The notes beneath the pieces are model-generated. The model made no database searches and was not told the DNA's origin. It saw nothing but the letters and a program-made list of their open reading frames with translations. A DNA stretch of 64,000 nucleotides. It comes from a virus. The stretch lies in the IMG/VR virus record IMGVR_UViG_3300027280_000002, positions 1 through 64,000 of that record; one strand, given 5' to 3'. This document shows, piece after piece, positions 1-64,000 of this stretch. Every line of letters begins with the position of its first letter. Positions within the stretch are counted from its first letter, which is position 1. The position numbers and the translations under genes were made by a program.

Positions 1-2
1 GT

Positions 3-2114
3 CAAACCGAGTGGATAGACGGATCAGCTATACCAGGTGTACCAGCAGGATCAGGTACTATAAACTACCTAGCTAGATGGACGCCTGATGCTAACACTTT
101 AGGTATTGGAGTTACATATGATAATGGAACTAATGTAGGTATTGGGACGATTAACCCTCAGGCTAAACTAGATGTTTATGGTAATTTAAGATTAGGAACT
201 ACCGGCACTTTTACTATTGCACAAAGTCCGTTTTTAACCACAGTTTTTTATGTAGGCGCTGGGAATGGGTCTACAATAACTTTTGGTGCGCCAGCAAGTA
301 ACACGCAAAACGTTTCGGTTCAAGGAGATTTGTACAGTTATCAGGGTAGTATTGGTACACAACAATTCGGATCATTTAATAATAAAATTAGTTATAACGG
401 CAATAACTACTTAAATAGTGGAAACCTCGGCATTGGAACGACTAATCCTCAAGCTAAACTTCACGTAGCAAATGGTACTTTAAGAACTTGGACACCTACT
501 TCTGGAACATCAGCTATATTTGAAAGCACAGTCAGCAATAGGAATTTTGTTACTTTAACAGCAGCTAATGAAGCTGAGCTTTGGTTTGGCGACGCTACAA
601 CACAAGCAAAAGGTAGGATTAGATATGAGATGGCCAATAATAACATGGAGTTTTGGACTAACGCAACTCAAAAAATGGTTATCAATAGCTCAGGTAACGT
701 TGGGATTGGGACAACTAGCCTTACCACTATATCTAGTGCGGTTGCAACTTTAAGTTTAGGAAGTTCTGTTGCATCAACTTCTGGAGGTATAGCCTTCCAA
801 GCAAATGGTGTTGTAAAAGCTTATAATTATGTTGCTAGTAATTATTTAATAAACCAAACAGTATCAGGTATTGGTCAAATATTTTACGGAGCAGGTTCTG
901 AGCAAATGCGAATACACAATACTACAGGCAACGTCGGTATTGGAACAATCAGTCCAAACTCTAAATTACAGGTTGATGGTGAAATTGACGCCAATGGAGG
1001 TGATGGATATAGAATAAATGGAAAACCTTGGGCTGCTGAAAGTTCTAACAATTTACGGTTAGGCGATTGGGATGGTGAAGGTTTTAGCACTAGTATATTT
1101 GATGAAAATGCTATTGAGATTTTTAAAGTAAAAGATCAAGGTGTAATAATTAACTGCGATAGAACCAGTTCGACAAGTTTCGGCTTAGACGCTGGTTTAG
1201 TTGTAGGTGGCAGTAAGTTTTCGACGTGGGGGCCAGGTGTATTAACTTTATTAAATAACGATCCTTTTTCTACGACCTCCGATTCTACAGGCGTAATACA
1301 ATTTGCTATAAAAGACGACGTATCCACTGCAGCAGGTTACACCTCAGCTTCAATACAAGGATCTATATTTCAAGCAGCTGGTAGTGGTATTGGTGGAGGC
1401 GGTATTTTAGATTTTCTAACAGCATCACCAACTACCGGAAGTTCGCCTCAAATCAGAATGCGTATTAACCAATCAGGTCAAGTTGGTATTGGGGTAACTT
1501 CTATTGGGACTGGGTTTGCACTTGATGTAAGTGGAGAAATACATTCTTCTACTTACGTTAGTGCAACAGCTGGACTTGGAGTTGACAACACGAATGGAAC
1601 ACTTGGTAGAGGTATATCTTTATACGGAGGTCCTTTGTTATATCCACAATATGGACTGTTGTTTGCACAAACGGTAGATCTAGGTACTTATGGAGGTGTA
1701 AGCGGAGACTGGGCTACATATATGACAATGAGTGGAACTGCTACTAGAGGTTGGATATGGAAAGCTGGAACTACAAATAGTACTGCAGGTAACGTAGCTA
1801 GTATTAGTGGTGTTGGCCAATTAACTTTAGCCTCAACAGCTACAGCTACAAACTTCATACTATCTTCTGATGAAACGCTAAAAGATAACATAAAAGAAAT
1901 AGACACTAAACATGTAGAGGTTGACTGGAAAAACTTTGAATTAAAATCTGAGCCTGGAATTAAAAGAGCAGGTGTTATAGCTCAAGAGCTAGAAATTAAA
2001 CACCCTGAGTTCGTAAGAACAGCAGACGATGGATTAAAGTCTGTAGCATATATAGATTTATTAATAACTAAAATTGCTGAGTTAGAAGCAAGGTTAGAAA
2101 AAGCTGGACTATAA
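3..2114 (+). CDS. Tail fibre/spike protein with C-terminal intramolecular chaperone (Peptidase S74); 5' end lies outside the window
   Basis: Frame is open from nt 3 (QTEWIDGSAIPG...). Repeated GN(V/L)GIGT motifs. C-terminal SSDETLKDNI...GVIAQELE...PEFV followed by a coiled coil, typical of S74 chaperones. Confidence 0.9.
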   Translation, partial: QTEWIDGSAIPGVPAGSGTINYLARWTPDANTLGIGVTYDNGTNVGIGTINPQAKLDVYGNLRLGTTGTFTIAQSPFLTTVFYVGAGNGSTITFGAPASNTQNVSVQGDLYSYQGSIGTQQFGSFNNKISYNGNNYLNSGNLGIGTTNPQAKLHVANGTLRTWTPTSGTSAIFESTVSNRNFVTLTAANEAELWFGDATTQAKGRIRYEMANNNMEFWTNATQKMVINSSGNVGIGTTSLTTISSAVATLSLGSSVASTSGGIAFQANGVVKAYNYVASNYLINQTVSGIGQIFYGAGSEQMRIHNTTGNVGIGTISPNSKLQVDGEIDANGGDGYRINGKPWAAESSNNLRLGDWDGEGFSTSIFDENAIEIFKVKDQGVIINCDRTSSTSFGLDAGLVVGGSKFSTWGPGVLTLLNNDPFSTTSDSTGVIQFAIKDDVSTAAGYTSASIQGSIFQAAGSGIGGGGILDFLTASPTTGSSPQIRMRINQSGQVGIGVTSIGTGFALDVSGEIHSSTYVSATAGLGVDNTNGTLGRGISLYGGPLLYPQYGLLFAQTVDLGTYGGVSGDWATYMTMSGTATRGWIWKAGTTNSTAGNVASISGVGQLTLASTATATNFILSSDETLKDNIKEIDTKHVEVDWKNFELKSEPGIKRAGVIAQELEIKHPEFVRTADDGLKSVAYIDLLITKIAELEARLEKAGL

Positions 2115-2833
2115 TGGCTGTTCCAGATACTAACACGTTTTCACTACAAGATGTTACAAACGAGCTTGGTTTAGGTAGCGGTGATAGTTTGATAGATTGT
2201 TTTAATGATGCAACTTCTTCAGAATTTGATCCTAATTACAAAGGCGATGGAGATAGGTTGTCTAATTTTAGAAATTATGGTGGCCTTTGGGTTGGTAAAT
2301 TTATACTTATTAACACCATTACTCCAGGTAATTCCACCTCGTGGAGCAACCAAAACACCACTCTTTTACCTTTGTATTATGGTCATGATGTTAGAGTTGT
2401 TTGGAAATATACAAGCGGAAGTTCATACACTGGCGATTTACAGATTGGTGGAAATGTAACTTTAGGTGGAACAACTTTTGATTTAGATACTTATTCTGGC
2501 ACAGCATGGCAGACAACTAGAGTTGATACGGCTGATTACGATACTGCAACTTTTTATGACATATTAACTGGATCGTCTTCAATGAGATGGAATAAAAGAG
2601 CTAATACTGCGCCTCCGTCAGGAGGAACTGGTTTATCACCACCACCATATACAGGAGGAGATAGCACTTTTTATTATGCTGAAACTTCCTCACCAGGTTA
2701 TCCTTCTAAACGTTTCTGGCTTAGGAGCCCTCAAGTATCTATTTCTAATGGGAATGCCCAAATAAATTGGTGGAGAGGTAATTATGGCGCTACTATGGGA
2801 TCTTATTCAATATATTTAGAAATAATGACTTAA
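2114..2833 (+). CDS. Tail-associated protein with MAM-like domain (apparently circularly permuted)
   Basis: Translationally coupled (TAATG). Motifs PSGGTG, YYAETSSP..FWLRSP, YGATMG and GSSYTGDLQI resemble MAM consensus segments. Confidence 0.6.
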   Translation: MAVPDTNTFSLQDVTNELGLGSGDSLIDCFNDATSSEFDPNYKGDGDRLSNFRNYGGLWVGKFILINTITPGNSTSWSNQNTTLLPLYYGHDVRVVWKYTSGSSYTGDLQIGGNVTLGGTTFDLDTYSGTAWQTTRVDTADYDTATFYDILTGSSSMRWNKRANTAPPSGGTGLSPPPYTGGDSTFYYAETSSPGYPSKRFWLRSPQVSISNGNAQINWWRGNYGATMGSYSIYLEIMT

Positions 2834-2851
2834 TAAATTAAAACAAAAATT

Positions 2852-3199
2852 ATGGTTACATACAAATGGAATTGCAAAACAGTAGACGTACACCCTCAAG
2901 AAGAAGGTGAAGCAGATGTAGTGTATAATGTACACTGGATATTAACAGCTAGTTCAACTCAACAAAAACCTGATTCTGGAGGAATGCCTTATACAGCTAG
3001 CAGTATAGGAACACAGATTTTATCTTTAAATAAAAGTAGTACATTTATACCATTTGAAGATCTAACTAACGAAACAGTTGTTGAATGGACCAAAGCTGCT
3101 ATAGGTGAAGAACAAGTGGCTGCTCTTGAACTTAGTTTAGAAAAAGAAATAGCAGCTATTATAACTCCAACTAGTGTTGTTCGTACAATCGGAGAGTAA
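2852..3199 (+). CDS. Conserved small phage protein typically found next to tail fibres
   Basis: Pattern YKW..VD...VVYNVHW...FIPFEDLT..TVVEW; A-rich start context. Confidence 0.6.
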   Translation: MVTYKWNCKTVDVHPQEEGEADVVYNVHWILTASSTQQKPDSGGMPYTASSIGTQILSLNKSSTFIPFEDLTNETVVEWTKAAIGEEQVAALELSLEKEIAAIITPTSVVRTIGE

Positions 3200-6100
3200 T
3201 TAGTTTATTGACTTCTTTAATAACATCAGAAGATTTAATTTGAGTATGACATTCGAACTGTCTTTCTGTACCCTTATGTAAAGGGCACCAGTTCCAATCA
3301 CCTTTATCAAATTTAAATTCAGCTTTGTTCCAACATCCGTTGCACACTGCTGGATTTGTTATTCTGTGACATTTAAATTCATGATCTTCTGAGGTAAAGT
3401 TAGATATCATTATTACTTGTTTTTCAAGGGCCCAAGCTAACCAACTTAGTCCACTAGATAATCCTATAAAGAACTCACTCTGTCTTATACAATCAATTGT
3501 ATACTCAATAGATGTATCTGATATTTTTTCACAATTATCAAAAGGGTTATCTTCTATAGAAGTGTTAATTATTTTGTAACCTTCTTTGTGTAAAAAGTTT
3601 ATTACATCTTGCCAGCCTTCTCTGGTCCAAAACTTACAACCTGATGTAGAATTAGTAGCTATAGTGACATACTCCTGACCTTCTATAACATTATTAAAGT
3701 TAGATTTAATTTTAGGAGTGAGTTCTTTATATTCTAAACCTAATATATTTGTAGCTGTTTGTTGTAATGGAATTGTGTTTGGTAATTGAGGTTCTTTATT
3801 ATTATCATAGAACCAACCTATCTTGTACATAGCGTAGACATCAGCTACGTCTGATCCTGGCTTAACAAACTCTAAACTTGGATACACATCTTCGAATAAA
3901 AAGTTTTTAAATGTACTGACAGTCACCGTACATTTGTGTTTCTGCTGAAACTCTAAAACATAAGGAATCCATGCAATAGAATCACCTAGAGATGAACTAT
4001 CAAAGGAAATATATACTTTCTTTCCTTCTAAGTTTAACTTCTCATCTAATATAAGTAAGTTGTCTTTATATATTACTGTCCGCCAATCAACGTAATAGGA
4101 TCTATCTAATTTTACCCAATTGTTTACACCTATAACATTATCATAAACTAACTCAGCACCATTATACATCTCTATCTTAAACTTACTTTCAGTAGTTCCT
4201 TTTATATCTATGTATGGACCTAATGCAAAGTCACGATATATATTATAGTTTAATACTTTAGAATGTTTAATCTTCTTAGTCTCTAAAACTTTTGTATAGA
4301 AATCAACATGATTTTTAGTAAAGTTTGAAATACCACTATCTTTACTTACACTCTTTACATCATGAGAGTTGTTTAGCATTGTTTCTAGTTGACTTTTTAT
4401 ATTGACACTGTCTATGTCAGTGATATAGGGAGTAAACATATTTTCATATTGAGGTAGATTTCTTGCAAGGATTGGTAAATGCCAGCTAATTGCTTCTCTA
4501 AGTACTAAAGGGTTGCATTCCCAAGTAGAATTAAACATAAACACATCTGCAGCTAACATAAATTTGTCAACATCATCTCTTTCTCCCCAAACAGTTACAT
4601 TGTTAGGTAAGTCTACCATTAATGGGCCCCAATAGTCTTGAAAGTTACCAGCTTGGTTACCTACAAAATGAAATTCTACATTTGGAAGTTCTCTTGCTAG
4701 AGATATTCCCTCTCCTTGATTCTTACCTTTTGTCCATAATCCAACATTTAAAACATGTTGCTTAGTTACATCTAAGTCTAATTCAAATTTAGCATTTAAC
4801 TTAGATTGCCAATCAAATATTTTTGGATCTATGGGATACTCTATTACTTTCTTTAAAGATTTTGAATTGGAAAAAGTAGTTAAATGATAAGGAGTACAGA
4901 AAGCATAACCATCAGGATGATACACCTTTTCTACGTCTGGTTTAAATGATACATTATGACAGGTTTCAACTATCTTATAAGATCTACAGTTACAATACAA
5001 AGAGTCTACTAATTTTTTATCATCTAAACATTCAGACATTTCATCTATATGTACTAGATCTATACGATTGTCCTTTATGATTTTTTGTAAGTCTGATTCT
5101 CCCTCCCCTAAGGTAAAAAAGTTTGAAACAATATCTTTTATTTTATTCTTTTGTACAACATAGTCATTGCTATAATTTTTATGTTCTACTACAAAGATCT
5201 CGTATTCATATTTGAGTGCTTCTATTCTCTTTAAAAGAAATGCAGGCATGCCACCAGTAGAAAGATGGGGTGCTAAAAATAAAATCCTACGTTTAAATTG
5301 ATTCATTGTTGCTTCCATAAACTTTGGACGCTTTTCTCCATGTAATGCTAATAGTTCTTCTTTTTTAGCAGGTAACCTTACCCACTCATCTAAGTATTGA
5401 GTCTCTCCAGTAAAAGGTAAATCATGTGTATCTACAAATTTGCTATAGTTCATGTACATATAAGGTAAACCTTCAGTAATTTCATGATGCCAAAGTAATA
5501 TATTAGCTAAGGTTTCTTCATGATATGGTGCATAGTATTGAGGGTTCTTTAACACTTTGGGGTGATTGCACATCCACTCCCATTCATCTAAGAAATCCAT
5601 ACAAAGATTTGATGCTACGAAATAGCCTGTTTGATGGTAAGATGATCGATTAGATTGATCTATACCAAATAACTCACATGCTGGATGCTCTAAACTTTTA
5701 TGTAACTCTTCTTTTGTTTCTACTCCTCCTCTTCTATTAATAAATAGATAATCATATATACCTTTTACAAAATATGGGTTACTGGATGTATTAGGAAAAT
5801 AGCTAAATATTGAATCTATATAAGGGGTGACTACTGTATCTGAGTCAATGTAGGCAATAGTGTCAGCATAATTATTTAAAGCATGTTTAACAATAGACGG
5901 CCTTTGAATAAGTAACTTGTACACTCTACTATCGTTACGATCTATGTAGTCAGTTTGTTTAATAGTGGATCCTGTATAGGTCCATTTATGTGTAATTGTA
6001 GCACCTTCTACGTCTCGATTATCATTTAATAGATATACTATAACAGGAAGTTTACTAACTTGATTTATAGACTTAACTGCAGCAGATACAGTATGATAAT

Positions 6101-6644
6101 ATGAACTATTTGCATATAAAACATATGCCTTTTCCATCTTCTCCTTTTTATAAATATAGTATCCGTAGTATTGATTAGAGTATATAGAAACAAGTTTAGG
6201 GTATCGACTTTTCATTACCTCAGGAGTTAAGTCAACTTGGTGATGTGTTTCATAAATGTTACCTTCATGCTCACCTTGTTCCATTTTATAAGGAACAGCT
6301 ACTAAACATTCTTTTCCTAAATCAATTATTTTTTCAATTAGATCCACTGCTTCTTTCTCAGGTATGTGTTCTAAAACATCTCCTAGAATAATAAAGTCAT
6401 AATCTTTTATACTAAAGTTTAATATGTCTTCTACATATACGTTATCATACTTCTCAAGAAGGTCATACTTAGCTATATACGGTTCATATATTTCTACAGC
6501 ATCTATGTGATAGCCAGATTCACGAAGTAAGTTTGAGTAAGTTCCAACTCCAGGACCTACATCAAGTACTCTTTTGTGTGTTGGAATGTTATCTTTTACC
6601 CAGTTAGTAACATCATTCTTAAAAAACTCAAAGCTATATGGCAT
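3171..6644 (-). CDS. Four-domain fusion: class I SAM methyltransferase + GT-A glycosyltransferase + GT4 (GT-B) + Aah/TibC-type heptosyltransferase
   Basis: VLDVGPGVG and ILGDVLEH (MTase); YIDSD (DxD); HLSTGG, NVGLWTKGKNQ and STWECNPLVLREA (GT4); SLGDSIAW, FIGLSSGLSWLAWA and CNGCW..WCP..FEC (BAHT/GT9-like). ATG at 6644 preferred over TTG at 6665. Confidence 0.85.
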   Translation of the reverse strand: MPYSFEFFKNDVTNWVKDNIPTHKRVLDVGPGVGTYSNLLRESGYHIDAVEIYEPYIAKYDLLEKYDNVYVEDILNFSIKDYDFIILGDVLEHIPEKEAVDLIEKIIDLGKECLVAVPYKMEQGEHEGNIYETHHQVDLTPEVMKSRYPKLVSIYSNQYYGYYIYKKEKMEKAYVLYANSSYYHTVSAAVKSINQVSKLPVIVYLLNDNRDVEGATITHKWTYTGSTIKQTDYIDRNDSRVYKLLIQRPSIVKHALNNYADTIAYIDSDTVVTPYIDSIFSYFPNTSSNPYFVKGIYDYLFINRRGGVETKEELHKSLEHPACELFGIDQSNRSSYHQTGYFVASNLCMDFLDEWEWMCNHPKVLKNPQYYAPYHEETLANILLWHHEITEGLPYMYMNYSKFVDTHDLPFTGETQYLDEWVRLPAKKEELLALHGEKRPKFMEATMNQFKRRILFLAPHLSTGGMPAFLLKRIEALKYEYEIFVVEHKNYSNDYVVQKNKIKDIVSNFFTLGEGESDLQKIIKDNRIDLVHIDEMSECLDDKKLVDSLYCNCRSYKIVETCHNVSFKPDVEKVYHPDGYAFCTPYHLTTFSNSKSLKKVIEYPIDPKIFDWQSKLNAKFELDLDVTKQHVLNVGLWTKGKNQGEGISLARELPNVEFHFVGNQAGNFQDYWGPLMVDLPNNVTVWGERDDVDKFMLAADVFMFNSTWECNPLVLREAISWHLPILARNLPQYENMFTPYITDIDSVNIKSQLETMLNNSHDVKSVSKDSGISNFTKNHVDFYTKVLETKKIKHSKVLNYNIYRDFALGPYIDIKGTTESKFKIEMYNGAELVYDNVIGVNNWVKLDRSYYVDWRTVIYKDNLLILDEKLNLEGKKVYISFDSSSLGDSIAWIPYVLEFQQKHKCTVTVSTFKNFLFEDVYPSLEFVKPGSDVADVYAMYKIGWFYDNNKEPQLPNTIPLQQTATNILGLEYKELTPKIKSNFNNVIEGQEYVTIATNSTSGCKFWTREGWQDVINFLHKEGYKIINTSIEDNPFDNCEKISDTSIEYTIDCIRQSEFFIGLSSGLSWLAWALEKQVIMISNFTSEDHEFKCHRITNPAVCNGCWNKAEFKFDKGDWNWCPLHKGTERQFECHTQIKSSDVIKEVNKLITLRLYEQH

Positions 6645-6662
6645 ACTATTTGATTTTAATAA

Positions 6663-6670
6663 CAAATATA
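6663..6670 (-). promoter_or_regulatory. Bacteroidota-type -7 promoter element (TATATTTG) for the large glycosyltransferase
   Basis: Matches TAnnTTTG about 20 nt upstream of the ATG at 6644. Confidence 0.65.
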
Positions 6671-6746
6671 TAAAAATAAATTTTACTTTATGCTATATTA
6701 TGCATGATGTTTCTGTCATATATTTTCCTATGTTAGAAAGAGTTCT

Positions 6747-6754
6747 TATATTTG
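6747..6754 (+). promoter_or_regulatory. Bacteroidota-type -7 promoter element (TATATTTG) for the lysis cassette
   Basis: TAnnTTTG in the intergenic region, divergent from the element at 6663. Confidence 0.6.
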
Positions 6755-6832
6755 TATATTACACAATGCTACTCTGCATAAACTTCTTATTCTCCTCAGA
6801 AGATTTGTATGTTAACTTAATACAAATAACAA

Positions 6833-7153
6833 ATGTCTATAACAACTTTTCAACAACAAGTTAAAACTGAATTACACAGCATGGATCAAAGATTATCCGA
6901 TCTAGAGGACAAGATGACCTCTATCGACACAAAACTATCTCAAGTTGTGGATGCAATATTAGGAAACTCATTAACCAAAGCTGGTGGGTTTGTTAGTGAC
7001 ATTGAAGAACTTAAAGATAAAATTAAAATATTAGAAGAGCAACTAATCGCTCAAGAAGAGTTTAAAAAGAAATTTTCTTGGACTGTTGGAATAATTACTG
7101 CTGTCGCTTTTATAGCTCAATACGTTATAAACTTCTATTCTAAAATAAAATAA
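6833..7153 (+). CDS. Coiled-coil protein with C-terminal TM helix (holin/antiholin-like)
   Basis: Heptad repeats and TM segment WTVGIITAVAFIAQYVI; first gene of the lysis cluster. Confidence 0.55.
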   Translation: MSITTFQQQVKTELHSMDQRLSDLEDKMTSIDTKLSQVVDAILGNSLTKAGGFVSDIEELKDKIKILEEQLIAQEEFKKKFSWTVGIITAVAFIAQYVINFYSKIK

Positions 7154-7154
7154 C

Positions 7155-7349
7155 ATGAGTACTAAAGAAAAACTAGATAATATCTTAAAAAAATGGATTA
7201 GTAGAAAGCTTACGGTTTTTGTTGTAGCTTCTTCTGCACTGTTCTCAGGTGTATTAACTTCTACTGATTGGGTGATAGTTGCTACGGCATACATATCAAT
7301 TCAAGGGGTTAGTGACATTGTTGAAAGGTTATTTAAATTAAAGAAATAG
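7155..7349 (+). CDS. Holin (two TM segments)
   Basis: 64 aa; SRKL followed by two hydrophobic segments and a basic tail; directly upstream of the amidase. Confidence 0.65.
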   Translation: MSTKEKLDNILKKWISRKLTVFVVASSALFSGVLTSTDWVIVATAYISIQGVSDIVERLFKLKK

Positions 7350-7780
7350 TGCGAAAAATTGATAAAATTATTGTACATTGTTCAGCAACACGTAAAGGTA
7401 AACACTTTGATGTTGAGGAAATTAGAAGATGGCATGTTGAAGGTAGGGGTTGGAAAGACATTGGTTACCACTACTTAATTTATATCGATGGAAGTATACA
7501 CAAGGGTAGAGAATTAAATGTACAAGGTGCTCACGTTCGTGGAGAAAATAAAAACAGTGTTGGAATTTGTTACATTGGAGGTATGGATAAAGAAGGTTTT
7601 CTACCTGAAGACACTAGAACAACAGAACAAGAAGTTTCTCTTGAAATCCTTATTAAGATGCTAATGTGCTCTTATGAGGGAGCAACCTTACATGGACATA
7701 ATGAATTTTCAAACAAAGCATGTCCAAGCTTTGTAGTGGCAGAGGAGTATAAAGATATAATAGAACAATTTAAAAAGTGA
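7349..7780 (+). CDS. Endolysin, N-acetylmuramoyl-L-alanine amidase (T7 lysozyme-like)
   Basis: IIVHCSAT, GWKDIGYHY, GAHVRGEN, GICYIGG, GHNEF..KACPSF; GTG start. Confidence 0.95.
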   Translation: MRKIDKIIVHCSATRKGKHFDVEEIRRWHVEGRGWKDIGYHYLIYIDGSIHKGRELNVQGAHVRGENKNSVGICYIGGMDKEGFLPEDTRTTEQEVSLEILIKMLMCSYEGATLHGHNEFSNKACPSFVVAEEYKDIIEQFKK

Positions 7781-8109
7781 TAGTACTACTTGATATAATA
7801 CGATTTTTTAAAAAGCAATGGTTCAGTGTACTTATTATACTTGTTCTAATTCTTATACAGTATAAGTCTCAAGAAGAATTAATCTCACACAAAGAACAGA
7901 TTAAAGAACTTAGACAAAAGATAGATAAACATAAAACTAAAGGTGTTGAAATACAACTAAAAATTGATAGTCTATCTAATGTAGATCAAGAAGTGATTAC
8001 AAAGATAAAAACCATCAAACAAAAAGAATATGTACAAATTAAAGTGGTTGATAGCTTGCCTGTTAGTAAGCTTCAGCAGTTTTTCACAGATAAGTATCCA
8101 AAAGAATGA
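7777..8109 (+). CDS. Inner-membrane spanin-like protein
   Basis: N-terminal TM helix followed by a coiled coil; follows the endolysin and overlaps the next gene. Confidence 0.6.
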   Translation: MIVLLDIIRFFKKQWFSVLIILVLILIQYKSQEELISHKEQIKELRQKIDKHKTKGVEIQLKIDSLSNVDQEVITKIKTIKQKEYVQIKVVDSLPVSKLQQFFTDKYPKE

Positions 8110-8506
8110 CTCTGTTGTAACATTAAGTGAGGATCAAGCTAGAAGAGTAGTTAAAGATCTTGTACATTATGACTTTTTAAAACAATCTTTTACTGAGTCA
8201 AACAATAGAATAGCTATACTTTTAAAAAAAAGTAGTGAGTTGACTAACTTATTGTATTCAAAAGATGCAATAATATCAACGCAAGAAGATTACATAGCAG
8301 CGCAAGAAGATATAATAAATGCAAAGAAGCCAATAACTCTAGACGGTTATGTGGGTATTCAGACATTTCAAGCATCTTTAATGAATCCTATACTATATAT
8401 TCAAACAACTGTAGATATAGGTAAGTTTACATTAGGGGCAAGAGTATTTGCCCAACCTGAAAATCCAGGAGGTTACGGTTTTGTATTTCAATATAAAATA
8501 TTCTAA
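8030..8506 (+). CDS. Putative outer-membrane spanin-like protein
   Basis: Signal peptide (MYKLKWLIACLLVSFSSFS-Q), coiled coil, and C-terminal amphipathic beta strands ending YKIF. Start is embedded in the upstream gene. Confidence 0.55.
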   Translation: MYKLKWLIACLLVSFSSFSQISIQKNDSVVTLSEDQARRVVKDLVHYDFLKQSFTESNNRIAILLKKSSELTNLLYSKDAIISTQEDYIAAQEDIINAKKPITLDGYVGIQTFQASLMNPILYIQTTVDIGKFTLGARVFAQPENPGGYGFVFQYKIF

Positions 8507-8584
8507 CAAAAAAAGTTAGAACTGTTTTAACCTACTTAATTATTTTAATTTATAACGATACTTAGATAAGTCTGGGAATATTCA

Positions 8585-8592
8585 TATTTTTG
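8585..8592 (+). promoter_or_regulatory. Bacteroidota-type -7 element (TATTTTTG) heading the poly-Thr peptide / glycosyltransferase operon
   Basis: TAnnTTTG about 20 nt upstream of the ATG at 8612. Confidence 0.55.
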
Positions 8593-8611
8593 TATTATAA
8601 AAACATATATC

Positions 8612-8749
8612 ATGGCAATACCACCAAGACAGCAAGGCTGGGGACAAGTAGAAGTTCTTCTTTGGAATATTTCAAAGCAATTAGAGCGATTGATTCAGGT
8701 GACTGGTGCACAAAACACCACCACCACTACAACAACAGCAGCACCGTAA
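8612..8749 (+). CDS. 45-aa peptide with C-terminal poly-Thr tag (not in ORF track)
   Basis: Manual translation: MAIPPRQQGWGQVEVLLWNISKQLERLIQVTGAQNTTTTTTTAAP*. Promoter and A-rich start lie upstream. Confidence 0.8.
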   Translation: MAIPPRQQGWGQVEVLLWNISKQLERLIQVTGAQNTTTTTTTAAP

Positions 8750-8776
8750 TAGTAAACATAAACCAACAACTACATA

Positions 8777-9796
8777 ATGAAAGATTTAAAATTTATCTGT
8801 GCTCAACCAGACGACACTTACTATACATGGCAAGTTCACATGTGGTTAGAGAGCTTAAAAGAAATAGGACAAATACACAATGCAATCGTATTAGTCTATA
8901 CACCACAGAAAAGACTCTTTAATGATAAATGGGATCAGATAACAAAACTGTATCCAGAAGCTGAGTTTAATTTCTATAAAGATGAACAAGGTGATCTATC
9001 TAATCTTATTGGTATTTATATACCTGTACTAAGACCTTGGTTACTTTGGAAATACTGGTCAGACCGTCCAGAAATGTCAGAACATGCTGTATTTTACTGT
9101 GATTCTGATATACTTTGGACAGATAAATTTAATATTGATGAATACATACAAGATGATGTATGTTATCTTTCAGATACTAATAGTTACATAAACGCTCAGT
9201 ATTTTGATAGTAAAGTGCATCAGGTTTTACCTGAAAAGTTAGAAGAGTATAAAGCTAGAGATGTGCTTTCTGAAATAGGAAGTGTAATAGGCATAAGTAG
9301 ACAACTTGCTGAAGATAATAATGAAAACTCAGGAGGTGCTCAGTATCTTCTTAAAAATGTAGATGTTTCTTTTTGGAGTAAGGTTATGAATGATTGTATA
9401 TTAATCAGGACCTACCTTCAAAAAATAAATAGAGAATTCTTTAAAGATGAAAATGCTGGTTATCAAAGTTGGTGTGCAGATATGTGGTCTGTATTATGGA
9501 ATCTTTGGGTAAAAGATCAAGAAACTAAAGTAATACCAGAAATGGGATTTGCTTGGGGCCCAGATCCATTAACTAAATTGGAGACACATCCTATATACCA
9601 CAATGCTGGCATTGTAGCAACAGAACAAGGTGGATATCCTTGTTTTTATAAAGGTAAATATCACTCAGGGACTAATCCTATGACTGATCCTCACTTAGAT
9701 GTTGTGTTAAACAACGAAAAAAGTATGAAGCATTGTACTGGTTACTATGCTAAAAAATTGAATGAATTAAAAATTAAATATAACCTAATTTACTAA
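8777..9796 (+). CDS. GT-A glycosyltransferase resembling plant HPAT / peptidyl-serine galactosyltransferase (GT95/GT96-like)
   Basis: YYTWQ, YIPVLRPW, FYCDSDIL (DxD) and WCADMW occur in the same order as recalled plant motifs YFDWQ, YVVLNRPW, ILDADMI and WISEMY. Confidence 0.65.
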   Translation: MKDLKFICAQPDDTYYTWQVHMWLESLKEIGQIHNAIVLVYTPQKRLFNDKWDQITKLYPEAEFNFYKDEQGDLSNLIGIYIPVLRPWLLWKYWSDRPEMSEHAVFYCDSDILWTDKFNIDEYIQDDVCYLSDTNSYINAQYFDSKVHQVLPEKLEEYKARDVLSEIGSVIGISRQLAEDNNENSGGAQYLLKNVDVSFWSKVMNDCILIRTYLQKINREFFKDENAGYQSWCADMWSVLWNLWVKDQETKVIPEMGFAWGPDPLTKLETHPIYHNAGIVATEQGGYPCFYKGKYHSGTNPMTDPHLDVVLNNEKSMKHCTGYYAKKLNELKIKYNLIY

Positions 9797-9814
9797 CCCT
9801 TTAAATATAAACAA

Positions 9815-10021
9815 ATGGGAAGCATAGACAAACGTCCATTAAAAGCTTTTGTTAGATTCGATGGATCTGGCAGAGTAGTAGCAGGTAGCTTAATCTTACG
9901 TAGGAAAATACCAAAAGTAGGAAACTGGCAAGAAATTGTAGCATACGAGTGTTGCAATCCAACAACTACTACTACTACTACAGCTGCGCCAACAACCACT
10001 ACCACTACTACAGCTGCGTAA
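9815..10021 (+). CDS. 68-aa protein with duplicated C-terminal poly-Thr tag
   Basis: Ends CCNPTTTTTTTAAPTTTTTTTAA*; A-rich start context. Confidence 0.8.
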   Translation: MGSIDKRPLKAFVRFDGSGRVVAGSLILRRKIPKVGNWQEIVAYECCNPTTTTTTTAAPTTTTTTTAA

Positions 10022-10040
10022 ACTAAATTAACCTATATAT

Positions 10041-10067
10041 CTCAAGGATCCAATTAAGGTCCTTGAG
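10041..10067 (+). terminator. Stem-loop after the poly-Thr/glycosyltransferase operon
   Basis: CTCAAGGA-N11-TCCTTGAG inverted repeat; weak U tract. Confidence 0.45.
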
Positions 10068-10085
10068 TTATGTATATATTACACA

Positions 10086-10376
10086 ATGGAGATACAAAGA
10101 AAGTTCTTTCCAGCAATTCTGCTTGAGAATGAAAAAGTATATTTTGCTCATCTAGAAGGTGTGATTGATTCAATTGACGAATACTCTAGTATGCAAATTA
10201 CTAAGAGTAATGACTCATACATATTTAGGCTAGCACCTAGTGTTCCTAAGTACGGAGAGTCTTTATTAAAAGAAATATTAAAGCTGCATAACATCTTTAA
10301 AATTAGACTAGATTTATCTAAAAGCATTAAGTCTTCAGGGACAATAGTTTTCAGAATAAATTTGCATGAAGATTAA
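10086..10376 (+). CDS. Hypothetical protein
   Basis: 96-aa ORF filling the gap on the coding strand. Confidence 0.7.
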   Translation: MEIQRKFFPAILLENEKVYFAHLEGVIDSIDEYSSMQITKSNDSYIFRLAPSVPKYGESLLKEILKLHNIFKIRLDLSKSIKSSGTIVFRINLHED

Positions 10377-10392
10377 AAATAATGTACATTTG
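10361..10392 (+). promoter_or_regulatory. Bacteroidota -33/-7 promoter
   Basis: TTTG (10361)-N20-TACATTTG (10385). Confidence 0.7.
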
Positions 10393-10422
10393 TAGCTATA
10401 ATAACTTTTAAAACTAAATAAA

Positions 10423-10683
10423 ATGGCAGATTACAATCCTAACAGCAGGTACACTTGGAAACCTGAAGACAAATTTCAAATAACTGGACAACAGTTCGGT
10501 TTAATATTAAACATGGTCAGATCTTATCTGGGAACAGAAGAGGCTGGTAAATTCATGTTAATGCAACAAACTAATGATGTTATTGAAAGCATTATGAAAG
10601 ACGGTGTTAAAGAAGGTGTAATTATAGAGGCACTAGAAGAAGAAACACCAGCACCTGTTCCTGCATTGGAAGCAGTAAAATAA
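10423..10683 (+). CDS. Hypothetical protein
   Basis: 86-aa ORF with A-rich start, downstream of a promoter. Confidence 0.75.
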   Translation: MADYNPNSRYTWKPEDKFQITGQQFGLILNMVRSYLGTEEAGKFMLMQQTNDVIESIMKDGVKEGVIIEALEEETPAPVPALEAVK

Positions 10684-10707
10684 AAAACAATCAAAACTTA
10701 AGAACTT

Positions 10708-10890
10708 ATGCCTGTAAAAAAAGCTAAGGGAGGGAAGAAAATGATTAAACGTAAGGATGGATCCTATAGCAAAAGAGGGCTATGGGATAACATCCGTGCG
10801 AATAAAGGTAGTGGTAAAAAGCCCACTAAAGCTATGTTAAAGCAAGAAAAAAAGATTAAAGCTAAGAGTAAGAGGGGCAAGAGAAAATAA
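10708..10890 (+). CDS. Small Lys-rich basic protein
   Basis: 60 aa, very K-rich, GLWDNIRA motif. Confidence 0.75.
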   Translation: MPVKKAKGGKKMIKRKDGSYSKRGLWDNIRANKGSGKKPTKAMLKQEKKIKAKSKRGKRK

Positions 10891-10893
10891 ATT

Positions 10894-11028
10894 ATGAAAG
10901 ATAATAATTATTGTACTACAACAGCCTCACAATGTTCATGTGGACAAAGTCAAGATCCCAATGGTTACTGTGATGGTTCTCACCTACAAGTAAACACTGT
11001 TGAGCATGCCCACATTAAAAAAAGCTAA
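10894..11028 (+). CDS. 44-aa CDGSH-type iron-sulfur mini-protein (not in ORF track)
   Basis: Manual translation: MKDNNYCTTTASQCSCGQSQDPNGYCDGSHLQVNTVEHAHIKKS*. Confidence 0.75.
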   Translation: MKDNNYCTTTASQCSCGQSQDPNGYCDGSHLQVNTVEHAHIKKS

Positions 11029-11191
11029 AAAAGGCACTAAGAGTAAAAACTGGATACAAGGTGTAAATAAGTCTATCAAGAAAAGAGGGACTAAAGGAAA
11101 ATGCACACCAATCACTAAGAAAGGTTGTACCGGTAAAGCTAAAGCTCTTGCAAAGACATTTAAAAAAATGGCTAAAGGTCGCAAGAAATAA
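11006..11191 (+). CDS. Small Lys-rich basic protein
   Basis: MPTLKKAKK...NWIQ...KALAKTFKKM; ATG at 11006. Confidence 0.75.
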   Translation: MPTLKKAKKGTKSKNWIQGVNKSIKKRGTKGKCTPITKKGCTGKAKALAKTFKKMAKGRKK

Positions 11192-11193
11192 TT

Positions 11194-11490
11194 ATGGCTA
11201 GAAAGAAAACAAAAGCAATTCGTAAGACCACTGGTAAAGGTGGTAACTATAGAAAGACTAAGTCTGGTGCTGGTATGACTAAAAAAGGAGTCAAGGCATA
11301 CAGGAAGGCTAATCCTGGCAGTAAACTCAAGACTGCAGTAACAGGAAAAGTTAAAAAGGGAAGCAAGTCAGCAAAAAGACGTAAGTCTTATTGTGCAAGA
11401 AGTTTGGGACAGTTGAAGAAAAGTTCTGCAAAGACTAAAAATGATCCTAATTCTAGAATAAGACAAGCTAGAAGAAGGTGGAAATGTTAA
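11194..11490 (+). CDS. Small basic protein (DUF6321-like)
   Basis: GMTKKGVKAYRKANPGSKLK, RRKSYCARS, DPNSRIRQARRRWKC. Confidence 0.75.
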   Translation: MARKKTKAIRKTTGKGGNYRKTKSGAGMTKKGVKAYRKANPGSKLKTAVTGKVKKGSKSAKRRKSYCARSLGQLKKSSAKTKNDPNSRIRQARRRWKC

Positions 11491-11508
11491 CACTCAAATT
11501 ATATAATT

Positions 11509-11796
11509 ATGATGCGTAAATACAAATCAGGCGGAGCTAAAAAAGCAAAGTCTGGAACTAAAGTAAAAATGGCTAAGTCTGGAACAAAAGCTAAAAAGAT
11601 GGGGTATGGTGGCAAAGCTGCTTCTATGACTCCTCCTAAATCTAAAATGAAGGCTAAGTCTGGTTCTACTCTTAAAAAGGCACCAGCAGGTTCAAAAGGA
11701 AAGGGAATGAGATCTCTTCCTAAAGCTGTTCGTAATAAGATAGGGTTTGCTAAGAAAGGTAGTAAGACACGTAAGTGTAAGTCAGGTTGTAAGTAA
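11509..11796 (+). CDS. Histone H1-like Lys/Ala/Gly-rich basic protein
   Basis: Repeated AKSG units; no acidic residues. Confidence 0.75.
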   Translation: MMRKYKSGGAKKAKSGTKVKMAKSGTKAKKMGYGGKAASMTPPKSKMKAKSGSTLKKAPAGSKGKGMRSLPKAVRNKIGFAKKGSKTRKCKSGCK

Positions 11797-11798
11797 TA

Positions 11799-11912
11799 TC
11801 ACATACAAAACATGAACTTGTAAAGACTGTTCCATATTACATACGTAATAAGTAACAGCAACATGCACACAGACAATCTTAACATTTCATCTTTTGGATT
11901 TTCTGGACTCAT
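11799..11912 (-). CDS. Small membrane peptide (37 aa)
   Basis: MSPENPKDEMLRLSVCMLLLLITYVIWNSLYKFMFCM*; ATGA-coupled to the upstream ORF. Confidence 0.45.
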   Translation of the reverse strand: MSPENPKDEMLRLSVCMLLLLITYVIWNSLYKFMFCM

Positions 11913-12058
11913 ACTTTCATAACATTTTTATAAGCTTCTTCATAAACACTTTGTAGAGGCTTATTAGGATGCTCGTTTCTAATTCTAGTTACTTCTCTAA
12001 ACAAAGAACTTCTTTGTCCGTGCTCTTCAGCACCATATACAATATCTTCTATACTCAT
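11909..12058 (-). CDS. Hypothetical protein (49 aa)
   Basis: MSIEDIVYGAEEHGQR...; starts 3 nt after the stop of the GT2 gene. Confidence 0.6.
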   Translation of the reverse strand: MSIEDIVYGAEEHGQRSSLFREVTRIRNEHPNKPLQSVYEEAYKNVMKV

Positions 12059-12061
12059 ATA

Positions 12062-12706
12062 CTATTTTTTTAATAATCTTCTTTTCCAAGTTGATACGTT
12101 AGACGCATGTTCTAAATAATACTTCCACTCTTCAGGTATACAACAATCATCTATATACCAAGGTCTGTGCTGTATACAATAAGGTCTGTCTAATCTTATT
12201 GCATCATAAGAAAATGGCATATTAGCTCTATATAATGCAAATGTAGTATCTACATGAGCATCCCATCCCAAATCAATTTTATTCTCCCAGTACTTAGCCT
12301 CATGTGCATATGATTGTTTACCTATATCTGTATTGGGTAAGTCTTCTATTTCTAATGAGAACCCTATTTTAGGGGAACCTGGTTGGTTTATAGCATGTAA
12401 CATTACATCTAACCAATCATCAGGAACATTATCATATATACAATCTGTATCCGCTACAATAAAATAACCTTTACGTAAATGTTTATACTTAGAAGCCCAT
12501 GCTGAGTAAGGACCCTCATTCTTTGCATAGTGAATTTCTTCAGTAATTGTTTTATAAAATTCTAACAATGGAGGATAGGTAGATTCTTGATCAAGTATAT
12601 GAATCTCTACTCTAGGCTCTTTTCTTAAGAACTCTAATGTATTTTTAAGAGTAGTCAAAAGATTCCTATTAATTAGTAGTGCCTTTATTTTGCTAGTTGT
12701 GTACAA
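12062..12706 (-). CDS. GT2-like glycosyltransferase
   Basis: IHILDQESTYPPL, FIVADTD (DxD), AHVDTTFALY. Confidence 0.75.
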   Translation of the reverse strand: MYTTSKIKALLINRNLLTTLKNTLEFLRKEPRVEIHILDQESTYPPLLEFYKTITEEIHYAKNEGPYSAWASKYKHLRKGYFIVADTDCIYDNVPDDWLDVMLHAINQPGSPKIGFSLEIEDLPNTDIGKQSYAHEAKYWENKIDLGWDAHVDTTFALYRANMPFSYDAIRLDRPYCIQHRPWYIDDCCIPEEWKYYLEHASNVSTWKRRLLKK

Positions 12707-13265
12707 ATAAAACTTTATTTATTTTAAACATTTCTTTTTCTGTAAACTTCTTTTTAAACTGTTCTACAAACCAACCGTCAGCATCATATTTTACTCCAAG
12801 ATCTATTTGCTGAGCTAAGTCTCTTCTAGTAGCAAAAGCTCCCATATCTATTTGATTAGTGTGAGGGTGACATTTAAAGTATTCATAATTATAATGAGAG
12901 TGTACCATATCCCAATAAATAAACCCAGGAGAGTTAGCTGTTGCTGTTCGTAATTCAGCAACAAAGTTTGGTGTATAGTAGTTATCATCTCCAGTCATTA
13001 TTATATATTGAGCATCTGACATTTGTTTACCACGCTCTCTTAATGTATGTCCCCAATCATTATACCGCTTATCCATAAAGGTGCAATATATTCTAGGGTC
13101 ATTGAAACTCTTTACTATATCAGATATTCTTTCACTTTCTGTATCATCTATAACCACATGAGCGCTCCAGTCAGCATCTGTTTGAGCTGTAAGAGAAGTT
13201 AGCATGCAGATTAAAGGCTCATGCCTATTATATGTAGGAATAATAAACTCAACTAGAGCTGACAT
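12693..13265 (-). CDS. GT2 glycosyltransferase
   Basis: FIIPTYNR, VVIDD, MTGDDNYY, ADGWF. Confidence 0.85.
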   Translation of the reverse strand: MSALVEFIIPTYNRHEPLICMLTSLTAQTDADWSAHVVIDDTESERISDIVKSFNDPRIYCTFMDKRYNDWGHTLRERGKQMSDAQYIIMTGDDNYYTPNFVAELRTATANSPGFIYWDMVHSHYNYEYFKCHPHTNQIDMGAFATRRDLAQQIDLGVKYDADGWFVEQFKKKFTEKEMFKINKVLFVHN

Positions 13266-14055
13266 AATCTTTTAGCATTTGTTTATAATCCTGTTTCCAT
13301 GAAGGCACTAAATGTACATCACCTGTAGGTATCTTACCAGCTTTACGCTGTGATTCTACATGAGCACTATGACGTTTAATGATATCAGGTCTTGATCCAT
13401 CATCTGTACCCATACCGGATTGATGATAACCTCTACCTCCCCACATATAAAACCACGAAGCTTCACTGTCCGGCATCTTAACATCTACTTTACCACCTAA
13501 AGCATGGATTCTATTAGTTAAGGTCATGTCACCTCCTGCGTTCTCTAGAGGACTTTTACCTATTCTTTCCCATACATCTTTACTATATACAATACCAGAG
13601 TTACCTACACCACTTATAGCTGTAATAGATGGCTCATTGTAGAACACACCTGTTTCCCAGTGAATAATATTAGTATCCTTCTTCCAGTGTCTAGCTACGT
13701 TGTTTAGATGATTAGGTAAGGCCACATCATCATCATCCCATACAGCAATAAGCTCCCCTTTGCATCTTTCAATAGCATAGTTCTCTTTCTCACCTATAAG
13801 AGAAAAAGTTTCATCAAGATTATATATTGTGACTTGTGGATGAGGATAGTGTAACTTCTGAAGAGGGTAATCATTGACTATTATTAGCTCGCACTTATCT
13901 TTTGGATAGTCTTGAATAAGGAAACTATGTAAAGATTCTACTAATAAATCTGTTCTTCCATAAGTTATACACTTACAAGAAATAAAAGGCAACTCTTTGT
14001 TTTCTATAACATGAGCTGCCTCTGTTCCTGATATTATTTCATAACTCATTACCAA
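13249..14055 (-). CDS. GT2 glycosyltransferase
   Basis: ISCKCITYGR, SFLIQDYP, ELIIVND, AVWDDDD. Confidence 0.85.
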   Translation of the reverse strand: MVMSYEIISGTEAAHVIENKELPFISCKCITYGRTDLLVESLHSFLIQDYPKDKCELIIVNDYPLQKLHYPHPQVTIYNLDETFSLIGEKENYAIERCKGELIAVWDDDDVALPNHLNNVARHWKKDTNIIHWETGVFYNEPSITAISGVGNSGIVYSKDVWERIGKSPLENAGGDMTLTNRIHALGGKVDVKMPDSEASWFYMWGGRGYHQSGMGTDDGSRPDIIKRHSAHVESQRKAGKIPTGDVHLVPSWKQDYKQMLKDYVSSS

Positions 14056-14342
14056 ACATGGATAATGTCAAATGGAGAAAGAAGTAAAACTTCTTGATCA
14101 TCTGTAAGGGGAATTAAGAGTGCGTCTTTTAATTTCCCTGGGTCTACTAACACTTCGTCACCTTCTTTGAATGTTGTTACTAGATCTCCAACATCATAAA
14201 CTTTTAGTCTAGACATTTTCTTTAACATTTCTCTTTGTAGAGCTTCTTTAGTGTTAGCATCTACTTCAAGTTTACTTTTCTTTCTTTCAGGTACTTCTAC
14301 GTATACACGGTTGCCTAAAAGTTTGCTGTATGGTTTTTTCAT
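14049..14342 (-). CDS. groES: GroES-like co-chaperonin
   Basis: LLGNRVYVE...VYDVGDLV...KEGDEVLV...DII pattern; 97 aa. Confidence 0.6.
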   Translation of the reverse strand: MKKPYSKLLGNRVYVEVPERKKSKLEVDANTKEALQREMLKKMSRLKVYDVGDLVTTFKEGDEVLVDPGKLKDALLIPLTDDQEVLLLSPFDIIHVW

Positions 14343-14638
14343 AATTCTATATTTGTTAGTTTTTCAAATCTTATTTTATCGTCACCACTTAGATAAGCTT
14401 CTGTTTGAAACACTTCAACTTTCTTTTTTGTACCAATTACTTTATTGGTTTTGGTGTTAATGTTAGGCACTTCTGTAACACGCTCATGCATGTCATCTAA
14501 GAGCACTACACGCATATCAGATGATGTTTGTACACTTCTGATTACTTTATTTAAGTTAATGCTATCGGTGAACTCTGCATATTCTACAGGTTCTGTATCC
14601 TCAATAGCTTCTTTTCTTGTGTAAAAAAATTGATTCAT
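14339..14638 (-). CDS. Hypothetical protein
   Basis: 99-aa ORF overlapping the downstream gene by 4 nt. Confidence 0.7.
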   Translation of the reverse strand: MNQFFYTRKEAIEDTEPVEYAEFTDSINLNKVIRSVQTSSDMRVVLLDDMHERVTEVPNINTKTNKVIGTKKKVEVFQTEAYLSGDDKIRFEKLTNIEL

Positions 14639-14650
14639 TATTTTTGGTTT

Positions 14651-14896
14651 TTAATTAGATAATTTATTTAATATTTCATCGTATTGACTTTTAGACATTA
14701 GACCTACTTGTCGATGTTCTTCTTTACCGTCTTTTTTAAAGACAATAGTAGGAACACTTCTAACTTTATTCTCTCTTGCTATTTCCATCTCTTTATCTAT
14801 ATCTACATTTGTAATACCCTCTACGTCTTCTAATACTTTAGACAACATTTTACAAGGCCCACACCAAGTGGCGCTAAATTTTAATACTTCAATCAT
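14651..14896 (-). CDS. trxA: Thioredoxin
   Basis: FSATWCGPCK, VRSVPT. Confidence 0.93.
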   Translation of the reverse strand: MIEVLKFSATWCGPCKMLSKVLEDVEGITNVDIDKEMEIARENKVRSVPTIVFKKDGKEEHRQVGLMSKSQYDEILNKLSN

Positions 14897-15312
14897 AAGA
14901 GATTATGTTTTTTTAATAAGTGGTTACGTCTTTTATTAATTTCATCATACTTGTAGATATCACTCTCTACATTAGCATGTTCGTCAACTGTCAAAAGTAT
15001 AATATTTTCCTCATCCATCCTAATATCAGGATATTTATTTTTAGGTAATATGTGATGAAAATAAATACTAAGTGCTTCAGATCCTAAATAGTCATTACTT
15101 AATTCAGAATTATGTGGTCTTTCCTTCCATATTTTTTTAAAGAATAAATGGTCTTCATTAGGAGAAGACTCCCCCTTAGATTTATGTGATCTAAGGGTTC
15201 GTTTAGGCCTATTTGCTGCATGAGTAGTGGCTTGTACAGCTAGCGGCTTTCTTCTCTTATGTTGAAAACAATATTCAGATTCTGAATTCTTTCCACAGAT
15301 TATACATTTCAC
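14893..15312 (-). CDS. Zn-finger / HNH-like protein
   Basis: CIICG...YCFQH N-terminus; FHHILPK...NIILLT..EH. Confidence 0.55.
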   Translation of the reverse strand: MKCIICGKNSESEYCFQHKRRKPLAVQATTHAANRPKRTLRSHKSKGESSPNEDHLFFKKIWKERPHNSELSNDYLGSEALSIYFHHILPKNKYPDIRMDEENIILLTVDEHANVESDIYKYDEINKRRNHLLKKHNLL

Positions 15313-16478
15313 AGTTCGGATGTATCAAATAAATCTGGAGATAATGTTTTAGGACCAACAACTTCCATAGATTTTGCTTTATTATAATGAATACCATCAT
15401 TACCGTTCTGACCTATTACATTCATTCTTTCGTCATTTTCTATAATTTCTAAAGGAGCAACTTCTTCATTTGAGTCTTCTGTACCTTTAATTGCATTTAT
15501 AATCTTATTCTTAAGACTATCGTAAAACTCTCGATCGTTACGAACCATATCTTTAAATTCTTCAAGATCATGCTTAACACCATCAACTGTCATAGTTTTA
15601 CCATACTTTCTACCTAACTCATAGTCATTAAGTAATTGCATCATTTCTCCTACTTTGTCGATACCTACACCATATAGAACTTCAAAGTCTGATAATACAT
15701 AAGGAGGATTCATTTTATTCTTTATGGCTCTCACTTTAGTAATATTACCATACACTTCTCCAGCTTCTTTAGCTAATGACCTACTAACTTCTATTCTTAC
15801 ATCAGAATAAAACTTTAGTGCATGTCCACCTTGTGTAGTTGTAGGGTTACCAAACATAACACCTATCTTCTCTCGGTATTGAGATACTACTATAACACAT
15901 GTCTTAGTATTATGTGCCATAGATTTAATCTTAGGATATGCACTACTGTTAAGTCGTGCTTTCTTACCTATTGCATGCTCACCAACAGCACCATCTAATA
16001 CTGCTTTAGGTATAAGTGATGAATCAGAATCTATAATGATTAGATCTACATCACCTGTTTGCATTAACTCTACTGCAATGTTGAAACCCTCTTCACCGCA
16101 AGAAGGTTGTGCAATCATCATAGTGTTAGTATCCACACCTAATGAATTAAAGTAATTTGTATCAACAGCATGTTCACCGTCAATATATACCACTTTACCT
16201 CCTTTAGATTGGCAACTAGCTACAGCATGTCCACATATAGTAGACTTACCTGTACCTTCCCAACCCATGAGTTCATACATTTTACCTTTTACAAATCCTC
16301 CTACGCCCAATGTTCTCCAGTCAAAACCTATTGATCCTGTACTAATTGCATCGTACGTCCCTTCAGACTTACTTCCTAATGACAATACAGTACCTTTACC
16401 GTATTGCTTGTTTAATCTTTCTAATGCATCCTCGAATGAGTTTGCACCATCTGTCGCTTTTGTGACTTTTTTTGCCAT
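15309..16478 (-). CDS. recA: RecA recombinase
   Basis: ISTGS, GWEGTGKST (Walker A), YIDGEHA, GNPTTTQGGHALKFYSDVR, KNKMNPPY. Confidence 0.95.
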   Translation of the reverse strand: MAKKVTKATDGANSFEDALERLNKQYGKGTVLSLGSKSEGTYDAISTGSIGFDWRTLGVGGFVKGKMYELMGWEGTGKSTICGHAVASCQSKGGKVVYIDGEHAVDTNYFNSLGVDTNTMMIAQPSCGEEGFNIAVELMQTGDVDLIIIDSDSSLIPKAVLDGAVGEHAIGKKARLNSSAYPKIKSMAHNTKTCVIVVSQYREKIGVMFGNPTTTQGGHALKFYSDVRIEVSRSLAKEAGEVYGNITKVRAIKNKMNPPYVLSDFEVLYGVGIDKVGEMMQLLNDYELGRKYGKTMTVDGVKHDLEEFKDMVRNDREFYDSLKNKIINAIKGTEDSNEEVAPLEIIENDERMNVIGQNGNDGIHYNKAKSMEVVGPKTLSPDLFDTSEL

Positions 16479-16535
16479 ATTTAATTGTTTAATTGTTATG
16501 TGTAAATATACGAAATTTATGTTAAATTATTGACG

Positions 16536-16563
16536 AAAAAAGCCCTGGATTTCTCCAAGGCTT
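16536..16563 (-). terminator. Rho-independent terminator downstream of the RNR genes
   Basis: Minus strand AAGCCTTGGA-GAAA-TCCAGGGC-TTTTTT. Confidence 0.75.
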
Positions 16564-16759
16564 ATCTCAACAATTAAAAAACAGAACAGAAAATACTTAA
16601 TTCAAATAATCAGAAAACCACAACAGGGTCCTCCTTTCATTAAGGGTTGTTTGTGTGTAAAGTGGACCCTTCCACCTCTTTTCATGTCAAATATAGGAAT
16701 ACTATCTGACAGTACACAAACTATTCTAACATTATTGATTATTTTTTTAACTAAGTTAA

Positions 16760-18385
16760 TTATCCTTCACAACTCGAACATTCTAAAATGTTACGTGCAA
16801 AGTCCTGAGCGCTGCTTTTACTAAACTGATAATATAGTGTTTTTACTCCTTCTTCATGAGCATAGATATATAGTTTGTTTATATCCTTAGCTGATACTGA
16901 TGGGTCAATCATTAGGTTTAATGACTGTGATTGATCAATATATTTTTGTCTTTGTGCTGCCTGTAATACAATTTCTTTAGGAGATATTTCTACAAAAGAC
17001 TTAAAGACAGCTTGAGTTGGAAAACCTAAATGCTGTACACTTCCGTCTTTCTTAAGAATAGACTTCCATATTTTATCAGTATTCATTCCATACTTTTCTA
17101 ATTCAGCTTCTAAATAAGGATTCTTATACACAGTCTTAGACTTAGCAAGATCCTTAATAAAGTAATTAGACTTAATAGGCTCTATACCCATAGATACTTG
17201 ACCAAGTATAAACGAACTAGACTTAGTAGGAGCTATAGCTATAAGTGTTGTATTAGCATAACCTCCTCTAAGAGATCTATAACCGTATTCTTTATGTAAC
17301 TTTCTTGAAGCTATTTCACTCCTGTCTTTTATAGTACTAAAAATCTGAGCATTTAAACCTTTAGCTTCAATTGAGTCAAACTCAATAAGCTTAGATTGAA
17401 ATAACGAATGATATCCAAGAACGCCTAGACCAATAGCTCTGTGTTCTTTTGCAAAGTTATTAGCTCTTTTCATACCTGGCATTGTTTCAGACTTAACAAT
17501 AAACTCATCCATCACTGCATTAAGAAAGTATACATATGTTTGTATAGCATCTGTTTCTCTAATCTCATCCCAGTGTAATACATTTATAGAACCTAAGCAA
17601 CATACAAACGAATTATAGCTATCAGTAGGTAATTGTATTTCAGAACAAAGATTAGATGCTGTAATTTCCATACCTAACTCTTTATAAGGAGAATTATTGT
17701 TAGAGTTATCTTTAAACATTATGTATGGAAAACCAATTTCACTTCTGTTCTGAATAACCTTAGCCCAAACTTTACGTTTAGCTTTGTCTCCTTCCTTCAT
17801 TTCTTTCATCCAAACATCACTAACTGTGACACCATATTGAAGATTCTGAATAGGATTACCGTCTGTTCCAATATCTAAGAACTCTAAGATGTCATCATGT
17901 TCTACAGGTAAGTAAACTGCACATGCTCCACGCCTTGCTTCAGACTGCTTACATACATCTACTACAGTGTCATATATCTTAGCATAGTGCACTGGTCCAT
18001 CTGCAAAGCCTCCAGTTGAAATTTCTGTACCTCTAGGTCTAATGTTACCCAAGTAAGCAGAGGTCCCACCTCCGTACTTAGACATCATACCTATCTCACG
18101 GCCTGCGTTTAGTATACTATCTAAATTATCATCTATATTAGATCCATAACAACTAATAGGCAGACCTTTTGCTTTACCAAAGTTAATCCACACTGGCGTT
18201 GATAAAGAGTAATACCCTTTGGCCATATAGTTCTCAAACTTTTCTGCAAAGCCTTTCATGTTCAAATACTTTTCTGCTTTAATAGAAATGTCTTTGATTC
18301 TTTGTTCAGGGGTTTCTGTAATATACCCTCTTGATAAAAATGTACGGCTGTCCTCATTCAGCCAGTAGTATTTATTATATTCCAT
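16760..18385 (-). CDS. nrdA: Ribonucleotide reductase class I, alpha subunit (compact, no ATP cone)
   Basis: LPISCY, GGGTS, RRGA, SNLCSEI, IAPTKSSS, DQSQSLN, KTLYY, C-terminal CSSCEG. Confidence 0.95.
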   Translation of the reverse strand: MEYNKYYWLNEDSRTFLSRGYITETPEQRIKDISIKAEKYLNMKGFAEKFENYMAKGYYSLSTPVWINFGKAKGLPISCYGSNIDDNLDSILNAGREIGMMSKYGGGTSAYLGNIRPRGTEISTGGFADGPVHYAKIYDTVVDVCKQSEARRGACAVYLPVEHDDILEFLDIGTDGNPIQNLQYGVTVSDVWMKEMKEGDKAKRKVWAKVIQNRSEIGFPYIMFKDNSNNNSPYKELGMEITASNLCSEIQLPTDSYNSFVCCLGSINVLHWDEIRETDAIQTYVYFLNAVMDEFIVKSETMPGMKRANNFAKEHRAIGLGVLGYHSLFQSKLIEFDSIEAKGLNAQIFSTIKDRSEIASRKLHKEYGYRSLRGGYANTTLIAIAPTKSSSFILGQVSMGIEPIKSNYFIKDLAKSKTVYKNPYLEAELEKYGMNTDKIWKSILKKDGSVQHLGFPTQAVFKSFVEISPKEIVLQAAQRQKYIDQSQSLNLMIDPSVSAKDINKLYIYAHEEGVKTLYYQFSKSSAQDFARNILECSSCEG

Positions 18386-18424
18386 TGGTTTTGTTTTTCA
18401 AAATTTTATTTTGTTTTTCATAAT

Positions 18425-19405
18425 TTAAAAAAGATCATCTTCTGTAATGCTTTTGCTTTTCTTGTTATAATCTACACTCTTTTTGTAAAAGAAGTCTCCT
18501 TCTTTGGTTCCTAGTATCTCTATATCAAACCATTCAGTGCACTTTAATAGTTCTGAGTCAACTTCAAATATTGATTTCATACCTATCTTCTCTAAAGAAT
18601 TATTAAATCTGTTCTTTATAAAGTTCTGAATAGTTTCCTTAGATAGAAACTTTAGTTCACCTTTTTCAAAGATCCAATCTAGTATACCACATTCAGCAGT
18701 ATAAGCTTTCTTACAAGCAGAATAGATTAGTTCTTCAAACTCTTCATCAAACCACTCAGGATTTTCTTTCTTGATGATGTTGATAATCTCAGCTCCAAAG
18801 TTACCGTGTATCTCTTCTTCTTTACTAGTAGCCTCTACAACGTTAGATATACCTTTAAAGACATTCTTTTCCTTATTAAAACTCATCATAATTAAGAACT
18901 GACTAAACAGACTTACGTGTTCTATAAATAAAGAGAACAGTAAAACAGACTTAGTATACATCTTATCATCTCTAGAACGTGTACCATCTAGGTACTTTTT
19001 CAAGTATTTAAGTCTACCTGCAATAGCAGGCACTTCAATAACACTTTGAAATTCTTTTTCAAGTCCTAGTATTCTAAGCAGTCTAGCATAAGCATCTTTA
19101 TGTCTAACTTCTGATTCAGCAAATGTCATTCCCACATCTCCTACTTCAGTAATAGGCATACGTTTGTACATATCAGCCCAAAATGTTTTGACATTAACTT
19201 CTATCTGTGCAATAGCAAGCATGGTTTTTTTAATAACATCCCTTTCTGCCGGTGTAATAGTTATTTTAAAGTCTTGGATGTCTTCTGTAAAGTTGAATTC
19301 TGTGTCTATCCAGTAAGAATGTCGAATAGCATCTTTGTAAGCTAATAATTGTGGATACTCGTAAGGTAGTATGTTTGTTCTTGTTTTAAAAATGTTTTTA
19401 TTCAT
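18425..19405 (-). CDS. nrdB: Ribonucleotide reductase class I, beta subunit
   Basis: PYEYP, ESEVRHKDAY, IEHVSLFSQF, EEEIHG, DFF. Confidence 0.95.
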   Translation of the reverse strand: MNKNIFKTRTNILPYEYPQLLAYKDAIRHSYWIDTEFNFTEDIQDFKITITPAERDVIKKTMLAIAQIEVNVKTFWADMYKRMPITEVGDVGMTFAESEVRHKDAYARLLRILGLEKEFQSVIEVPAIAGRLKYLKKYLDGTRSRDDKMYTKSVLLFSLFIEHVSLFSQFLIMMSFNKEKNVFKGISNVVEATSKEEEIHGNFGAEIINIIKKENPEWFDEEFEELIYSACKKAYTAECGILDWIFEKGELKFLSKETIQNFIKNRFNNSLEKIGMKSIFEVDSELLKCTEWFDIEILGTKEGDFFYKKSVDYNKKSKSITEDDLF

Positions 19406-19730
19406 TGATTAAAGATTTTCCATTTATATCTAAGTTAAGTGACTTCAGTCTAGCTTCTACCTCAAACTCTACTTTCATTATAATAGACAGTTTTTCTTCT
19501 AACTCTTCATGTACAAGATGTCCAACCCAAGGCAATATCTCTGTTAAGTTAGATTGAACTCTAGGAATTCCTCTAAAAGTAGATATTTCTGTAAGTCTAA
19601 ATCCTTCTATTTTAGAAAGATCATCGATTACGTGATTAATGAATGCTACTACTTGAGGTATCTCAATACCTAATCCTGCCCCATCAATGATAAGGTGGTG
19701 TACTCCGTTAAATTCTTCAGTTGTTCTCAT
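19398..19730 (-). CDS. Hypothetical protein
   Basis: ORF; ATG at 19730 (MRTTEEF) preferred. Confidence 0.65.
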   Translation of the reverse strand: MRTTEEFNGVHHLIIDGAGLGIEIPQVVAFINHVIDDLSKIEGFRLTEISTFRGIPRVQSNLTEILPWVGHLVHEELEEKLSIIMKVEFEVEARLKSLNLDINGKSLINE

Positions 19731-19908
19731 AATGAATGTTTGTGTTATATGTATTGTTTGTAACCCATCCACTAAATGCAGTTGACTTGCGTTTGGACAG
19801 AAGTTTCTTTGCCTCTGTCTTGCTTATCAAATTTGAGGATAACAAATCTAGTACAATTATTAGTATTGACCTACTTTTTTTTACTTTTTTCTTTTGTTTT
19901 TGGTACAT
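19717..19908 (-). CDS. Hypothetical protein
   Basis: Short ORF overlapping its neighbours on the coding strand. Confidence 0.45.
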   Translation of the reverse strand: MYQKQKKKVKKSRSILIIVLDLLSSNLISKTEAKKLLSKRKSTAFSGWVTNNTYNTNIHYENN

Positions 19909-20287
19909 CTTTTTTAGGTGTTAGTTTCTTTTCTAATATTTTAAAAGCTTTATATATAGCTTTACTTTCTGCATCTCTTCTATCCTTAGCAGAATTACTA
20001 GGTAGATTAAGCTGTAAAGGTTCAATAATACGCCAAGTAAAACCTCCTTCTTCATAGTTTATATTTATGTATATATCATTAATATCAAAAATATCAAACA
20101 AACCACGTGGTGATTCTACAACAAGCGTTGCTAACTTATCATCGTCAATAGTTTGTGACCTAACAAATTCTTTAAATTCTTCTGGCATCTCATCATTTAT
20201 TGTCTTCAATAGATTTTGAAGAAACCAAGATTGCACCTTTTTTTTTGTTAAAGGGTGATTTTCTAGTAACTTAATTGCTTTTTTCAT
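19871..20287 (-). CDS. Hypothetical protein
   Basis: 138-aa ORF. Confidence 0.7.
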   Translation of the reverse strand: MKKAIKLLENHPLTKKKVQSWFLQNLLKTINDEMPEEFKEFVRSQTIDDDKLATLVVESPRGLFDIFDINDIYININYEEGGFTWRIIEPLQLNLPSNSAKDRRDAESKAIYKAFKILEKKLTPKKDVPKTKEKSKKK

Positions 20288-20837
20288 AATTTTCTTCTTT
20301 AATTTTTGTAATATTTAATATTTCATTTGCTTCATCCCATCCAGTCCAGACTTCCATATCATCTGTCCAATCTATTCCTATTTTCTTTTCCCAAAACTCT
20401 ATAAGATCTGGTGTTCTATTAAAAACTCTGTATTGAAGACTAATTTCATCTCTATGAAGACCTCTTTTCTTAATCTTAATTATTTTAGGAAACATCTTTT
20501 TAAAGTTTGATGAAAGTTTAGAATATTTACCTTCTCTAACAAGTTCAAAGTCTGATGAATACTTAAGATTTAACTTATAGATTACTACAATATATCCTTC
20601 GGAGTAATCATAGTCTTCTATAATGTTTTCTGTTCTATCATATTCATTGTCTACAAACAATCTAAACTCATCTAGGTCATTAGGTTTAAATAGAAGATAT
20701 ATAACTTTGTTTTTACCATAGTCTTCTTCTCTATCTTTGTCTGAAATAAATGCATTAACAAACCCAGTAGCACGTAATGCACCTTTGGGTATTGCTAATG
20801 TGGGAACCATAAATATTGTAGTTATAGTTTTATTCAT
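20271..20837 (-). CDS. Hypothetical protein
   Basis: 188-aa ORF with coupled overlaps. Confidence 0.75.
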   Translation of the reverse strand: MNKTITTIFMVPTLAIPKGALRATGFVNAFISDKDREEDYGKNKVIYLLFKPNDLDEFRLFVDNEYDRTENIIEDYDYSEGYIVVIYKLNLKYSSDFELVREGKYSKLSSNFKKMFPKIIKIKKRGLHRDEISLQYRVFNRTPDLIEFWEKKIGIDWTDDMEVWTGWDEANEILNITKIKEENYEKSN

Positions 20838-21675
20838 TTTGTTTAATAATTTTATCTAACTCATCTTGAGTATATAGTTTTAATACTTTATAATAAAGTC
20901 TTGCTTGTTTCTTAGCTTCTGATGCATTACCTCCGTTTGTTTTTAAATAAGCCTTAAGAATTGCTTTAGTAAACTGGTAGTCTGTCATTCCTAAGTGCAT
21001 GTTATTAGCACACCAAACTTTACCTATTCTATAAGCTCCTGGAATTCCATCACCGCTATCTCCTATTACTACTTGAGAAGCTATAGCTAGTCTACTTTCT
21101 TCTTTAGATATATGCTTAAACTCTCCTAGAGTGCTACCGTGACTTCTATAATCATAAAAAGGTATGTCAGGACAATTATAGAATACATCTTTATCTATAG
21201 CTGCTACAACACAATTGCCCTCACTTATAATTGTAGCATCATATACATAATCATCAGCTTCTGCCCCTATAGAAGGTATAGCATGAAGTTCATCTAACAT
21301 GTAATCTGCAATTATTGGAATTAATGGATTCTTTTCTTTTCTATTAGACTTATAATCAGGAAACACTTTATATCTAAAATTACCTTGACCACCTATAAAT
21401 ATAAAAGTCTCTTGTATATTATAAAATGCTTCTATATTATTATGTATCTCATGTAATTTAGTTCTAGTTCTATACTTAGCTTCTTCTATTCTGTCTTCTT
21501 CTGTTGGAAACTCCATCAGAGAATCTTCAGGAAAGTGTGATGCAAAGTACATAATACTATCAGCATCTATTATCAACACTCTTTCTGTTTTATCATATTC
21601 TGAAGGCATATTTTTAACCTCTCTAACGATTATATCAACTTCTTGTATACCTGTTGTTCTAACGCCTTTGATCAT
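20830..21675 (-). CDS. 5'-3' exonuclease (PIN/FEN fold, T7 gp6-like)
   Basis: IIDADSI, NFRY...YKSNRK, EADD, IDKD, GDSGDGIPG. Confidence 0.9.
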   Translation of the reverse strand: MIKGVRTTGIQEVDIIVREVKNMPSEYDKTERVLIIDADSIMYFASHFPEDSLMEFPTEEDRIEEAKYRTRTKLHEIHNNIEAFYNIQETFIFIGGQGNFRYKVFPDYKSNRKEKNPLIPIIADYMLDELHAIPSIGAEADDYVYDATIISEGNCVVAAIDKDVFYNCPDIPFYDYRSHGSTLGEFKHISKEESRLAIASQVVIGDSGDGIPGAYRIGKVWCANNMHLGMTDYQFTKAILKAYLKTNGGNASEAKKQARLYYKVLKLYTQDELDKIIKQNE

Positions 21676-21955
21676 AATGTGTCCAATTATTAGTTAGTTT
21701 AACTTTTTCTTCTATTATAATGTCCCCTTCACATTTTCTTATTTTATTTACAAAAGGAGAAAGCCTTTCTCTTGTTGTATTAGTAGGCCACCCAGCGTGA
21801 GATAAAAATAAACCATTCTTTGTTCGCTTAGCTATTTTATTATCATATAATAATAAATAAACTACGTCATCATGAACCCTAACTTCAGTGTTTGATAATC
21901 TAAATTTTTTCCTTGACTTAAATGCAGAATATGCATCTTCTGTTATCTGTCTCAT
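21659..21955 (-). CDS. Hypothetical phage protein
   Basis: NTEV...L.DNKIA...GWPTNTTRERL pattern. Confidence 0.7.
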   Translation of the reverse strand: MRQITEDAYSAFKSRKKFRLSNTEVRVHDDVVYLLLYDNKIAKRTKNGLFLSHAGWPTNTTRERLSPFVNKIRKCEGDIIIEEKVKLTNNWTHYDQRR

Positions 21956-22179
21956 AATGTATAATTTTTAACATGTTTAATTTCTCTAGTTAAGTATTCT
22001 AAAGCCTTGTTTAAATCTTCTAACTCATTGTCTTTACGACCTGCTCTAGTGAGATACTTAATCACATTACCTCTCGAAAAGGAAATATCATACTGGTGAC
22101 AAAAGTCTATTACATCTAATGTATTCCGTGAGTCATAGTGACTTGGTTGAGTTATTTGTCTTAATAATTCTTTATCCAT
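21952..22179 (-). CDS. DUF3310 family protein
   Basis: PSHY, GNVIKYLTRAGRK, EDLNKALEYL. Confidence 0.9.
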   Translation of the reverse strand: MDKELLRQITQPSHYDSRNTLDVIDFCHQYDISFSRGNVIKYLTRAGRKDNELEDLNKALEYLTREIKHVKNYTL

Positions 22180-22585
22180 TTTTCTTCTTTTTAAATTGCT
22201 TTAACTGTTTTTCTAATTGTGTTTTTTCATCATGACAAGTCTTACAAAGTACTTGTAAGTTTTCTTGTTCACAAAAAAGTGTGTCTACAAATGGAGCTAA
22301 GTCCTCTGAACAGTTTAAACTTCCTGCAGGTTCTATATGATCTACATTAACTGCGTCTGCTTTAAACCAAGCTTTACACTTACTACATTCATATTCCCAC
22401 TTCTGTCTTTTGTTAGGACCTTTGTATGCTCGCTGAGCTAACTTTTTACACTCAGCAATTGGTTTCCACCATCTGCTCTTTTGTCTTAATGCACTTCTAA
22501 TCATAGACCAAAACATGGATTCTGTCATTGTGCCAGCGTTTCTGGTTTTCGGTACTCTAGACTTTTTTACTATTTTCTTTGCCAT
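22172..22585 (-). CDS. HNH endonuclease
   Basis: CSKC...VDHIEP...NLQVLCKTCHDEKT. Confidence 0.88.
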   Translation of the reverse strand: MAKKIVKKSRVPKTRNAGTMTESMFWSMIRSALRQKSRWWKPIAECKKLAQRAYKGPNKRQKWEYECSKCKAWFKADAVNVDHIEPAGSLNCSEDLAPFVDTLFCEQENLQVLCKTCHDEKTQLEKQLKQFKKKKNG

Positions 22586-22597
22586 AATATTTTTATT

Positions 22598-22640
22598 AAA
22601 AAGGGAACAACAAATTTAGTGAAAAATATGATGCTCCCCT
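22598..22640 (-). terminator. Terminator-like hairpin after rIIB whose loop contains a -7 promoter element (TAAATTTG, 22611-22618)
   Basis: Minus strand AGGGGAGCA-N22-TGTTCCCTT-TTT. Confidence 0.5.
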
Positions 22641-22646
22641 AATTAA

Positions 22647-24176
22647 TTAATCTACCATACGAACTCTTGCAGTAATCTCAGCTTTCATCTCTTCAAGACT
22701 TCTAATAATATTACGTACATCTATAGACGATATATTTGGTAAGCTAAACTCATATTTGTTAGATTCCTTTGCGAAACCTTGTTTAACTTTATCCTGTAGA
22801 TTATCAAGCTCACGTACAGCATATACCTCATCTAATTCAAGGGTATCAAACTGATTATCATGAAGAATAGTTGTAGCTTCTTCTCTTGGCACAGTCATGA
22901 TTGGTAAATACTCAAAACATCTACCTTTATGTTTACCTATACCTACAACTTTCATAGGATTAATAAGTACTAGAACAGATTGATCACCACATCCTACATA
23001 ATGTATCTGGTCAGAAGTGAAATGTAAACCAGCTGCAGCACAATCTTGTGTTGACCAGTTACAATCTTCCTGTGGCATATTCACCACTTTACCAATACGT
23101 ATGTCAAATGTTTTAGTCCAATCATCTGTGAAACGATTCTCATGTCTGTTAGGTAAGTCTAAATATAAATCTGTAAGTTTACCTATTAGTTCTCCATGGT
23201 CCACTGTCACAATGTGTGTTACTTCATAAGGCTCTACTTCACCTGTACCATCACATGCATCACAATCTATCCACTCTCCTTCATTCCATTCATCTTCATC
23301 GTCATAATAGTCACCATCATCATAGAAACCACCTTCTCCATCACATTGTGGACACACTGTAGTTGTATATGTTTCTTCATGGTGTAGCTTATCTTCATGT
23401 ACAAGCTTGTATTCACCATTTTCTAGAAACACACTATAGTCATCTGGACTCTTCTTCCACACTGCTTTCACCTTATTGTATGTGTTAGATACAAAATGTA
23501 CAAGCTCTGGGCTACCGTGTAACGTTACTACATTACGCAAAGCTACAAAGAATCCTTGTTTAGTAATACGGAAACTGTTTTCCTTTAGAAATCTATATAA
23601 CTCATGAGCTACTTCAGCTCTTGGATTAAGACAGCACCACATAAAGAATCTTTTAAGAGACAAAAACTTGTCATTGGTGCTTAAAGATTCATTGTTTTCT
23701 GTGCACTCCCAAGCTACTTGTATAAATTCTTCAACTAATATTCTTGGAAGAGATCTAGACATACCTTTTAGGTAAACTGAACCATCTTTTACAGTAAACT
23801 CGCCTGACAATTCTAGCTGAGCAGAACCTTTTTGTAAAGCTCTTATTTTTTTAACTTCAGTTTCTCGTTCTACTTTATCATTGACTACGTTAGGGTCGCT
23901 AACTATCATTATAATTTCAGCAAGATCTTTAGCTGACTCAACTGCATGAAAGTCTTCTTCTGTAGCATTCATTTTAGTCATAATAGAATAATCTGACATA
24001 ACAATAGTCATTATGTTATTTACAAGCTTTACATTTACATAAGGCTTTTCTGTAGGTTCAGAAGAATTCAATTTTGAATCTTCTTCCATCAAGCTCTCTA
24101 ACTTGTTGCTAATTACTTGATCAATTGAGTGTTCTATCTTTCCTTTGAACCACTCTAAACTTAAAAATTTACTCAT
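22647..24176 (-). CDS. rIIB: rIIB-like protein with inserted DnaJ-type zinc finger
   Basis: LNP....ELY.FL, ITKQGFFVALR, CAAAGLH, INPMKVV, KGRCFEY; follows an rIIA-like gene. Confidence 0.8.
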   Translation of the reverse strand: MSKFLSLEWFKGKIEHSIDQVISNKLESLMEEDSKLNSSEPTEKPYVNVKLVNNIMTIVMSDYSIMTKMNATEEDFHAVESAKDLAEIIMIVSDPNVVNDKVERETEVKKIRALQKGSAQLELSGEFTVKDGSVYLKGMSRSLPRILVEEFIQVAWECTENNESLSTNDKFLSLKRFFMWCCLNPRAEVAHELYRFLKENSFRITKQGFFVALRNVVTLHGSPELVHFVSNTYNKVKAVWKKSPDDYSVFLENGEYKLVHEDKLHHEETYTTTVCPQCDGEGGFYDDGDYYDDEDEWNEGEWIDCDACDGTGEVEPYEVTHIVTVDHGELIGKLTDLYLDLPNRHENRFTDDWTKTFDIRIGKVVNMPQEDCNWSTQDCAAAGLHFTSDQIHYVGCGDQSVLVLINPMKVVGIGKHKGRCFEYLPIMTVPREEATTILHDNQFDTLELDEVYAVRELDNLQDKVKQGFAKESNKYEFSLPNISSIDVRNIIRSLEEMKAEITARVRMVD

Positions 24177-24197
24177 TTTTCTATTTGTTTTTAATTA

Positions 24198-26453
24198 TTA
24201 ATTGTTTTCTTTTAATTTATATTCAATACGACCTTCTAACTTATGATAATCCATCATGTTAGAAATAATTTCTAGGAATTCATTAATTGCCCTCCAATAC
24301 ATTCTACCTATTAAAGTATCTATATATCCATGATTGGTTATAGTTTTATTTACTTTTATATAAGTATGCCAAATTGTAGAATCAAATAGTTTATTTTCTA
24401 GTGCAAAATCTGACATTACCTTTAATATATCTTCATTAGAAATGCTTCTTGGCATATGTGAATGTTGATAGACATCTAATTGCTCAATGTCTGTACCTAA
24501 TGTACTATGTAGTTTATTGATGTAAGAAATACCATCTCTAGAAAATATATCTGAATATTCACCTTTAAGTTTTTTAATTTTAAAAGCTGTTACAATTTGT
24601 TTAAACTTAATATTTTCACCTTTCATAAATTCATCATAGTGCAATATGTTATCTTTCTCAATTGCTTTCATTCCGTCTAACTCTCTACCAGACACTGTAA
24701 TTAATACAATATCATTACGTTGAGCTACCTTATATAAAGGATCTAGCTTAAGAAAATCATCATGGTGTGTAAAGATAATTAAAGAAGTGTCATTTACATT
24801 ACTTACGTTTAGTTTACCTGCTACAAATTTACAGTTTCTACCATCGTTATATCTTAATAACTCTGAAGCAACCTTACATGAAACATCTCCTTCAAGTTTA
24901 GGAGATCTAGAATCTCTAGTTTTTTGAGTTTTAAGCAATGTTGCAGCTTTTTTATCATCAAGCCACTGTTGACAAACTTCAATGTCATCAACTAAAGGAA
25001 TGTCTTTTATCAGTTCACTAACCATCCATTGAAACTCTTTTATCACTTCTCTCCATATATTTTTAGAAAAGTTCTTAAGGTTAAGAATTTCATAGTATGT
25101 ATTGTTTCCAGTATCAAATCTATCACCTAGTCGAAGCTGACTAGTTTTTTTAATAAACTTAGTAATGTTTGCATCTTCTCTTAGAAACTTAATATAAGAT
25201 TTCTTATTTCCTCGCATAGCATCCTTAAATATGTAAAAGTTTTTGAAATCAGTATCCCAACTAATGCTACCTCTCCAGGAACTTTTTACTTCTGATAATC
25301 TAGAACTTTCTAATCTATATTTAACTTCATACTCACGCATTAAATAACCATGTTTAGAAGTCTTAACCCAAGAATGTAAGTCAATGTGCTTAAGCTTAGG
25401 TATAACAGGTTCTGCTATTTTTACTTTAGCATAACTAACTAGAACTGATATATTTAAATTTCCTTTTCCTCCTAAATTGACATAACGGTCTTGTTTTGTG
25501 TAGTGACGAATAGCAGCTATAACATCTGTATTAGTTGTATCAATAGTTTCATTATACTTGTTCACCATATAATCACCTACTTCAGAAATCTTATTAAGTA
25601 TTGTTGCTTTAGCTTCTGAAGTATACCTTAGGGCTTCTCTATTTGGTGTAGGAAATAATCCATCTGATAGAGTAAATCTTAAACCTAAAGGTAGATTTAT
25701 AGTATCTATGCCTAACTTCTGAAAGTCTAATGGATAATATACATCATCTAAACAAACATGTAAATTAGAATCACTTGATAGCTCAGAAAATTGAAACGTT
25801 TCAGATCTATATATAACAAAGTCATTATCTACTACATTATCTGTATCAAAGTATACATTTTGAAAATAAGCCAGTTGTTCTTTTATTTTTTTTTCAAAAT
25901 CCCATCTATCTGATCTAGAGACTGGAATAATTACTTTTACACCGTTCTTTTCAGTTGTGGGATTTTCGTAAATTAAATCAATGCTGTTAGTATCTTCACC
26001 CTCATACATCATGTACTTACGTTCTACACCATCTTTTCTACATGTAAAATAGAAACTACTGGCATAAGCTAGAGGAGCCTTGAAACCAAGACCCATCATA
26101 CCAAGTTCTGTATTACTGTCACGTTTAGTAGATTTACCATACTTGCTAATAATGTTTTTTACATCATTATCATCTAAACCAATACCAAAATCCTCTACAG
26201 AGAATTCGTAATTATACTGATCATTTGTTCCAAATTTAACAACAATTGGGGACTGAACCTGCGCTCTTCTATGACTATCTAGAGCGTTACTAGCACACTC
26301 TCTAATAGCTGAGCCTATTGAATCTGAATAAAGATTCTTACTTAACATCTGCATCAATACTTGTGCAGAATCTAAGTCTAGGGACATTCCTATACTCTCA
26401 TTCTTTAATCCTGATTGTAGGATATTTGCTTCTTTTTGTTTTTCTAAAATCAT
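24198..26453 (-). CDS. rIIA: rIIA-like protein (N-terminal GHKL ATPase)
   Basis: NLYSD...IRECASNALDSH, VEDFGIGL, YGKSTK, GMMGLGFKAP, TPNREALRY. Confidence 0.88.
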   Translation of the reverse strand: MILEKQKEANILQSGLKNESIGMSLDLDSAQVLMQMLSKNLYSDSIGSAIRECASNALDSHRRAQVQSPIVVKFGTNDQYNYEFSVEDFGIGLDDNDVKNIISKYGKSTKRDSNTELGMMGLGFKAPLAYASSFYFTCRKDGVERKYMMYEGEDTNSIDLIYENPTTEKNGVKVIIPVSRSDRWDFEKKIKEQLAYFQNVYFDTDNVVDNDFVIYRSETFQFSELSSDSNLHVCLDDVYYPLDFQKLGIDTINLPLGLRFTLSDGLFPTPNREALRYTSEAKATILNKISEVGDYMVNKYNETIDTTNTDVIAAIRHYTKQDRYVNLGGKGNLNISVLVSYAKVKIAEPVIPKLKHIDLHSWVKTSKHGYLMREYEVKYRLESSRLSEVKSSWRGSISWDTDFKNFYIFKDAMRGNKKSYIKFLREDANITKFIKKTSQLRLGDRFDTGNNTYYEILNLKNFSKNIWREVIKEFQWMVSELIKDIPLVDDIEVCQQWLDDKKAATLLKTQKTRDSRSPKLEGDVSCKVASELLRYNDGRNCKFVAGKLNVSNVNDTSLIIFTHHDDFLKLDPLYKVAQRNDIVLITVSGRELDGMKAIEKDNILHYDEFMKGENIKFKQIVTAFKIKKLKGEYSDIFSRDGISYINKLHSTLGTDIEQLDVYQHSHMPRSISNEDILKVMSDFALENKLFDSTIWHTYIKVNKTITNHGYIDTLIGRMYWRAINEFLEIISNMMDYHKLEGRIEYKLKENN

Positions 26454-26468
26454 TTCTGTTCTTATTTA

Positions 26469-26753
26469 TTAATTATTATCTCCTCGTTTTACTAACCAGA
26501 TTGATTTATAATCAAAATCAAATCTTACGTTTTGTTTATCATCTGCAAACCTTTGTCCAAATTTGCTGTTTATTCTATTACATACAGACGCTGTCCATCC
26601 CATATAGGGTACTCCATTATAATTTTTGTATTGTTTCTGTTTTGGTGGTCTTACAATTTGCATGTAGTTAAGATCTAGACCTCGTACAATTACTTCATCT
26701 CCTACTTGGAGATCTTCCATTTTAATGGGCATGTTTACTTTTTTGTTATCCAT
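26469..26753 (-). CDS. Hypothetical protein (SH3/KOW-like start)
   Basis: EDLQVGDEVIV; resembles the upstream ORF. Confidence 0.7.
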   Translation of the reverse strand: MDNKKVNMPIKMEDLQVGDEVIVRGLDLNYMQIVRPPKQKQYKNYNGVPYMGWTASVCNRINSKFGQRFADDKQNVRFDFDYKSIWLVKRGDNN

Positions 26754-27114
26754 TTTGATTTTTATTAGTTATGTATATTTCTTTAAAGTTTAAATCCACT
26801 TTTGCTATTGGATCGTTTTCATTAGGCACTCTGAACTCATACGTTTTCCAGGTATTAGTCCAAGTTCTATTAGTATAAGCATTTGTACCTGTTGTTGTCT
26901 TCATTACCATAGCAACTCTACACTTTGTAGCAACGTATCGTGTTTTACCATTGTGCCAAGTTTTTAGTCTACTAACTCGTGGAGCTTCCTCCACTATATA
27001 ATATCTCATCTCTGAGCCTTGGTTAGTAATAATTTCATCTCCTGGTTGTAATGTCCCAGCGTCTGTTGTTAATGTTCCTCTCATTTTTCTGTTTTTTAAA
27101 ATGGATTTTCGCAA
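26746..27114 (-). CDS. Hypothetical protein (SH3/KOW-like start)
   Basis: LQPGDEII; true start is probably a downstream Met. Confidence 0.7.
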   Translation of the reverse strand: MRKSILKNRKMRGTLTTDAGTLQPGDEIITNQGSEMRYYIVEEAPRVSRLKTWHNGKTRYVATKCRVAMVMKTTTGTNAYTNRTWTNTWKTYEFRVPNENDPIAKVDLNFKEIYITNKNQNG

Positions 27115-27818
27115 TCTTTTAGCCAGTTGATGCTATATCCGTTAGTTTGCATTAATAATTGATCTATTTTACTAAAGACTCCTTCTGAGTCCCAATCTAT
27201 TCCTTTATAAGAAGCACTGGCCGGGTGACTTACTACAAAAGAATGAGAGAAAATTCCTGTATATCTTTGATACTTACCTGCATCTTTACCAAAGAAAACA
27301 ACTGGAACTCCTAAAGGAACAAGTATGTACTCAAACAAGTACTTAATAAAGGGTTCCCATATTTGTAAATGAGAACCTGCTTTATTTTTCTCTGTTGTCA
27401 GAGCAGCATTAAGTAAAAGAACACCTTGTTCAGCTAAATAACTAAGGTCTGGCGTTGGGTCATAACTTAGATTCATACCATTATGAAACTCAGTTTCAAA
27501 TGCTTTATAAAGCTGTGTTAAAGAAGGTTGTATAAATTGTGTAACAGAACAACTCATCATTAAACCATCAGCTACAGGTAAATCATTTTTAAAAGTATGA
27601 TATGGACACATTCCCATCATTACAAACTTTAGATCTTCTAAATCTGTTAACTTAAAAGCTTTCCATACATTACTAGACAATGGTGCTACTTGTTTACCTC
27701 TCTTGCTTTCTTTTTTAAGATGCTCATAGATAACTTTGCACTCATCGCTTTCTATAAAAGGTTTCATTTTTTCATGCCAACTTGGATGAAAGTTTTCTTT
27801 AAATTTATTCCAATTCAT
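27096..27818 (-). CDS. ung: Uracil-DNA glycosylase (family 1-like)
   Basis: GMCPY, ADGL, QPSL, QGVLLLNAALT, AGSH..W, SHPAS. Confidence 0.88.
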   Translation of the reverse strand: MNWNKFKENFHPSWHEKMKPFIESDECKVIYEHLKKESKRGKQVAPLSSNVWKAFKLTDLEDLKFVMMGMCPYHTFKNDLPVADGLMMSCSVTQFIQPSLTQLYKAFETEFHNGMNLSYDPTPDLSYLAEQGVLLLNAALTTEKNKAGSHLQIWEPFIKYLFEYILVPLGVPVVFFGKDAGKYQRYTGIFSHSFVVSHPASASYKGIDWDSEGVFSKIDQLLMQTNGYSINWLKDCENPF

Positions 27819-27882
27819 TATATTTGTGTCTTATATTATACATTATGTCAGTACAAACCTGACCTTTATACTACAAATCAAC

Positions 27883-28017
27883 TTAATCTTCCCATTGTTC
27901 GATTGCTGTTAATTTTATATTAGATGATAAACACTGCGCACAGTCAGTTTCTTTTGTGTTGCTAATAAAGTCATCTTTACAGTCATTACAATAGTATTCG
28001 TATTCAAATTTTCTCAT
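27883..28017 (-). CDS. 44-aa zinc-ribbon protein (FmdB-like; not in ORF track)
   Basis: MRKFEYEYYCNDCKDDF...DCAQCLSSNI; ATGA-coupled to the epimerase. Confidence 0.65.
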   Translation of the reverse strand: MRKFEYEYYCNDCKDDFISNTKETDCAQCLSSNIKLTAIEQWED

Positions 28018-28892
28018 ATTATTGATTTTATCCAATTAATTAAACTTACTTGTGGTGTCCAACCCAAGTCTTTCTTTATTTTACTTATGTTGCTTAAAGA
28101 TCTCTTAGCTTCTTTTCTAGCAGGTATAAATTTTATATTATTACTAAATGCTTTAGCAATATCTATGATCTTTACCTCCTGACCAGAACCAACGTTCCAA
28201 GTTCCTTTAGTTCCTATTGCAGCTATGATAGCATCAACTACATCTTTAACATATACAAAGTCTCTGGTCTGTTGACCATCTCCTGTTACTGTTAGCTCAA
28301 GATTATTCTTAAATTGATTCAGAAAGATAGGTACAGCTGATAGGTATCCACCTTCATTGAGCTGTCTCTCTCCAAAAACATTAAAGAATCTTAATACTGC
28401 TACAGAAACATCATCTGGTACTGTTTTACAGAGTGCTTCCATCATATACTTAGATGTTGCATATGGATTCAATGGGTCTAAATCACTATTTTCTGATAGA
28501 GGAAAGCTTCTTGAATTACCATACACAGCAGCTGTAGAAGCTACAACTATCTCTTTACAACCACACTGTTTAATAGCCCATTCAAATAAAAGAGCTGAAC
28601 CATCAACAATTTGATCATGGTACTTCTGTTTATTATTTAAACTTTCTTCTACAGACACAGGCGCTGCTAAATGAATGAGTGTATCAAACTGCATATCAGG
28701 TAAATGTCCCCACATAGCATTACCTACCTCGTAGATTATTACTAAAGGTTGAGGCTTTAATGGAAATAAGTTCTTAACCTTTCCAGTGCTAAAGTTATCA
28801 AGGATTATTATCTCTTGCCCTAGCTTCTGTAGTTGTTCACATAAATGACTTCCAATAAAACCTGCTCCTCCTGTTATTAATACCCTACTCAT
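28014..28892 (-). CDS. NAD-dependent nucleotide-sugar epimerase/dehydratase (extended SDR)
   Basis: VLITGGAGFIGSH, HLAA, ASTAAVYG, YATSK, LRFFNVFG, TRDFVYV. Confidence 0.93.
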   Translation of the reverse strand: MSRVLITGGAGFIGSHLCEQLQKLGQEIIILDNFSTGKVKNLFPLKPQPLVIIYEVGNAMWGHLPDMQFDTLIHLAAPVSVEESLNNKQKYHDQIVDGSALLFEWAIKQCGCKEIVVASTAAVYGNSRSFPLSENSDLDPLNPYATSKYMMEALCKTVPDDVSVAVLRFFNVFGERQLNEGGYLSAVPIFLNQFKNNLELTVTGDGQQTRDFVYVKDVVDAIIAAIGTKGTWNVGSGQEVKIIDIAKAFSNNIKFIPARKEAKRSLSNISKIKKDLGWTPQVSLINWIKSII

Positions 28893-29131
28893 TAGTTTAT
28901 ACATAATGCACTTGTTTCTACATCTATCTCATCTGGGTTTATGTTCATCACTCCTGTAACATATGCATTCTCTAATCCTTCTGTATTCATAATTGATGGA
29001 CTGTAGAACACTTTCTGATAAGAGTTACCCTCTGCATCTTGAGAATAGATTACTTCTAATTCAGCTATCTCAGGATTTTTCTTTAACAACTGTGTAAGGT
29101 TGTTTACATATTCATTAACTTTCATAATCAT
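28892..29131 (-). CDS. Hypothetical protein
   Basis: VIYSQDAEGNSY motif, common in phage ORFs. Confidence 0.7.
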   Translation of the reverse strand: MIMKVNEYVNNLTQLLKKNPEIAELEVIYSQDAEGNSYQKVFYSPSIMNTEGLENAYVTGVMNINPDEIDVETSALCIN

Positions 29132-29925
29132 GCATTTAGTTCTTCAAATAATTCTAATTGTCTACGTGGGTCAAGTGGTTGATTAACATTAGAATCAACA
29201 TCTTCAGTGTATATTCCCATTTCTCTCCTGAAAAAATCATGACAAGCTATATGGTTTTTCATCCATAACCTAGGGTGGATGTCTTTCATTACAAAAGTTG
29301 TATGGTTATACATCTCCCATAAATTATTCTTTGATCCGTAATCATGAGTTGGTTTTACAAGCTCTCTTTGTAATTTTGCTGCTTGGTTTGGAAGTATAAA
29401 TCCTTCATGTGCAAACATAACTCCTAAAAGTTCTGCTTTTTTTCTATCAGATATTTCATGAGACTTCATTAATTCACGATCTGCTTGCATTGTTTTAAAT
29501 ACATCTCCTGATTGTTTGATATATTCTGTAATTGCTTGTGGTGCAAATGTCTGTATGTCTCCTACGTGTTTACTTTTAAAATGTCCATGATCTCCTGAAA
29601 CCATACCGTTTTCACAAACAAACACTTTAGTGCCAATTGCAAACTTTAAAGTTGTAGTTTTATCATAACTATTTTGCCACGCTATCTGTAACTGCATCTC
29701 ATTATCTTGTACACTTGAGATAGAATATTTACCTGTAGCCACTTGGCCTTCTCTGCCAGAAATGTATGACTGGTCTGATAATTCAAAACCTGATTGGTAT
29801 ATACTTTCTAAAGTGAGATCTATTAACTCTTGATGACTTACTGGTTTGTAAGTTCTAGTCTGTTTTGGTACTACAGCTGAAAGCATTTGATCTTTAGCTG
29901 ACGTGTATGTGCTTATTTTTTCCAT
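29128..29925 (-). CDS. DUF932-like protein
   Basis: YKPVSH, NSYDKT, VFVCENGM, KH, LWEMYNHTT. Confidence 0.7.
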   Translation of the reverse strand: MEKISTYTSAKDQMLSAVVPKQTRTYKPVSHQELIDLTLESIYQSGFELSDQSYISGREGQVATGKYSISSVQDNEMQLQIAWQNSYDKTTTLKFAIGTKVFVCENGMVSGDHGHFKSKHVGDIQTFAPQAITEYIKQSGDVFKTMQADRELMKSHEISDRKKAELLGVMFAHEGFILPNQAAKLQRELVKPTHDYGSKNNLWEMYNHTTFVMKDIHPRLWMKNHIACHDFFRREMGIYTEDVDSNVNQPLDPRRQLELFEELNA

Positions 29926-30938
29926 TATTTTATTATTTTATTATTTATTAAATATTCTTCTATTACTTTTAATCCATAACGTTTAGCCAAGTCTGCCCAG
30001 TCATTAATTCCTTCTTCTAGGTATTTTCTTGGTACATTACAGTAATCAAATCCAAACTTCTTTGTAATTACTTTAGAGTTCTCTACACCGGTCTTATCAG
30101 AATCAAAAGATAGTATCTGTCTGTCAGAGTTAGCTCTAATGTATTCTAGATTGTCTTCATTAAAACATCCTATACCTTCGTTCTGCACTGCACAACATGT
30201 AGGGAAGATCTTCTTCATTACCATATAATCTTTCTTACTTTTAGTTATGAATGCTGTATGACAATTTTTAATGTCTTCTAGGCCATCCATAGCTGTAATA
30301 GGAACATTATTAGGTACCCACTTGTATCTCTTATCAGCATTTGGTCTATATATCTTCCATCGACCGTCATATAAATAACCAAAGGTTAATTCATTAGAAT
30401 CTACTACCCAACGTTTCTTGTTGAGAAATAGCTCACTAATAGAATAAATATTATTTTCCTTAAGATCATTTTCATCTTGATAGTAATCATTCCAATAGTC
30501 TAACTCTTCAGTTGTAAAAGGTTTTGTCTTAACTTGTACAAAAGAATAAGACTTTACATTAGGTTTCTTACTTGGTTGTTTATACTTTGATACTATATTC
30601 TTATAGTTTTTTACTTTGTTATTTGATATACCAAGACCAAAATCAAAATCTATTTTTCTTAGAACTTCGTTATAACTACTACACATGTATAGCATTTTTA
30701 CAAATTCAAAACAATTACCTTTCTTACTACTGTCGCCAAAATCATAGAATGTAATTCCATTCTGTGTTTGGTTGATTATAAAAGATGGTGTCTTTTCTTC
30801 TCTAAAAGGTGAGTAGGTTTTAGTGTTTAGTTTCCAATCACCGTGTGGCATATAATATTTAAAGATGTCAAATTCAGATATTTTATCAAGTATACTTTCG
30901 CTATTTAGCTTTATAATTCTTATTCCTCCTATTGCCAT
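29925..30938 (-). CDS. DNA primase (crAss-type TOPRIM)
   Basis: SPFREEKTPSF..FYDFG N-terminal domain; ITKSKKDYMV, QNEG, FDSDKTG, NDWADL. Confidence 0.85.
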   Translation of the reverse strand: MAIGGIRIIKLNSESILDKISEFDIFKYYMPHGDWKLNTKTYSPFREEKTPSFIINQTQNGITFYDFGDSSKKGNCFEFVKMLYMCSSYNEVLRKIDFDFGLGISNNKVKNYKNIVSKYKQPSKKPNVKSYSFVQVKTKPFTTEELDYWNDYYQDENDLKENNIYSISELFLNKKRWVVDSNELTFGYLYDGRWKIYRPNADKRYKWVPNNVPITAMDGLEDIKNCHTAFITKSKKDYMVMKKIFPTCCAVQNEGIGCFNEDNLEYIRANSDRQILSFDSDKTGVENSKVITKKFGFDYCNVPRKYLEEGINDWADLAKRYGLKVIEEYLINNKIIK

Positions 30939-30950
30939 AATTTATTGGTT

Positions 30951-30991
30951 AAAAAAAGCCCCACATTTCTGTAGAGCTTTTATTATTAATT
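30951..30991 (-). terminator. Rho-independent terminator after the SSB gene
   Basis: Minus strand GCTCTAC-AGAAAT-GTGGGGC-TTTTTTT (with G-U pairs). Confidence 0.65.
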
Positions 30992-31000
30992 TACAAAATA

Positions 31001-31879
31001 CTAATAATCAGAACCGTCATCAGAAATGTAGTCATCTGATGCAACTAAATTATCATCAGGATTATAATCTTCTATCTCTTTAAGAATGTAATAGTCTTTA
31101 CAACCATATTCACCTGCAACTTTAACTACAAATCTTTCATGTGGTCTAAGATCTCTTGATTTACGACTTTTAAGAGAGTTAACCACTTTGTTGTCTGTAT
31201 AATCTACAAGTCTAAATTGTTTCATACTGTAACCAGCAAGGAATGCCTTATTATAAATACCTTGATATTCCTTTGTTTCACCATCACGTTCTTTAACAAC
31301 TACTGTAGCTAATGACACAACGGAATTACACCACTCACCATCAATTTGATCTTTAAGATCTTTAACATTACCTCGCATAAGCTTAGTCCAATCTAAAGTT
31401 AATACAGTTTCTGCTTGTCTATAGTCTAGATGACCTAACCATGTACGCATAAAATCATAAAGATCTTCTTCGCCAATAAAAGCAACTCTAACTTCACGAT
31501 CTTTAGTAAACCATTCAAATAGGTTGCTCTCTTCATCAGCCCAGGATGTCATACCTACACTATTTAGATATTGTTTTTTAGTTCCGTCTCTGTTTTCACG
31601 CTCTCTATCTTCTAGAAAGAATGATACTTTAAAGTTCTCATTGTTTTTAATTTCTTGAAGCCATACATCAACACGTAAATAAGTGTTACCGTCTCTTGTT
31701 TCACCTAGATATTGTGTTGCTTTACTGTCTTCACTTAATTCAATATTAAGTTTATCTTTATACTCTTCGTTAGTTGGATTGATAGCTATAACATTAGCTT
31801 CAAATAATCCTACTTTTTTACCGAATTTAGTCTCTTGTCCTCCTTGAGATTCTCTTCTTACTCCTCCAATTGTACTCAT
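31001..31879 (-). CDS. Putative single-stranded DNA-binding protein
   Basis: VG...VIAINPT motif, acidic tail ending in an aromatic residue (DDGSDY), located between AAA ATPase and primase. Confidence 0.6.
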   Translation of the reverse strand: MSTIGGVRRESQGGQETKFGKKVGLFEANVIAINPTNEEYKDKLNIELSEDSKATQYLGETRDGNTYLRVDVWLQEIKNNENFKVSFFLEDRERENRDGTKKQYLNSVGMTSWADEESNLFEWFTKDREVRVAFIGEEDLYDFMRTWLGHLDYRQAETVLTLDWTKLMRGNVKDLKDQIDGEWCNSVVSLATVVVKERDGETKEYQGIYNKAFLAGYSMKQFRLVDYTDNKVVNSLKSRKSRDLRPHERFVVKVAGEYGCKDYYILKEIEDYNPDDNLVASDDYISDDGSDY

Positions 31880-31908
31880 AAATTTTAATTTTAATTGTTA
31901 TTTATTTA

Positions 31909-32577
31909 TTAATTATAATACTCTACTATACTATCTCTTACCATCTGTAAGTCGTTTGGTATTCTTGTTGATTCAAACATACCATCTGGACTCTTTGCAG
32001 GTTTCTTACGAAATCTGTTTGTTAAGAATTCATATGTTGCACCACTCTTTGTTTCTTCTACATGGGTGTACAAGCATACAGTTAAAAGTCCTTCTAACAA
32101 TACTTGATTGTCAATTAACTTACCAGCTGTTTTAATCTTGTATCCTACTATTTCTCCACTATCCTCTATTGTTTCAGGGTGAGAAAAGTAAAAGATAACT
32201 AGGTCATCACGTAATGCTCTAGCTGTTCTAAACATGTCAACCATGTCTTTAGCCATTACACTAAACTTTGTAAATCCAGTCTCCATAGCTTTCTCTACCA
32301 TTCTGAAACCCATTAAGTAATTACTGTCTTCTATGACAATAGTTTTGATGTGTGGGGCTTTCTCCGAGATAGTTCTAAGCAACCTTGTAATGTCAGTTGG
32401 ATCATCTACTTCTTTGTAATTCTTGTTTTCTGCGTTGTAAAGTTTCTGAGAACCTTTGAATGGTAACTCTTTCTTTGCAACATTAATAACATAGGTTTCT
32501 TCAGGGTTAAGGTGCTTCACTGCTGTTGACTTACCTGTCCCTGTTTCGCCAACAATTCCAATTAATTTTGAACTCAT
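31909..32577 (-). CDS. AAA ATPase (AAA_24 / Sak4-like)
   Basis: GETGTGKST, IVIEDSNY, KIKTAGKLID, PAKSPDGMF. Confidence 0.85.
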   Translation of the reverse strand: MSSKLIGIVGETGTGKSTAVKHLNPEETYVINVAKKELPFKGSQKLYNAENKNYKEVDDPTDITRLLRTISEKAPHIKTIVIEDSNYLMGFRMVEKAMETGFTKFSVMAKDMVDMFRTARALRDDLVIFYFSHPETIEDSGEIVGYKIKTAGKLIDNQVLLEGLLTVCLYTHVEETKSGATYEFLTNRFRKKPAKSPDGMFESTRIPNDLQMVRDSIVEYYN

Positions 32578-32609
32578 TCTTATTTATTTATTTATTAATA
32601 TTAGGTTTA

Positions 32610-32617
32610 CAAATATA
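32610..32617 (-). promoter_or_regulatory. -7 element (TATATTTG)
   Basis: TAnnTTTG about 33 nt upstream of the AAA ATPase start. Confidence 0.55.
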
Positions 32618-32623
32618 CGATAT

Positions 32624-33709
32624 TTACACGTATTTTATCTTGTTTTTGTCAAAGAATTCAAGGGCTTTATCAAGCCACTTGCCTTCTACTTTCTCATCAG
32701 ATGATATAATATATATCTGTGCTTTTTTATCTGGAGTATCATATTCCATAGCCATACATCTATTAATCTTCTGAGCTAGATTCTCACCATTACTATCAAA
32801 GTAATTAATGATAACCTTGTTTAATGGTTTGTATGTAACTCCTGTATTACCAATCTTTACAACTGCCATGTGGGTACCTTCTCCTTCTGCAAAATTCTTA
32901 AGGGCATCTTTGTCTTTAGATTTGCTATGGTAGGAAGGAATACCGAGACTATCTGCAATTGATGTAACACCACAAAACACTAGTATTCTTTGTTCCATGT
33001 TATCATTCAATATTTGCTTAGTTTTTTCTTGCTTAGCTAAACTATTTTGAATTAGTCTCATACGTGCTAGACGCATAAACATACTATTCCCACCAGAGTA
33101 CATCATCTTGTTTATAACACCACTAAGGTATTTAAACTGTTGAAGTTCTGTTTTTTTAATTTTACCCTTACCATACTCATTACGAGTTACGTTATCTAAA
33201 GGTACCTTAATTACATTTATTTGGTAGTCAGCTATAACACCTTCTTCAATAGCTTTTTCTATAGGGTAGTGTGCAATTACTGATATACCAAGTTCATCTC
33301 TTAAGGTTCTGGTGGTCCATTTAGATAAGGTGCCTGTAAGGCCAAGTATGTTATCATTGACAGAAAATAAATCTACACAGACACCTATCTGGGCCTCTGA
33401 TAATAAATGTATCTCATCAATAACAACAATGTCAAACTCTGTACCTGCCTGCTTATTTAAGGACCTGTGAGTAGTGTAAGTTATGTTATCATTAATGTAT
33501 CCCATCTCTTCAAATTCCTCTATCCAAGATTGTTTAATCTTGTTATCAGGATATGCAATCAACATAGTACAACTGTCGTTCATCTGGTTAAGGATGTTTA
33601 TAGTCGTTCTAATCTTACCAAACCTAGGACATAAGTTTAAGATTCCAAACTTACCATGGTTAAGCCAAGTTTCTGCAAACTCTGCTTGTCTTTTGTCTCT
33701 TAGTGTCAT
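32624..33709 (-). CDS. Superfamily 2 helicase
   Basis: PRFGKIR (degenerate Walker A), VIDEIH, GLTGT, QKINR; ATG at 33709 is ATGA-coupled. Confidence 0.85.
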   Translation of the reverse strand: MTLRDKRQAEFAETWLNHGKFGILNLCPRFGKIRTTINILNQMNDSCTMLIAYPDNKIKQSWIEEFEEMGYINDNITYTTHRSLNKQAGTEFDIVVIDEIHLLSEAQIGVCVDLFSVNDNILGLTGTLSKWTTRTLRDELGISVIAHYPIEKAIEEGVIADYQINVIKVPLDNVTRNEYGKGKIKKTELQQFKYLSGVINKMMYSGGNSMFMRLARMRLIQNSLAKQEKTKQILNDNMEQRILVFCGVTSIADSLGIPSYHSKSKDKDALKNFAEGEGTHMAVVKIGNTGVTYKPLNKVIINYFDSNGENLAQKINRCMAMEYDTPDKKAQIYIISSDEKVEGKWLDKALEFFDKNKIKYV

Positions 33710-33876
33710 ATCGTTCGTATGTGTTTTTTTAATTCCTGTATGCATACATAATATCTATTATATATAGCGCTTATCTCTGCTCTTTCTTTTAAAGGAAGCT
33801 TGTGCTCGATGGCTCTATCTTTAGCCTCTTTAATTTCAGTGAGTCTCGAATGTAATAACTCTATAGGTTCTGTCAT
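33706..33876 (-). CDS. Hypothetical protein (56 aa; not in ORF track)
   Basis: MTEPIELLHSRL...; ATGA overlaps at both ends. Confidence 0.65.
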   Translation of the reverse strand: MTEPIELLHSRLTEIKEAKDRAIEHKLPLKERAEISAIYNRYYVCIQELKKHIRTI

Positions 33877-34937
33877 GTTATAAAAAATGATTTATTAATT
33901 ACTGCAGAATAATCTGCATCTGTTATCTGTTTTCGTTTAGGTAATTCTTTAAACATACCAATTTGTCCTAGAAAACCTAGACCAATTCTGATATCATCCT
34001 CACCATAACTATTCTTAATAACACGTAAGCTTCTAAAATACTTACCACCAAATTCATCCTTAAGTTTGTTTAAGTCATAACCTGACGGATCTTCTACTTT
34101 ATAACGCATAGGGTCAAAGAGCGCCATACATACATCAGAGTCATTCTGAGTAGTAGAACTGTCTGCAAAGTCTTCTAACTGTGGCTCAACGTCACCATTC
34201 TTTATTCTAGTGGGATTAGCTATAGATCGATTGAACTGACTAACAACAACAGGTGAGTAACCATAGAAGTCACGTGCATATCGTAACTCATCACTCATTT
34301 TGTCAATTGCTTGCTTTTTAGTAGGCTGTGCACTTGTTGTCTTCAACAAACCTATGTGATCTAACACAACTAATGTTATCTCGTTAGGGTCATCAGGTAT
34401 ATATCTTTTATTATATTTATCTACCTGTATTATCTCACCACGAGATAATGCATAATCTTTTAACTCTTTAGCTATACCTACTGGATTCTCTGGCCCATCA
34501 ATGATTGTAACTATAGACTCAAGTTTGTTCATATAGTCTTCATATTGTAAGAACAAATCATGTTCGTCTTTAGTCATCTTACTGGTCCAGCCTAGTAGTT
34601 TGTTAACTGGTATGATAACACCCTGATCAATAAATATCTTTCTACACGTCCATTTAGCTAACTTATAAGTCTGACTACGCTCCATTGATCTATACCATAC
34701 TTTTACCTTTATTCCAGACTTCTGTCCTTCCTTAGACAAAGCCCAGTCTACAGGGTTAAGTACAAATGCGTCATCAATGAAACTAGTCTTACCTGAACCA
34801 GTCAACCCACCAATCAAATAGTACATTGACTTTCTAATGCCAACATATCTATTTAACCTATCAAAACCCATCGGTATTCCACCACTGTTACCGGCTAAAC
34901 CTTTGTCTACTTCTTCTTTTAGTAGTTGAAATCCCAT
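33873..34937 (-). CDS. dnaB: Replicative DnaB-like (SF4) helicase
   Basis: GLTGSGKTSF, YRSME, VVLDHIGL, VSQFNR, KNSYG. Confidence 0.88.
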   Translation of the reverse strand: MGFQLLKEEVDKGLAGNSGGIPMGFDRLNRYVGIRKSMYYLIGGLTGSGKTSFIDDAFVLNPVDWALSKEGQKSGIKVKVWYRSMERSQTYKLAKWTCRKIFIDQGVIIPVNKLLGWTSKMTKDEHDLFLQYEDYMNKLESIVTIIDGPENPVGIAKELKDYALSRGEIIQVDKYNKRYIPDDPNEITLVVLDHIGLLKTTSAQPTKKQAIDKMSDELRYARDFYGYSPVVVSQFNRSIANPTRIKNGDVEPQLEDFADSSTTQNDSDVCMALFDPMRYKVEDPSGYDLNKLKDEFGGKYFRSLRVIKNSYGEDDIRIGLGFLGQIGMFKELPKRKQITDADYSAVINKSFFIT

Positions 34938-34940
34938 ATT

Positions 34941-35144
34941 TTATTTTTTGTCTATTACATCTACTTCAGTCCATGCTGCTAAATGCACCACTTCACCATC
35001 ATCTCTGGTGCAGTAACTATACATTCCATCTATAGACCTGAAGTTCAGTTCTTCTCCTTCTGTAATTTGAGGAGCTCCTGGTGGTACTTTGTCCTCAACT
35101 ATTATTTTAATTCTGCTATTTCTTGGTACGTCGTATAATTTCAT
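34941..35144 (-). CDS. Hypothetical phage protein
   Basis: MKLYDVPRNS...IDGMYSYC. Confidence 0.75.
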   Translation of the reverse strand: MKLYDVPRNSRIKIIVEDKVPPGAPQITEGEELNFRSIDGMYSYCTRDDGEVVHLAAWTEVDVIDKK

Positions 35145-35155
35145 AATTTCTAATT

Positions 35156-35770
35156 TTAAATGTCTGTTGATCCTGTTGGTTCTGATTCTTCTTCTTCCAT
35201 AATTTCCATAAACGCTTCGTAGGTACGCTGATTGAGATAAGTTAGACTGTTTTGCATGTAAGTAATTCTATTTTGTCCTGACTTAACTGACATTGTAACT
35301 TTTTGCATTACCTCAAACTTTAAAGCTTTGATTAATTGCTCAGCAGTATGTTCTCCTTCTAAAAGTATCGCATCAAATTTAACTTTACATGAATTCTTGT
35401 CTTTTCTAATTGCTCTAGTTCCTTTAAAGCTCTTACCTTTATACTTAAATGTATCTGTGCTAGGATATTCTTTCCACCACTCTTCAAAGTATGTGGACTT
35501 TGGTTTTTTCTTTACAAACTTTTTTTCCGTAGTGCTCTCATCTACAAACAATAATAGATCTTTACCCACTGTTGTAAGTTTTTCTTCATCTTTTGTTATA
35601 AGACCTTTTCTTATAAGTGATTGATAGATAGCAGCAAGACGCATGCTGTTCTCATAAAGAGGCACTACGTCATACTGGTTTTCTATTAATTTTAATAAGT
35701 ATATTATGTCTAAGTTATAACTTTTTTTGATGAGCTCTTCGAACTTCTGTGGTGATATGTGTAACTTCAT
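35156..35770 (-). CDS. Putative replication initiator / helicase loader
   Basis: N-terminal wHTH-like segment (LIRKGLI..LT..G), FEEWWKEYP, TYLNQRTYE; close to the helicase gene. Confidence 0.55.
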   Translation of the reverse strand: MKLHISPQKFEELIKKSYNLDIIYLLKLIENQYDVVPLYENSMRLAAIYQSLIRKGLITKDEEKLTTVGKDLLLFVDESTTEKKFVKKKPKSTYFEEWWKEYPSTDTFKYKGKSFKGTRAIRKDKNSCKVKFDAILLEGEHTAEQLIKALKFEVMQKVTMSVKSGQNRITYMQNSLTYLNQRTYEAFMEIMEEEESEPTGSTDI

Positions 35771-35936
35771 CCTTTAATGGTTTTATAACTTTAATAATAG
35801 CAGGCTTTCTATTTTTAGCCTCTTGACTTAGCCATTCTTGATATTCTAGTTCTATCAAGTACTGGCGTTCTGCAGCATACACTTTATCATTAGCGTACGC
35901 TGCATGTTCCCAGTCTTCGTTAATTAACCTAGACAT
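35715..35936 (-). CDS. Hypothetical protein
   Basis: Likely start MSRLINEDW at 35936. Confidence 0.6.
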   Translation of the reverse strand: MSRLINEDWEHAAYANDKVYAAERQYLIELEYQEWLSQEAKNRKPAIIKVIKPLKDEVTHITTEVRRAHQKKL

Positions 35937-36123
35937 TCTTTTTCTTGTTTTTAGATCCTTTAGGTCTTCCTGGTCCACGTTTAGCATTCTTACTACCTTT
36001 TGGTCTACCTCTTTTGGATTTCTTAACTGGTTTTTGAATTGGTTCAGCTCTAAATATTTCATAAGCTGTATACGCTAATCCTAACATTAAAATTACTACT
36101 ACTACTACTGTTACTGTTTTCAT
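35929..36123 (-). CDS. Membrane-anchored AT-hook protein
   Basis: N-terminal TM helix, then KRGRPKGSKN and GPGRPKGSKN. Confidence 0.7.
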   Translation of the reverse strand: MKTVTVVVVVILMLGLAYTAYEIFRAEPIQKPVKKSKRGRPKGSKNAKRGPGRPKGSKNKKKNV

Positions 36124-36147
36124 TTTACTTGTTTTTATTTATTAATA

Positions 36148-36411
36148 TTAATCTTTAATTCTTAATCCGTATTGGAGGTTAAACCACTCGAATGTTGTAT
36201 TTGCTTTACTTGTATTAAACTTGAACACTTTCTTTAGAGCTTTTATAGAATATTTCCTAAACTCTATAGATTGATCTTTTGTCATTGTCCAGTTAAAATA
36301 CCACTTATCATCATCAAGAGTATCCACTAATCGTTTTCCAACTATATCTAGTTGATACTCAATCAAATGTCTTGTAATGGTTGATCTATTTATTTTAGAT
36401 TTTCTTTTCAT
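36148..36411 (-). CDS. Hypothetical protein
   Basis: 87-aa ORF coupled to PolB. Confidence 0.7.
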   Translation of the reverse strand: MKRKSKINRSTITRHLIEYQLDIVGKRLVDTLDDDKWYFNWTMTKDQSIEFRKYSIKALKKVFKFNTSKANTTFEWFNLQYGLRIKD

Positions 36412-38375
36412 TAGAATAAACTTATTTGATTAGGAGCAGCATAAGATTTTTTAATTCTTTTGCCTCCTGTTGTAATCTTAGTTATTAATTTTTCAGCTTT
36501 ATTTATATAATATGTATAGTTTATATTATCTAACTTACTTGCGTTTGGTAAATAATTACAAACATGACACAACCATTCTCCAGCTTCAGCTTGTGAACGT
36601 TTAGCAGCTTTACTTGTAGACTCATCATTTCTAAGCTTGTAAATCTTTTCTCCATCATTAGATACATAGTATCTTATAAGTTTATTATATTTACTAGCCT
36701 CTCCTGTAATTATATTGATACCTTCATAATGAAAGTCTTTAGAAGCTTTCTTTCTAATGCAAAAGTCAAACAAGTTCTTATGTTTTTCTATAGTTTCCCT
36801 AACCGGAATGTTGTTTACATAATACTGTTCTAATGCAATAGGAACAATTCTAGCTGACTTGTTCTTGTGAAGTTCAAAGTCTGTAAGAAAGTCTCCTTTC
36901 TTTTTAACATAACCATTAGGCATAATAGCTATATAATCATTGACGGTTGAAAAGATTATCTTTTTGTAGTCTGTTCTTTCCAAAATATACTGTGTTGTCT
37001 CAGACCACTCTGCATTTATTTCATGCATTTTAGGTATTAGATCTTTCTTAACTCTTACAGTTACACCGTCTGTATTAGCAGAAATAATCTGAATGCCACT
37101 CATTTCATATAATTCAATAAGCATCATTAGACTAAGTTCACCAGTTATAGTAGTGAACATAGTTAACTGCCTATCATAAATCCATGATAGCATATCAGAT
37201 GACTTTCCATAAACAGAATTTACTGCAAGCTTAAGAGCTCCAATAATACCTTTAGTTTTACCATCCTTTGCTCCAGTAGCTTTCAGTTCAAGTCTTTTCT
37301 CAAACATCTGCTTGTAGCCAAATAGAAACTCTTTTCCTAAATGTGCAGGATATTTTGCATTGTTAATAATAATTGCAGGATAATAACTAGCCACATCCCA
37401 ATCAATAATTTCATATTCTTCATCTGCCTCAAAGACAGCTGGTTTATTTTCTGTATGTAACCCACCTCTCATAAAAGAATAAAGATTACCATAGAAATGA
37501 ATATGTTCTTTAAAGTCATCTTGAAGACCAAGCTTCATACCTTTAATATTAATAAGAAACTTCTTTAGCTTTGTTGTTTTAAACTTAACATACGGTGCTA
37601 TACAGTTTTTCATATCTATACTCTTTCTAAAGTATCCTTTTCTAGGAAGCTCTTTAATATCTATACCTTTCTCTTCACAGTAGTACTTCTTGATAATCTC
37701 ATCACCAATTTTACTGTCAGAATAGTTAAGACATTCTATACCAAACTCTTCTTGTATGTTTAACCTTAACTGTATTTGATCATTACTTTTATACAACGGA
37801 TGATCAGTGTCACCCACAGTAACCTTATAAAACTCATAAGTAGCATCTACATCATTAAAACAATACTGGAGCGTTAAGAACACCTCGTCCTTAGTCATGT
37901 TTGTTTTAGTATAATGTATAGGCATTTCTTCGATGTTCTCTAAGTCCATCTCAAACTCTAACCTCTTGAGACTAACACGTCTGTTCTTGTTATCGTAGTG
38001 ATGTATCTTAAATAAATCTAACTGTTTCAGACTTAACTCATGTTCTCTATACTCTGGAAAAACATCATAATTAGCATCATGTATAACATCTTGAGCTTTC
38101 TGTGCTATCATTGCACATATTTCTAGACCAGTACCTTCATGCCAGTTTTCACAGTTTCTAAGTATCCATTCTACAACTTGAGCATCAAAACGTAAGTTAT
38201 TATAACCCACCCAATATGATTCTTTGTATGTTTCAGTATATTTTACGAATGAATCTAGTTGATTTTGCCACTTGCTAACTGTAAAGCTTCTAGGTGTTTT
38301 ACCAGGCTGCATACATACAACTATGAAGCATTCTTGCATAGTTTCTATGTCATATATAATTACATCTTTAATCAT
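36411..38375 (-). CDS. polB: Family B DNA polymerase with 3'-5' exonuclease
   Basis: YDIET, GYNNLRFD and YCFNDV (Exo I-III); DVASYYP, KLAVNSVYGK and ANTDG (Pol A-C). Confidence 0.93.
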   Translation of the reverse strand: MIKDVIIYDIETMQECFIVVCMQPGKTPRSFTVSKWQNQLDSFVKYTETYKESYWVGYNNLRFDAQVVEWILRNCENWHEGTGLEICAMIAQKAQDVIHDANYDVFPEYREHELSLKQLDLFKIHHYDNKNRRVSLKRLEFEMDLENIEEMPIHYTKTNMTKDEVFLTLQYCFNDVDATYEFYKVTVGDTDHPLYKSNDQIQLRLNIQEEFGIECLNYSDSKIGDEIIKKYYCEEKGIDIKELPRKGYFRKSIDMKNCIAPYVKFKTTKLKKFLINIKGMKLGLQDDFKEHIHFYGNLYSFMRGGLHTENKPAVFEADEEYEIIDWDVASYYPAIIINNAKYPAHLGKEFLFGYKQMFEKRLELKATGAKDGKTKGIIGALKLAVNSVYGKSSDMLSWIYDRQLTMFTTITGELSLMMLIELYEMSGIQIISANTDGVTVRVKKDLIPKMHEINAEWSETTQYILERTDYKKIIFSTVNDYIAIMPNGYVKKKGDFLTDFELHKNKSARIVPIALEQYYVNNIPVRETIEKHKNLFDFCIRKKASKDFHYEGINIITGEASKYNKLIRYYVSNDGEKIYKLRNDESTSKAAKRSQAEAGEWLCHVCNYLPNASKLDNINYTYYINKAEKLITKITTGGKRIKKSYAAPNQISLF

Positions 38376-38565
38376 TTTGTTTGTTTTTATAGTCGTTATA
38401 GTCTAAATAGAACCCAATGCCTACAATTATATGCAAACCTACACTGCTTAGTAGTTCGTATAGGTCATGAAAATTATGTATAGACAGGTGAATATGACCT
38501 ACTATCCAGAATGGTATAGCTAGCTGTTGGCTTATCCATCTAATTAGAAAGATTAATAGTTTCAT
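38368..38565 (-). CDS. Small membrane protein
   Basis: Hydrophobic; PFWIVGHIHL. Confidence 0.65.
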   Translation of the reverse strand: MKLLIFLIRWISQQLAIPFWIVGHIHLSIHNFHDLYELLSSVGLHIIVGIGFYLDYNDYKNKQND

Positions 38566-38586
38566 AAAATATGTTTAAGTATGTTA

Positions 38587-38617
38587 CAAAAGTAATGAAT
38601 TTAGTTAGATTACCAAA
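38587..38617 (-). promoter_or_regulatory. Bacteroidota -33/-7 promoter for the replication operon
   Basis: Minus strand TTTG-N19-TACTTTTG. Confidence 0.7.
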
Positions 38618-39185
38618 TAGAAAACCCACCACAATTCTTAAGAAACTTAATAAATTCCTTAATCAACCACAGAGGTGTACCGTGTGAAGGGTAATATACA
38701 TTTCCATCATCACTAACGATACTAGTAAACATAATTGTACCATAAGGATAATCTTTGTTAAGTTTCTCTGTTGTCTCATCATCTATTAATCCCTGACTTC
38801 CTCTTTGATTCCAAGAATTCATGTTACAATAAATTACATCCTCAGGATCTATTAAATTATCTTCTTGATCAACAACTTTTTCTAGTGCATCTGCTACAGC
38901 ATTACACTCTTGCCAGTTATCTAACCCCATGCCATCATTACCCATCCATTCATCAAAGTTAAACTTAAGTTCATGTTGTTCTGCTGCATGTTTACATAAC
39001 ATAACTATCGGTCTCCAGGACCACCAATTACTTCTAAAGTAATAACCAGGGTTATTATGTTCCCATTTCTCTACTGCGTCCCAGTATTCTTTCTTTTGCT
39101 TATCAGTAACACTGTCATCATTGTAATCAATCTCAGGTTTCTTGCCTATTAACTTTGGCGCTTTGCCATAAATATCTACTCCCAT
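38610..39185 (-). CDS. Conserved hypothetical phage protein
   Basis: MGVDIYG, YFRSNWWSWRP, EFIKFLKNCGGFSIW. Confidence 0.8.
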   Translation of the reverse strand: MGVDIYGKAPKLIGKKPEIDYNDDSVTDKQKKEYWDAVEKWEHNNPGYYFRSNWWSWRPIVMLCKHAAEQHELKFNFDEWMGNDGMGLDNWQECNAVADALEKVVDQEDNLIDPEDVIYCNMNSWNQRGSQGLIDDETTEKLNKDYPYGTIMFTSIVSDDGNVYYPSHGTPLWLIKEFIKFLKNCGGFSIW

Positions 39186-39187
39186 AA

Positions 39188-39310
39188 TTATTTGATTTTT
39201 TTATATGCTGCTAGCATTTGTTTCTCGTTTTTAACGTATTTATTATTTATCTTAAGCATCCATCTTTGAAATGCTTGTCTTCTTAGTATTTTATTTGCAC
39301 CTGTTGCCAT
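39188..39310 (-). CDS. Hypothetical protein (40 aa)
   Basis: Likely start MATGANK at 39310. Confidence 0.55.
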   Translation of the reverse strand: MATGANKILRRQAFQRWMLKINNKYVKNEKQMLAAYKKIK

Positions 39311-39311
39311 A

Positions 39312-39440
39312 TTAAATAGTATCTTCCCAATAAGGGTCTGGTTCTTCTTGTTCGTTAAACTCTGCATGTTCTTTACAATCAGAGCATCTATCTGTGTCAT
39401 ACCATCTTGATGCGCCACAGCAATCACTTAGCTCTTCCAT
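39312..39440 (-). CDS. Small zinc-binding protein (42 aa; not in ORF track)
   Basis: MEELSDCCGA...RCSDCKEH. Confidence 0.65.
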   Translation of the reverse strand: MEELSDCCGASRWYDTDRCSDCKEHAEFNEQEEPDPYWEDTI

Positions 39441-39559
39441 TAGTATCTGTAATCATTATTATCAAAGTCTTCCCAATCTTCTGGCCATAGAAGTTTGCCT
39501 ATAAATTTTCCTAGCACTAACGCTATAGCTGCTAAGCCTAACCACATAATTGTTTCCAT
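39440..39559 (-). CDS. Small membrane protein (39 aa)
   Basis: METIMWLGLAAIALVLGKFIGKLLWPEDW...; TAATG coupling. Confidence 0.6.
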   Translation of the reverse strand: METIMWLGLAAIALVLGKFIGKLLWPEDWEDFDNNDYRY

Positions 39560-39583
39560 AATTCTAATTGTTTAAGTTTATTA

Positions 39584-40042
39584 TTAAATTTCTATATCTT
39601 CGTCTTCATCATCTAGTAATCCACGTAAAATGACAAGGTTTTCTTCGTAAATAGGAAGAATTCTACCCTTCTCTAACTCATCATCATCTACAAGGATTTC
39701 AATGAGTCCATCAAAGTCTCTCATGACTATGTTCATTTCCTTGACTGTAAAGTCTTGTAGTTCTGTTTCATGCATAGGATGATCGAACCATCCTATTTCA
39801 TCAGGTGTTGCTACAACCTTACCATCCTCATCTATTAAATAGGGATAAACAGGGAAACCATTGTTCATGTAAACTATTTCTGTGCTATGTTCAGCAATAT
39901 TAAATCCAGAACTACTTAATGAAAACAACTCTAGATGTTCTTTTTCTTCACTACCAGGGTATAAATGATTCATAAATATCATTTCTTCGTTTAATTCATC
40001 TGCGTCATAATGACGAAAATGTAATTCAGTTGCTATCCACAT
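39584..40042 (-). CDS. Acidic hypothetical protein
   Basis: 152-aa ORF. Confidence 0.7.
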   Translation of the reverse strand: MWIATELHFRHYDADELNEEMIFMNHLYPGSEEKEHLELFSLSSSGFNIAEHSTEIVYMNNGFPVYPYLIDEDGKVVATPDEIGWFDHPMHETELQDFTVKEMNIVMRDFDGLIEILVDDDELEKGRILPIYEENLVILRGLLDDEDEDIEI

Positions 40043-40326
40043 TATATTCTCTTTTTAGGTGTTGGTGACATTAATTCATAAACACTGTATTGTGATGACA
40101 GTCTTAGTAATATGTGAAGCATTTCAGCTTCTTCTATTGTCCATTGTTCTTGACCGGCAATCTCAAACACTTTTACATGTGTTTTATTTATGTCTAGCTG
40201 CATACATAATTTATCATCACAATATAACATGTGACTTTCTTGTAAATCATTATTCATTACTAAGTAATCATAAGCATGTACATCATCTACTATGACTTGC
40301 TCTTTGTGAAGGTGTTTTAGTTCCAT
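40042..40326 (-). CDS. Hypothetical protein
   Basis: 94-aa ORF. Confidence 0.65.
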   Translation of the reverse strand: MELKHLHKEQVIVDDVHAYDYLVMNNDLQESHMLYCDDKLCMQLDINKTHVKVFEIAGQEQWTIEEAEMLHILLRLSSQYSVYELMSPTPKKRI

Positions 40327-40409
40327 TTTTTAAGTTTTATTTAATAGTTCGTTTTTTATTTTTAATAACTTCGGCAGCAAACACTATTTAGTGACGAAGT
40401 ATAGTTTTT

Positions 40410-40703
40410 CTAGAATAATCCATAGAGGTGATATTTAAGTTTTATTTCCTCACCTCGTTTTATATCTCTAATTGTTAAAAGATGTAGTGTTTCTTCTACA
40501 ACTATTAACTGCACATTAGGATCTTCACTATGATTAATGAATCCACCTAATGGAGTTCTTATATAATTGTGCTCATAATTTTCATTACGCACATGAGTTA
40601 TTCCTAAGTCAATACCTTTAAGAAGTTTTTTTCTAGCAAACACACCTAACCCATGTATTGAAGATTTTCTTATTGTAAGACTTTCTGGTAATGGTTTATA
40701 CAT
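40410..40703 (-). CDS. SET-domain protein (putative lysine methyltransferase)
   Basis: SSIHGLGVFA, FINHSEDPN, RDIKRGEEIKLKY. Confidence 0.9.
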   Translation of the reverse strand: MYKPLPESLTIRKSSIHGLGVFARKKLLKGIDLGITHVRNENYEHNYIRTPLGGFINHSEDPNVQLIVVEETLHLLTIRDIKRGEEIKLKYHLYGLF

Positions 40704-40722
40704 CTTTTATTATTTTAATCAT

Positions 40723-40947
40723 CTATAATATTGCTACTTCAACCCATCCTTTTTCTGAATAACTTATTTCTGCAACATAGCCATCATCTTTGAGTTCTTG
40801 TTCTAATTCTAATGCAGCTTCCCACAATTCTGGTTCAGGAATTTCATCATGTTCATTGTCATGACATATAGCACCTTGGCACTCGTAAAATTCATGTTCT
40901 TGATTCCACTCAAATCTCCAGTTGTCAATTGTTTTGTATTTTTCCAT
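40723..40947 (-). CDS. Acidic hypothetical protein
   Basis: 74-aa ORF. Confidence 0.65.
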   Translation of the reverse strand: MEKYKTIDNWRFEWNQEHEFYECQGAICHDNEHDEIPEPELWEAALELEQELKDDGYVAEISYSEKGWVEVAIL

Positions 40948-40948
40948 T

Positions 40949-41299
40949 TTATTTTTCTATTGATAATGTTATGTTATTCCACTTTCCTCCTTTTAATGAT
41001 TGATCAACTAAAAAGTCTATTCTTTTAGTCCATCTTTTATTCATTCTGTCTTGTACTGTCCATAGCCCATCCATTGAACCTGCTCCTTGAACACAAACAA
41101 CAGTTCCAAAAGTATACCCTAGAGGTTCTAAATCTCTGGACACAGCAATCCATCTATGACCTCCAGGATTATCTTTATCTATAACTTTGTTAGACGCTGT
41201 TATAAATGGTGTATCATCTGTTTGTCCAGGAACAGCATGATAAATTGTTGCTGTCACTGAAACTTTAAGTGTAAACAGTATTAGTATTAACGTTTTCAT
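40949..41299 (-). CDS. 3D-domain (MltA-like) peptidoglycan-acting protein
   Basis: VTATIY, QTDDTPFITAS, IAVSRDL, VQDRMN, RIDFL. Confidence 0.8.
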   Translation of the reverse strand: MKTLILILFTLKVSVTATIYHAVPGQTDDTPFITASNKVIDKDNPGGHRWIAVSRDLEPLGYTFGTVVCVQGAGSMDGLWTVQDRMNKRWTKRIDFLVDQSLKGGKWNNITLSIEK

Positions 41300-41532
41300 A
41301 TTTCCATTTTATTTAAGATTAATGCTTCTATTTCTTCTATAGTCTCATAATGTAGAATACCAATGATATCTTGATCTCCACATAATATTATATGTGACTC
41401 AAACTCTGCAGGTGCTCCTGGGTAACCACTACCATCAGATGATACGTAAGTTATTTCTGATTCACCTGGACTGTAATAACCAGTAACAGTAAGTGCTACT
41501 TCTAAGTATTTTATATCTATACTAATTTTCAT
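41296..41532 (-). CDS. Hypothetical protein
   Basis: DGSGYPG motif. Confidence 0.65.
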   Translation of the reverse strand: MKISIDIKYLEVALTVTGYYSPGESEITYVSSDGSGYPGAPAEFESHIILCGDQDIIGILHYETIEEIEALILNKMEI

Positions 41533-41534
41533 AA

Positions 41535-41711
41535 TTATTTATCTTTAATTTCTACATACTTTCCTTCAACCTTATCAATGCTATAAACATCAAGATATCT
41601 ATAAAGAGTTCGCTCAGTTATTTCTAACTTTTTAGCAGCATTAGCTTTATGTCCATCACATCTGTTCATAGCTTTGATAATAAGTATTATGTGTGCTTCT
41701 CTAATCGTCAT
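41535..41711 (-). CDS. Fis-type HTH protein (58 aa; not in ORF track)
   Basis: IIKAMNRCDGHKANAAKKLEITERTLYRYL. Confidence 0.8.
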   Translation of the reverse strand: MTIREAHIILIIKAMNRCDGHKANAAKKLEITERTLYRYLDVYSIDKVEGKYVEIKDK

Positions 41712-42030
41712 TCATCAACTCTTCTAGCTCATCTATTGCCTCTTCTACAAAAACACTGTCCATATCATCTACATAGATAGTTACTGGTTTTTTAGATTTT
41801 GCACTGTCTTCAAAGTTGTACCTAATAAATTCTACCAAAGCATCACTTAAATCGCTATCATAGTAATTGACATTTTCATTTACGTGAATGTTATTAATGT
41901 CACTTGTAGCTATATACACTGAATAGCCATCAGCTGTTGATTCTTCGTAAATGTAATAAGCGTGACTATTTGCCCACTCATCTGATATTGTAAACTTAAA
42001 ATGTTTCTGTACTGCTTCTAGATTTTTCAT
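41701..42030 (-). CDS. Acidic hypothetical protein
   Basis: 109-aa ORF. Confidence 0.65.
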   Translation of the reverse strand: MKNLEAVQKHFKFTISDEWANSHAYYIYEESTADGYSVYIATSDINNIHVNENVNYYDSDLSDALVEFIRYNFEDSAKSKKPVTIYVDDMDSVFVEEAIDELEELMNDD

Positions 42031-42035
42031 GTTTT

Positions 42036-42194
42036 TTATTTTATTAGTTGTGTTATAATTAGTGACATTCCTATAATTGCTATCACTATTAGTACTATAA
42101 ATTTACAGATTTCTTCTGTCTTTTGTTTACGTGCTTCAGACTCTTTTAGAGCCTTAACGTAATCTATTTTAAAATCTTTGTTCTTTTTTTTCAT
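42036..42194 (-). CDS. Small membrane protein (52 aa)
   Basis: MKKKNKDFK... followed by a C-terminal TM segment. Confidence 0.55.
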   Translation of the reverse strand: MKKKNKDFKIDYVKALKESEARKQKTEEICKFIVLIVIAIIGMSLIITQLIK

Positions 42195-42352
42195 ATCAAT
42201 ATCCTATTTGTTCTAGAGCTTCATCTTTAGCTTCCACTGTGTAAATGGTGTTAGCAATGTTGCACATGAATAACACTCCATATAGGAATGCAACTTTTCT
42301 AAATCTGTAAAACTCTACTGGTGTTAGTTTAATCTTTCTCATTTTGTATTTA

Positions 42353-42541
42353 TTAATGGTTTAACTTATTTATTACTTCTATCCACTTATCACCTTGAGC
42401 AACTACTTGCTCATTATTAATGTCAAAGACATACCATCTATCAAAGACTTTAACCTTTGCTAATTGTACATCTATTTTTCTACTCTTCAATCTAAATCTT
42501 CCTTTGTTAGGTATAGTAACCCAACGCTTCTTATCATTCAT
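42353..42541 (-). CDS. Hypothetical protein, one of several small ORFs at 42.0-42.9 kb
   Basis: 62-aa ORF on the coding strand. Confidence 0.6.
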   Translation of the reverse strand: MNDKKRWVTIPNKGRFRLKSRKIDVQLAKVKVFDRWYVFDINNEQVVAQGDKWIEVINKLNH

Positions 42542-43123
42542 TCTTTACTCTCTTTCAGAGCATCTTCAAGTCTTTGAAGTCTAAGTTTCTTTTCTTCTTG
42601 CCATTCCTCATAGCATTGTTGACATGTATGTACCTCATCACAGGTACAAGTTAGCTCAGGAGATATCTTATAGAGCTCCCAAGCAAATTGTGCATCTTCA
42701 AAAAACATAACCTAAACTATTTCTTTGACTTCAAATTCTTTTCCTTCTGAGTTGAATCTCTGAGAAAGGGCTTGCTTCATTATATAAGCTTGTCCACGAT
42801 TAGTGAAAATACCCCATTTAGTATTATCAGATCCTTGGACGTAATGTGTATATTCAAACATAATCTTATTAGTACAATGCTCTTCAGCTTTAGAGCTCCC
42901 TAACTTAATATAAGCATAGAGAGAAAGTTATTAGGAGATAGTATAAGAATAGCATGTTAATGCTATATATATATTATAGGTGATGATTTGTATCACCGTG
43001 ATAAATGTGGCAAATAGTATGGAGTGTGTACACTACCTCTCTTACATTCACACAAAACATATAGTTTTTGTTGTATAAGTAAGGCCCACACCTAAAGAAA
43101 GGCATCTTTCCCACCCTATATAT

Positions 43124-43153
43124 AAAGAAGAGAGGTGTTACGCTCTCCTCTTT
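43124..43153 (-). terminator. Terminator-like hairpin after ORF 43165-43614
   Basis: Minus strand AAAGAGGAGAG-CGTAACAC-CTCTCTTCTTT. Confidence 0.55.
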
Positions 43154-43164
43154 AAGGGTTTTGC

Positions 43165-43614
43165 TTAGAAAGCAAAGAGTTCATCAGACTCCAACGGTGC
43201 TGCGTACTCAACAACTTTCACGTCCTTAGCTTTAATCTCAATCACATTCTCTTCACCATCTGGCATTTGGATTTGCGCAACTGGCACAAACAACTGCTCC
43301 CCAGTTTCCTCATCAAACATTTGCTCACCGTTAGCATCACGCTGAAAAGCTTTTGACTCAAAGATGTCAAAAGACATTAAGTTACCAATGTTAATCGACT
43401 TGTCACGCACACCTGCACTAACTTCCTTGGAACAAGTAACATTTGCTTCCAGTCCTTTTTCATTAACAAGAGTAACGTAAACACGCTTAGTTCCTTTTAA
43501 GTTCTTCTTGATGAACTTAATAGAACCGTTAGGTCCGATTGTTTCTGCAACATTTCCAATTACTACTCTTTCTACTGTGGTACGTGTACCAAACTTGATT
43601 AATTCACTACTCAT
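43165..43614 (-). CDS. Hypothetical protein, first gene of the leftward arm
   Basis: 149 aa, stand-alone with its own hairpin; beta-rich with an acidic C-terminus ending ELFAF. Confidence 0.8.
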   Translation of the reverse strand: MSSELIKFGTRTTVERVVIGNVAETIGPNGSIKFIKKNLKGTKRVYVTLVNEKGLEANVTCSKEVSAGVRDKSINIGNLMSFDIFESKAFQRDANGEQMFDEETGEQLFVPVAQIQMPDGEENVIEIKAKDVKVVEYAAPLESDELFAF

Positions 43615-43761
43615 AATCTTAGGTATTTAAATTTTTCGCATGTTCTATCAAAGGGGGGATACCCCCACCACGCTTTTTTTATGTGGGGTTTCAATAGGAA
43701 GGGGTCTCCTGTCGCACACATAAGGTGGGTGGGGCGTTTTTTAAAAAAAGTTTTTTGAAAA

Positions 43762-43794
43762 TTTGGTAGTTAACCAAAAAATGTCATACCTTTG
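43762..43794 (+). promoter_or_regulatory. Bacteroidota -33/-7 promoter
   Basis: TTTG (43762)-N21-TACCTTTG (43787). Confidence 0.65.
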
Positions 43795-43917
43795 GTGGGT
43801 GGGTGGGTTATTAATAAACCTCTTATTTAGGTTCTTAGTAACTACTATATTATGAATGCTTATACATAATATAGCTTTTATAGAAAGATAATTAGGATAA
43901 GTCAATTATATTTTTTA

Positions 43918-43925
43918 TATATTTG
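43918..43925 (+). promoter_or_regulatory. -7 element (TATATTTG) for the structural module
   Basis: 30 nt upstream of the ATG at 43956. Confidence 0.6.
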
Positions 43926-43955
43926 CATATAGTATAAAGACAATACAACTAAATA

Positions 43956-44396
43956 ATGGAAGCACATAAATCAAAAGTAGTACAAAAGCTAGGAAAAGAG
44001 TATGATGACAAGTATAATCTTGCTCAAAAGTACTATGCATTACTATCAGCTTTAAACAATTTGAAACTTACAGAAAGAGAGTTACAACTTGTATCTTATA
44101 CAGCAATCAAGGGTACAATTACTTATGCTAACGCACGTGCAGAGTTTTGTGAAATGTACAACACTACAACAGCCACTATAAACAACATAGTGAGTAAGCT
44201 AAAAAGAATGGGCATATTTATAAAAAAAGATGGAAAGATTAAAGTAAACCCTGTAATAGTTTTAGACTTTGATAAAAACATAACTCTACTGATAAAACTA
44301 AATCATGAAGAAGATAGACAAAACACGGACATCCTTGAGGCAACACATAATCAAGAAGATGGCAATAGGGATGGTGATCTCAGAGAAAGTAATTGA
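43956..44396 (+). CDS. Winged HTH DNA-binding protein
   Basis: LTERELQL...TTATINNIVSKLKRMGIFIK. Confidence 0.7.
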   Translation: MEAHKSKVVQKLGKEYDDKYNLAQKYYALLSALNNLKLTERELQLVSYTAIKGTITYANARAEFCEMYNTTTATINNIVSKLKRMGIFIKKDGKIKVNPVIVLDFDKNITLLIKLNHEEDRQNTDILEATHNQEDGNRDGDLRESN

Positions 44397-44664
44397 TAGA
44401 GTGATAACACATCAGTTCAATTCCGCTGAAGACGCCACTAGAGATAAGAACAGTATCGAAATATCAGGGTTTGGAAAATTTGTTTTTAATCTAGCAAAAG
44501 CAAATAAAAAAATCGAAAAGCTTGAGATTGTTAAAGAGTCGTATATACGAATGCTAGCCGAAAACACATTGCCAGAAAAGAAACTGGATGTGATCAAGAG
44601 TAAACTAAGTAATCTAAATTTAACATTAAGTTCTATAAAACCAAAAGTACAAGATGAAACTTAA
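44305..44664 (+). CDS. HU/IHF-like DNA-binding protein
   Basis: IIKKMA...VIDRVI...SIEISGFGKF; a usual member of the crAss-like capsid module. Confidence 0.75.
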   Translation: MKKIDKTRTSLRQHIIKKMAIGMVISEKVIDRVITHQFNSAEDATRDKNSIEISGFGKFVFNLAKANKKIEKLEIVKESYIRMLAENTLPEKKLDVIKSKLSNLNLTLSSIKPKVQDET

Positions 44665-44944
44665 CATATCACAAATTTACGAAGGGTGGAAAAACAATTT
44701 ACTTCCTGCTTCAGACATGAAAGAAGAGATTGAAAGAATAAGTAAGGAAAGGTTAGATATATGTAAAAGTTGTCCTAATCATTCTAGTAATCATAAAACA
44801 GTGAGGCCAGATGAACATTGTGTTAGTTGCGGATGTACTTTGTCAGCTAAAACAAAATGCTTATCTTGCGAATGTCCTATTTTTAAATGGGTAGCTGTAT
44901 TATCAGATGAACAACAAGATGTAATAGAAGATAAAAAGCTATGA
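44654..44944 (+). CDS. Cys-rich metal-binding protein
   Basis: RLDICKSCP...CVSCGC..AKT...CP..KW. Confidence 0.75.
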   Translation: MKLNISQIYEGWKNNLLPASDMKEEIERISKERLDICKSCPNHSSNHKTVRPDEHCVSCGCTLSAKTKCLSCECPIFKWVAVLSDEQQDVIEDKKL

Positions 44945-45216
44945 GTAAAAAAGACAAAATGACAATGCGTAAGGTTTCTCTCATATCATTAATAGATTTA
45001 CTAAAACAAATCTATGATGAAGGAGCTGATTACATAGACATAGAAGGAGAGCAAACTGACGGTGAAGAAGATATGTTAAAGATTACAGTTAGACCTGAAT
45101 ACTTTACAGAAATCGAAAGTAATGAAGATGATCCAGATTATGTTGTAACAGAAATGGATTATGAGGAAGAGATCAACCCTATAAAAGAGGATGATGATAT
45201 AAACGATTTAATATAA
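44941..45216 (+). CDS. Acidic hypothetical protein
   Basis: 91-aa ORF. Confidence 0.7.
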   Translation: MSKKDKMTMRKVSLISLIDLLKQIYDEGADYIDIEGEQTDGEEDMLKITVRPEYFTEIESNEDDPDYVVTEMDYEEEINPIKEDDDINDLI

Positions 45217-45220
45217 ACCA

Positions 45221-45478
45221 ATGTACATAAAGCAAATTATAGAAACCATAAACTTACTAAAGGTGAATCACCCTAAGATTAGTATAGGAAAACATATTGC
45301 TACAGCTCTTGATGGAGAAAATATATGGAGCTTAACAGATAAAGAATTTGCTTCATTACTTGATGATTATCAATCTCAATTAGATGCAGTGGAAGTGTTC
45401 GATGAAAACTTTGACGTAGATAAAATAATTGAAGATAGTATGGATTTGACTATAGATGGTCCAGATGAGCTGTACTAA
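45221..45478 (+). CDS. Hypothetical protein
   Basis: 85-aa ORF. Confidence 0.7.
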   Translation: MYIKQIIETINLLKVNHPKISIGKHIATALDGENIWSLTDKEFASLLDDYQSQLDAVEVFDENFDVDKIIEDSMDLTIDGPDELY

Positions 45479-45531
45479 TAACAATGATCTAGTCTTTATA
45501 TATTGGGAAGACGGATGGAATCAAGAAGAAA

Positions 45532-45864
45532 ATGGCAGTAAAACAAACTACATACATAAATGCAGAATTAGACTGGGCTGAAGGACAATTAGTCCAATGG
45601 AAAGCTTATGTTGATGCAAACCCATTACCTACTCTTAAGGATAGAATAGAATTTAAACAAACCGCAAACGGTGGTAGCATTCCTATGGTTGTAGCTTCTA
45701 TTGAAGCACAAGGTAAGTTTATTCAAGACACAATGAAAAACTATTTAGCCCTACTAGGTCAAGTTGATTCGTTACGTGAAAAAGAAGAAAAGAAAAAAGT
45801 AGAAACTAGAGGTGGAGCAACATTAGGTAGTATGGCTGAAGACTTTCTAAAACAAAGAGATTAA
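45532..45864 (+). CDS. Probable terminase small subunit
   Basis: Helical 110-aa ORF directly upstream of TerL, with a C-terminal TRGG; call is positional. Confidence 0.5.
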   Translation: MAVKQTTYINAELDWAEGQLVQWKAYVDANPLPTLKDRIEFKQTANGGSIPMVVASIEAQGKFIQDTMKNYLALLGQVDSLREKEEKKKVETRGGATLGSMAEDFLKQRD

Positions 45865-45866
45865 GT

Positions 45867-47888
45867 ATGAAACTTCATAATATTCAACATAGTGAATGGT
45901 TCATTAATCAAAAACGTATTCCAGATAAAGACTCAGTAGACCATAAAGCTTTCTTTGATCTTCAAAAAGAGCTATGTATGAATGGGTGCATGATGAATGG
46001 GGTGTATATAAATCCATTTTTGTACTGGCACTTAAATGTTTGGCACACAGAAGTAGATACTATAGATGACTATGGTAGAATTAATCAGAAGTATGCAAAC
46101 CCATTACTTAGAGATAACGAATGGCTTGTAACTAATGAGATAGATAGAGCACATAAAGAAAAGAAAGGACTGGTAATACTAGGAATCAGACGTTTTGCAA
46201 AGTCTGTTATAGAAGCTAGTTACATTGGACATGGTGCAACCTTTGATGAGAATTCACAAAACATTATAGCAGGTTTGAATGCGCCTGATATAAAACTAAT
46301 TACAGATAAGATAGATAAAGGATTAAACTTTCTTCCTAAAGAGTGGAGATGGCAGAGAGTAGAAGATAACTGGAAAAATCAAGTTACACTAGGTATAAAA
46401 ACTAAAGGTGGAACAAGAATTCCATTCTCACAAATCCTTATACGTAACTTAGACGGAGGTAATAACGAAGAAGCTATTGCAGGTACAAAACCTAGAAGAC
46501 TTATTATCGATGAGATAGGTAAGGGTAGTTTTCTACGTGGACTACAAGCTGCAATTCCAGGATTCACAACACCTTTTGGTTGGGGATGTTCACCTATATT
46601 AACAGGTACAGGTGGTGACATGAAAATGTTTATGGATGCAAAAAGTTTAATGTTTGACGTAGATAATTTTAATTTTCTTACGTACAACAATGCAAAAGAT
46701 GATAAGCGTATTCACGGTTTGTTCATCTCTAATAAGTATAGAATGGAAGCCAAGGAAGAATCTTCTCTTGGTAAGTTTTTAGAAAAAGAAAAAACTTCTC
46801 CACTACATGAGGTACCTATGATGGTATCGAATCAAGAGTTAGCTGACAAGGTGACTAATGATAACTTAGAAAGATTAAAAAAAGCTGGTGATAGAGTTGC
46901 CTTCTTAAAAGAAAAGATGTACTACCCTCAAGAGGTAGATGACATATTCTTAAATGAGGATACAAACATCTTTGACATAGAAGCTGCTAAGAGGCAGAAG
47001 TATAGAATTAATGAACAAGAAAGAACAGGAGTGCCGGTAATATTGTACGATGATGGAGAAGGTGTAAAGCATGATTTTACTGATAAGTTACCAATAACTA
47101 ATTTTCCATTAAAACAAACAGATCTAAAGGATGCACCTGTTGTTATATATGAATTTCCTATAGAAAATCCTCCATATGGTTTATATGTTGCAGGTATTGA
47201 CCCTTATAGACAAGGTAAATCAGCATATAGTACATCGTTAGGTTCTATATACATATATAAACGTATGCATGCCATAGCTGGTGAGAAGTACCAAGATATG
47301 TTTGTTGCAAGCTATTGTGCTCGTCCTGAAAAGAAAGAAACATGGGATGAACAAGCTAGGTTGCTAATTAAGTATTTTAATGCAAGAGCCTTGTGTGAAA
47401 ATGATGAAATATCTTTTATTGACTATATGATTAGTAAAGGAGATGCTCATTATTTAGAAAGACAACCGGAATGGTTAAAAGAAATAGTACCAAACACTAC
47501 GGTTAGGCGTGATTATGGTATACATAGATCTTCAGAAAAAGTAAGGGACTTCCTGCACGGATGTCTTAAGAAATATACGGAAGATGTTATACATACTGAA
47601 CTTGATGATGAAGGGGAAGTAATCTCATCAGTAAAAGGTATGTCTAAAATATTAGATCCTGTATTACTAGAAGAGATGATACAATATAATGAGACTGGTA
47701 ACTTTGATAGAATTATTGCAGCTGAGTTAGCAATAGGATTAGCAATGAAACTAGATCCAATGATAGGTAGGGTTGGGGCAAAGGAAGATGAGAGAATAAC
47801 CTCACTTTACAAAACAAATAAAAAAAATATTCTTTTTACCGAGTCACGAGGGCTTTTTGGAAGGAAAAAAAATAAACTTTTTTCATAA
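45867..47888 (+). CDS. terL: Terminase large subunit
   Basis: RRFAKS (Walker A), IIDEIGK (Walker B), TGTGG, YVAGIDPY and NFDRI nuclease motifs. Confidence 0.92.
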   Translation: MKLHNIQHSEWFINQKRIPDKDSVDHKAFFDLQKELCMNGCMMNGVYINPFLYWHLNVWHTEVDTIDDYGRINQKYANPLLRDNEWLVTNEIDRAHKEKKGLVILGIRRFAKSVIEASYIGHGATFDENSQNIIAGLNAPDIKLITDKIDKGLNFLPKEWRWQRVEDNWKNQVTLGIKTKGGTRIPFSQILIRNLDGGNNEEAIAGTKPRRLIIDEIGKGSFLRGLQAAIPGFTTPFGWGCSPILTGTGGDMKMFMDAKSLMFDVDNFNFLTYNNAKDDKRIHGLFISNKYRMEAKEESSLGKFLEKEKTSPLHEVPMMVSNQELADKVTNDNLERLKKAGDRVAFLKEKMYYPQEVDDIFLNEDTNIFDIEAAKRQKYRINEQERTGVPVILYDDGEGVKHDFTDKLPITNFPLKQTDLKDAPVVIYEFPIENPPYGLYVAGIDPYRQGKSAYSTSLGSIYIYKRMHAIAGEKYQDMFVASYCARPEKKETWDEQARLLIKYFNARALCENDEISFIDYMISKGDAHYLERQPEWLKEIVPNTTVRRDYGIHRSSEKVRDFLHGCLKKYTEDVIHTELDDEGEVISSVKGMSKILDPVLLEEMIQYNETGNFDRIIAAELAIGLAMKLDPMIGRVGAKEDERITSLYKTNKKNILFTESRGLFGRKKNKLFS

Positions 47889-50464
47889 TGGCAATTATAA
47901 GATATACAAAAGATGCATCTATAAGGTATGCGTACCTTAACATCTTTCCTGATCAGTTTAAAACTGAAAAACAAAAAAAAGATGATAGTTGGGTTAAAAA
48001 CACTATGGATTACTTTGCAAATCAATCATATGCAATGTATGTTAGAAATAGAGACACCTTTGTAAAGAACTATGATTTAATGAAAGGTGTTCTCCGTAGA
48101 GAAGACTTTTATCAAGAACCAGAAGTAAGAAGTTTCACTGATCAACTTACTACAGATATAGATTTACCAGCATACGTTAAAATGTATTCTATAGTAACTA
48201 CACCTGTTAACGAATTAGTCGGAGAGATATCTAAACGTCCAGACTCATTTAGAGTTAAGGCTTTTGATGATGATAGTCAAGCAGAAGAGTTACAATTTAA
48301 AACAGACACATTACAGAAATATGTAATAACTAAAGTAAAAGAACAAGTAGTGGCAAAAGCTGCTATGGCTGGTGAAGAAATATCAGAAGAAGATATTGAA
48401 AAGATAACCTTTGAACAAGTTAAGGATCAATTAGATAGTTATACATCTGTTGCAGAAAAATGGGCTAATCATGTATTAACTGCTCAAAAAGCAGATTTTA
48501 ACATTAAAGAAAAGTCAGAAGAAGCATTTAGAGATCTTCTTATATCTGCAAGACAGTTCTATCATATCTATGAAGACAATTCTAGATTAGGATATAACAT
48601 TGAGGTTTGTAACCCTAAGAACACTTGGTTCTTAACTACTCCTGATAAGAAATATATATCTGACCCTACAGGAAGAAAACAGGGAGCTTATGCTGCTGGT
48701 ACTGTACAAGTTATGGAACTTTCAGAAATAATTGAAGCTATTCCAGAATTAACAAAAGAAGAAATAGATCACTTAAGAACTTCACTACAGGATTACGGAT
48801 TAATAAATGCTAGAGAATCTAATTTAGATAATCCTGGTGTAACTCCAGGTAATGATTCTATTACATACGACACGTATGATCCATTGGTTTTACAAACACG
48901 TATGATTATTGAATCAGAAATGAAAGAGAACGATGATGGTTTAAGAGACTTTCTTGGATTAACGAACAATGTATCTTCTTTTGGATATAAGTATGTTGTA
49001 ATAAGGTCTTATTGGGTTTCTAAAAAGAAGATAGGTAAGTTAATATATATAGATGAGTTAGGTAACGAACAGTCTGTGCTAGTAGATGAAGACTATAAGT
49101 CAGGAACAATGCCTACACAACAGTCATTAGAGTGGGGTTGGATTAATCAATGGTATCAAGGAATTAAAATTGGTCCAGACATCTATCATGTTAGACCTTA
49201 TAAGCTTTTAGATTACTGCCCAATCATTGGTACAGTTTATGAGCAAAAGAACACAGAGGCAAAATCATTAGTAGATTTAATGAAACCTTTCCAAACTATA
49301 TATAATGTTTGTATGAATCAATTATACAAATTATTAGAGAAGGAAGTTGGTAAGGTACAATTAATGTCACTAAGACATATCCCAGTTCCTAAAGACGGAG
49401 ATGCACAAGATGCTATTGACATCTGGGAAATGGAAGCACGTAATAGAGGAGTGGTATTTGTAGATGATAGTCCAGAGAATTTAAAAGCTCCAAGTTCATT
49501 TAATCAATTTAGTTCATTAGATCTTACACGTACACAAGAAATACAATCACGATATACCTTAGCTCAGCAAATGAAGATTGAATGTTGGGAACTTATAGGT
49601 ATGTCTAAACAGCGTATGGGTACTGTAGCTGCATCAGAAACAGCCACAGGTACAAATACAGCAATGCAACAAAGCTACTCTCAAACAGAGCCTCTATTTG
49701 TTGCACATGAATATGTTCAAGGGCAGTTATATCAAGCAATTGTAGATGCTGCTTTATATACTGAAAGCCATAAACCACAATCTACATTATCATACATAAC
49801 TAATGAAGGAGAATCTGCATTTGTACAAGTAAATGGAAGTGACCTATCGTTACGTGACCTTCAGGTATTTTTAACTAATAGACCAGAAGACACTCAAATG
49901 TTTAATGAACTTAGACAATTGTCTCAAGCTATTATACAAAATGGTGGTACATTATATGATGTAATTGAATTATATAGTACTAAATCAATGAGAGAAATGA
50001 AAAAGACTTTCAAAGATCTTAGAGATAAACAAGAACAGCAACAACAAAAACAGATTCAACTTCAAGAACAACAACAGCAAGCTCAGCAGCAACAAGCTCA
50101 AGCAGCCCTAGAACAAGCTGAAAGAATGAAGATGGAAGAACAAGTTAACGAAGATAGACAGAATGATCTGGACAGAGTTAATAAAAAAGAAGTTGCTCTT
50201 ATTAATGCTATGGCTAAAGGAACAGAAGTTGGGGCAGATATGGATAATTCAGGTGCCCCTGATATTGTAGAACTTTCTAAATTAGAAGCTGAGACTAATA
50301 AAGCTAATAAAGAATATAAAGGAAAGATGGCAGAAATTGATAATAGAAATTCTTTAGCACAACAAAAGTTACAATTGGAAAGAGATAAAATAAAATTAGC
50401 TCGTGAAAATCAGGCTAATGATCTAGCTGTAGCAAAACAAAACGCAAAAGGTCGAAATAAATAA
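47888..50464 (+). CDS. Portal protein (crAss-like, 858 aa)
   Basis: Follows TerL; VNELVGE..KRP, SLVDLMKPFQ..YN, QRMG...ETAT; long Gln-rich C-terminal helix. Confidence 0.88.
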   Translation: MAIIRYTKDASIRYAYLNIFPDQFKTEKQKKDDSWVKNTMDYFANQSYAMYVRNRDTFVKNYDLMKGVLRREDFYQEPEVRSFTDQLTTDIDLPAYVKMYSIVTTPVNELVGEISKRPDSFRVKAFDDDSQAEELQFKTDTLQKYVITKVKEQVVAKAAMAGEEISEEDIEKITFEQVKDQLDSYTSVAEKWANHVLTAQKADFNIKEKSEEAFRDLLISARQFYHIYEDNSRLGYNIEVCNPKNTWFLTTPDKKYISDPTGRKQGAYAAGTVQVMELSEIIEAIPELTKEEIDHLRTSLQDYGLINARESNLDNPGVTPGNDSITYDTYDPLVLQTRMIIESEMKENDDGLRDFLGLTNNVSSFGYKYVVIRSYWVSKKKIGKLIYIDELGNEQSVLVDEDYKSGTMPTQQSLEWGWINQWYQGIKIGPDIYHVRPYKLLDYCPIIGTVYEQKNTEAKSLVDLMKPFQTIYNVCMNQLYKLLEKEVGKVQLMSLRHIPVPKDGDAQDAIDIWEMEARNRGVVFVDDSPENLKAPSSFNQFSSLDLTRTQEIQSRYTLAQQMKIECWELIGMSKQRMGTVAASETATGTNTAMQQSYSQTEPLFVAHEYVQGQLYQAIVDAALYTESHKPQSTLSYITNEGESAFVQVNGSDLSLRDLQVFLTNRPEDTQMFNELRQLSQAIIQNGGTLYDVIELYSTKSMREMKKTFKDLRDKQEQQQQKQIQLQEQQQQAQQQQAQAALEQAERMKMEEQVNEDRQNDLDRVNKKEVALINAMAKGTEVGADMDNSGAPDIVELSKLEAETNKANKEYKGKMAEIDNRNSLAQQKLQLERDKIKLARENQANDLAVAKQNAKGRNK

Positions 50465-50545
50465 GTAAATAATTACATTCATTATAGCACGAAAATAGTT
50501 AATGCTATATTATCTCGAATATTTATAAAAATACATAAATAAAGT

Positions 50546-50576
50546 TTTGTAAATCAATATGACTGAATTAACTTTA
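50546..50576 (+). promoter_or_regulatory. Promoter for scaffold and capsid genes
   Basis: TTTG-N19-TAACTTTA (one mismatch to TAnnTTTG). Confidence 0.55.
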
Positions 50577-50624
50577 CAGTCATACAAGTAAAAAACCAAG
50601 TTTTAATAAAAAAAATAACTACAT

Positions 50625-51899
50625 ATGTCTGATAATTTACAGCCACAAGGTAACTTTGGCATCCAAGATACCGTAAATATGGGATCTGGAGATGCACAAT
50701 TGCTAAATGATTTAATGGCTCCAGAAACTGCAAGTGGCAGTCCTGAGACCGTTGAACCAATAATAAAAGAAACTGAAGATGTTATACCAGCTACACAGGC
50801 ACCGAAAGGTAAGGATATTATTCCTCCTAAAAGTGTAGATGGAAAAACAGATGAAGAAAAGCAAACAGGGGAATCTCTTATTTCTGATTTTTTAAGTAAT
50901 GATCCTGATGCAATTGAGGAAGAAGAAGTTGAAATTGATATACCTGAAGTCGAAGAACCTAAAGATGTTCTTGATGAAGTGGTAAACGATGAAGAAGCTG
51001 AAGTTGGTTCTGCAAACTTTGAAGCACTATCAAAAGATCTATTTGATCTAGGGGTGTTTAATAAAGAAGAAGGAGAAGAAGTAAGCATTGAAACTCCTGA
51101 AGATTTTTTAGCTCGATTTGAATCTGAAAAGAAAAAAGGAGCACAAAGTTTAGTCCAAGACTTTATAGGTCAATTTGGAGAAGATTATCAAAATGCATTT
51201 GAGTCCATCTTTGTAAAAGGTGTAGATCCAAAAGAATACTTTGGAGCATATAACCAGATAGTAAATTTCTCTGAAATGGATCTATCCAAAGAAAACAATC
51301 AAAAGCAAGTAATGCGTGAAGCACTTCTTGCACAAGGATTTGAAAAAGAAGACATAGGTAAAGAAATAGAGAGATTAGAAAATTACGGTGATCTCGAAAC
51401 AGTATCTACTAGACATCATAAGGTGCTAGTAAAAAAGGAAGCTGCAAAGCTTGCGAAACTAGAAGCAAAGTCACAACAAGAGTTACAAGCAAAATCTGAT
51501 ATTAAAAATCAGTATGTAACAAATGTACAGGCTATACTTTCTGATAAAGTGAAAAATAAAGAGTTTGATGGTATACCTATTAACTCTAATTTAGCTAACG
51601 AACTACAAGACTTCTTAATAACAGATAAGTGGAAAACACCTACTGGAGAAACACTGACTGACTTTGATCGTTCTATTTTAGATTTGAAAAGACCTGAGAA
51701 CCATGAACAAAAAGTCAAAGTAGGTTTACTCCTTAAGATGTTAGAAAAAGATCCAACCTTATCAAGTATACAAAAAGCAGGCGTGACTAAAAAGTCAAAC
51801 AAGCTATTTGGAGAAGTTGCGAGACAAGTTACTAAATCAAAAACAGTTGCTTCAACTAAAACAACGAGTAAACAGAAACCAAATTCATGGTTCATATAA
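50625..51899 (+). CDS. Putative capsid scaffolding protein
   Basis: Acidic, disordered N-terminus and helical body; lies between portal and capsid genes. Confidence 0.65.
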   Translation: MSDNLQPQGNFGIQDTVNMGSGDAQLLNDLMAPETASGSPETVEPIIKETEDVIPATQAPKGKDIIPPKSVDGKTDEEKQTGESLISDFLSNDPDAIEEEEVEIDIPEVEEPKDVLDEVVNDEEAEVGSANFEALSKDLFDLGVFNKEEGEEVSIETPEDFLARFESEKKKGAQSLVQDFIGQFGEDYQNAFESIFVKGVDPKEYFGAYNQIVNFSEMDLSKENNQKQVMREALLAQGFEKEDIGKEIERLENYGDLETVSTRHHKVLVKKEAAKLAKLEAKSQQELQAKSDIKNQYVTNVQAILSDKVKNKEFDGIPINSNLANELQDFLITDKWKTPTGETLTDFDRSILDLKRPENHEQKVKVGLLLKMLEKDPTLSSIQKAGVTKKSNKLFGEVARQVTKSKTVASTKTTSKQKPNSWFI

Positions 51900-51928
51900 T
51901 AATTATTAATTAATAAAAAACGAATAAA

Positions 51929-53494
51929 ATGGCAATTCAAACAATCCCAGGTTTAACTGGTTTTACTTATGCACGAGTAGCGTCTATGGATGCACGTGCT
52001 GTAGGTAAACTTACAGATTCAAACCACTTAGAGTCTTTTCACTCTACTGAGCCTGCAGATTATGATAAAAAGATTATCAGTCTGTATACTCAATCTTCAT
52101 TGTATAGCAATGATTTCCTAGACATGATCAATAAGAGTACACCTTACTATATTGATACAAACAGTGATTCATGGAAATGGAACATTGCAGTACCTTACAA
52201 ATTCCCAAAAATTATTGACATTCCTAAATCTACGCAAGATACTATTGCTGCTACAGGTAAAGTAGGAATCGATGGACAAGAGTTCGAATTAATATTGAGT
52301 TCTAACGAATTCTCTAAGAATGCGATTATTTCTGTTGGTACACGTCAGTACGGACCACGTTTTTACGTGATCAAAGATCCACAACCATGGAACATGGGAT
52401 GGATATATAAATTTACACTTGTTAGTGATAACCCAACAGTAGATTTCGTTAATACTACATTTTTAACACAAGGTGTTGAATTAGAATTAGTAGATGCTGC
52501 AATTGGAGAATTCGATCAAGATTTATTAGGTCTTCCAAGATTAGGTGAAGAGATCACTATGTTTGAATCATTAGGTTCTGCATATGGATATGAGCACAAA
52601 ATTACGGAATGGGCTGATGATAAAATGTTAAGAGACTCTTCTGGGAAACCATTAGATATTTTAGTATATGCACCACAACGACGTAATCAACTTCCTTTAA
52701 GAAGAGAAGATGTTAAGTGGGAGCCGTTCATTGAATTCTGGATGCGTAAATCTATGTTAGAATTAAAAGTTAAACGTATGATCTGGGCTTCTCCAGGTAC
52801 AGTTAAGACTAATGGTTCTAAGCAAGAAGTAAAAAGAACTTCTGCTGGTGTATACCACAGAATGAGAAATAACGGAAACTTAGTACAATACAATAGAGGT
52901 GAATTCTCTGCAAACTTGATTCGTTCAGTATTTGGAGATTTATTCTACAGAAGAGTGGATGTTAAAGACCGTAGAGTTAAGATGTATACTAATGAGGCTG
53001 GATTCGATGTATTCCAACAAGCTCTTAAGAATGATGCACTTAATTCTGGACTTACTTTCATGGCAGATTCTGGAAACAGATATATGCAAGGTGAAGGACA
53101 GAATATCACTTATAACTTTGCATTTGACGCAATGGTTACAAGAGAAACAGGTCGTGTTGAATTGATTCACTTAAAAGAACTTGATTTACCACAAACTAAT
53201 TTAGAATTTGGACAAAACATGAAATCTACTCCAGTATTTATGGTGTTTGATGTTTCTCCACTATCTGATGGTGCAATGGTAAACAATATCCGTGAAGTTC
53301 GTATGAAGGGTGCACCTTCTATGACATGGGGTTATATTGATGGTACTCGTTCCCACTTAGGCTTTGCAAAGTCTCAAGGAATGCAGTCTGCTAACAAATT
53401 CCCAGGTTATGAATTATGGATGAAAGATCGATGTGATGTATTCATTGAAGATTTATCAAGAACTGTACTTATAGAAGAAATTCCACAGTTCTAG
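51929..53494 (+). CDS. Major capsid protein (crAss-like)
   Basis: 521 aa; canonical position after portal and scaffold; codon bias suggests high expression. Confidence 0.85.
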   Translation: MAIQTIPGLTGFTYARVASMDARAVGKLTDSNHLESFHSTEPADYDKKIISLYTQSSLYSNDFLDMINKSTPYYIDTNSDSWKWNIAVPYKFPKIIDIPKSTQDTIAATGKVGIDGQEFELILSSNEFSKNAIISVGTRQYGPRFYVIKDPQPWNMGWIYKFTLVSDNPTVDFVNTTFLTQGVELELVDAAIGEFDQDLLGLPRLGEEITMFESLGSAYGYEHKITEWADDKMLRDSSGKPLDILVYAPQRRNQLPLRREDVKWEPFIEFWMRKSMLELKVKRMIWASPGTVKTNGSKQEVKRTSAGVYHRMRNNGNLVQYNRGEFSANLIRSVFGDLFYRRVDVKDRRVKMYTNEAGFDVFQQALKNDALNSGLTFMADSGNRYMQGEGQNITYNFAFDAMVTRETGRVELIHLKELDLPQTNLEFGQNMKSTPVFMVFDVSPLSDGAMVNNIREVRMKGAPSMTWGYIDGTRSHLGFAKSQGMQSANKFPGYELWMKDRCDVFIEDLSRTVLIEEIPQF

Positions 53495-53504
53495 TAACAA
53501 TATC

Positions 53505-53607
53505 CGAGAAGTATCCCCTCACCCACACTGTCCCTCCTCAGAGGGGATAACTTTCTCAACAACCAGAGTGCTGAATTAACTTTCTACCTATTGAATTAGA
53601 GCACTCT
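53505..53607 (+). other. Tandem stem-loops after the major capsid gene
   Basis: GAGAAG-TATCCCCTC...GAGGGGATA-ACTTTCTC and AGAGTGCT...AGCACTCT. Confidence 0.65.
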
Positions 53608-53647
53608 ACAAATAGTAATAAACCAAATAAATTAATTAAACTACATT

Positions 53648-54616
53648 ATGGGTAAATTAGGAAAAATCTCTACGATTAAAAGAGAGTATAATGGTAATCA
53701 ATTACAAACACTTCAAAGTGGCTTATCATCTCAAGGTATGACAAGAATTCCTGGAACAGGAGTTTTTAAATATCCTTATAAAGAATTAGATGGAAAATAC
53801 AGAACAGGACTAGATCCTGATGCTGGTTATATTAAACGCATAGCAGATCCAACTGAAAGAGAACTTGAAATCGAAAGAGTTACTGCTCTTAGAGACAGGT
53901 TACAATCATCATTGGGTGATATAGATTTAGGACCAAGAGCTAAGTTCTGGAATTACGGACTGTCTCAAGGAACTAATGATGATCTACATGTAAAATCTGT
54001 AAAACTTTTAGATGGTGATAATTTTTATGACTTAAGTGTTCCTATTCAAGAAATTTGTTTTGCTTGGCTGAGAGTACATCCAACTATTGCATCTTCATAC
54101 GGTGCATGGCAAAGAGGAGAATTTCCAGCTGATACACAGTTTTATGTTGTAAATGATGAAATTGAAAATCAACTTGTTTATAAAAAGAAACAGTCTATCA
54201 ACAAAGCAATTGTTAAGTTTGATGGAATGAGTCCAGAGAAGAAAAGAAAAGTCGGAAGGCTATTAGGACTTCCTGTAACAAACGAATCTAAAGAAGAAGT
54301 GGTTTACAATTTAGTAGACAACATGTTAAAAGAAACCGAAATGAAAGGTGGAACATTCCAAGGATTAAATCCTATAGAAGTATTTAACAGATTTGCTGAC
54401 ATGAAAGAAAATTTACTCCATATAAAAGATTTAATTAAACAAGCTATAACACACTCTATATATAGAATCAAACCAAGCGGTAAGGTTTATGAAGGAGAGT
54501 ACGAAGTAGCAATGGACGAAGAAGAATTAGTAAAATATATGATTGACGAAGATAATCAAGATGACTTACTAGTACTTGAAAAGAAATTGAAATCTAAAAA
54601 ACTAGCTTCTGTATAA
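53648..54616 (+). CDS. Conserved crAss-like capsid-module protein
   Basis: 322 aa, directly after the capsid gene; positional call. Confidence 0.6.
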   Translation: MGKLGKISTIKREYNGNQLQTLQSGLSSQGMTRIPGTGVFKYPYKELDGKYRTGLDPDAGYIKRIADPTERELEIERVTALRDRLQSSLGDIDLGPRAKFWNYGLSQGTNDDLHVKSVKLLDGDNFYDLSVPIQEICFAWLRVHPTIASSYGAWQRGEFPADTQFYVVNDEIENQLVYKKKQSINKAIVKFDGMSPEKKRKVGRLLGLPVTNESKEEVVYNLVDNMLKETEMKGGTFQGLNPIEVFNRFADMKENLLHIKDLIKQAITHSIYRIKPSGKVYEGEYEVAMDEEELVKYMIDEDNQDDLLVLEKKLKSKKLASV

Positions 54617-54628
54617 GAAGTTAGTTTT
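54598..54628 (+). terminator. Stem-loop terminator
   Basis: AAAACTAGCTTCT-GTATA-AGAAGTTAGTTTT spanning the stop codon. Confidence 0.55.
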
Positions 54629-54645
54629 AACAAACATAGTTAAAT

Positions 54646-55377
54646 ATGATACCAGTAGATAGTTTATTATATAAAATAGATCAAAAACTAAATAAACTAT
54701 CAACTAACGAGCACCAACAGATTGCATTAGAAGACAAAATCTTAAGCTTGAATGAAGCTCAGATTAAGTTGATAAAACAAAAAGTTGATGGTTTTAGTGT
54801 CCCTAACCGATTAGGTTATGATGCTTTTAAAAAAAGGTATGAGGATTTACAGAATCTAGTTATAGATTTTACAAATCAACCACTTACGTTAGAGGAATCT
54901 AACAAAGAATTAAATCAATGGGATGCAGATCTTACTCTCCTAACACCTAAATACATGTTTTATGTAGATAGCTATGTGTTAGCAGACAAAGGTAGATGCA
55001 AAAATCGAAAGATATGGATTAATAAAGATCTAAGTAAACATGGAGATCTATCTATTTTACTTAACAATGATCATTATAAACCAAGTTTTGAATATCAGGA
55101 AACCTTAAATGGCATATCCTCTAATTCAATAAGCATTTACACGGATGGAACTTTTACTCCCACAACTATACAAGTAATGTACATGAGATATCCTGTCTAT
55201 ATAAATAAGGCAGGATACATTATGTTAGATGGAACACCATCGACAGATGTAAATTGCGAACTAGAACTATACTTAGAAGATGAAATTGTAGATTTAACAG
55301 TTCAGAATCTAGCTATGTATACAGAGAATGCTGCTGCGGTTCAAAGTGCACAATTCAGAATTCAAACAAATGAATAA
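54646..55377 (+). CDS. Putative head-tail adaptor / ring protein
   Basis: LNEAQ, YMRYP, CEL...EIVDL pattern; position in the capsid module. Confidence 0.6.
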   Translation: MIPVDSLLYKIDQKLNKLSTNEHQQIALEDKILSLNEAQIKLIKQKVDGFSVPNRLGYDAFKKRYEDLQNLVIDFTNQPLTLEESNKELNQWDADLTLLTPKYMFYVDSYVLADKGRCKNRKIWINKDLSKHGDLSILLNNDHYKPSFEYQETLNGISSNSISIYTDGTFTPTTIQVMYMRYPVYINKAGYIMLDGTPSTDVNCELELYLEDEIVDLTVQNLAMYTENAAAVQSAQFRIQTNE

Positions 55378-55404
55378 TTATAACCCTAAAAAAAAGAATA
55401 AATT

Positions 55405-56541
55405 ATGAGTACATTCGCATTAACCACGTTATTCGTGGTGCCAGTAGGTCAGACAACTCTGCCTAGCACTGGTTCGACTCAAGACCTTACAAAAGGTCAA
55501 GTAGGATTTTTCAATAGCTCCTATGCTACAGTAAACGCTGGAACAATAGCTGCTTCTCCGTATTTCTACGTAGCACAAGGTAGAGAAAACACCTATTTAC
55601 AAGGATCAAAAAGATCTGACAAAATTAAAGGATGCCCAACAGCTGGTGCTTCTTGCAACTCTAACGTTACAGAATGGTACAAAGCTTCTGGTTGTGATAC
55701 TGCTGCTAACCAAATTACTGACGTTACAGACTTTAAAGTACAATGTGGTGAAATAGTAACATTAACACTACGTGCTTTTTCTAGTTATATTAATACTTTA
55801 TACTTCAACGGATTTACACGTTCAGTAACCGTACAAGCTCCATGTTGTGAATGTGGAGGTGATGTATGTACTGATGTTGACACTAACGCATTAATCAACT
55901 CTTTAATTGCTAAGTTAAACCAAAGCGCTCCTGGAGATAATCCAGATAACGTATCTTTTAAAAGTTTCTTTACTTTTGAAAATGTTGGTGGAACAATACT
56001 AAGAATCCACGGTAAACCATTAACTAAATATGGACAACCATGTGACGTTGCTGCATTCCCATTTGAATATGATAGAATGTACTTCAACACATTTATATAT
56101 GATGGACCAGCTACTACTGCTGATTTTATTGTTGCTGATTCTTGTAACATTGTTGCAACCTCTACCATAACTCAGACTTCTACATATCCTTCAGGACTTT
56201 CTGCTGAATGGAAACAAGCAGAAATTAATTACTATAGCTACCAAGCTGGGTATTTAAAATCTCTATATAGAATGGGTGGATACAACGAGAACTTTGAGTC
56301 TTATGTGACTGAAGGAACTGTATATGATAGCTACTATATTCGTTTTAATGAATATGATAAAGGAGCATACCAATGGGGTGACTATATCCATCAAGATTCT
56401 ATCGTGATGATTGCTGTCCCAAATGAAGCGTCAGTTGCTGGTATTGCTACTGCTGTAGAGGCTGTCTTAGTTGGAGCTTTAGGGCCTGTTGTTGATAACA
56501 ATGAGTGTATCACAACTACAACTACTACAACTGCTGCTTAA
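55405..56541 (+). CDS. Putative auxiliary capsid/decoration protein with C-terminal poly-Thr tag
   Basis: Beta-rich and Cys-rich; capsid-like codon bias; ends NECITTTTTTTAA*. Confidence 0.65.
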   Translation: MSTFALTTLFVVPVGQTTLPSTGSTQDLTKGQVGFFNSSYATVNAGTIAASPYFYVAQGRENTYLQGSKRSDKIKGCPTAGASCNSNVTEWYKASGCDTAANQITDVTDFKVQCGEIVTLTLRAFSSYINTLYFNGFTRSVTVQAPCCECGGDVCTDVDTNALINSLIAKLNQSAPGDNPDNVSFKSFFTFENVGGTILRIHGKPLTKYGQPCDVAAFPFEYDRMYFNTFIYDGPATTADFIVADSCNIVATSTITQTSTYPSGLSAEWKQAEINYYSYQAGYLKSLYRMGGYNENFESYVTEGTVYDSYYIRFNEYDKGAYQWGDYIHQDSIVMIAVPNEASVAGIATAVEAVLVGALGPVVDNNECITTTTTTTAA

Positions 56542-56574
56542 TAAAAAAGTATATATAATACAATACTAACCTAT

Positions 56575-56621
56575 AATACCAGAGGTGTGAGGATAATACT
56601 CAATCCTCTGGTATTTTTTTT
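56575..56621 (+). terminator. Rho-independent terminator
   Basis: AATACCAGAGG...CCTCTGGTATT followed by a T tract. Confidence 0.8.
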
Positions 56622-56631
56622 AAATAAATTT

Positions 56632-57198
56632 ATGGCAGCTAATTTTCAGTTAGATCTTATTGTTCCTCCAAGTTATAGTGTAAATCTACTTGCTGTTACA
56701 GATGCATCTGTCTATCCAGACAGCCCTCCTGTAGTATCAGCACCTAGTATTGAGATTCAAATTCCTGGATTTGGAACAAAGATAATCCCTTTTATACCTT
56801 TAGATACAAACATTTTTGCGTCAGATACCTTAGGCATTACTGAAGCTGGATGTAAACAACCTATTCCAGATGGAATTTACCATTTGAAATATTCGGTTGC
56901 ACCTTCATATTTAAACTATGTTGAGAAAACAATTATGCGCATAGACAAACTTCAAGAGAAATTTGACAATGCATTTTTAAAACTTAACATGATGGAGTGT
57001 GCTAGTGAAATAAAAACACAGTCAAGTGTTACATTAAATACAATTAATTTCTTTATTCAAGGCTCTGTAGCAGCTGCTAACAATTGTGCTGAAAAGGAAT
57101 CAACAACATTATATAATCAAGCTAGTAACATGCTTGATACATTTATAAAATCAAACTGTGGTTGTACAGGTAACAACTACACAATAAACTTTCATTAA
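56632..57198 (+). CDS. Virion structural protein (putative)
   Basis: ATG at 56632 (MAANFQLDL); IPDGIYHLKYS; C-terminal NCGC. Confidence 0.65.
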   Translation: MAANFQLDLIVPPSYSVNLLAVTDASVYPDSPPVVSAPSIEIQIPGFGTKIIPFIPLDTNIFASDTLGITEAGCKQPIPDGIYHLKYSVAPSYLNYVEKTIMRIDKLQEKFDNAFLKLNMMECASEIKTQSSVTLNTINFFIQGSVAAANNCAEKESTTLYNQASNMLDTFIKSNCGCTGNNYTINFH

Positions 57199-57200
57199 TT

Positions 57201-57299
57201 ATGGCGCAATGTGCAGGATGTGGAGCTCAGGTGGGATGTGGTTGTAGACTAAGTAACGGTCTATGCAGCACCTGTCAGCCCAAAGTAAATAAAAAGTAA
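57201..57299 (+). CDS. 32-aa Cys-rich peptide (not in ORF track)
   Basis: MAQCAGCGAQVGCGCRLSNGLCSTCQPKVNKK*; fills the intergenic gap. Confidence 0.7.
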   Translation: MAQCAGCGAQVGCGCRLSNGLCSTCQPKVNKK

Positions 57300-57317
57300 A
57301 GTAAAAAAGTAAGACAT

Positions 57318-60300
57318 ATGTTATCACCAAGACTAACGAATTGTAAAGAATGTGCAAACATTCCTGATTTACTTAGAAAAATAGATTGTAAATTAGCAGA
57401 GCTAGGAAACAACTTATACAACAATGTTGTATTTATGTTGAACAGACCTATTGCTGTTAGTCAGATTTCAGAACTGTTAGTATACAAACGTGTACTAACT
57501 TTTCGTTATTGTGATACACATTATGCATCAGGATGTCCGGAGGTAAGTACAGAAGATATTGCAAGCAAGGTTATTCGTCTTACTGCTGGTTGTGTTTCAT
57601 TATGTAATGAACCTACAGTGTGTGAGATTACAACATGTGCTATAATTCCTTGTCCTAATCCAACAACAACAACTACAAGTACCTCTAGTACCAGCACTAC
57701 TACAACCACTAGCACCACAGCAACACCAACCACCACCACTACTACAACGATAACCCCAGATTGTAGAATAGAAGGATGCTTTGATATTATAGCTTTATCT
57801 ACTACAACTACTTCAACATCTTCAACATCTTCGACTACTACTACTAGTACAACTGTTGTACCGTTTGATTGTGCAGAGCCATTTAACTTAAGTTCTCCTG
57901 AAGCCTTTCCTAATGCTATCACTGGAAATGGAACTAAAGTATTGAGTAATGGAGTTTTGCTAACTACATCGTATACTCCAAATACGTTTAACCAACCTCC
58001 TATCTATGTAGCTGGCGTCCCAGGCACAACAGAAGTATGTAATGGAGCATATGTAACTTCTCAGTCTGGTGGACAAGGAACATTGTCAATGCGTGGAGGT
58101 TCAACTGTTGTAATGGACTTTAATCCTCCAATAAATGCTATAGCGCTTGTCACTCAGGGTTATGGTTCTAGTAAAGATCCATCAGCGCAAGAGACTGTGG
58201 TTATAACATCTACTGATGTAATTGTTGCTACTGAATTAACAGCATGTGGTGACTATGCAACAACACAAATAAGTCAAAATGAAATTAATTTAACTGGATC
58301 ACAAGCTCTTTATCCAAACTATTCTGCAGGAGTTACAGCAATTTCACCAATTAGTGGAGGTATAAGTCAATTACAAATTACAATTAACCCACCTGCTGAT
58401 GCATTAGCTGGTATTGGTTTTGATTTTTATGTATGTCCTGGCAGTAGTCCAATAACTACGACAACAACTAGCACGTCTAGTACAACTACTACTACAACAA
58501 GTAGTTCAACTAGTACAACTACTAGTACGACTACAATTGTACCAACAACAACTACAACTACAACAATTGCTGCATGTGTGGATTGTATTCCTAGTGATGT
58601 AACAATTGGAACACAAACCTGGAGTAAGTGTAATTTAAATGTTGATACATATTTAAATGGTGATCCAATTCCAGAAGTAACAGACCCAAGTGCTTGGGTA
58701 GGATTAACTACAGGAGCTTGGTGTTACCATAGCAATGATTCTGCAAATGAACCAACTTATGGAAAATTATATAATTGGTTTGCTGTTAATGATCCAAGAG
58801 GGTTAGCTCCTGCAGGTTATCATATTCCAACTAATGATGAACTAATTACATTAATTAATTATATTGACCCAGCTTCATCAGGAGGTGCAACTGTACCAAA
58901 TAATGCAGGAGGTCCATTAAAAGAAGTACAATTCTGTCATTGGGATGCACCTAATACTGCAGCAACAAATAGTTCAGGTTTCACAGGTCTTCCAGGAGGT
59001 TTTCGTGAGCCTCTCTCTGGGGTGTTTGGTGGTATTAATGAGGGTGGTACATGGTGGAGTAGTACAGACGAGATAGTAGGGCCTGATGCTTTTGCTTTTA
59101 GTTTATACAATAATCAGACTTGGGCGTATAGAAATGACTGGAATCAAAATCACGGTTATTCAGTTCGTCTAATAAAAGATACAGGAACTACAACAACCAC
59201 CACTTTAGCACCAACAACCACTACAACTAGTACATCTAGTACATCAACTACAACTAGTACAACAACTGTTGCTCCTACTACAACTAGTACAACAACTGTT
59301 GCTCCTACTACCACTACTACAACTACAGTGGTGGCACCAACAACAACTACAACCACAACGGTAACACCTACTACAACTACAACAACAACTATTACACCAC
59401 TAGTTGGATGTCTAGAGTTTGACTATTTAAGTCTTATAGTTAGTAGCGATTGGATTCTAGATCCACCTACTGACTCTCTATTTGCTCGAGCAGATTATTT
59501 TACAGGACCAACTACAAACACAACAAGTTATACCAACTGGTCTCAAGTTCCAAATACCAACTATGATGTAGTATTTAATATAGGAGGAGTAGACTATACA
59601 GCAGTGTATCAATTTATCAATGTTGGAACTGGAGGAGTTACTGTTCCTTATGGTAAATTTAGTGTTAACAGTGTCAACTTCTCAGCTATGTCTACATTCC
59701 AATTTTCAAAGATAGATGCAAATGGTAATGACTTATCATCAATACTTTCTACCTTTGATCATACAACTGGAGATGGTTATAAAGTTACTGCATATGGAGA
59801 TTGTACAACACCAACAACAACAACTACAACCACTGTAGCTCCAACAACAACAACTACAACCACCTTACCTGTTTTCCTTTGTACAGATCCACTACTAACA
59901 GTATCTTTACCTGATGGAATTGTAGGAGATCCACTGAATGGAAGTGTTGTATATGATGGACTCAATCTAGCTATAACTGGTTACACTTATGGTGGGGGTA
60001 ATACAACTGTATATATTGCTGGAACAGTTGCTTATACGCTTGCATTTATTGTTCCTTCAGGATATAGTAACTCAGGATCTGCTACTGGTTGCGCTGTTGC
60101 AGCAACTGGTACAACACCAACAACTACAACTACAACAACTGTTGCTCCTACTACTACAACTACAACCACTAGTGCAAAAAGCTACGATATTAATTGGCAA
60201 GTTGATGGAGGAGGAAATGGATTTAAAGAAGCAGAATTACAATTATTTAAAAATGGAGCGAGTGTAGTAACTCAAGTTATTACTAATGGCACGCCTTCGG

Positions 60301-60920
60301 TACAAGGATTGTTTTCAAGTTCTAACGGTGATGTTATTAATGCTAAACTTACTACTAAGAACTTAACAAGTGAAGAGACTCAAGTGCAGAATAGTTTTTC
60401 ATTGATAGGAGCAGGAGGTGGAGGTCTGCAAGAATTAGATACAGGTATACTACAACCACCTGCTGGTGGAGTCACAAATTCACTTGCGACTAGTTTTAGT
60501 ACTGGATATACTCAACCTGGTGTTACTAATGGTCCTTTATTATTATTTAAAGTAAATCAAGAACAAATAGCATCATCTGAAATTACTATGTCGCTTACTA
60601 ATAACGGTGCTAATTTTAACTTTGAAATAGAAGATAATGATCAGCCAGGTGATCCTGTAGTATTGAGTATACCAACAACTGGTCCACTTTGGAATGGTAA
60701 TTATTATTATGACTTCTTAGTTGGTAGAGAATATACAGTTACATTTCCATATTCAAACAACGAAGTTGGAGGTGTATCTACTGAACTAGTTATAAGCGGT
60801 GGTGGAATGACACCATTTAGCGATCAGGTGGATAATCCTTCTGGTTCAGTAAACACTATAACCCATACATTTACAGTATTAAATGCTACATCAATAGTAA
60901 TTGAAGCATTTGAATATTAA
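57318..60920 (+). CDS. 1200-aa modular virion surface protein with poly-Thr linkers and a Fib_succ_major (FISUMP) domain
   Basis: Cys-rich N-terminus and six Thr/Ser tracts. VTIGTQTW..NL, YGKLYNW, GLPGG, WWSST and GYSVRL at about 58596-59181. Confidence 0.8.
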   Translation: MLSPRLTNCKECANIPDLLRKIDCKLAELGNNLYNNVVFMLNRPIAVSQISELLVYKRVLTFRYCDTHYASGCPEVSTEDIASKVIRLTAGCVSLCNEPTVCEITTCAIIPCPNPTTTTTSTSSTSTTTTTSTTATPTTTTTTTITPDCRIEGCFDIIALSTTTTSTSSTSSTTTTSTTVVPFDCAEPFNLSSPEAFPNAITGNGTKVLSNGVLLTTSYTPNTFNQPPIYVAGVPGTTEVCNGAYVTSQSGGQGTLSMRGGSTVVMDFNPPINAIALVTQGYGSSKDPSAQETVVITSTDVIVATELTACGDYATTQISQNEINLTGSQALYPNYSAGVTAISPISGGISQLQITINPPADALAGIGFDFYVCPGSSPITTTTTSTSSTTTTTTSSSTSTTTSTTTIVPTTTTTTTIAACVDCIPSDVTIGTQTWSKCNLNVDTYLNGDPIPEVTDPSAWVGLTTGAWCYHSNDSANEPTYGKLYNWFAVNDPRGLAPAGYHIPTNDELITLINYIDPASSGGATVPNNAGGPLKEVQFCHWDAPNTAATNSSGFTGLPGGFREPLSGVFGGINEGGTWWSSTDEIVGPDAFAFSLYNNQTWAYRNDWNQNHGYSVRLIKDTGTTTTTTLAPTTTTTSTSSTSTTTSTTTVAPTTTSTTTVAPTTTTTTTVVAPTTTTTTTVTPTTTTTTTITPLVGCLEFDYLSLIVSSDWILDPPTDSLFARADYFTGPTTNTTSYTNWSQVPNTNYDVVFNIGGVDYTAVYQFINVGTGGVTVPYGKFSVNSVNFSAMSTFQFSKIDANGNDLSSILSTFDHTTGDGYKVTAYGDCTTPTTTTTTTVAPTTTTTTTLPVFLCTDPLLTVSLPDGIVGDPLNGSVVYDGLNLAITGYTYGGGNTTVYIAGTVAYTLAFIVPSGYSNSGSATGCAVAATGTTPTTTTTTTVAPTTTTTTTSAKSYDINWQVDGGGNGFKEAELQLFKNGASVVTQVITNGTPSVQGLFSSSNGDVINAKLTTKNLTSEETQVQNSFSLIGAGGGGLQELDTGILQPPAGGVTNSLATSFSTGYTQPGVTNGPLLLFKVNQEQIASSEITMSLTNNGANFNFEIEDNDQPGDPVVLSIPTTGPLWNGNYYYDFLVGREYTVTFPYSNNEVGGVSTELVISGGGMTPFSDQVDNPSGSVNTITHTFTVLNATSIVIEAFEY
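59247..59311 (+). repeat. Perfect 30-bp tandem duplication (x2) within a Thr linker
   Basis: ACTACAACTAGTACAACAACTGTTGCTCCT repeated. Confidence 0.85.
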
Positions 60921-60942
60921 TAACAAATAAAATAAAAAAATT

Positions 60943-62025
60943 ATGTCAACACAAAATTGCTCAAATTGTTATAACGGATGCACTGAAATTACTTCAGACA
61001 GATGTGTTAAATATACAGGAGTAGATGTTCCTATTTTAGGAATACAGACTGGGGACTCTCTATCTTTTGTAGAGCAGGCTATTATAACTTTCTTAAGTTC
61101 TACAATTGATGGAACAGGAGTATTTCCTATAATACAACCAACTGATATATGTCCAATCGTAGAAGCTAACTTGCCAGTATGTGATCCGCTTTCTTTAAAC
61201 AATTATCTTACAGGTATAGTTCAAACTATCTGTAACTTAAATGAACAAATACAACTTATAGAAGAAAGTGAACCAACCAGTGCATATGAGGTAGGATGTG
61301 TGTCAGGAGTAACAGATAACACTTCTACTCAAGATGTTTTACAACAAACTATAGTAAAGTTATGTGAAGTTGAGCAATCACTAAATACTTTCATTACAGA
61401 TGTTACTACTAACTATGTAAGAATCGTTGATATAAATACATATATAGATAACTATTTTAACACTAACCCTACACAACAATTAATAAATAATAGAATGGTT
61501 CCATTCTCTGCTCAACCTTATTTTGGAGACTTGTCTCCATTTAGTCAGTCAGGAGCTGGTATAGGCGTTTGGGATAGAATCTTTTTATGTAATGGGCAAA
61601 ATGGAACACCTGATCTTAGAGGAAGAGTACCAGTTGGTACTACTAGTGGAATGGGAGGAGCTTCGTTAGATTCTGCAGTTGACCCTAATGTAGCTGGAAA
61701 CCCAACATATAATCTTAATACTCCTGTTGGAACTAACAGTGTTACATTAGGTATTACACAAATACCTTCACATACACATACAATTACCATTGGACCATCA
61801 ACGCCTACAATAACCCCTACAGGAAAGGCAGCAGGACCTTACGTTGGTAATAATATTGGTGGAGGATTTAAAGGTGGGGATAATGACTTTAAAATGAGAT
61901 CGTTTGTAGCAGATCCCCTTCCACCGCATTCACATTCTGCTACAATAAATCCGACAGGTGGAGGATTATCACATGATAATTTTCAACCTGGCCTTGGATC
62001 ATATTATATAATTTACATACCTTAA
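60943..62025 (+). CDS. Tail fibre/collar protein with Cys-rich N-terminus
   Basis: LCNGQNGTPDLRGRVPVG (tail collar), QIPSHTH and PPHSH (His metal sites), HDNFQP..YYIIY. Confidence 0.8.
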   Translation: MSTQNCSNCYNGCTEITSDRCVKYTGVDVPILGIQTGDSLSFVEQAIITFLSSTIDGTGVFPIIQPTDICPIVEANLPVCDPLSLNNYLTGIVQTICNLNEQIQLIEESEPTSAYEVGCVSGVTDNTSTQDVLQQTIVKLCEVEQSLNTFITDVTTNYVRIVDINTYIDNYFNTNPTQQLINNRMVPFSAQPYFGDLSPFSQSGAGIGVWDRIFLCNGQNGTPDLRGRVPVGTTSGMGGASLDSAVDPNVAGNPTYNLNTPVGTNSVTLGITQIPSHTHTITIGPSTPTITPTGKAAGPYVGNNIGGGFKGGDNDFKMRSFVADPLPPHSHSATINPTGGGLSHDNFQPGLGSYYIIYIP

Positions 62026-62037
62026 AATAAAAACAAA

Positions 62038-62349
62038 ATGGCATACTTACCTGTAAATCCTTGTTGCACAGATGTAGTTTCAAACACTCCTTGTGGATGT
62101 TCAAGCACTACAAGCAATAATCCTTGTGCAACTGGGGTACATTATTCAAAGTCTATTACATACAATGGACCTGTATTACCTTGTTCAAATGTGCAACCTT
62201 GTGATGATTTAAACATTGCTTTGTCTAAAATTGACGCAATTATTTGTACATTGGTAAACCAACAAGCAATCAATACATCTGAAATTGCTACTATAAAGCA
62301 GCAAGTAATAAGTATAAATCAAACATTAACAACTTGTTGTGACTCATAA
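62038..62349 (+). CDS. Cys-rich coiled-coil virion protein
   Basis: PCC, PCGC, ITYNGP.LPC resembling the N-terminus of the preceding gene; ends TCCDS. Confidence 0.7.
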   Translation: MAYLPVNPCCTDVVSNTPCGCSSTTSNNPCATGVHYSKSITYNGPVLPCSNVQPCDDLNIALSKIDAIICTLVNQQAINTSEIATIKQQVISINQTLTTCCDS

Positions 62350-62597
62350 TGGAAGCAATCTTAACACTAAATACAGCAGGAAATAATACTGGATCTTTTA
62401 ATCTGTTTTCAGACGTAGATGGATTTAGTGTTGCTTTTCAAACAAATGTAACTAAAACCCAGTTATTGAATGGGTATACAGCTGTGATGCCTGATTACAC
62501 TACTATAGTAAAAGTAGCATCAGGTTCAGTTTGTAAAAATAGTATTGAGATAACACTAGAACAAACAACCACAACAACCACCACAATAACACCGTAG
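62349..62597 (+). CDS. 82-aa protein with C-terminal poly-Thr tag
   Basis: Ends EQTTTTTTTITP*; paralogous to the N-terminus of the next gene. Confidence 0.75.
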   Translation: MEAILTLNTAGNNTGSFNLFSDVDGFSVAFQTNVTKTQLLNGYTAVMPDYTTIVKVASGSVCKNSIEITLEQTTTTTTTITP

Positions 62598-62601
62598 GAC
62601 A

Positions 62602-64000
62602 ATGACAATACTTATAACATTAACTTTAGCAGGCATAGATACAGGTCCATTTGATCTATATTCTGATGCAGATAATTATCAAAATGCATTTGAGACTAAT
62701 GTTTCCAGACAAGATCTATTGAATGGTTACACTTCTAATAATGCCCCTGTTGGAACTACTACTGTTAGGTTAGATAGTACAAATCAGACTTGCGGTTCAG
62801 TGGATATATATTCTTGTGTTAGACCAAATTGTGATTTTACAGGAGAGATAATTTGTGATATTACAACAACTACAACCAGTACATCTTCATCTTCAACTAC
62901 AACTACTACTACTACATCAAGTGGACCTGGACCAATTACTTCACTATGTCTTTGGTCAACTCTTAACGAAGGAACCTCCGGAGAACTAGGAGTATATAAT
63001 ATAGACACCAATGTAGTAACTACAGTATTAGTTCCTAATGACTTTTTAGTAACCCAAGGTGTAACTAGACCTATATGTAGTACACAAAATAAACTTTGGT
63101 TAGCTAGTGAAACAGACCTTACCCAGAACAACTTTATAATTAGAGAATATGATGTAACTTTTACATCAGGTAATGTAGGTTTATCTTTTACAAGAGACAT
63201 TACTGTTAGCACACAAGGTATCCTATCATACCCTGGTTATTCTAGAGTTGGTTCTGAATGTACGGCACTAACTGCTATTAATGATACAAGTATAATAATA
63301 GTTTTTGGTGGACCAACTGCTACTGTTATTTCACCAGATGTATGGGGTTTTACTATTGATATAAGTCAAACAGGTAATATTGCTAAAAATCTAACATCTA
63401 GTATTGGAAGAACTGTTAAACCTGTAATAAATACCTATGGTAAGGTTGTTTCAAACCCTAGACTACTATATCTTAATAACGGTGATGTTATTACTAGTAT
63501 GAGGATGGATGGCGAAGTTGATGGTCCTTATAATGGGAATTATCTACAACAATACAACATTTCAAATAATGATCGTATAACTGGAACTATGAAGTTGCAG
63601 GATTTAGGCATTCCAGAATTTACCGTTAATTACACTTCTGAGAAATATATAGATATATTCTCAATAAATAGTAAATTATATGCTCTTCAACCAGAATTAA
63701 ATAGAGTATATGAAATATCACAAACTCCTGACTACCAACAACAATCATCAAATCTTGTAGGTACAAATGTAAAAAGTTTATCTACAACTAGTGGTTGTGC
63801 AGATATTACCCTTTATGCAGAACCAGAATGTGAATCTACTACAATACCTAATATGTACGACCAAGCAGGAGATGTGTACATAGGTCCAGTACCGTTTACG
63901 TATGCAGGTGTGACTGTTATGGCTAGTAGTACACTTGCTGCTGGATCTAACGGAATTGTTGGTACTGGTGGAGGGGTGACACTATATAAGTTGTGCGCTT
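62602..64000 (+). CDS. Modular virion protein with Thr/Ser linker; runs off the end of the window
   Basis: MTILITLTLAGIDTGPFDLYSDAD...LLNGYT...CDITTTTTSTSSSSTTTTTTSS. No stop seen, which explains its absence from the ORF track. Confidence 0.8.
   Translation, partial: MTILITLTLAGIDTGPFDLYSDADNYQNAFETNVSRQDLLNGYTSNNAPVGTTTVRLDSTNQTCGSVDIYSCVRPNCDFTGEIICDITTTTTSTSSSSTTTTTTTSSGPGPITSLCLWSTLNEGTSGELGVYNIDTNVVTTVLVPNDFLVTQGVTRPICSTQNKLWLASETDLTQNNFIIREYDVTFTSGNVGLSFTRDITVSTQGILSYPGYSRVGSECTALTAINDTSIIIVFGGPTATVISPDVWGFTIDISQTGNIAKNLTSSIGRTVKPVINTYGKVVSNPRLLYLNNGDVITSMRMDGEVDGPYNGNYLQQYNISNNDRITGTMKLQDLGIPEFTVNYTSEKYIDIFSINSKLYALQPELNRVYEISQTPDYQQQSSNLVGTNVKSLSTTSGCADITLYAEPECESTTIPNMYDQAGDVYIGPVPFTYAGVTVMASSTLAAGSNGIVGTGGGVTLYKLCA

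Follow-up and report, generated by a model that had tools for sequence, protein, structure and literature searches.

An uncultured, distantly crAss-like phage with a 111-kb genome probably runs a tag-based virion O-glycosylation system, in which a soluble enzyme would modify short runs of threonine. The window analyzed here is a 64,000-nucleotide stretch of this genome. Since the phage has poly-Thr surface proteins and an enzyme that, in all lineages checked, was found only with such tags, its particle is very probably sugar-coated. The enzyme is encoded at 8777-9796 on the plus strand, and the proposal of the preliminary description that a phage enzyme glycosylates the Thr tracts of virion proteins is strongly supported for it by comparative evidence, namely a predicted GT-A fold with a DxD motif, co-occurrence with the tracts, and adjacency to tagged genes in unrelated lineages. 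We found no published description of this pairing of enzyme and poly-Thr tag in the literature.

The genome encodes 17 exact Thr7 runs, against 3e-4 expected from its Thr content of 7.1%, and no Thr run of eight or more. For residues other than Thr, no run longer than five was found. The DNA pattern (ACN)x6 matched 39 times in the whole genome, every time on the late-gene strand, compared to one match for the reversed control pattern. The Thr codons in the tracts are a mixture of ACA (84), ACT (73), ACC (27), and ACG (3) and, therefore, the tracts are not simple DNA repeats. A chance origin is excluded, and the 17 T7 runs, the mixed codons, and the single strand establish the tracts as protein-level features. 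All six Thr-tract ORFs named in the preliminary description were recovered with their start positions, along with the mixed codon usage and the nearly identical C-terminal tags it had reported, which read T7-AAP at 8612-8749, T7-AAP-T7-AA at 9815-10021, and T7-AA at 55405-56541. A mucin-like feature was also seen, as Pro/Thr/Ser tandem units of the form P-T7-(V/A/I)(A/T)P are repeated in the protein at 57318-60920 and in the tails.

The tagged proteins are all encoded on the plus strand. The 378-aa protein at 55405-56541, which ends in CI-T7-AA, is by its predicted structure a homologue of the outer capsid auxiliary protein of ΦcrAss001 with a disordered C-terminal T7-AA tail. Its AF2 model (pLDDT 71 overall, below 50 in the tail) matched 7qof_a (333 aa) in Foldseek with an E value of 3.7e-9 and a probability of 1.00. 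This ΦcrAss001 protein, gp36, has 333 residues and lies in the outer capsid layer, where each asymmetric unit contains nine copies (PMC10172136). All but one of 80 relatives (69-100% identity) retain the Thr tail, with a length that varies between T5, T7, and T7+T7. The 1200-aa fibre-like protein at 57318-60920 has a FISUMP domain at residues 428-621 (TIGR02145, 4.4e-18) and 15 runs of T5-T7 across six Thr/Ser-rich linkers. Paralogous appendage proteins carry Thr tracts as well. An 82-aa protein (62349-62597) combines an N-terminal module of about 70 residues with a tail ending in Q-T7-ITP. The same module is common to the ORFs at 62602 and 66736. The former is a 921-aa appendage protein (62602-64000 in the window, ending beyond it at 65367) in which the module is followed by a T5-STSSSS-T7 linker and distal domains. 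Outside the window, tracts of Thr also occur in the proteins at 66736-67824 and 72561-79253. A fibre longer than 1350 aa, in which collagen-like (GTS/GTT/GSS)n repeats occur, is encoded in the genome too.

Two candidate acceptors abut the enzyme gene itself. Directly upstream, a 45-aa mini-protein (8612-8749) ends in N-T7-AAP, and a Thr-tagged small ORF in this position is conserved in most of 80 related loci. Directly downstream, a 68-aa mini-protein (9815-10021) ends in ECCNP-T7-AAP-T7-AA. It belongs to a family with a KPKVGxWxEIxAYECC motif followed by T7-xAP-T7, which is conserved downstream of the enzyme, often in two tandem copies.

The label "crAss-like" used in the preliminary description applies only loosely. 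TerL is 25-27% identical to that of gut Crassvirales and 39% identical to that of a Leptolyngbya phage. The Crassvirales hallmark virion genes were found, comprising TerL, the capsid auxiliary protein fold matching ΦcrAss001 7qof_a, and a 4287-aa ORF. The major capsid protein (51929-53494, plus strand; phrog_11589, 1.4e-37, with PF23898 on its relatives) carries no Thr tract and gave no BLAST match to cultured Crassvirales, and the phage therefore belongs to a distant sister group.

The enzyme at 8777-9796 has 339 residues and is a candidate peptidyl-Thr O-glycosyltransferase. It matched phrog_4417 (1.6e-51) but no Pfam family at E <= 0.1, so its assignment as a glycosyltransferase comes from the predicted fold and not from profile libraries. 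Its AF2 model (pLDDT 97.5) matched the GT-A fold with a Foldseek probability of 1.00. The best structural match was glycogenin (Z 14.8, rmsd 3.7 A, 230 aa), followed by LgtC (Z 14.0), UGGT (13.7), and GlyE (13.1), as well as Skp1 alpha-GalT; the nearest solved folds belong to GT8, GT24, and GT6. The DxD motif (D109, D111) and H275 are invariant in 73 homologues. The predicted fold agrees with the glycosyltransferase call of the preliminary description and suggests a retaining-type GT-A enzyme closest to glycogenin and GT8. This kinship is at the level of the fold, as the GT8 profile PF01501 (Glyco_transf_8) matched neither the protein nor any of the 73 homologues. The proposed kinship to HPAT/SERGT1 found no support, since PF23452 had no match in the protein, nor in the whole genome at E <= 1. 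PF23452 matched three of the 73 homologues (best E 0.012) and 10% of the members of one neighbouring ESM-Atlas cluster, and a remote relationship to the HPAT family may exist. No TM-like segments were seen in the glycosyltransferases of the genome.

Enzyme and tags were then compared across 43 phage genomes, where the expected co-occurrence was found. In the clade of this phage, 26 of 27 genomes have both the enzyme and Thr tracts, among them every one of the 21 with a completeness of 90% or more, and the enzyme-bearing genomes contain 11-55 Thr6 matches each. The exception, G023 (88% complete), has Thr tracts without a match to the enzyme. Neither was found in the 16 outgroup phages (~1.6 Mb), which were Lbo-JY46 and nine of its relatives, Cellulophaga phi17:2 and phi14:2, Flavobacterium Fpv3, and three gut Crassvirales. 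In about 76 of 80 clade loci, small ORFs with Thr tags lie no more than 1.5 kb from the gene of the enzyme.

The pair also extends beyond crAss-like phages to Firmicutes siphoviruses and herelleviruses, and a tblastn search with 8777-9796 matched 77 of 50,697 phage records. In seven of eight cultured phages, with hosts in Enterococcus, Lactococcus, Staphylococcus, Lactobacillus, and Chryseobacterium, the product of the gene immediately upstream of the enzyme gene has poly-Thr at its end or internally, for example in phiFL1A and 1706, where it is the major tail protein, and in PMBT8, Semele, R3.3, MA9V-3, and SAC12B. In SAC12B, the tag consists of TTVKP repeats and not of pure Thr runs. Several capsid proteins of these phages are tagged too. 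Among Firmicutes prophages, 10 of 11 have a poly-Thr-tailed structural gene directly upstream of the enzyme. Thr-rich tails are only weak in Enterococcus phage 9183 and a Sporolactobacillus prophage, although both have the enzyme. In 38 kb phages, the GT-A enzyme is the sole glycosyltransferase-like gene and lies beside tagged capsid and tail proteins, suggesting direct action on the tag. The whole clade represents a single evolutionary event, and the independent support is provided by roughly seven to ten other lineages that were sampled.

The preliminary description had assigned further enzymes to the same system, with GT2 and GT4 proteins extending the glycan and a methyltransferase capping it. 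The inventory largely stands. A 1157-aa fusion (3171-6644, minus strand) has a SAM methyltransferase domain (residues 11-118), a GT4 domain (476-786), and a TibC/Aah-type O-heptosyltransferase domain (802-1148), which Pfam reports as SAM methyltransferase, GT1/GT4, and a GT9-like C-terminus. A further GT-A domain at residues ~110-480 is only weakly indicated; the region gave no Pfam match, and hhalign returned a probability of 20% on a DSD motif. Residues 802-1148 scored 275.5 bits with TIGR04414 (NCBIfam, E 6.3e-82), above the curated equivalog cut-off of 200, which bears out the Aah/TibC family named earlier. They aligned with TibC 4RAP (4.3e-51) over TibC residues 61-386, with LGDSIAW against LGDLLGW and the cysteines of CxGCW..WCP..FEC conserved. 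In the TibC structure, the Asp of LGD is reported to be catalytic and the four cysteines to be iron ligands. The C-terminal domain of the fusion is thus a true protein O-heptosyltransferase domain of the TibC/Aah type. Three short GT2-family ORFs (12062-12706, 12693-13265, and 13249-14055, minus strand) matched only the general PF00535 profile, at 9.4e-5 (22.8 bits, just under the cut-off of 23.3), 4e-9, and 3e-10. An NAD-dependent, GalE-like NDP-sugar epimerase/dehydratase (PF01370, 7.5e-48) lies at 28014-28904 on the minus strand, ending at 28904 and not at 28892. Its best NCBIfam match was GalE (162 bits, cut-off 262), followed by ADP-heptose 6-epimerase (133 bits), and sugar-donor supply is a possible role.

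The fusion and the GT2 genes vary among relatives. The fusion is present in 16 of the 21 complete relatives, in three modular lengths, and the GT2 genes in 18; the five relatives without the fusion and the three without GT2 genes keep 11-50 Thr6 matches. The outgroup genome G028 lacks Thr tracts but has four GT2 genes. Extension and capping of a Thr glycan by these proteins would therefore be optional at best, and these steps are unsupported, as is the mucin-type label of the preliminary description. Tags in relatives do not require the accessory enzymes, which may act on something else, and the TibC-type domain is not the tag enzyme because it is absent from five of 21 tag-keeping relatives. 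The preliminary description had regarded tags kept without the glycosyltransferases as contrary evidence; 8777-9796 tracks the tags in all of the 43 compared genomes except G023, whereas the fusion and the GT2 genes do not.

From these data we infer a mechanism that includes the attachment of sugar, the sugar and its linkage, any extender enzyme, and the purpose of the coat. The soluble GT-A enzyme would be active in the host cytoplasm during late infection and would transfer a nucleotide sugar to the hydroxyl groups of the Thr runs. Its nearest structural neighbours suggest UDP-hexose or UDP-HexNAc as the donor, a need for a divalent metal, and retention of the anomeric configuration. The tag usually comprises seven Thr, often framed as P-T7-xAP. 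It forms the disordered C-terminal tail of the outer capsid auxiliary protein, with some 500 copies on a T=9 head provided that the ΦcrAss001 architecture applies, joins domains within fibres and other appendages, and ends the two mini-proteins whose genes flank that of the enzyme. Head and fibres would in this way gain a layer of glycans, which could provide shielding, stability, or adhesion. The methyltransferase-GT4-TibC-type fusion, the three GT2 proteins, and the epimerase may lengthen or decorate this glycan or modify other virion proteins.

Another possible explanation is a division of labor, which we consider a real prospect, if somewhat short of probable. The GT-A enzyme would place a single sugar or short chain on the Thr tags, and the fusion, GT2 trio, and epimerase would form a separate pathway, directed perhaps at other virion proteins, such as beta-helical or collagen-like fibres, or at surface polysaccharide of the host. 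This would fit the relatives rich in Thr tracts that lack the fusion or the GT2 genes, the outgroup G028, and the small Firmicutes phages that have the GT-A enzyme alone. TibC/Aah enzymes, as known for the family, modify Ser in beta-helical repeats and not Thr runs, and the long fibre of this genome with its collagen-like repeats also agrees with a separate target. However, the GT-A domain is fused elsewhere to GT2, GT6, and GT32 domains and to methyltransferases, which argues that this family often takes part in multi-step glycan assembly, and the enzyme cassette has the fusion and the GT2 genes on its flanks, no more than 10 kb away.

The GT-A fold alone does not prove a protein acceptor, as many GT8 enzymes act on glycans, including most of the solved neighbours (LgtC, WbbM). 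The Thr tracts could then be plain flexible or extended linkers and tails that stay unmodified, with the enzyme acting elsewhere, for example on a glycan of the host envelope, on a small molecule, or on DNA. Ser/Thr/Pro-rich linkers are generally common between domains of fibres and carbohydrate-active enzymes, and many of the tracts do sit between domains. Nevertheless, this reading is improbable. It leaves unexplained the absence of tracts from all 16 enzyme-less relatives and their presence in every enzyme-bearing one, the position of the enzyme gene next to a gene with a poly-Thr tail in unrelated phages whose hosts span three phyla, terminal tails that link nothing, and mini-proteins that are mostly tag; moreover, no TM segment or lipid-carrier enzyme was seen. 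Modification of phage DNA, with sugar-hypermodified bases escaping restriction and the Thr tracts unrelated, is very unlikely, although it is the classical role of phage glycosyltransferases (PMC12619734). No hydroxymethylase-type enzyme was found among ten replication-module proteins scanned, which include ribonucleotide reductase, helicases, a primase, and an exonuclease. The GT-A enzyme tracks the Thr tags and not replication genes, and one domain in the genome belongs to a protein O-glycosyltransferase family. This TibC/Aah family glycosylates proteins in the cytoplasm, and its presence supports protein glycosylation by the phage.

The proposed system shares features with several known ones. 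The enzyme resembles the GT8 proteins glycogenin, LgtC, and GlyE (Z 13-15 over ~230 residues, DxD motif) but differs from them in its 10-13% identity, the lack of a Pfam GT8 match, and some 80 additional residues. Glycogenin modifies a hydroxyl group on a protein but is self-priming on Tyr. GlyE acts in the streptococcal serine-rich-repeat-protein pathway on a cytoplasmically O-glycosylated Ser/Thr-rich repeat protein, where it extends the glycan and does not start it. The fusion shares with TibC/Aah (TIGR04414; PDB 4RAP) a score above the curated cut-off, the LGD motif, and the four cysteines, but its domain is joined to GT4 and methyltransferase domains, the phage has no autotransporter substrate, and its epimerase resembles GalE more than the ADP-heptose epimerase. 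The plant and algal HPAT and peptidyl-Ser galactosyltransferases (GT95/GT96) are peptide O-glycosyltransferases on Pro/Ser-rich repeats, but their PF23452 profile is absent here. As in animal mucin-type glycosylation (GT27 ppGalNAc-transferases, PTS repeats), the acceptor units are Pro/Thr/Ser-rich and tandem and the predicted initiator is a retaining GT-A enzyme. In contrast, no GT27 architecture or lectin domain was found, no GT27 chain was among the top structural matches, and the process would be cytoplasmic and not in the Golgi.

To our knowledge, virion glycosylation has so far been measured only in mycobacteriophages. It is reported for Che8, Corndog, and Myrna (Freeman et al. 2023, Cell Host Microbe 31:1216; as summarised in PMC12619734, PMC12363180, PMC11256854), where phage-encoded cytoplasmic glycosyltransferases, sometimes with a methyltransferase, modify abundant surface proteins of the capsid and tail tube at extensions of their C-termini and a glycan shield is the proposed role. 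Our enzyme is of a different family, as no homology to the Che8 or Corndog glycosyltransferases was found and no Mycobacterium phage is among the 77 tblastn-matching records. The tag here is a pure Thr run with a preferred length of seven, which also serves as a fibre linker and occurs on free mini-proteins. The hosts are Firmicutes and Bacteroidota-type instead of Actinobacteria, and glycosylation is deduced from sequence, predicted fold, and comparative genomics. The two systems are alike in pairing a phage glycosyltransferase with tails on abundant surface proteins, here the T7 tail of the capsid auxiliary homologue and, in other enzyme-bearing phages, tagged major capsid and tail proteins.

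Threonine runs were found by six-frame scanning at the places where the preliminary description had put them, and more lie outside the window. Seventeen runs of seven Thr (T7) were observed in the genome, compared with about 3e-4 expected at its Thr content of 7.1%. Seven was the maximum length, and runs of any other residue did not exceed five anywhere in the genome. The DNA pattern (ACN)x6, referred to here as a T6 hit, gave 39 matches, all on the late-gene strand, while the reversed control pattern gave one. Codons inside the tracts are indeed mixed (ACA 84, ACT 73, ACC 27 and ACG 3) and, therefore, the tracts are preserved as protein features rather than being DNA repeats of recent origin. 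The near-identical tag endings on three unrelated proteins were also found as described: N-T7-AAP, NP-T7-AAP-T7-AA and CI-T7-AA. Across related loci (L008-L175), 348 runs have a length of seven, against 82 of six and 80 of eight, and the runs are frequently framed as P-T7-xAP. This quantised length suggests a preferred unit length, either for an enzyme or for structure.

The tracts are carried by several kinds of protein. The 378-aa protein at 55405-56541 has a predicted fold (pLDDT 71) with a disordered tail, and its model resembles chain a of the ΦcrAss001 capsid (7qof, 333 residues) at E 3.7e-9; by its length and its FliD-like secondary matches, this chain is the capsid auxiliary protein gp36. 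In ΦcrAss001, the outermost layer of the capsid is made of gp36, at nine copies per asymmetric unit (PMC10172136). Among 80 relatives of the 55405-56541 protein, 79 retain its Thr tail, at identities as low as 69% and with a variable length; a search of PDB sequences with the protein gave no match. P-T7-xAP units occur in six linkers of the 1200-aa multi-domain fibre encoded at 57318-60920. The ORFs at 62349-62597, from 62602 onward and at 66736-67824 of the full genome have in common an N-terminal module of about 70 aa, directly followed by the Thr tract, after which the protein either ends or continues into differing domains. The module looks like a common virion anchor with swappable heads. 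Two mini-proteins of 45 aa (8612-8749) and 68 aa (9815-10021) consist mostly of tag and lie on either side of the gene at 8777-9796; PDB sequence searches with them found no head-fibre or other relative. Six Thr-tract proteins were scanned against PHROGs, and the 2230-aa protein at 72561-79253 alone matched, leaving the other five with no match. Separately, an ORF of more than 1352 aa at 107272-111329 of the full genome (L007:9272-13327) is largely composed of collagen-like (G-T-S / G-T-T / G-S-S)n triplets and runs off the contig end. At the other end, a 5'-open ORF at 3-2114 (+) has a tail-fibre chaperone-like C-terminus, and the two are probably one fibre gene across permuted ends. Since the similar Thr/Ser-rich collagen-like repeats of Bacillus BclA are glycosylated, this fibre may be a further candidate acceptor.

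The gene between the mini-proteins, 8777-9796 (+), encodes a 339-aa protein of phrog_4417, a large unannotated family with 747 representative relatives (clusters at 50% identity). Searches of Pfam, NCBIfam and PDB sequences gave no match, and the protein was identified as a glycosyltransferase by predicted fold alone. Its AlphaFold model (pLDDT 97.5) matches glycogenin with Z 14.8 and an rmsd of 3.7 A over 230 residues, as well as other retaining GT-A enzymes, namely LgtC, Skp1 alpha-galactosyltransferase, UGGT and GlyE of the serine-rich-repeat-protein pathway. The DxD motif and one His are both invariant among relatives, and no membrane segment was found. Some relatives are fused to GT6, GT2, GT32, methyltransferase or radical-SAM domains. 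One of these homologues (P0091) carries a radical-SAM/SPASM domain, a pairing characteristic of enzymes that modify peptides (RiPP-type). Kinship with the HPAT/SERGT1 enzymes, whose motifs the preliminary description had named, found no support: the PF23452 profile, tried three ways, gave no significant match, missing both the protein and the genome and matching 3 of 73 homologues at E >= 0.012 only.

The record of 111,329 bp, of which the window is the first 64 kb, is estimated to be 98% complete. Its TerL/portal/MCP block is followed downstream by a 4287-aa ORF, and ribonucleotide reductase, helicases, primase and RecA are encoded in a replication module that runs leftward; this layout is crAss-like in the broad sense. 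TerL is 39% identical to that of Leptolyngbya phage Lbo-JY46, 31% to that of Cellulophaga phi17:2 and 25-27% to those of gut Crassvirales. Lbo-JY46 was the sole MCP match among cultured phages, and a DNA-level search of cultured phages gave one weak match and nothing else. MCP protein searches yielded close relatives only and, thus, outgroups were reached through TerL and the Leptolyngbya phage. The metagenomic clade comprises 630 MCP clusters, with the enzyme on 285 contigs. A FISUMP domain in one fibre hints at, without proving, a Bacteroidota or Fibrobacterota host. A 240-aa protein at 27096-27818 (-), beside the epimerase gene, gave a sub-threshold match to the uracil-DNA glycosylase superfamily (22.4 bits, cut-off 24.3).

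Enzyme and tag occur together in this clade. About 76 of 80 loci have small Thr-tagged ORFs no more than 1.5 kb from the enzyme gene. Among 27 clade records, 26 combine the enzyme with 11-55 T6 hits; every record of at least 90% completeness (21 in total) is among these, and the single exception is 88% complete. None of 16 outgroups (Lbo-JY46, nine of its IMG/VR relatives, two Cellulophaga phages, Flavobacterium Fpv3 and three gut Crassvirales) has the enzyme or any T6 hit. The clade represents one evolutionary event and, therefore, unrelated phages are more telling. Distant homologues of the enzyme (25-31% identity) are present in 77 cultured phage records. Eight cultured phages were inspected, and in seven the gene directly upstream of the enzyme encodes a structural protein with terminal or internal poly-Thr. 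It is the major tail protein in Enterococcus phiFL1A, with C-terminal T5/T6/T7 runs, and in Lactococcus 1706, where it ends in T10-HHD; Staphylococcus PMBT8 has an annotated major tail protein (105 aa) with T16 near the C-terminus. Lactobacillus Semele has two small proteins with T7 tails and T5-S-T3-VKP repeats, Lacticaseibacillus R3.3 a 305-aa protein ending in T6-KAP-T5-SSHA, Chryseobacterium MA9V-3 a 428-aa protein with internal T6 runs, and Lactobacillus SAC12B an Ig-domain protein with TTVKP/TTVAP repeats. Capsid proteins are tagged too in several of these phages. The upstream neighbour ends in poly-Thr in 10 of 11 Firmicutes prophages, where the same ending is often common to 2-3 structural proteins. 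In six of the prophages (L192, L195, L197, L199, L201 and L202), the residues after the run are identical on 2-3 different structural proteins (for example, ..T7-QA twice, ..GA / ..GGG, or ..T7-KG twice), so these residues may be part of the tag.

The 1157-aa fusion at 3171-6644 (-) combines a SAM methyltransferase, a GT4 domain and a C-terminal TibC/Aah-type domain. The last scores 275 bits with the profile of TibC/Aah autotransporter O-heptosyltransferases, above its curated cut-off of 200, and its alignment with TibC (4RAP, E 4e-51) retains the LGD motif and four cysteines; judged by this homology, the genome certainly encodes a member of a protein O-glycosyltransferase family. A fourth, GT-A-type domain is weakly indicated at residues ~110-480, which match no Pfam family, match the GT-A family profile at no more than 20% probability and have Atlas scores of 0.83, which serve as leads at most. 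Of 21 complete relatives, 16 have the fusion and five lack it while retaining 17-50 T6 hits. It comes in three modular forms across relatives (among them G013, G015, G017, G019 and G026): ~1150 aa at full length, ~1010 aa when the methyltransferase is missing, and ~715 aa with GT4 and heptosyltransferase alone. In-frame stop codons within the fusion match were noted in several relatives. GT2 genes, located here at 12062-14055 (-), number 0-4 per genome and are present also in one outgroup without Thr tracts; the epimerase (28014-28904, -) is GalE-like. Since the distribution of these enzymes does not follow the tags, the fusion, GT2 proteins and epimerase would be optional elaborations or serve other targets. 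The proposal that GT2/GT4 enzymes extend the glycan and the methyltransferase caps it is possible in this genome and has no comparative support. The homologue of 8777-9796 is the only glycosyltransferase-like gene in 38-kb phages, which points to the GT-A enzyme as the actor on the tag. A DNA-modifying role for the glycosyltransferases was considered as well and discarded, since no supporting genes were found among the proteins scanned.

Taken together, the co-occurrence and the fold model make it likely that this is a tag-based virion O-glycosylation system with the GT-A enzyme and the Thr tags at its core. The interpretation given in the preliminary description is thus supported in part. A more speculative extension, which we regard as rather doubtful, is that phages use Thr7 (P-T7-xAP) as a portable "glyco-tag" of tuned length, recognised by a single dedicated GT8-like family, and that the pair has spread horizontally among phages of at least three host phyla. 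Acquiring the tag alone would then sugar-coat any virion protein, and the free tagged mini-proteins of 45-68 aa encoded next to the enzyme gene would be head fibres in minimal form, tipped with glycan and plugged into the capsid instead of folded fibre domains. If the enzyme and the tags act together as proposed, sugar-coated virions would be widespread: among the abundant crAss-like phages of the environment, among Firmicutes phages from dairy and gut, and among prophages. Consequences would extend to shielding from antibodies and proteases, to adhesion to mucus or host glycans, to phage-therapy pharmacology and to the reading of cryo-EM maps in which surface density lacks an explanation. In addition, phrog_4417 would gain a function, and cytoplasmic O-glycosylation would have a genetically encoded tag of very small size, possibly of use in bacterial glyco-engineering. 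Cultured phages carry the enzyme-tag pair, making it directly testable.

A description of this enzyme-tag system was not found in literature on poly-threonine, glycosylated tail proteins or PAS-stained capsids. To our knowledge, virion glycosylation by phage-encoded enzymes has been experimentally shown only for a few mycobacteriophages, and theirs is the closest known system. As summarised in three reports, phage glycosyltransferases glycosylate the C-termini of mycobacteriophage capsid and tail-tube subunits (PMC12619734, PMC12363180, PMC11256854). The system proposed here would follow the same logic. However, the enzyme belongs to another family, with no Mycobacterium phage among the 77 matches to 8777-9796. 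The tag consists purely of Thr, with seven as the favoured run length, and is found in linkers and on free mini-proteins as well. Compared to the mycobacteriophage system, the module described here has a much wider host range.

Follow-up and report, generated by a model that had tools for sequence, protein, structure and literature searches.

A GT8-like phage enzyme that accompanies poly-threonine tails on particle proteins, and its probable role in virion glycosylation

What does a phage glycosyltransferase act on when its gene lies between two very short genes whose products end in runs of threonine? The question is raised by a 64,000-nucleotide stretch of DNA from an uncultured marine phage (positions 1 to 64,000 of IMG/VR record IMGVR_UViG_3300027280_000002; hereafter the window), where positions 8585–10067 of the + strand carry, in this order, a promoter-like box, a 45-aa ORF, an ORF for a 339-aa protein with a DxD motif, a 68-aa ORF and a hairpin. 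The original prediction described these elements, all of which are present where it had placed them, and proposed that a plant-type HPAT/SERGT1-like enzyme that initiates glycosylation of Thr is encoded together with its own peptide substrates, in an enzyme-plus-precursor layout like that of a RiPP cluster.

The box itself, TATTTTTG (8585..8592, + strand), lies 19 nt before the first ATG and is a putative promoter element that fits TAnnTTTG, which we take to be the −7 box of Bacteroidota. In 12 of 39 related loci a TAnnTTTG box is found 19–26 nt 5′ of the short upstream gene; most of these loci have an intergenic gap in front of that gene. A sigma-70 promoter scan returned nothing on the + strand. 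The 45-aa mini-protein, of what we call family A (8612..8749, +), ends ...AQNTTTTTTTAAP, that is, in an N-T7-AAP tail, and the 68-aa mini-protein of family B (9815..10021, +) ends ...CCNPTTTTTTTAAPTTTTTTTAA (CCNP-T7-AAP-T7-AA); the glycosyltransferase ORF (8777..9796, +) lies between them, separated from its neighbours by 27 and 18 nt. The terminator-like hairpin (10041..10067, +) has a 10-bp stem and a 7-nt loop followed by a T-rich tail, and at −18.8 kcal/mol (z = −4.4) is matched in folding by none of 200 shuffles. The three genes are positioned behind the lysis cassette and are presumably co-transcribed. Metatranscriptome contigs from three marine runs span the cassette, these being assembled contigs for which DNA carry-over is possible, and one contig crosses the hairpin; these contigs say nothing on transcription, strand, operon limits or termination. 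No protease, exporter/transporter or immunity gene lies between box and hairpin, and a megablast search of the cassette region against a phage collection gave no match. The layout of an enzyme between two short peptides is preserved in many relatives.

The 339-aa protein is modelled by AlphaFold at a pLDDT of 97.3, and this high-confidence fold identifies it as a probable retaining-type GT-A glycosyltransferase, nearest to the GT8 enzymes. In the model DSD 109–111 comes directly after the strand formed by residues 104–108, so that fold and DxD motif together place the protein among the GT-A nucleotide-sugar glycosyltransferases, and the predicted structure is that of a soluble protein with no membrane segment. 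Foldseek matches at E values of 1e-6 to 1e-5 include WbbM, glycogenin, XXYLT1, alpha3GalT and UGGT. In VIA-align comparisons more than 100 PDB chains reach Z ≥ 8, the top chains all being GT-A enzymes, with glycogenin at Z 13.9 (rmsd 3.9, 237 aligned), LgtC and the Skp1 alpha-galactosyltransferase both at 13.8 and GlyE at 12.7; among viral folds outside the enzyme's own family, a giant-virus GT8 protein comes nearest. Residues D109, D111, Y81, H275 and K292 are invariant among 63 homologues with 29–47% identity to the window protein. The DxD glycosyltransferase call of the original prediction is thus borne out by the GT-A fold and the invariant DxD residues, and the motifs YYTWQ, YIPVLRPW, FYCDSDIL and WCADMW that it listed do occur in that order. 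By sequence, the protein belongs to PHROG 4417 (function unknown; E 1.6e-51, residues 4–329 on positions 1–289 of 293), but to no Pfam family, none of the Pfam glycosyltransferase families matching it at E up to 1. PDB sequence searches, both with the single protein and with a profile, gave nothing above threshold. The family is large, phage-encoded and without a name, and fused relatives bear GT2, GT6, GT7, GT25, GT29, methyltransferase or radical-SAM domains. Searches with single distant members added three extra loci, and relatives were found neither of P0182 in viral contigs nor of P0263 in one genome-contig scan.

How close is this enzyme to GT8, and how close to the plant enzymes with which it had been compared? 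GT8 enzymes (glycogenin, LgtC, GlyE) are its best fold matches, at Z 12.7–13.9 over 220–237 residues, and in the phage family the DxD motif and, downstream of it, a His-x-x-Gly and a Lys are invariant or nearly so. GT8 enzymes carry the C-terminal motif HxxGxxKPW; in the phage family H275-x-x-G278 and K292 are conserved, with the Lys 17 residues past the His rather than about 6. Glycogenin and GlyE, moreover, work on proteins in the cytoplasm. On the other hand, sequence identity to GT8 is only about 10%, the phage protein has some 80 extra residues, and at E ≤ 1 the Pfam Glyco_transf_8 profile matches neither the window protein nor any of the 63 members scanned. For the plant HPAT/SERGT1 label, what stands is a set of faint profile signals and what falls is membership of the Pfam family. 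PF23452 (HPAT, CAZy GT95; threshold 23.9 bits) has no match in the window protein, nor in ten homologues from phages of Firmicutes and Actinobacteria, and the HPAT and DUF7164 models found nothing above threshold in the genome and five phage records. PF23452 does weakly match 3 of the 63 family members (best E 0.012), HPAT is the sole Pfam family to match more than one of them, and in one neighbouring ESM-Atlas cluster 10% of the members carry HPAT; a search of a 5.8-billion-protein collection with the A1 profile recovered only close relatives without Pfam labels, and no bridge to HPAT. The likeness that remains is one of proposed role: the plant hydroxyproline O-arabinosyltransferases (HPAT, GT95) and peptidyl-serine alpha-galactosyltransferase (SGT1/SERGT1, GT96) start O-glycosylation on repetitive hydroxyl-rich peptide tracts, as proposed for the phage enzyme, with the differences that their acceptors are Hyp (HPAT) or Ser (SGT1/SERGT1), the phage acceptor would be Thr, and the phage protein, unlike both, appears soluble and without a membrane anchor.

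On the evidence of sequence comparison, the two mini-proteins are headless representatives of two modular families in which a poly-Thr linker joins an N-terminal module to an adhesin-like head that can be exchanged. The family A module has the pattern MAIPxRQxGW..LLWxISKQLE and that of family B, about 48 aa long, the pattern ..LKAFVRFDGSGRVVAGSLILRRK.PKVGNWQEI.AYECC; the 45-aa and 68-aa members have no head domain. In family A at least 235 longer relatives carry adhesin-like heads, and both modules are common to hundreds of longer proteins with collagen-repeat, LRR, lectin-like, Laminin_G_3, Fib_succ_major or Lcl_C heads; in one relative a phrog_21885 head is found on both an A and a B module. 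Within 80 related loci, 39 of 83 family A genes and about 80 of 123 family B genes are headless, nearly all of these ending in a Thr run plus 0–5 residues. In a relative 99.5% identical over the flanks, a 273-nt head-coding segment takes the place of the 54-nt Thr tail of the window's 68-aa gene. With short and long forms pooled, dN/dS of the N-modules is 0.19 for the 45-aa family (69 distinct sequences) and 0.14 for the 68-aa family (101 distinct sequences), and by this measure both small ORFs are real genes under purifying selection. AlphaFold gives the 68-aa protein a pLDDT of 70.5 overall, with a small three-stranded fold at about 81 and a disordered tail, and an ESM Atlas search with its N-module found only its own kind (score 0.75). 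A weak match of the 45-aa protein to PHROG 33732, annotated 'glycosyltransferase' (E 0.011), was discarded, none of the 120 best longer family A proteins having a glycosyltransferase domain. This architecture recalls modular phage fibres, which likewise combine a conserved N-terminal anchor with exchangeable receptor-binding heads, but differs from them in that many A and B members have no head and end in the linker.

The Thr tracts extend well beyond the cassette. The 111-kb genome contains 37 runs of at least four Thr, all in frames of the + strand and located in head/tail-module ORFs from 55 kb onward plus the two mini-proteins; 17 of the 37 have exactly seven Thr and no run exceeds that length, the prevailing unit being T7, then two residues, then proline (T7-x-x-P). 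Since mixed ACN codons are used, the runs are not simple DNA repeats; nor are they a product of chance. Candidate acceptors, all on the + strand, are a 378-aa head/tail-module protein of no PHROG or Pfam family that ends ...ITTTTTTTAA (55405..56541), a 1200-aa appendage protein whose domains are separated by 11 Thr tracts, for the most part T7-x-x-P (57318..60920), a small open frame whose T7-tailed product would be the third short one, ending ...EQTTTTTTTITP (62343..62597, stop to stop), and the first part of a 925-aa appendage protein that contains T5 and T7 tracts (62602..64000, continuing to 65367 of the genome). The headless stubs and the fixed T7 unit point to some recognition or spacing rule. 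It is also conceivable that poly-Thr tracts are merely flexible linkers.

The association of enzyme and tracts can be followed across phages. In 13 of 14 unrelated phage lineages, poly-Thr tails occur within 5 kb of the homologue, mostly on capsid or tail-tube proteins, as in Enterococcus phiFL1A, where the homologue adjoins both. Thr tails accompany it further in Lactococcus 1706 and bIL285, Lacticaseibacillus R3.3, Staphylococcus PT94 and Levilactobacillus ENFP1, in Lactobacillus Semele, Clostridium phiCTP1, Arcanobacterium TPWB06 and Enterococcus 9183, and in Chryseobacterium MA9V-3 and two IMG/VR lineages. The exception is Lactobacillus phage LP65, whose homologue is weak and has no Thr tract within 5 kb. 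In siphophages the gene is found inside the head/tail module, directly 3′ of the Thr-tailed capsid or tail-tube gene and away from the lysogeny module. Five small enzyme-bearing genomes hold 17 runs of at least five Thr, all within 21 residues of the C-terminus, and six complete enzyme-free genomes hold no such run in any frame, a negative-control set that is small and includes three related Streptococcus prophages. The tail-tube homologues of six enzyme-free phages have no Thr tail and end as soon as the conserved core is complete. A search of five of these phages and of SPP1 with the family profile gave no match, and the profile did match in four positive controls. Comparative genomics with these presence/absence controls thus ties the family tightly to poly-Thr tracts in particle proteins, in partial support of the original prediction. 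A further counterpoint is that the two traits could occur together because phages exchange or inherit the same modules, and not through function.

We consider it probable, from the fold and from this co-occurrence, that the 339-aa enzyme is the initiating peptidyl-Thr O-glycosyltransferase for the virion proteins; given its apparent restriction to phages with Thr tags on particle proteins, it most likely sugar-coats the virus particle. The initiating role fits the small Thr-tailed phages, in which the family appears to be the only recognizable glycosyltransferase: no GT2 or GT1 domain was detected in five of them, and the control genomes matched. For the window phage this role is read across from those small phages, because the window holds at least seven further glycosyltransferase domains beside the enzyme. 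Among its other sugar enzymes, all on the minus strand, are a 1164-aa fusion of methyltransferase, GT4-type (Glycos_transf_1) and GT9-like domains (3171..6665) and three consecutive GT2 glycosyltransferase genes (12062..14055), which are possible glycan extenders, and an NAD-dependent NDP-sugar epimerase/dehydratase (28014..28904; Epimerase, E 7.5e-48), a possible donor supplier. In the proposed scheme, a soluble, cytoplasmic, metal-dependent, GT8-like retaining GT-A enzyme would place the first sugar on Thr hydroxyls of the poly-Thr tracts while the particle proteins are being made in the infected cell. Its acceptors would be the Thr-tailed or Thr-linked head and tail proteins (those starting at 55405, 57318, 62343 and 62602, and others beyond the window) and both mini-proteins, the latter bearing only a (glycosylated) Thr stub; the other glycosyltransferases might extend the glycan and the epimerase/dehydratase might supply the donor. 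That a sugar is transferred to Thr, which sugar it is and that the mini-proteins attach to the virion are points that we infer; that the mini-proteins serve as small virion glyco-decorations, as had been suggested, is plausible.

Other targets and other roles for the enzyme have to be weighed. It might instead modify a polymer of the host envelope, in the manner of lysogenic conversion or of teichoic-acid modification, or the phage DNA, the poly-Thr tracts being mere linkers. LgtC and WbbM, among its best fold matches, act on lipopolysaccharide, and secreted Bacteroidota proteins often contain Thr-rich linkers. We nevertheless find such a target quite unlikely in view of the siphophage gene order, in which the enzyme follows a Thr-tailed gene within the head/tail module and lies away from the lysogeny module, of the absence of Thr tails from homologous proteins and whole genomes where the enzyme is missing, and of an enzyme model that predicts no membrane segment. 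Alternatively, the enzyme could extend a glycan begun by another phage glycosyltransferase and leave the first sugar–Thr bond to that enzyme, a role for which the wealth of glycosyltransferase domains in the window leaves room and which its structural neighbours GlyE and XXYLT1 do perform. This is very unlikely in our judgement: the family is the only detectable glycosyltransferase in five small Thr-tailed phages, and in fused relatives its domain is sometimes N-terminal, ahead of a second glycosyltransferase domain.

The mini-proteins admit two further explanations. They could be decaying remnants with no role of their own, left after heads were deleted by recombination in ACN-rich tracts; heads are freely gained and lost, and the exchange of a head segment for a Thr tail between otherwise nearly identical relatives is what such deletion would produce. 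That headless forms are so frequent in both families, that nearly all stop at or just after the Thr run, and that the N-modules, short and long forms taken together, evolve at a dN/dS of 0.14–0.19 all speak against decay, which we think unlikely. As for the RiPP-like cassette of the original prediction, in which the 45- and 68-aa products would be dedicated precursors of free glycopeptides, its appeal lies in an enzyme flanked by short conserved peptides whose Thr-rich ends vary, the three genes apparently forming one transcription unit, and in the retention of this layout in many relatives. The idea did not survive closer comparison and is highly improbable: the supposed leaders are N-modules of hundreds of longer, headed, adhesin-like proteins, the cassette does not qualify as a RiPP biosynthetic cluster, since genes for a protease, an exporter or immunity are absent from it, and elsewhere the capsid and tail-tube proteins found with this enzyme family are without any such leader.

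Returning to the initiating peptidyl-Thr glycosyltransferase, a broader reading can be advanced, tentatively and with some doubt, in which a short poly-Thr tract (here T7-x-x-P) is a glycosylation tag that is genetically encoded and portable, the headless A and B proteins are glycan-only decorations, and the mucin-like coat is swappable. Phages of Bacteroidota, Firmicutes and Actinobacteria would then share one soluble glycosyltransferase family that reads the tag, the headless proteins would present an anchor module with a sugar-coated stub alone, and recombination in the Thr-coding tract would, in marine phages, exchange the mucin-like coat for protein heads.

Two known systems bear comparison. 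Chlorella virus PBCV-1 A64R is a GT-A enzyme that glycosylates the virus's own major capsid protein outside the host secretory pathway; its fold match to the phage enzyme (Z 10.8, rmsd 3.4, 190 aligned) is weaker than that of GT8, it belongs, unlike the phage enzyme, to a eukaryotic virus, and we know of no poly-Thr tag in that system. Virion glycosylation is also described for the mycobacteriophages Che8, Corndog and Myrna (Freeman et al. 2023, Cell Host Microbe 31:1216, as relayed in PMC12363180, PMC13313380 and PMC12582341), where, according to those papers, phage-encoded glycosyltransferases act in the cytoplasm on capsid and tail proteins of the phage itself, as proposed here. The hosts there are Actinobacteria, unlike that of the window phage, and the likeness is one of system. 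In the literature searched, no other case of phage particle glycosylation had been demonstrated by experiment. Searches on poly-Thr tails, on HPAT-like phage enzymes and on Firmicutes phages with glycosylated capsid or tail proteins found no description of the pairing of enzyme and tail, nor of a poly-Thr tag served by one dedicated enzyme family across three host phyla.

If the proposed role is correct, many phages probably have sugar coats that have so far been overlooked, among them easily grown dairy, gut and clinical phages of Firmicutes (Lactococcus 1706, bIL285, Enterococcus phiFL1A and phages of Lactobacillus and Staphylococcus) as well as abundant marine phages of Bacteroidota. For the glycosylation of proteins in the cytoplasm, a system of one enzyme and a short tag would be a useful tool as well. 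For the phages themselves, such coats could influence adsorption, stability, mucus adherence and immune recognition.

The 339-aa protein encoded at 8777–9796 (+) is a GT-A glycosyltransferase with an intact DxD/His/Lys site. It carries the motifs YYTWQ, YIPVLRPW, FYCDSDIL and WCADMW; a Pfam search found no family for it, and it falls in PHROG 4417 (E 1.6e-51), a group of unknown function; the family is large, with 747 clusters at 50% identity (E 0.001 or better). The AlphaFold model, built on a 63-member alignment of sequences 29–47% identical to the window protein, has a pLDDT of 97.3 and shows a GT-A fold. The best PDB matches by Foldseek are WbbM, glycogenin, XXYLT1, alpha-1,3-galactosyltransferase and UGGT, a search independent of Foldseek returns glycogenin (Z 13.9), LgtC (13.8), Skp1 alpha-galactosyltransferase (13.8), UGGT (13.0) and GlyE (12.7), and in a viral fold library a giant-virus GT8 protein is the closest match that does not belong to the family. 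These top matches are of the retaining type, from the GT8, GT6 and GT24 groups. D109, D111, Y81, H275 and K292 are invariant in the 63 members, A277 and G278 nearly so, and D109/D111 form a DSD located after strand 104–108 of the model. By reading of the sequence rather than by superposition, the arrangement of DxD, His-x-x-Gly and Lys resembles that of GT8 enzymes, although the spacing ahead of the Lys is longer. GT8 is the nearest structural class, a likeness that does not extend to the GT8 sequence profile. The enzyme class in the original prediction is upheld, whereas its more specific plant HPAT label retains faint signals and the protein is not a member of the Pfam HPAT family. Some relatives are fused to GT2, GT6, GT7, GT25, GT29, methyltransferase or radical-SAM domains, which shows that it takes part in the stepwise assembly of glycans.

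Homologues of the enzyme occur in 77 phage-collection records from ten organism-name groups, and in 13 of the 14 lineages examined a poly-Thr protein lies within 5 kb of the homologue, usually directly upstream. The tracts are on capsid and tail-tube proteins in Enterococcus phiFL1A and Lacticaseibacillus R3.3, on capsid/protease and major structural proteins in Lactococcus 1706, on the tail tube in bIL285, Clostridium phiCTP1 and Arcanobacterium TPWB06, and on small proteins in Staphylococcus PT94 and Lactobacillus Semele; Levilactobacillus ENFP1 has TTVAP repeats, and Chryseobacterium MA9V-3 and two IMG/VR lineages have Thr-linked fibre-like proteins. The sole exception, with no Thr tract within 5 kb, is LP65, the weakest homologue. 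In two phages a poly-Thr-rich frame overlaps the 3' end of an annotated structural gene in a different frame, namely the major capsid gene of Enterococcus phage 9183 (L096:4770–4892) and the major tail gene of TPWB06 (L093:4660–4926); programmed frameshifting might add a Thr tail to a fraction of the subunits there; alternatively, the genes may have been miscalled.

Comparison of phages with and without the enzyme bears on the same pairing. Homologues of the phiFL1A tail-tube protein occur in Streptococcus, Pediococcus, Lactobacillus and Bacillus phages; in six of these, all enzyme-free, the protein lacks a Thr tail and stops just past a conserved ...PGETTGDY... core, whereas in phiFL1A and R3.3 a Thr tail continues after the same core. 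The family profile, which was found in four positive-control genomes, was not found in the genomes of the homologues lacking a Thr tail, SPP1 included. In all six frames of the complete genomes, six enzyme-free phages (239 kb) contain zero runs of at least five Thr, whereas five small enzyme-bearing phages (225 kb) contain 17, spread over 11 ORFs and never more than 21 residues from a C-terminus. With the window phage included, such runs occur in 6/6 phages with the enzyme and 0/6 without (one-sided exact p ~0.001, a figure that is too favourable, since three negative controls are related to one another). Searches for GT2 and GT1 domains found none in the five small Thr-tailed phages but detected them in 14/14 control genomes, which leaves the enzyme family as the one recognisable candidate in these phages for addition of the first sugar. 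The predicted link between enzyme and Thr tag stands, and in the literature searched we found no paper describing it.

DNA near-identical to that of the source phage (111,329 bp, 33% G+C, 98% complete by CheckV; the window is its first 64 kb) is present in marine metagenomic data from at least 15 studies. Its cassette at 8585–10067, read from the sequence, has every element originally proposed, all on the + strand: the promoter-like box TATTTTTG (8585–8592), which matches TAnnTTTG, presumably the Bacteroidota -7 box; a 45-aa ORF ending in NT7AAP (8612–8749); the enzyme gene; a 68-aa ORF ending in CCNPT7AAPT7AA (9815–10021); and a stable hairpin with a T-rich tail (10041–10067, folding z = -4.4). 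A TAnnTTTG box also lies 19–26 nt 5' of the gene related to the 45-aa ORF in 12 of 39 relatives, mostly where an intergenic gap precedes the gene. Directly upstream is an Amidase_2 endolysin gene (7349–7780, E 1.9e-11), flanked within 6833–8506 by small membrane-type and lipoprotein-signal-type ORFs that are holin/spanin candidates by eye only; the endolysin gene and adjoining small membrane-type proteins look like a lysis cassette. Just 3' of the cassette, four small (60–98 aa), extremely Lys/Arg-rich proteins stand in a row (10708–11796), one matching DUF6321 (E 5.9e-12); they may bind DNA or be packaged inside the virion. The phage also encodes a full-length RecA homologue (15309–16478, -; Pfam RecA, E 4e-83).

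Runs of at least four Thr in the whole genome all fall in + strand frames and sit in seven head/tail-module ORFs (55–79 kb) and the two mini-proteins, examples being 8717–8737, 9962–10012, 56512–56532 and 57729–60170. The runs are quantised, 17 of 37 being exactly seven long and none longer; those of Firmicutes phages range between 5 and 14 residues.

The mini-proteins were originally likened to precursors in a RiPP-like layout. In 80 related IMG/VR loci (enzyme identity 64–100%), the genes beside the enzyme form two families, A, which includes the 45-aa protein (N-terminus MAIPSRQIGWS..NLLWQISKQLE), and B, which includes the 68-aa protein (M..KRPLKAYVRFDGSGRVVAGSLILRRKKPKVGNW.EI.AYECC); T7 accounts for 145 of their 237 Thr runs. 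Both N-modules are under purifying selection (dN/dS 0.19 for A, 0.14 for B), and that of B is predicted to fold into a small unit of three strands, followed by a disordered tail. Nearly all short members, which measure 44–57 aa in A and from 55 to about 100 aa in B, terminate in a Thr run plus 0–5 residues, and long members continue through a Thr tract or collagen-like GTS repeat into a variable head (collagen repeats, tail-fibre PHROGs, LRR, Lcl_C, Laminin_G_3, Fib_succ_major or DUF285). In L005, a related locus, the head phrog_21885 occurs once on an A module (2571–2969) and once on a B module (4040–4480), either side of the enzyme gene, so this head has moved from one kind of anchor to the other. 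The source genome has a single copy of each module, both headless. Another related locus, L004, has flanks 99.5% identical to those of the window on both sides, but a 273-nt head-coding segment (4185–4457) takes the exact place of the 54-nt T7-AAP-T7-AA tail (window 9961–10014); the replacement is clean and begins in the Thr-coding tract, and because the swap falls exactly there, the tract is the junction of head exchange or loss. Since the N-modules are common to long headed proteins whose heads are exchanged at the Thr tract, we reject the precursor reading, and the original interpretation is partly supported. The mini-proteins are better read as the smallest forms of two families of appendages or decorations.

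In the source genome only proteins of the particle module and the enzyme's two neighbours carry Thr tags. The phage also carries a large extra glycosylation toolkit, all on the - strand: a 1164-aa protein that joins methyltransferase, GT4-type and GT9-like domains (3171–6665), three adjacent GT2 genes (12062–14055) and an NDP-sugar epimerase/dehydratase (28014–28904). We propose that late in infection the soluble enzyme would move sugar from a nucleotide sugar to the Thr hydroxyls of exposed disordered tracts, that other phage glycosyltransferases may lengthen the glycan, and that the particle would end up coated with sugar, the headless A and B proteins contributing stubs that carry glycan alone. 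The general O-glycosylation of Bacteroidota hosts acts in the periplasm and would not reach particle proteins, which assemble in the cytoplasm; this would account for the phage having an enzyme of its own. The nearest functional precedent is the virion glycosylation reported for mycobacteriophages. Relative to known phage particle glycosylation, what is new is the enzyme family and the short portable tag.
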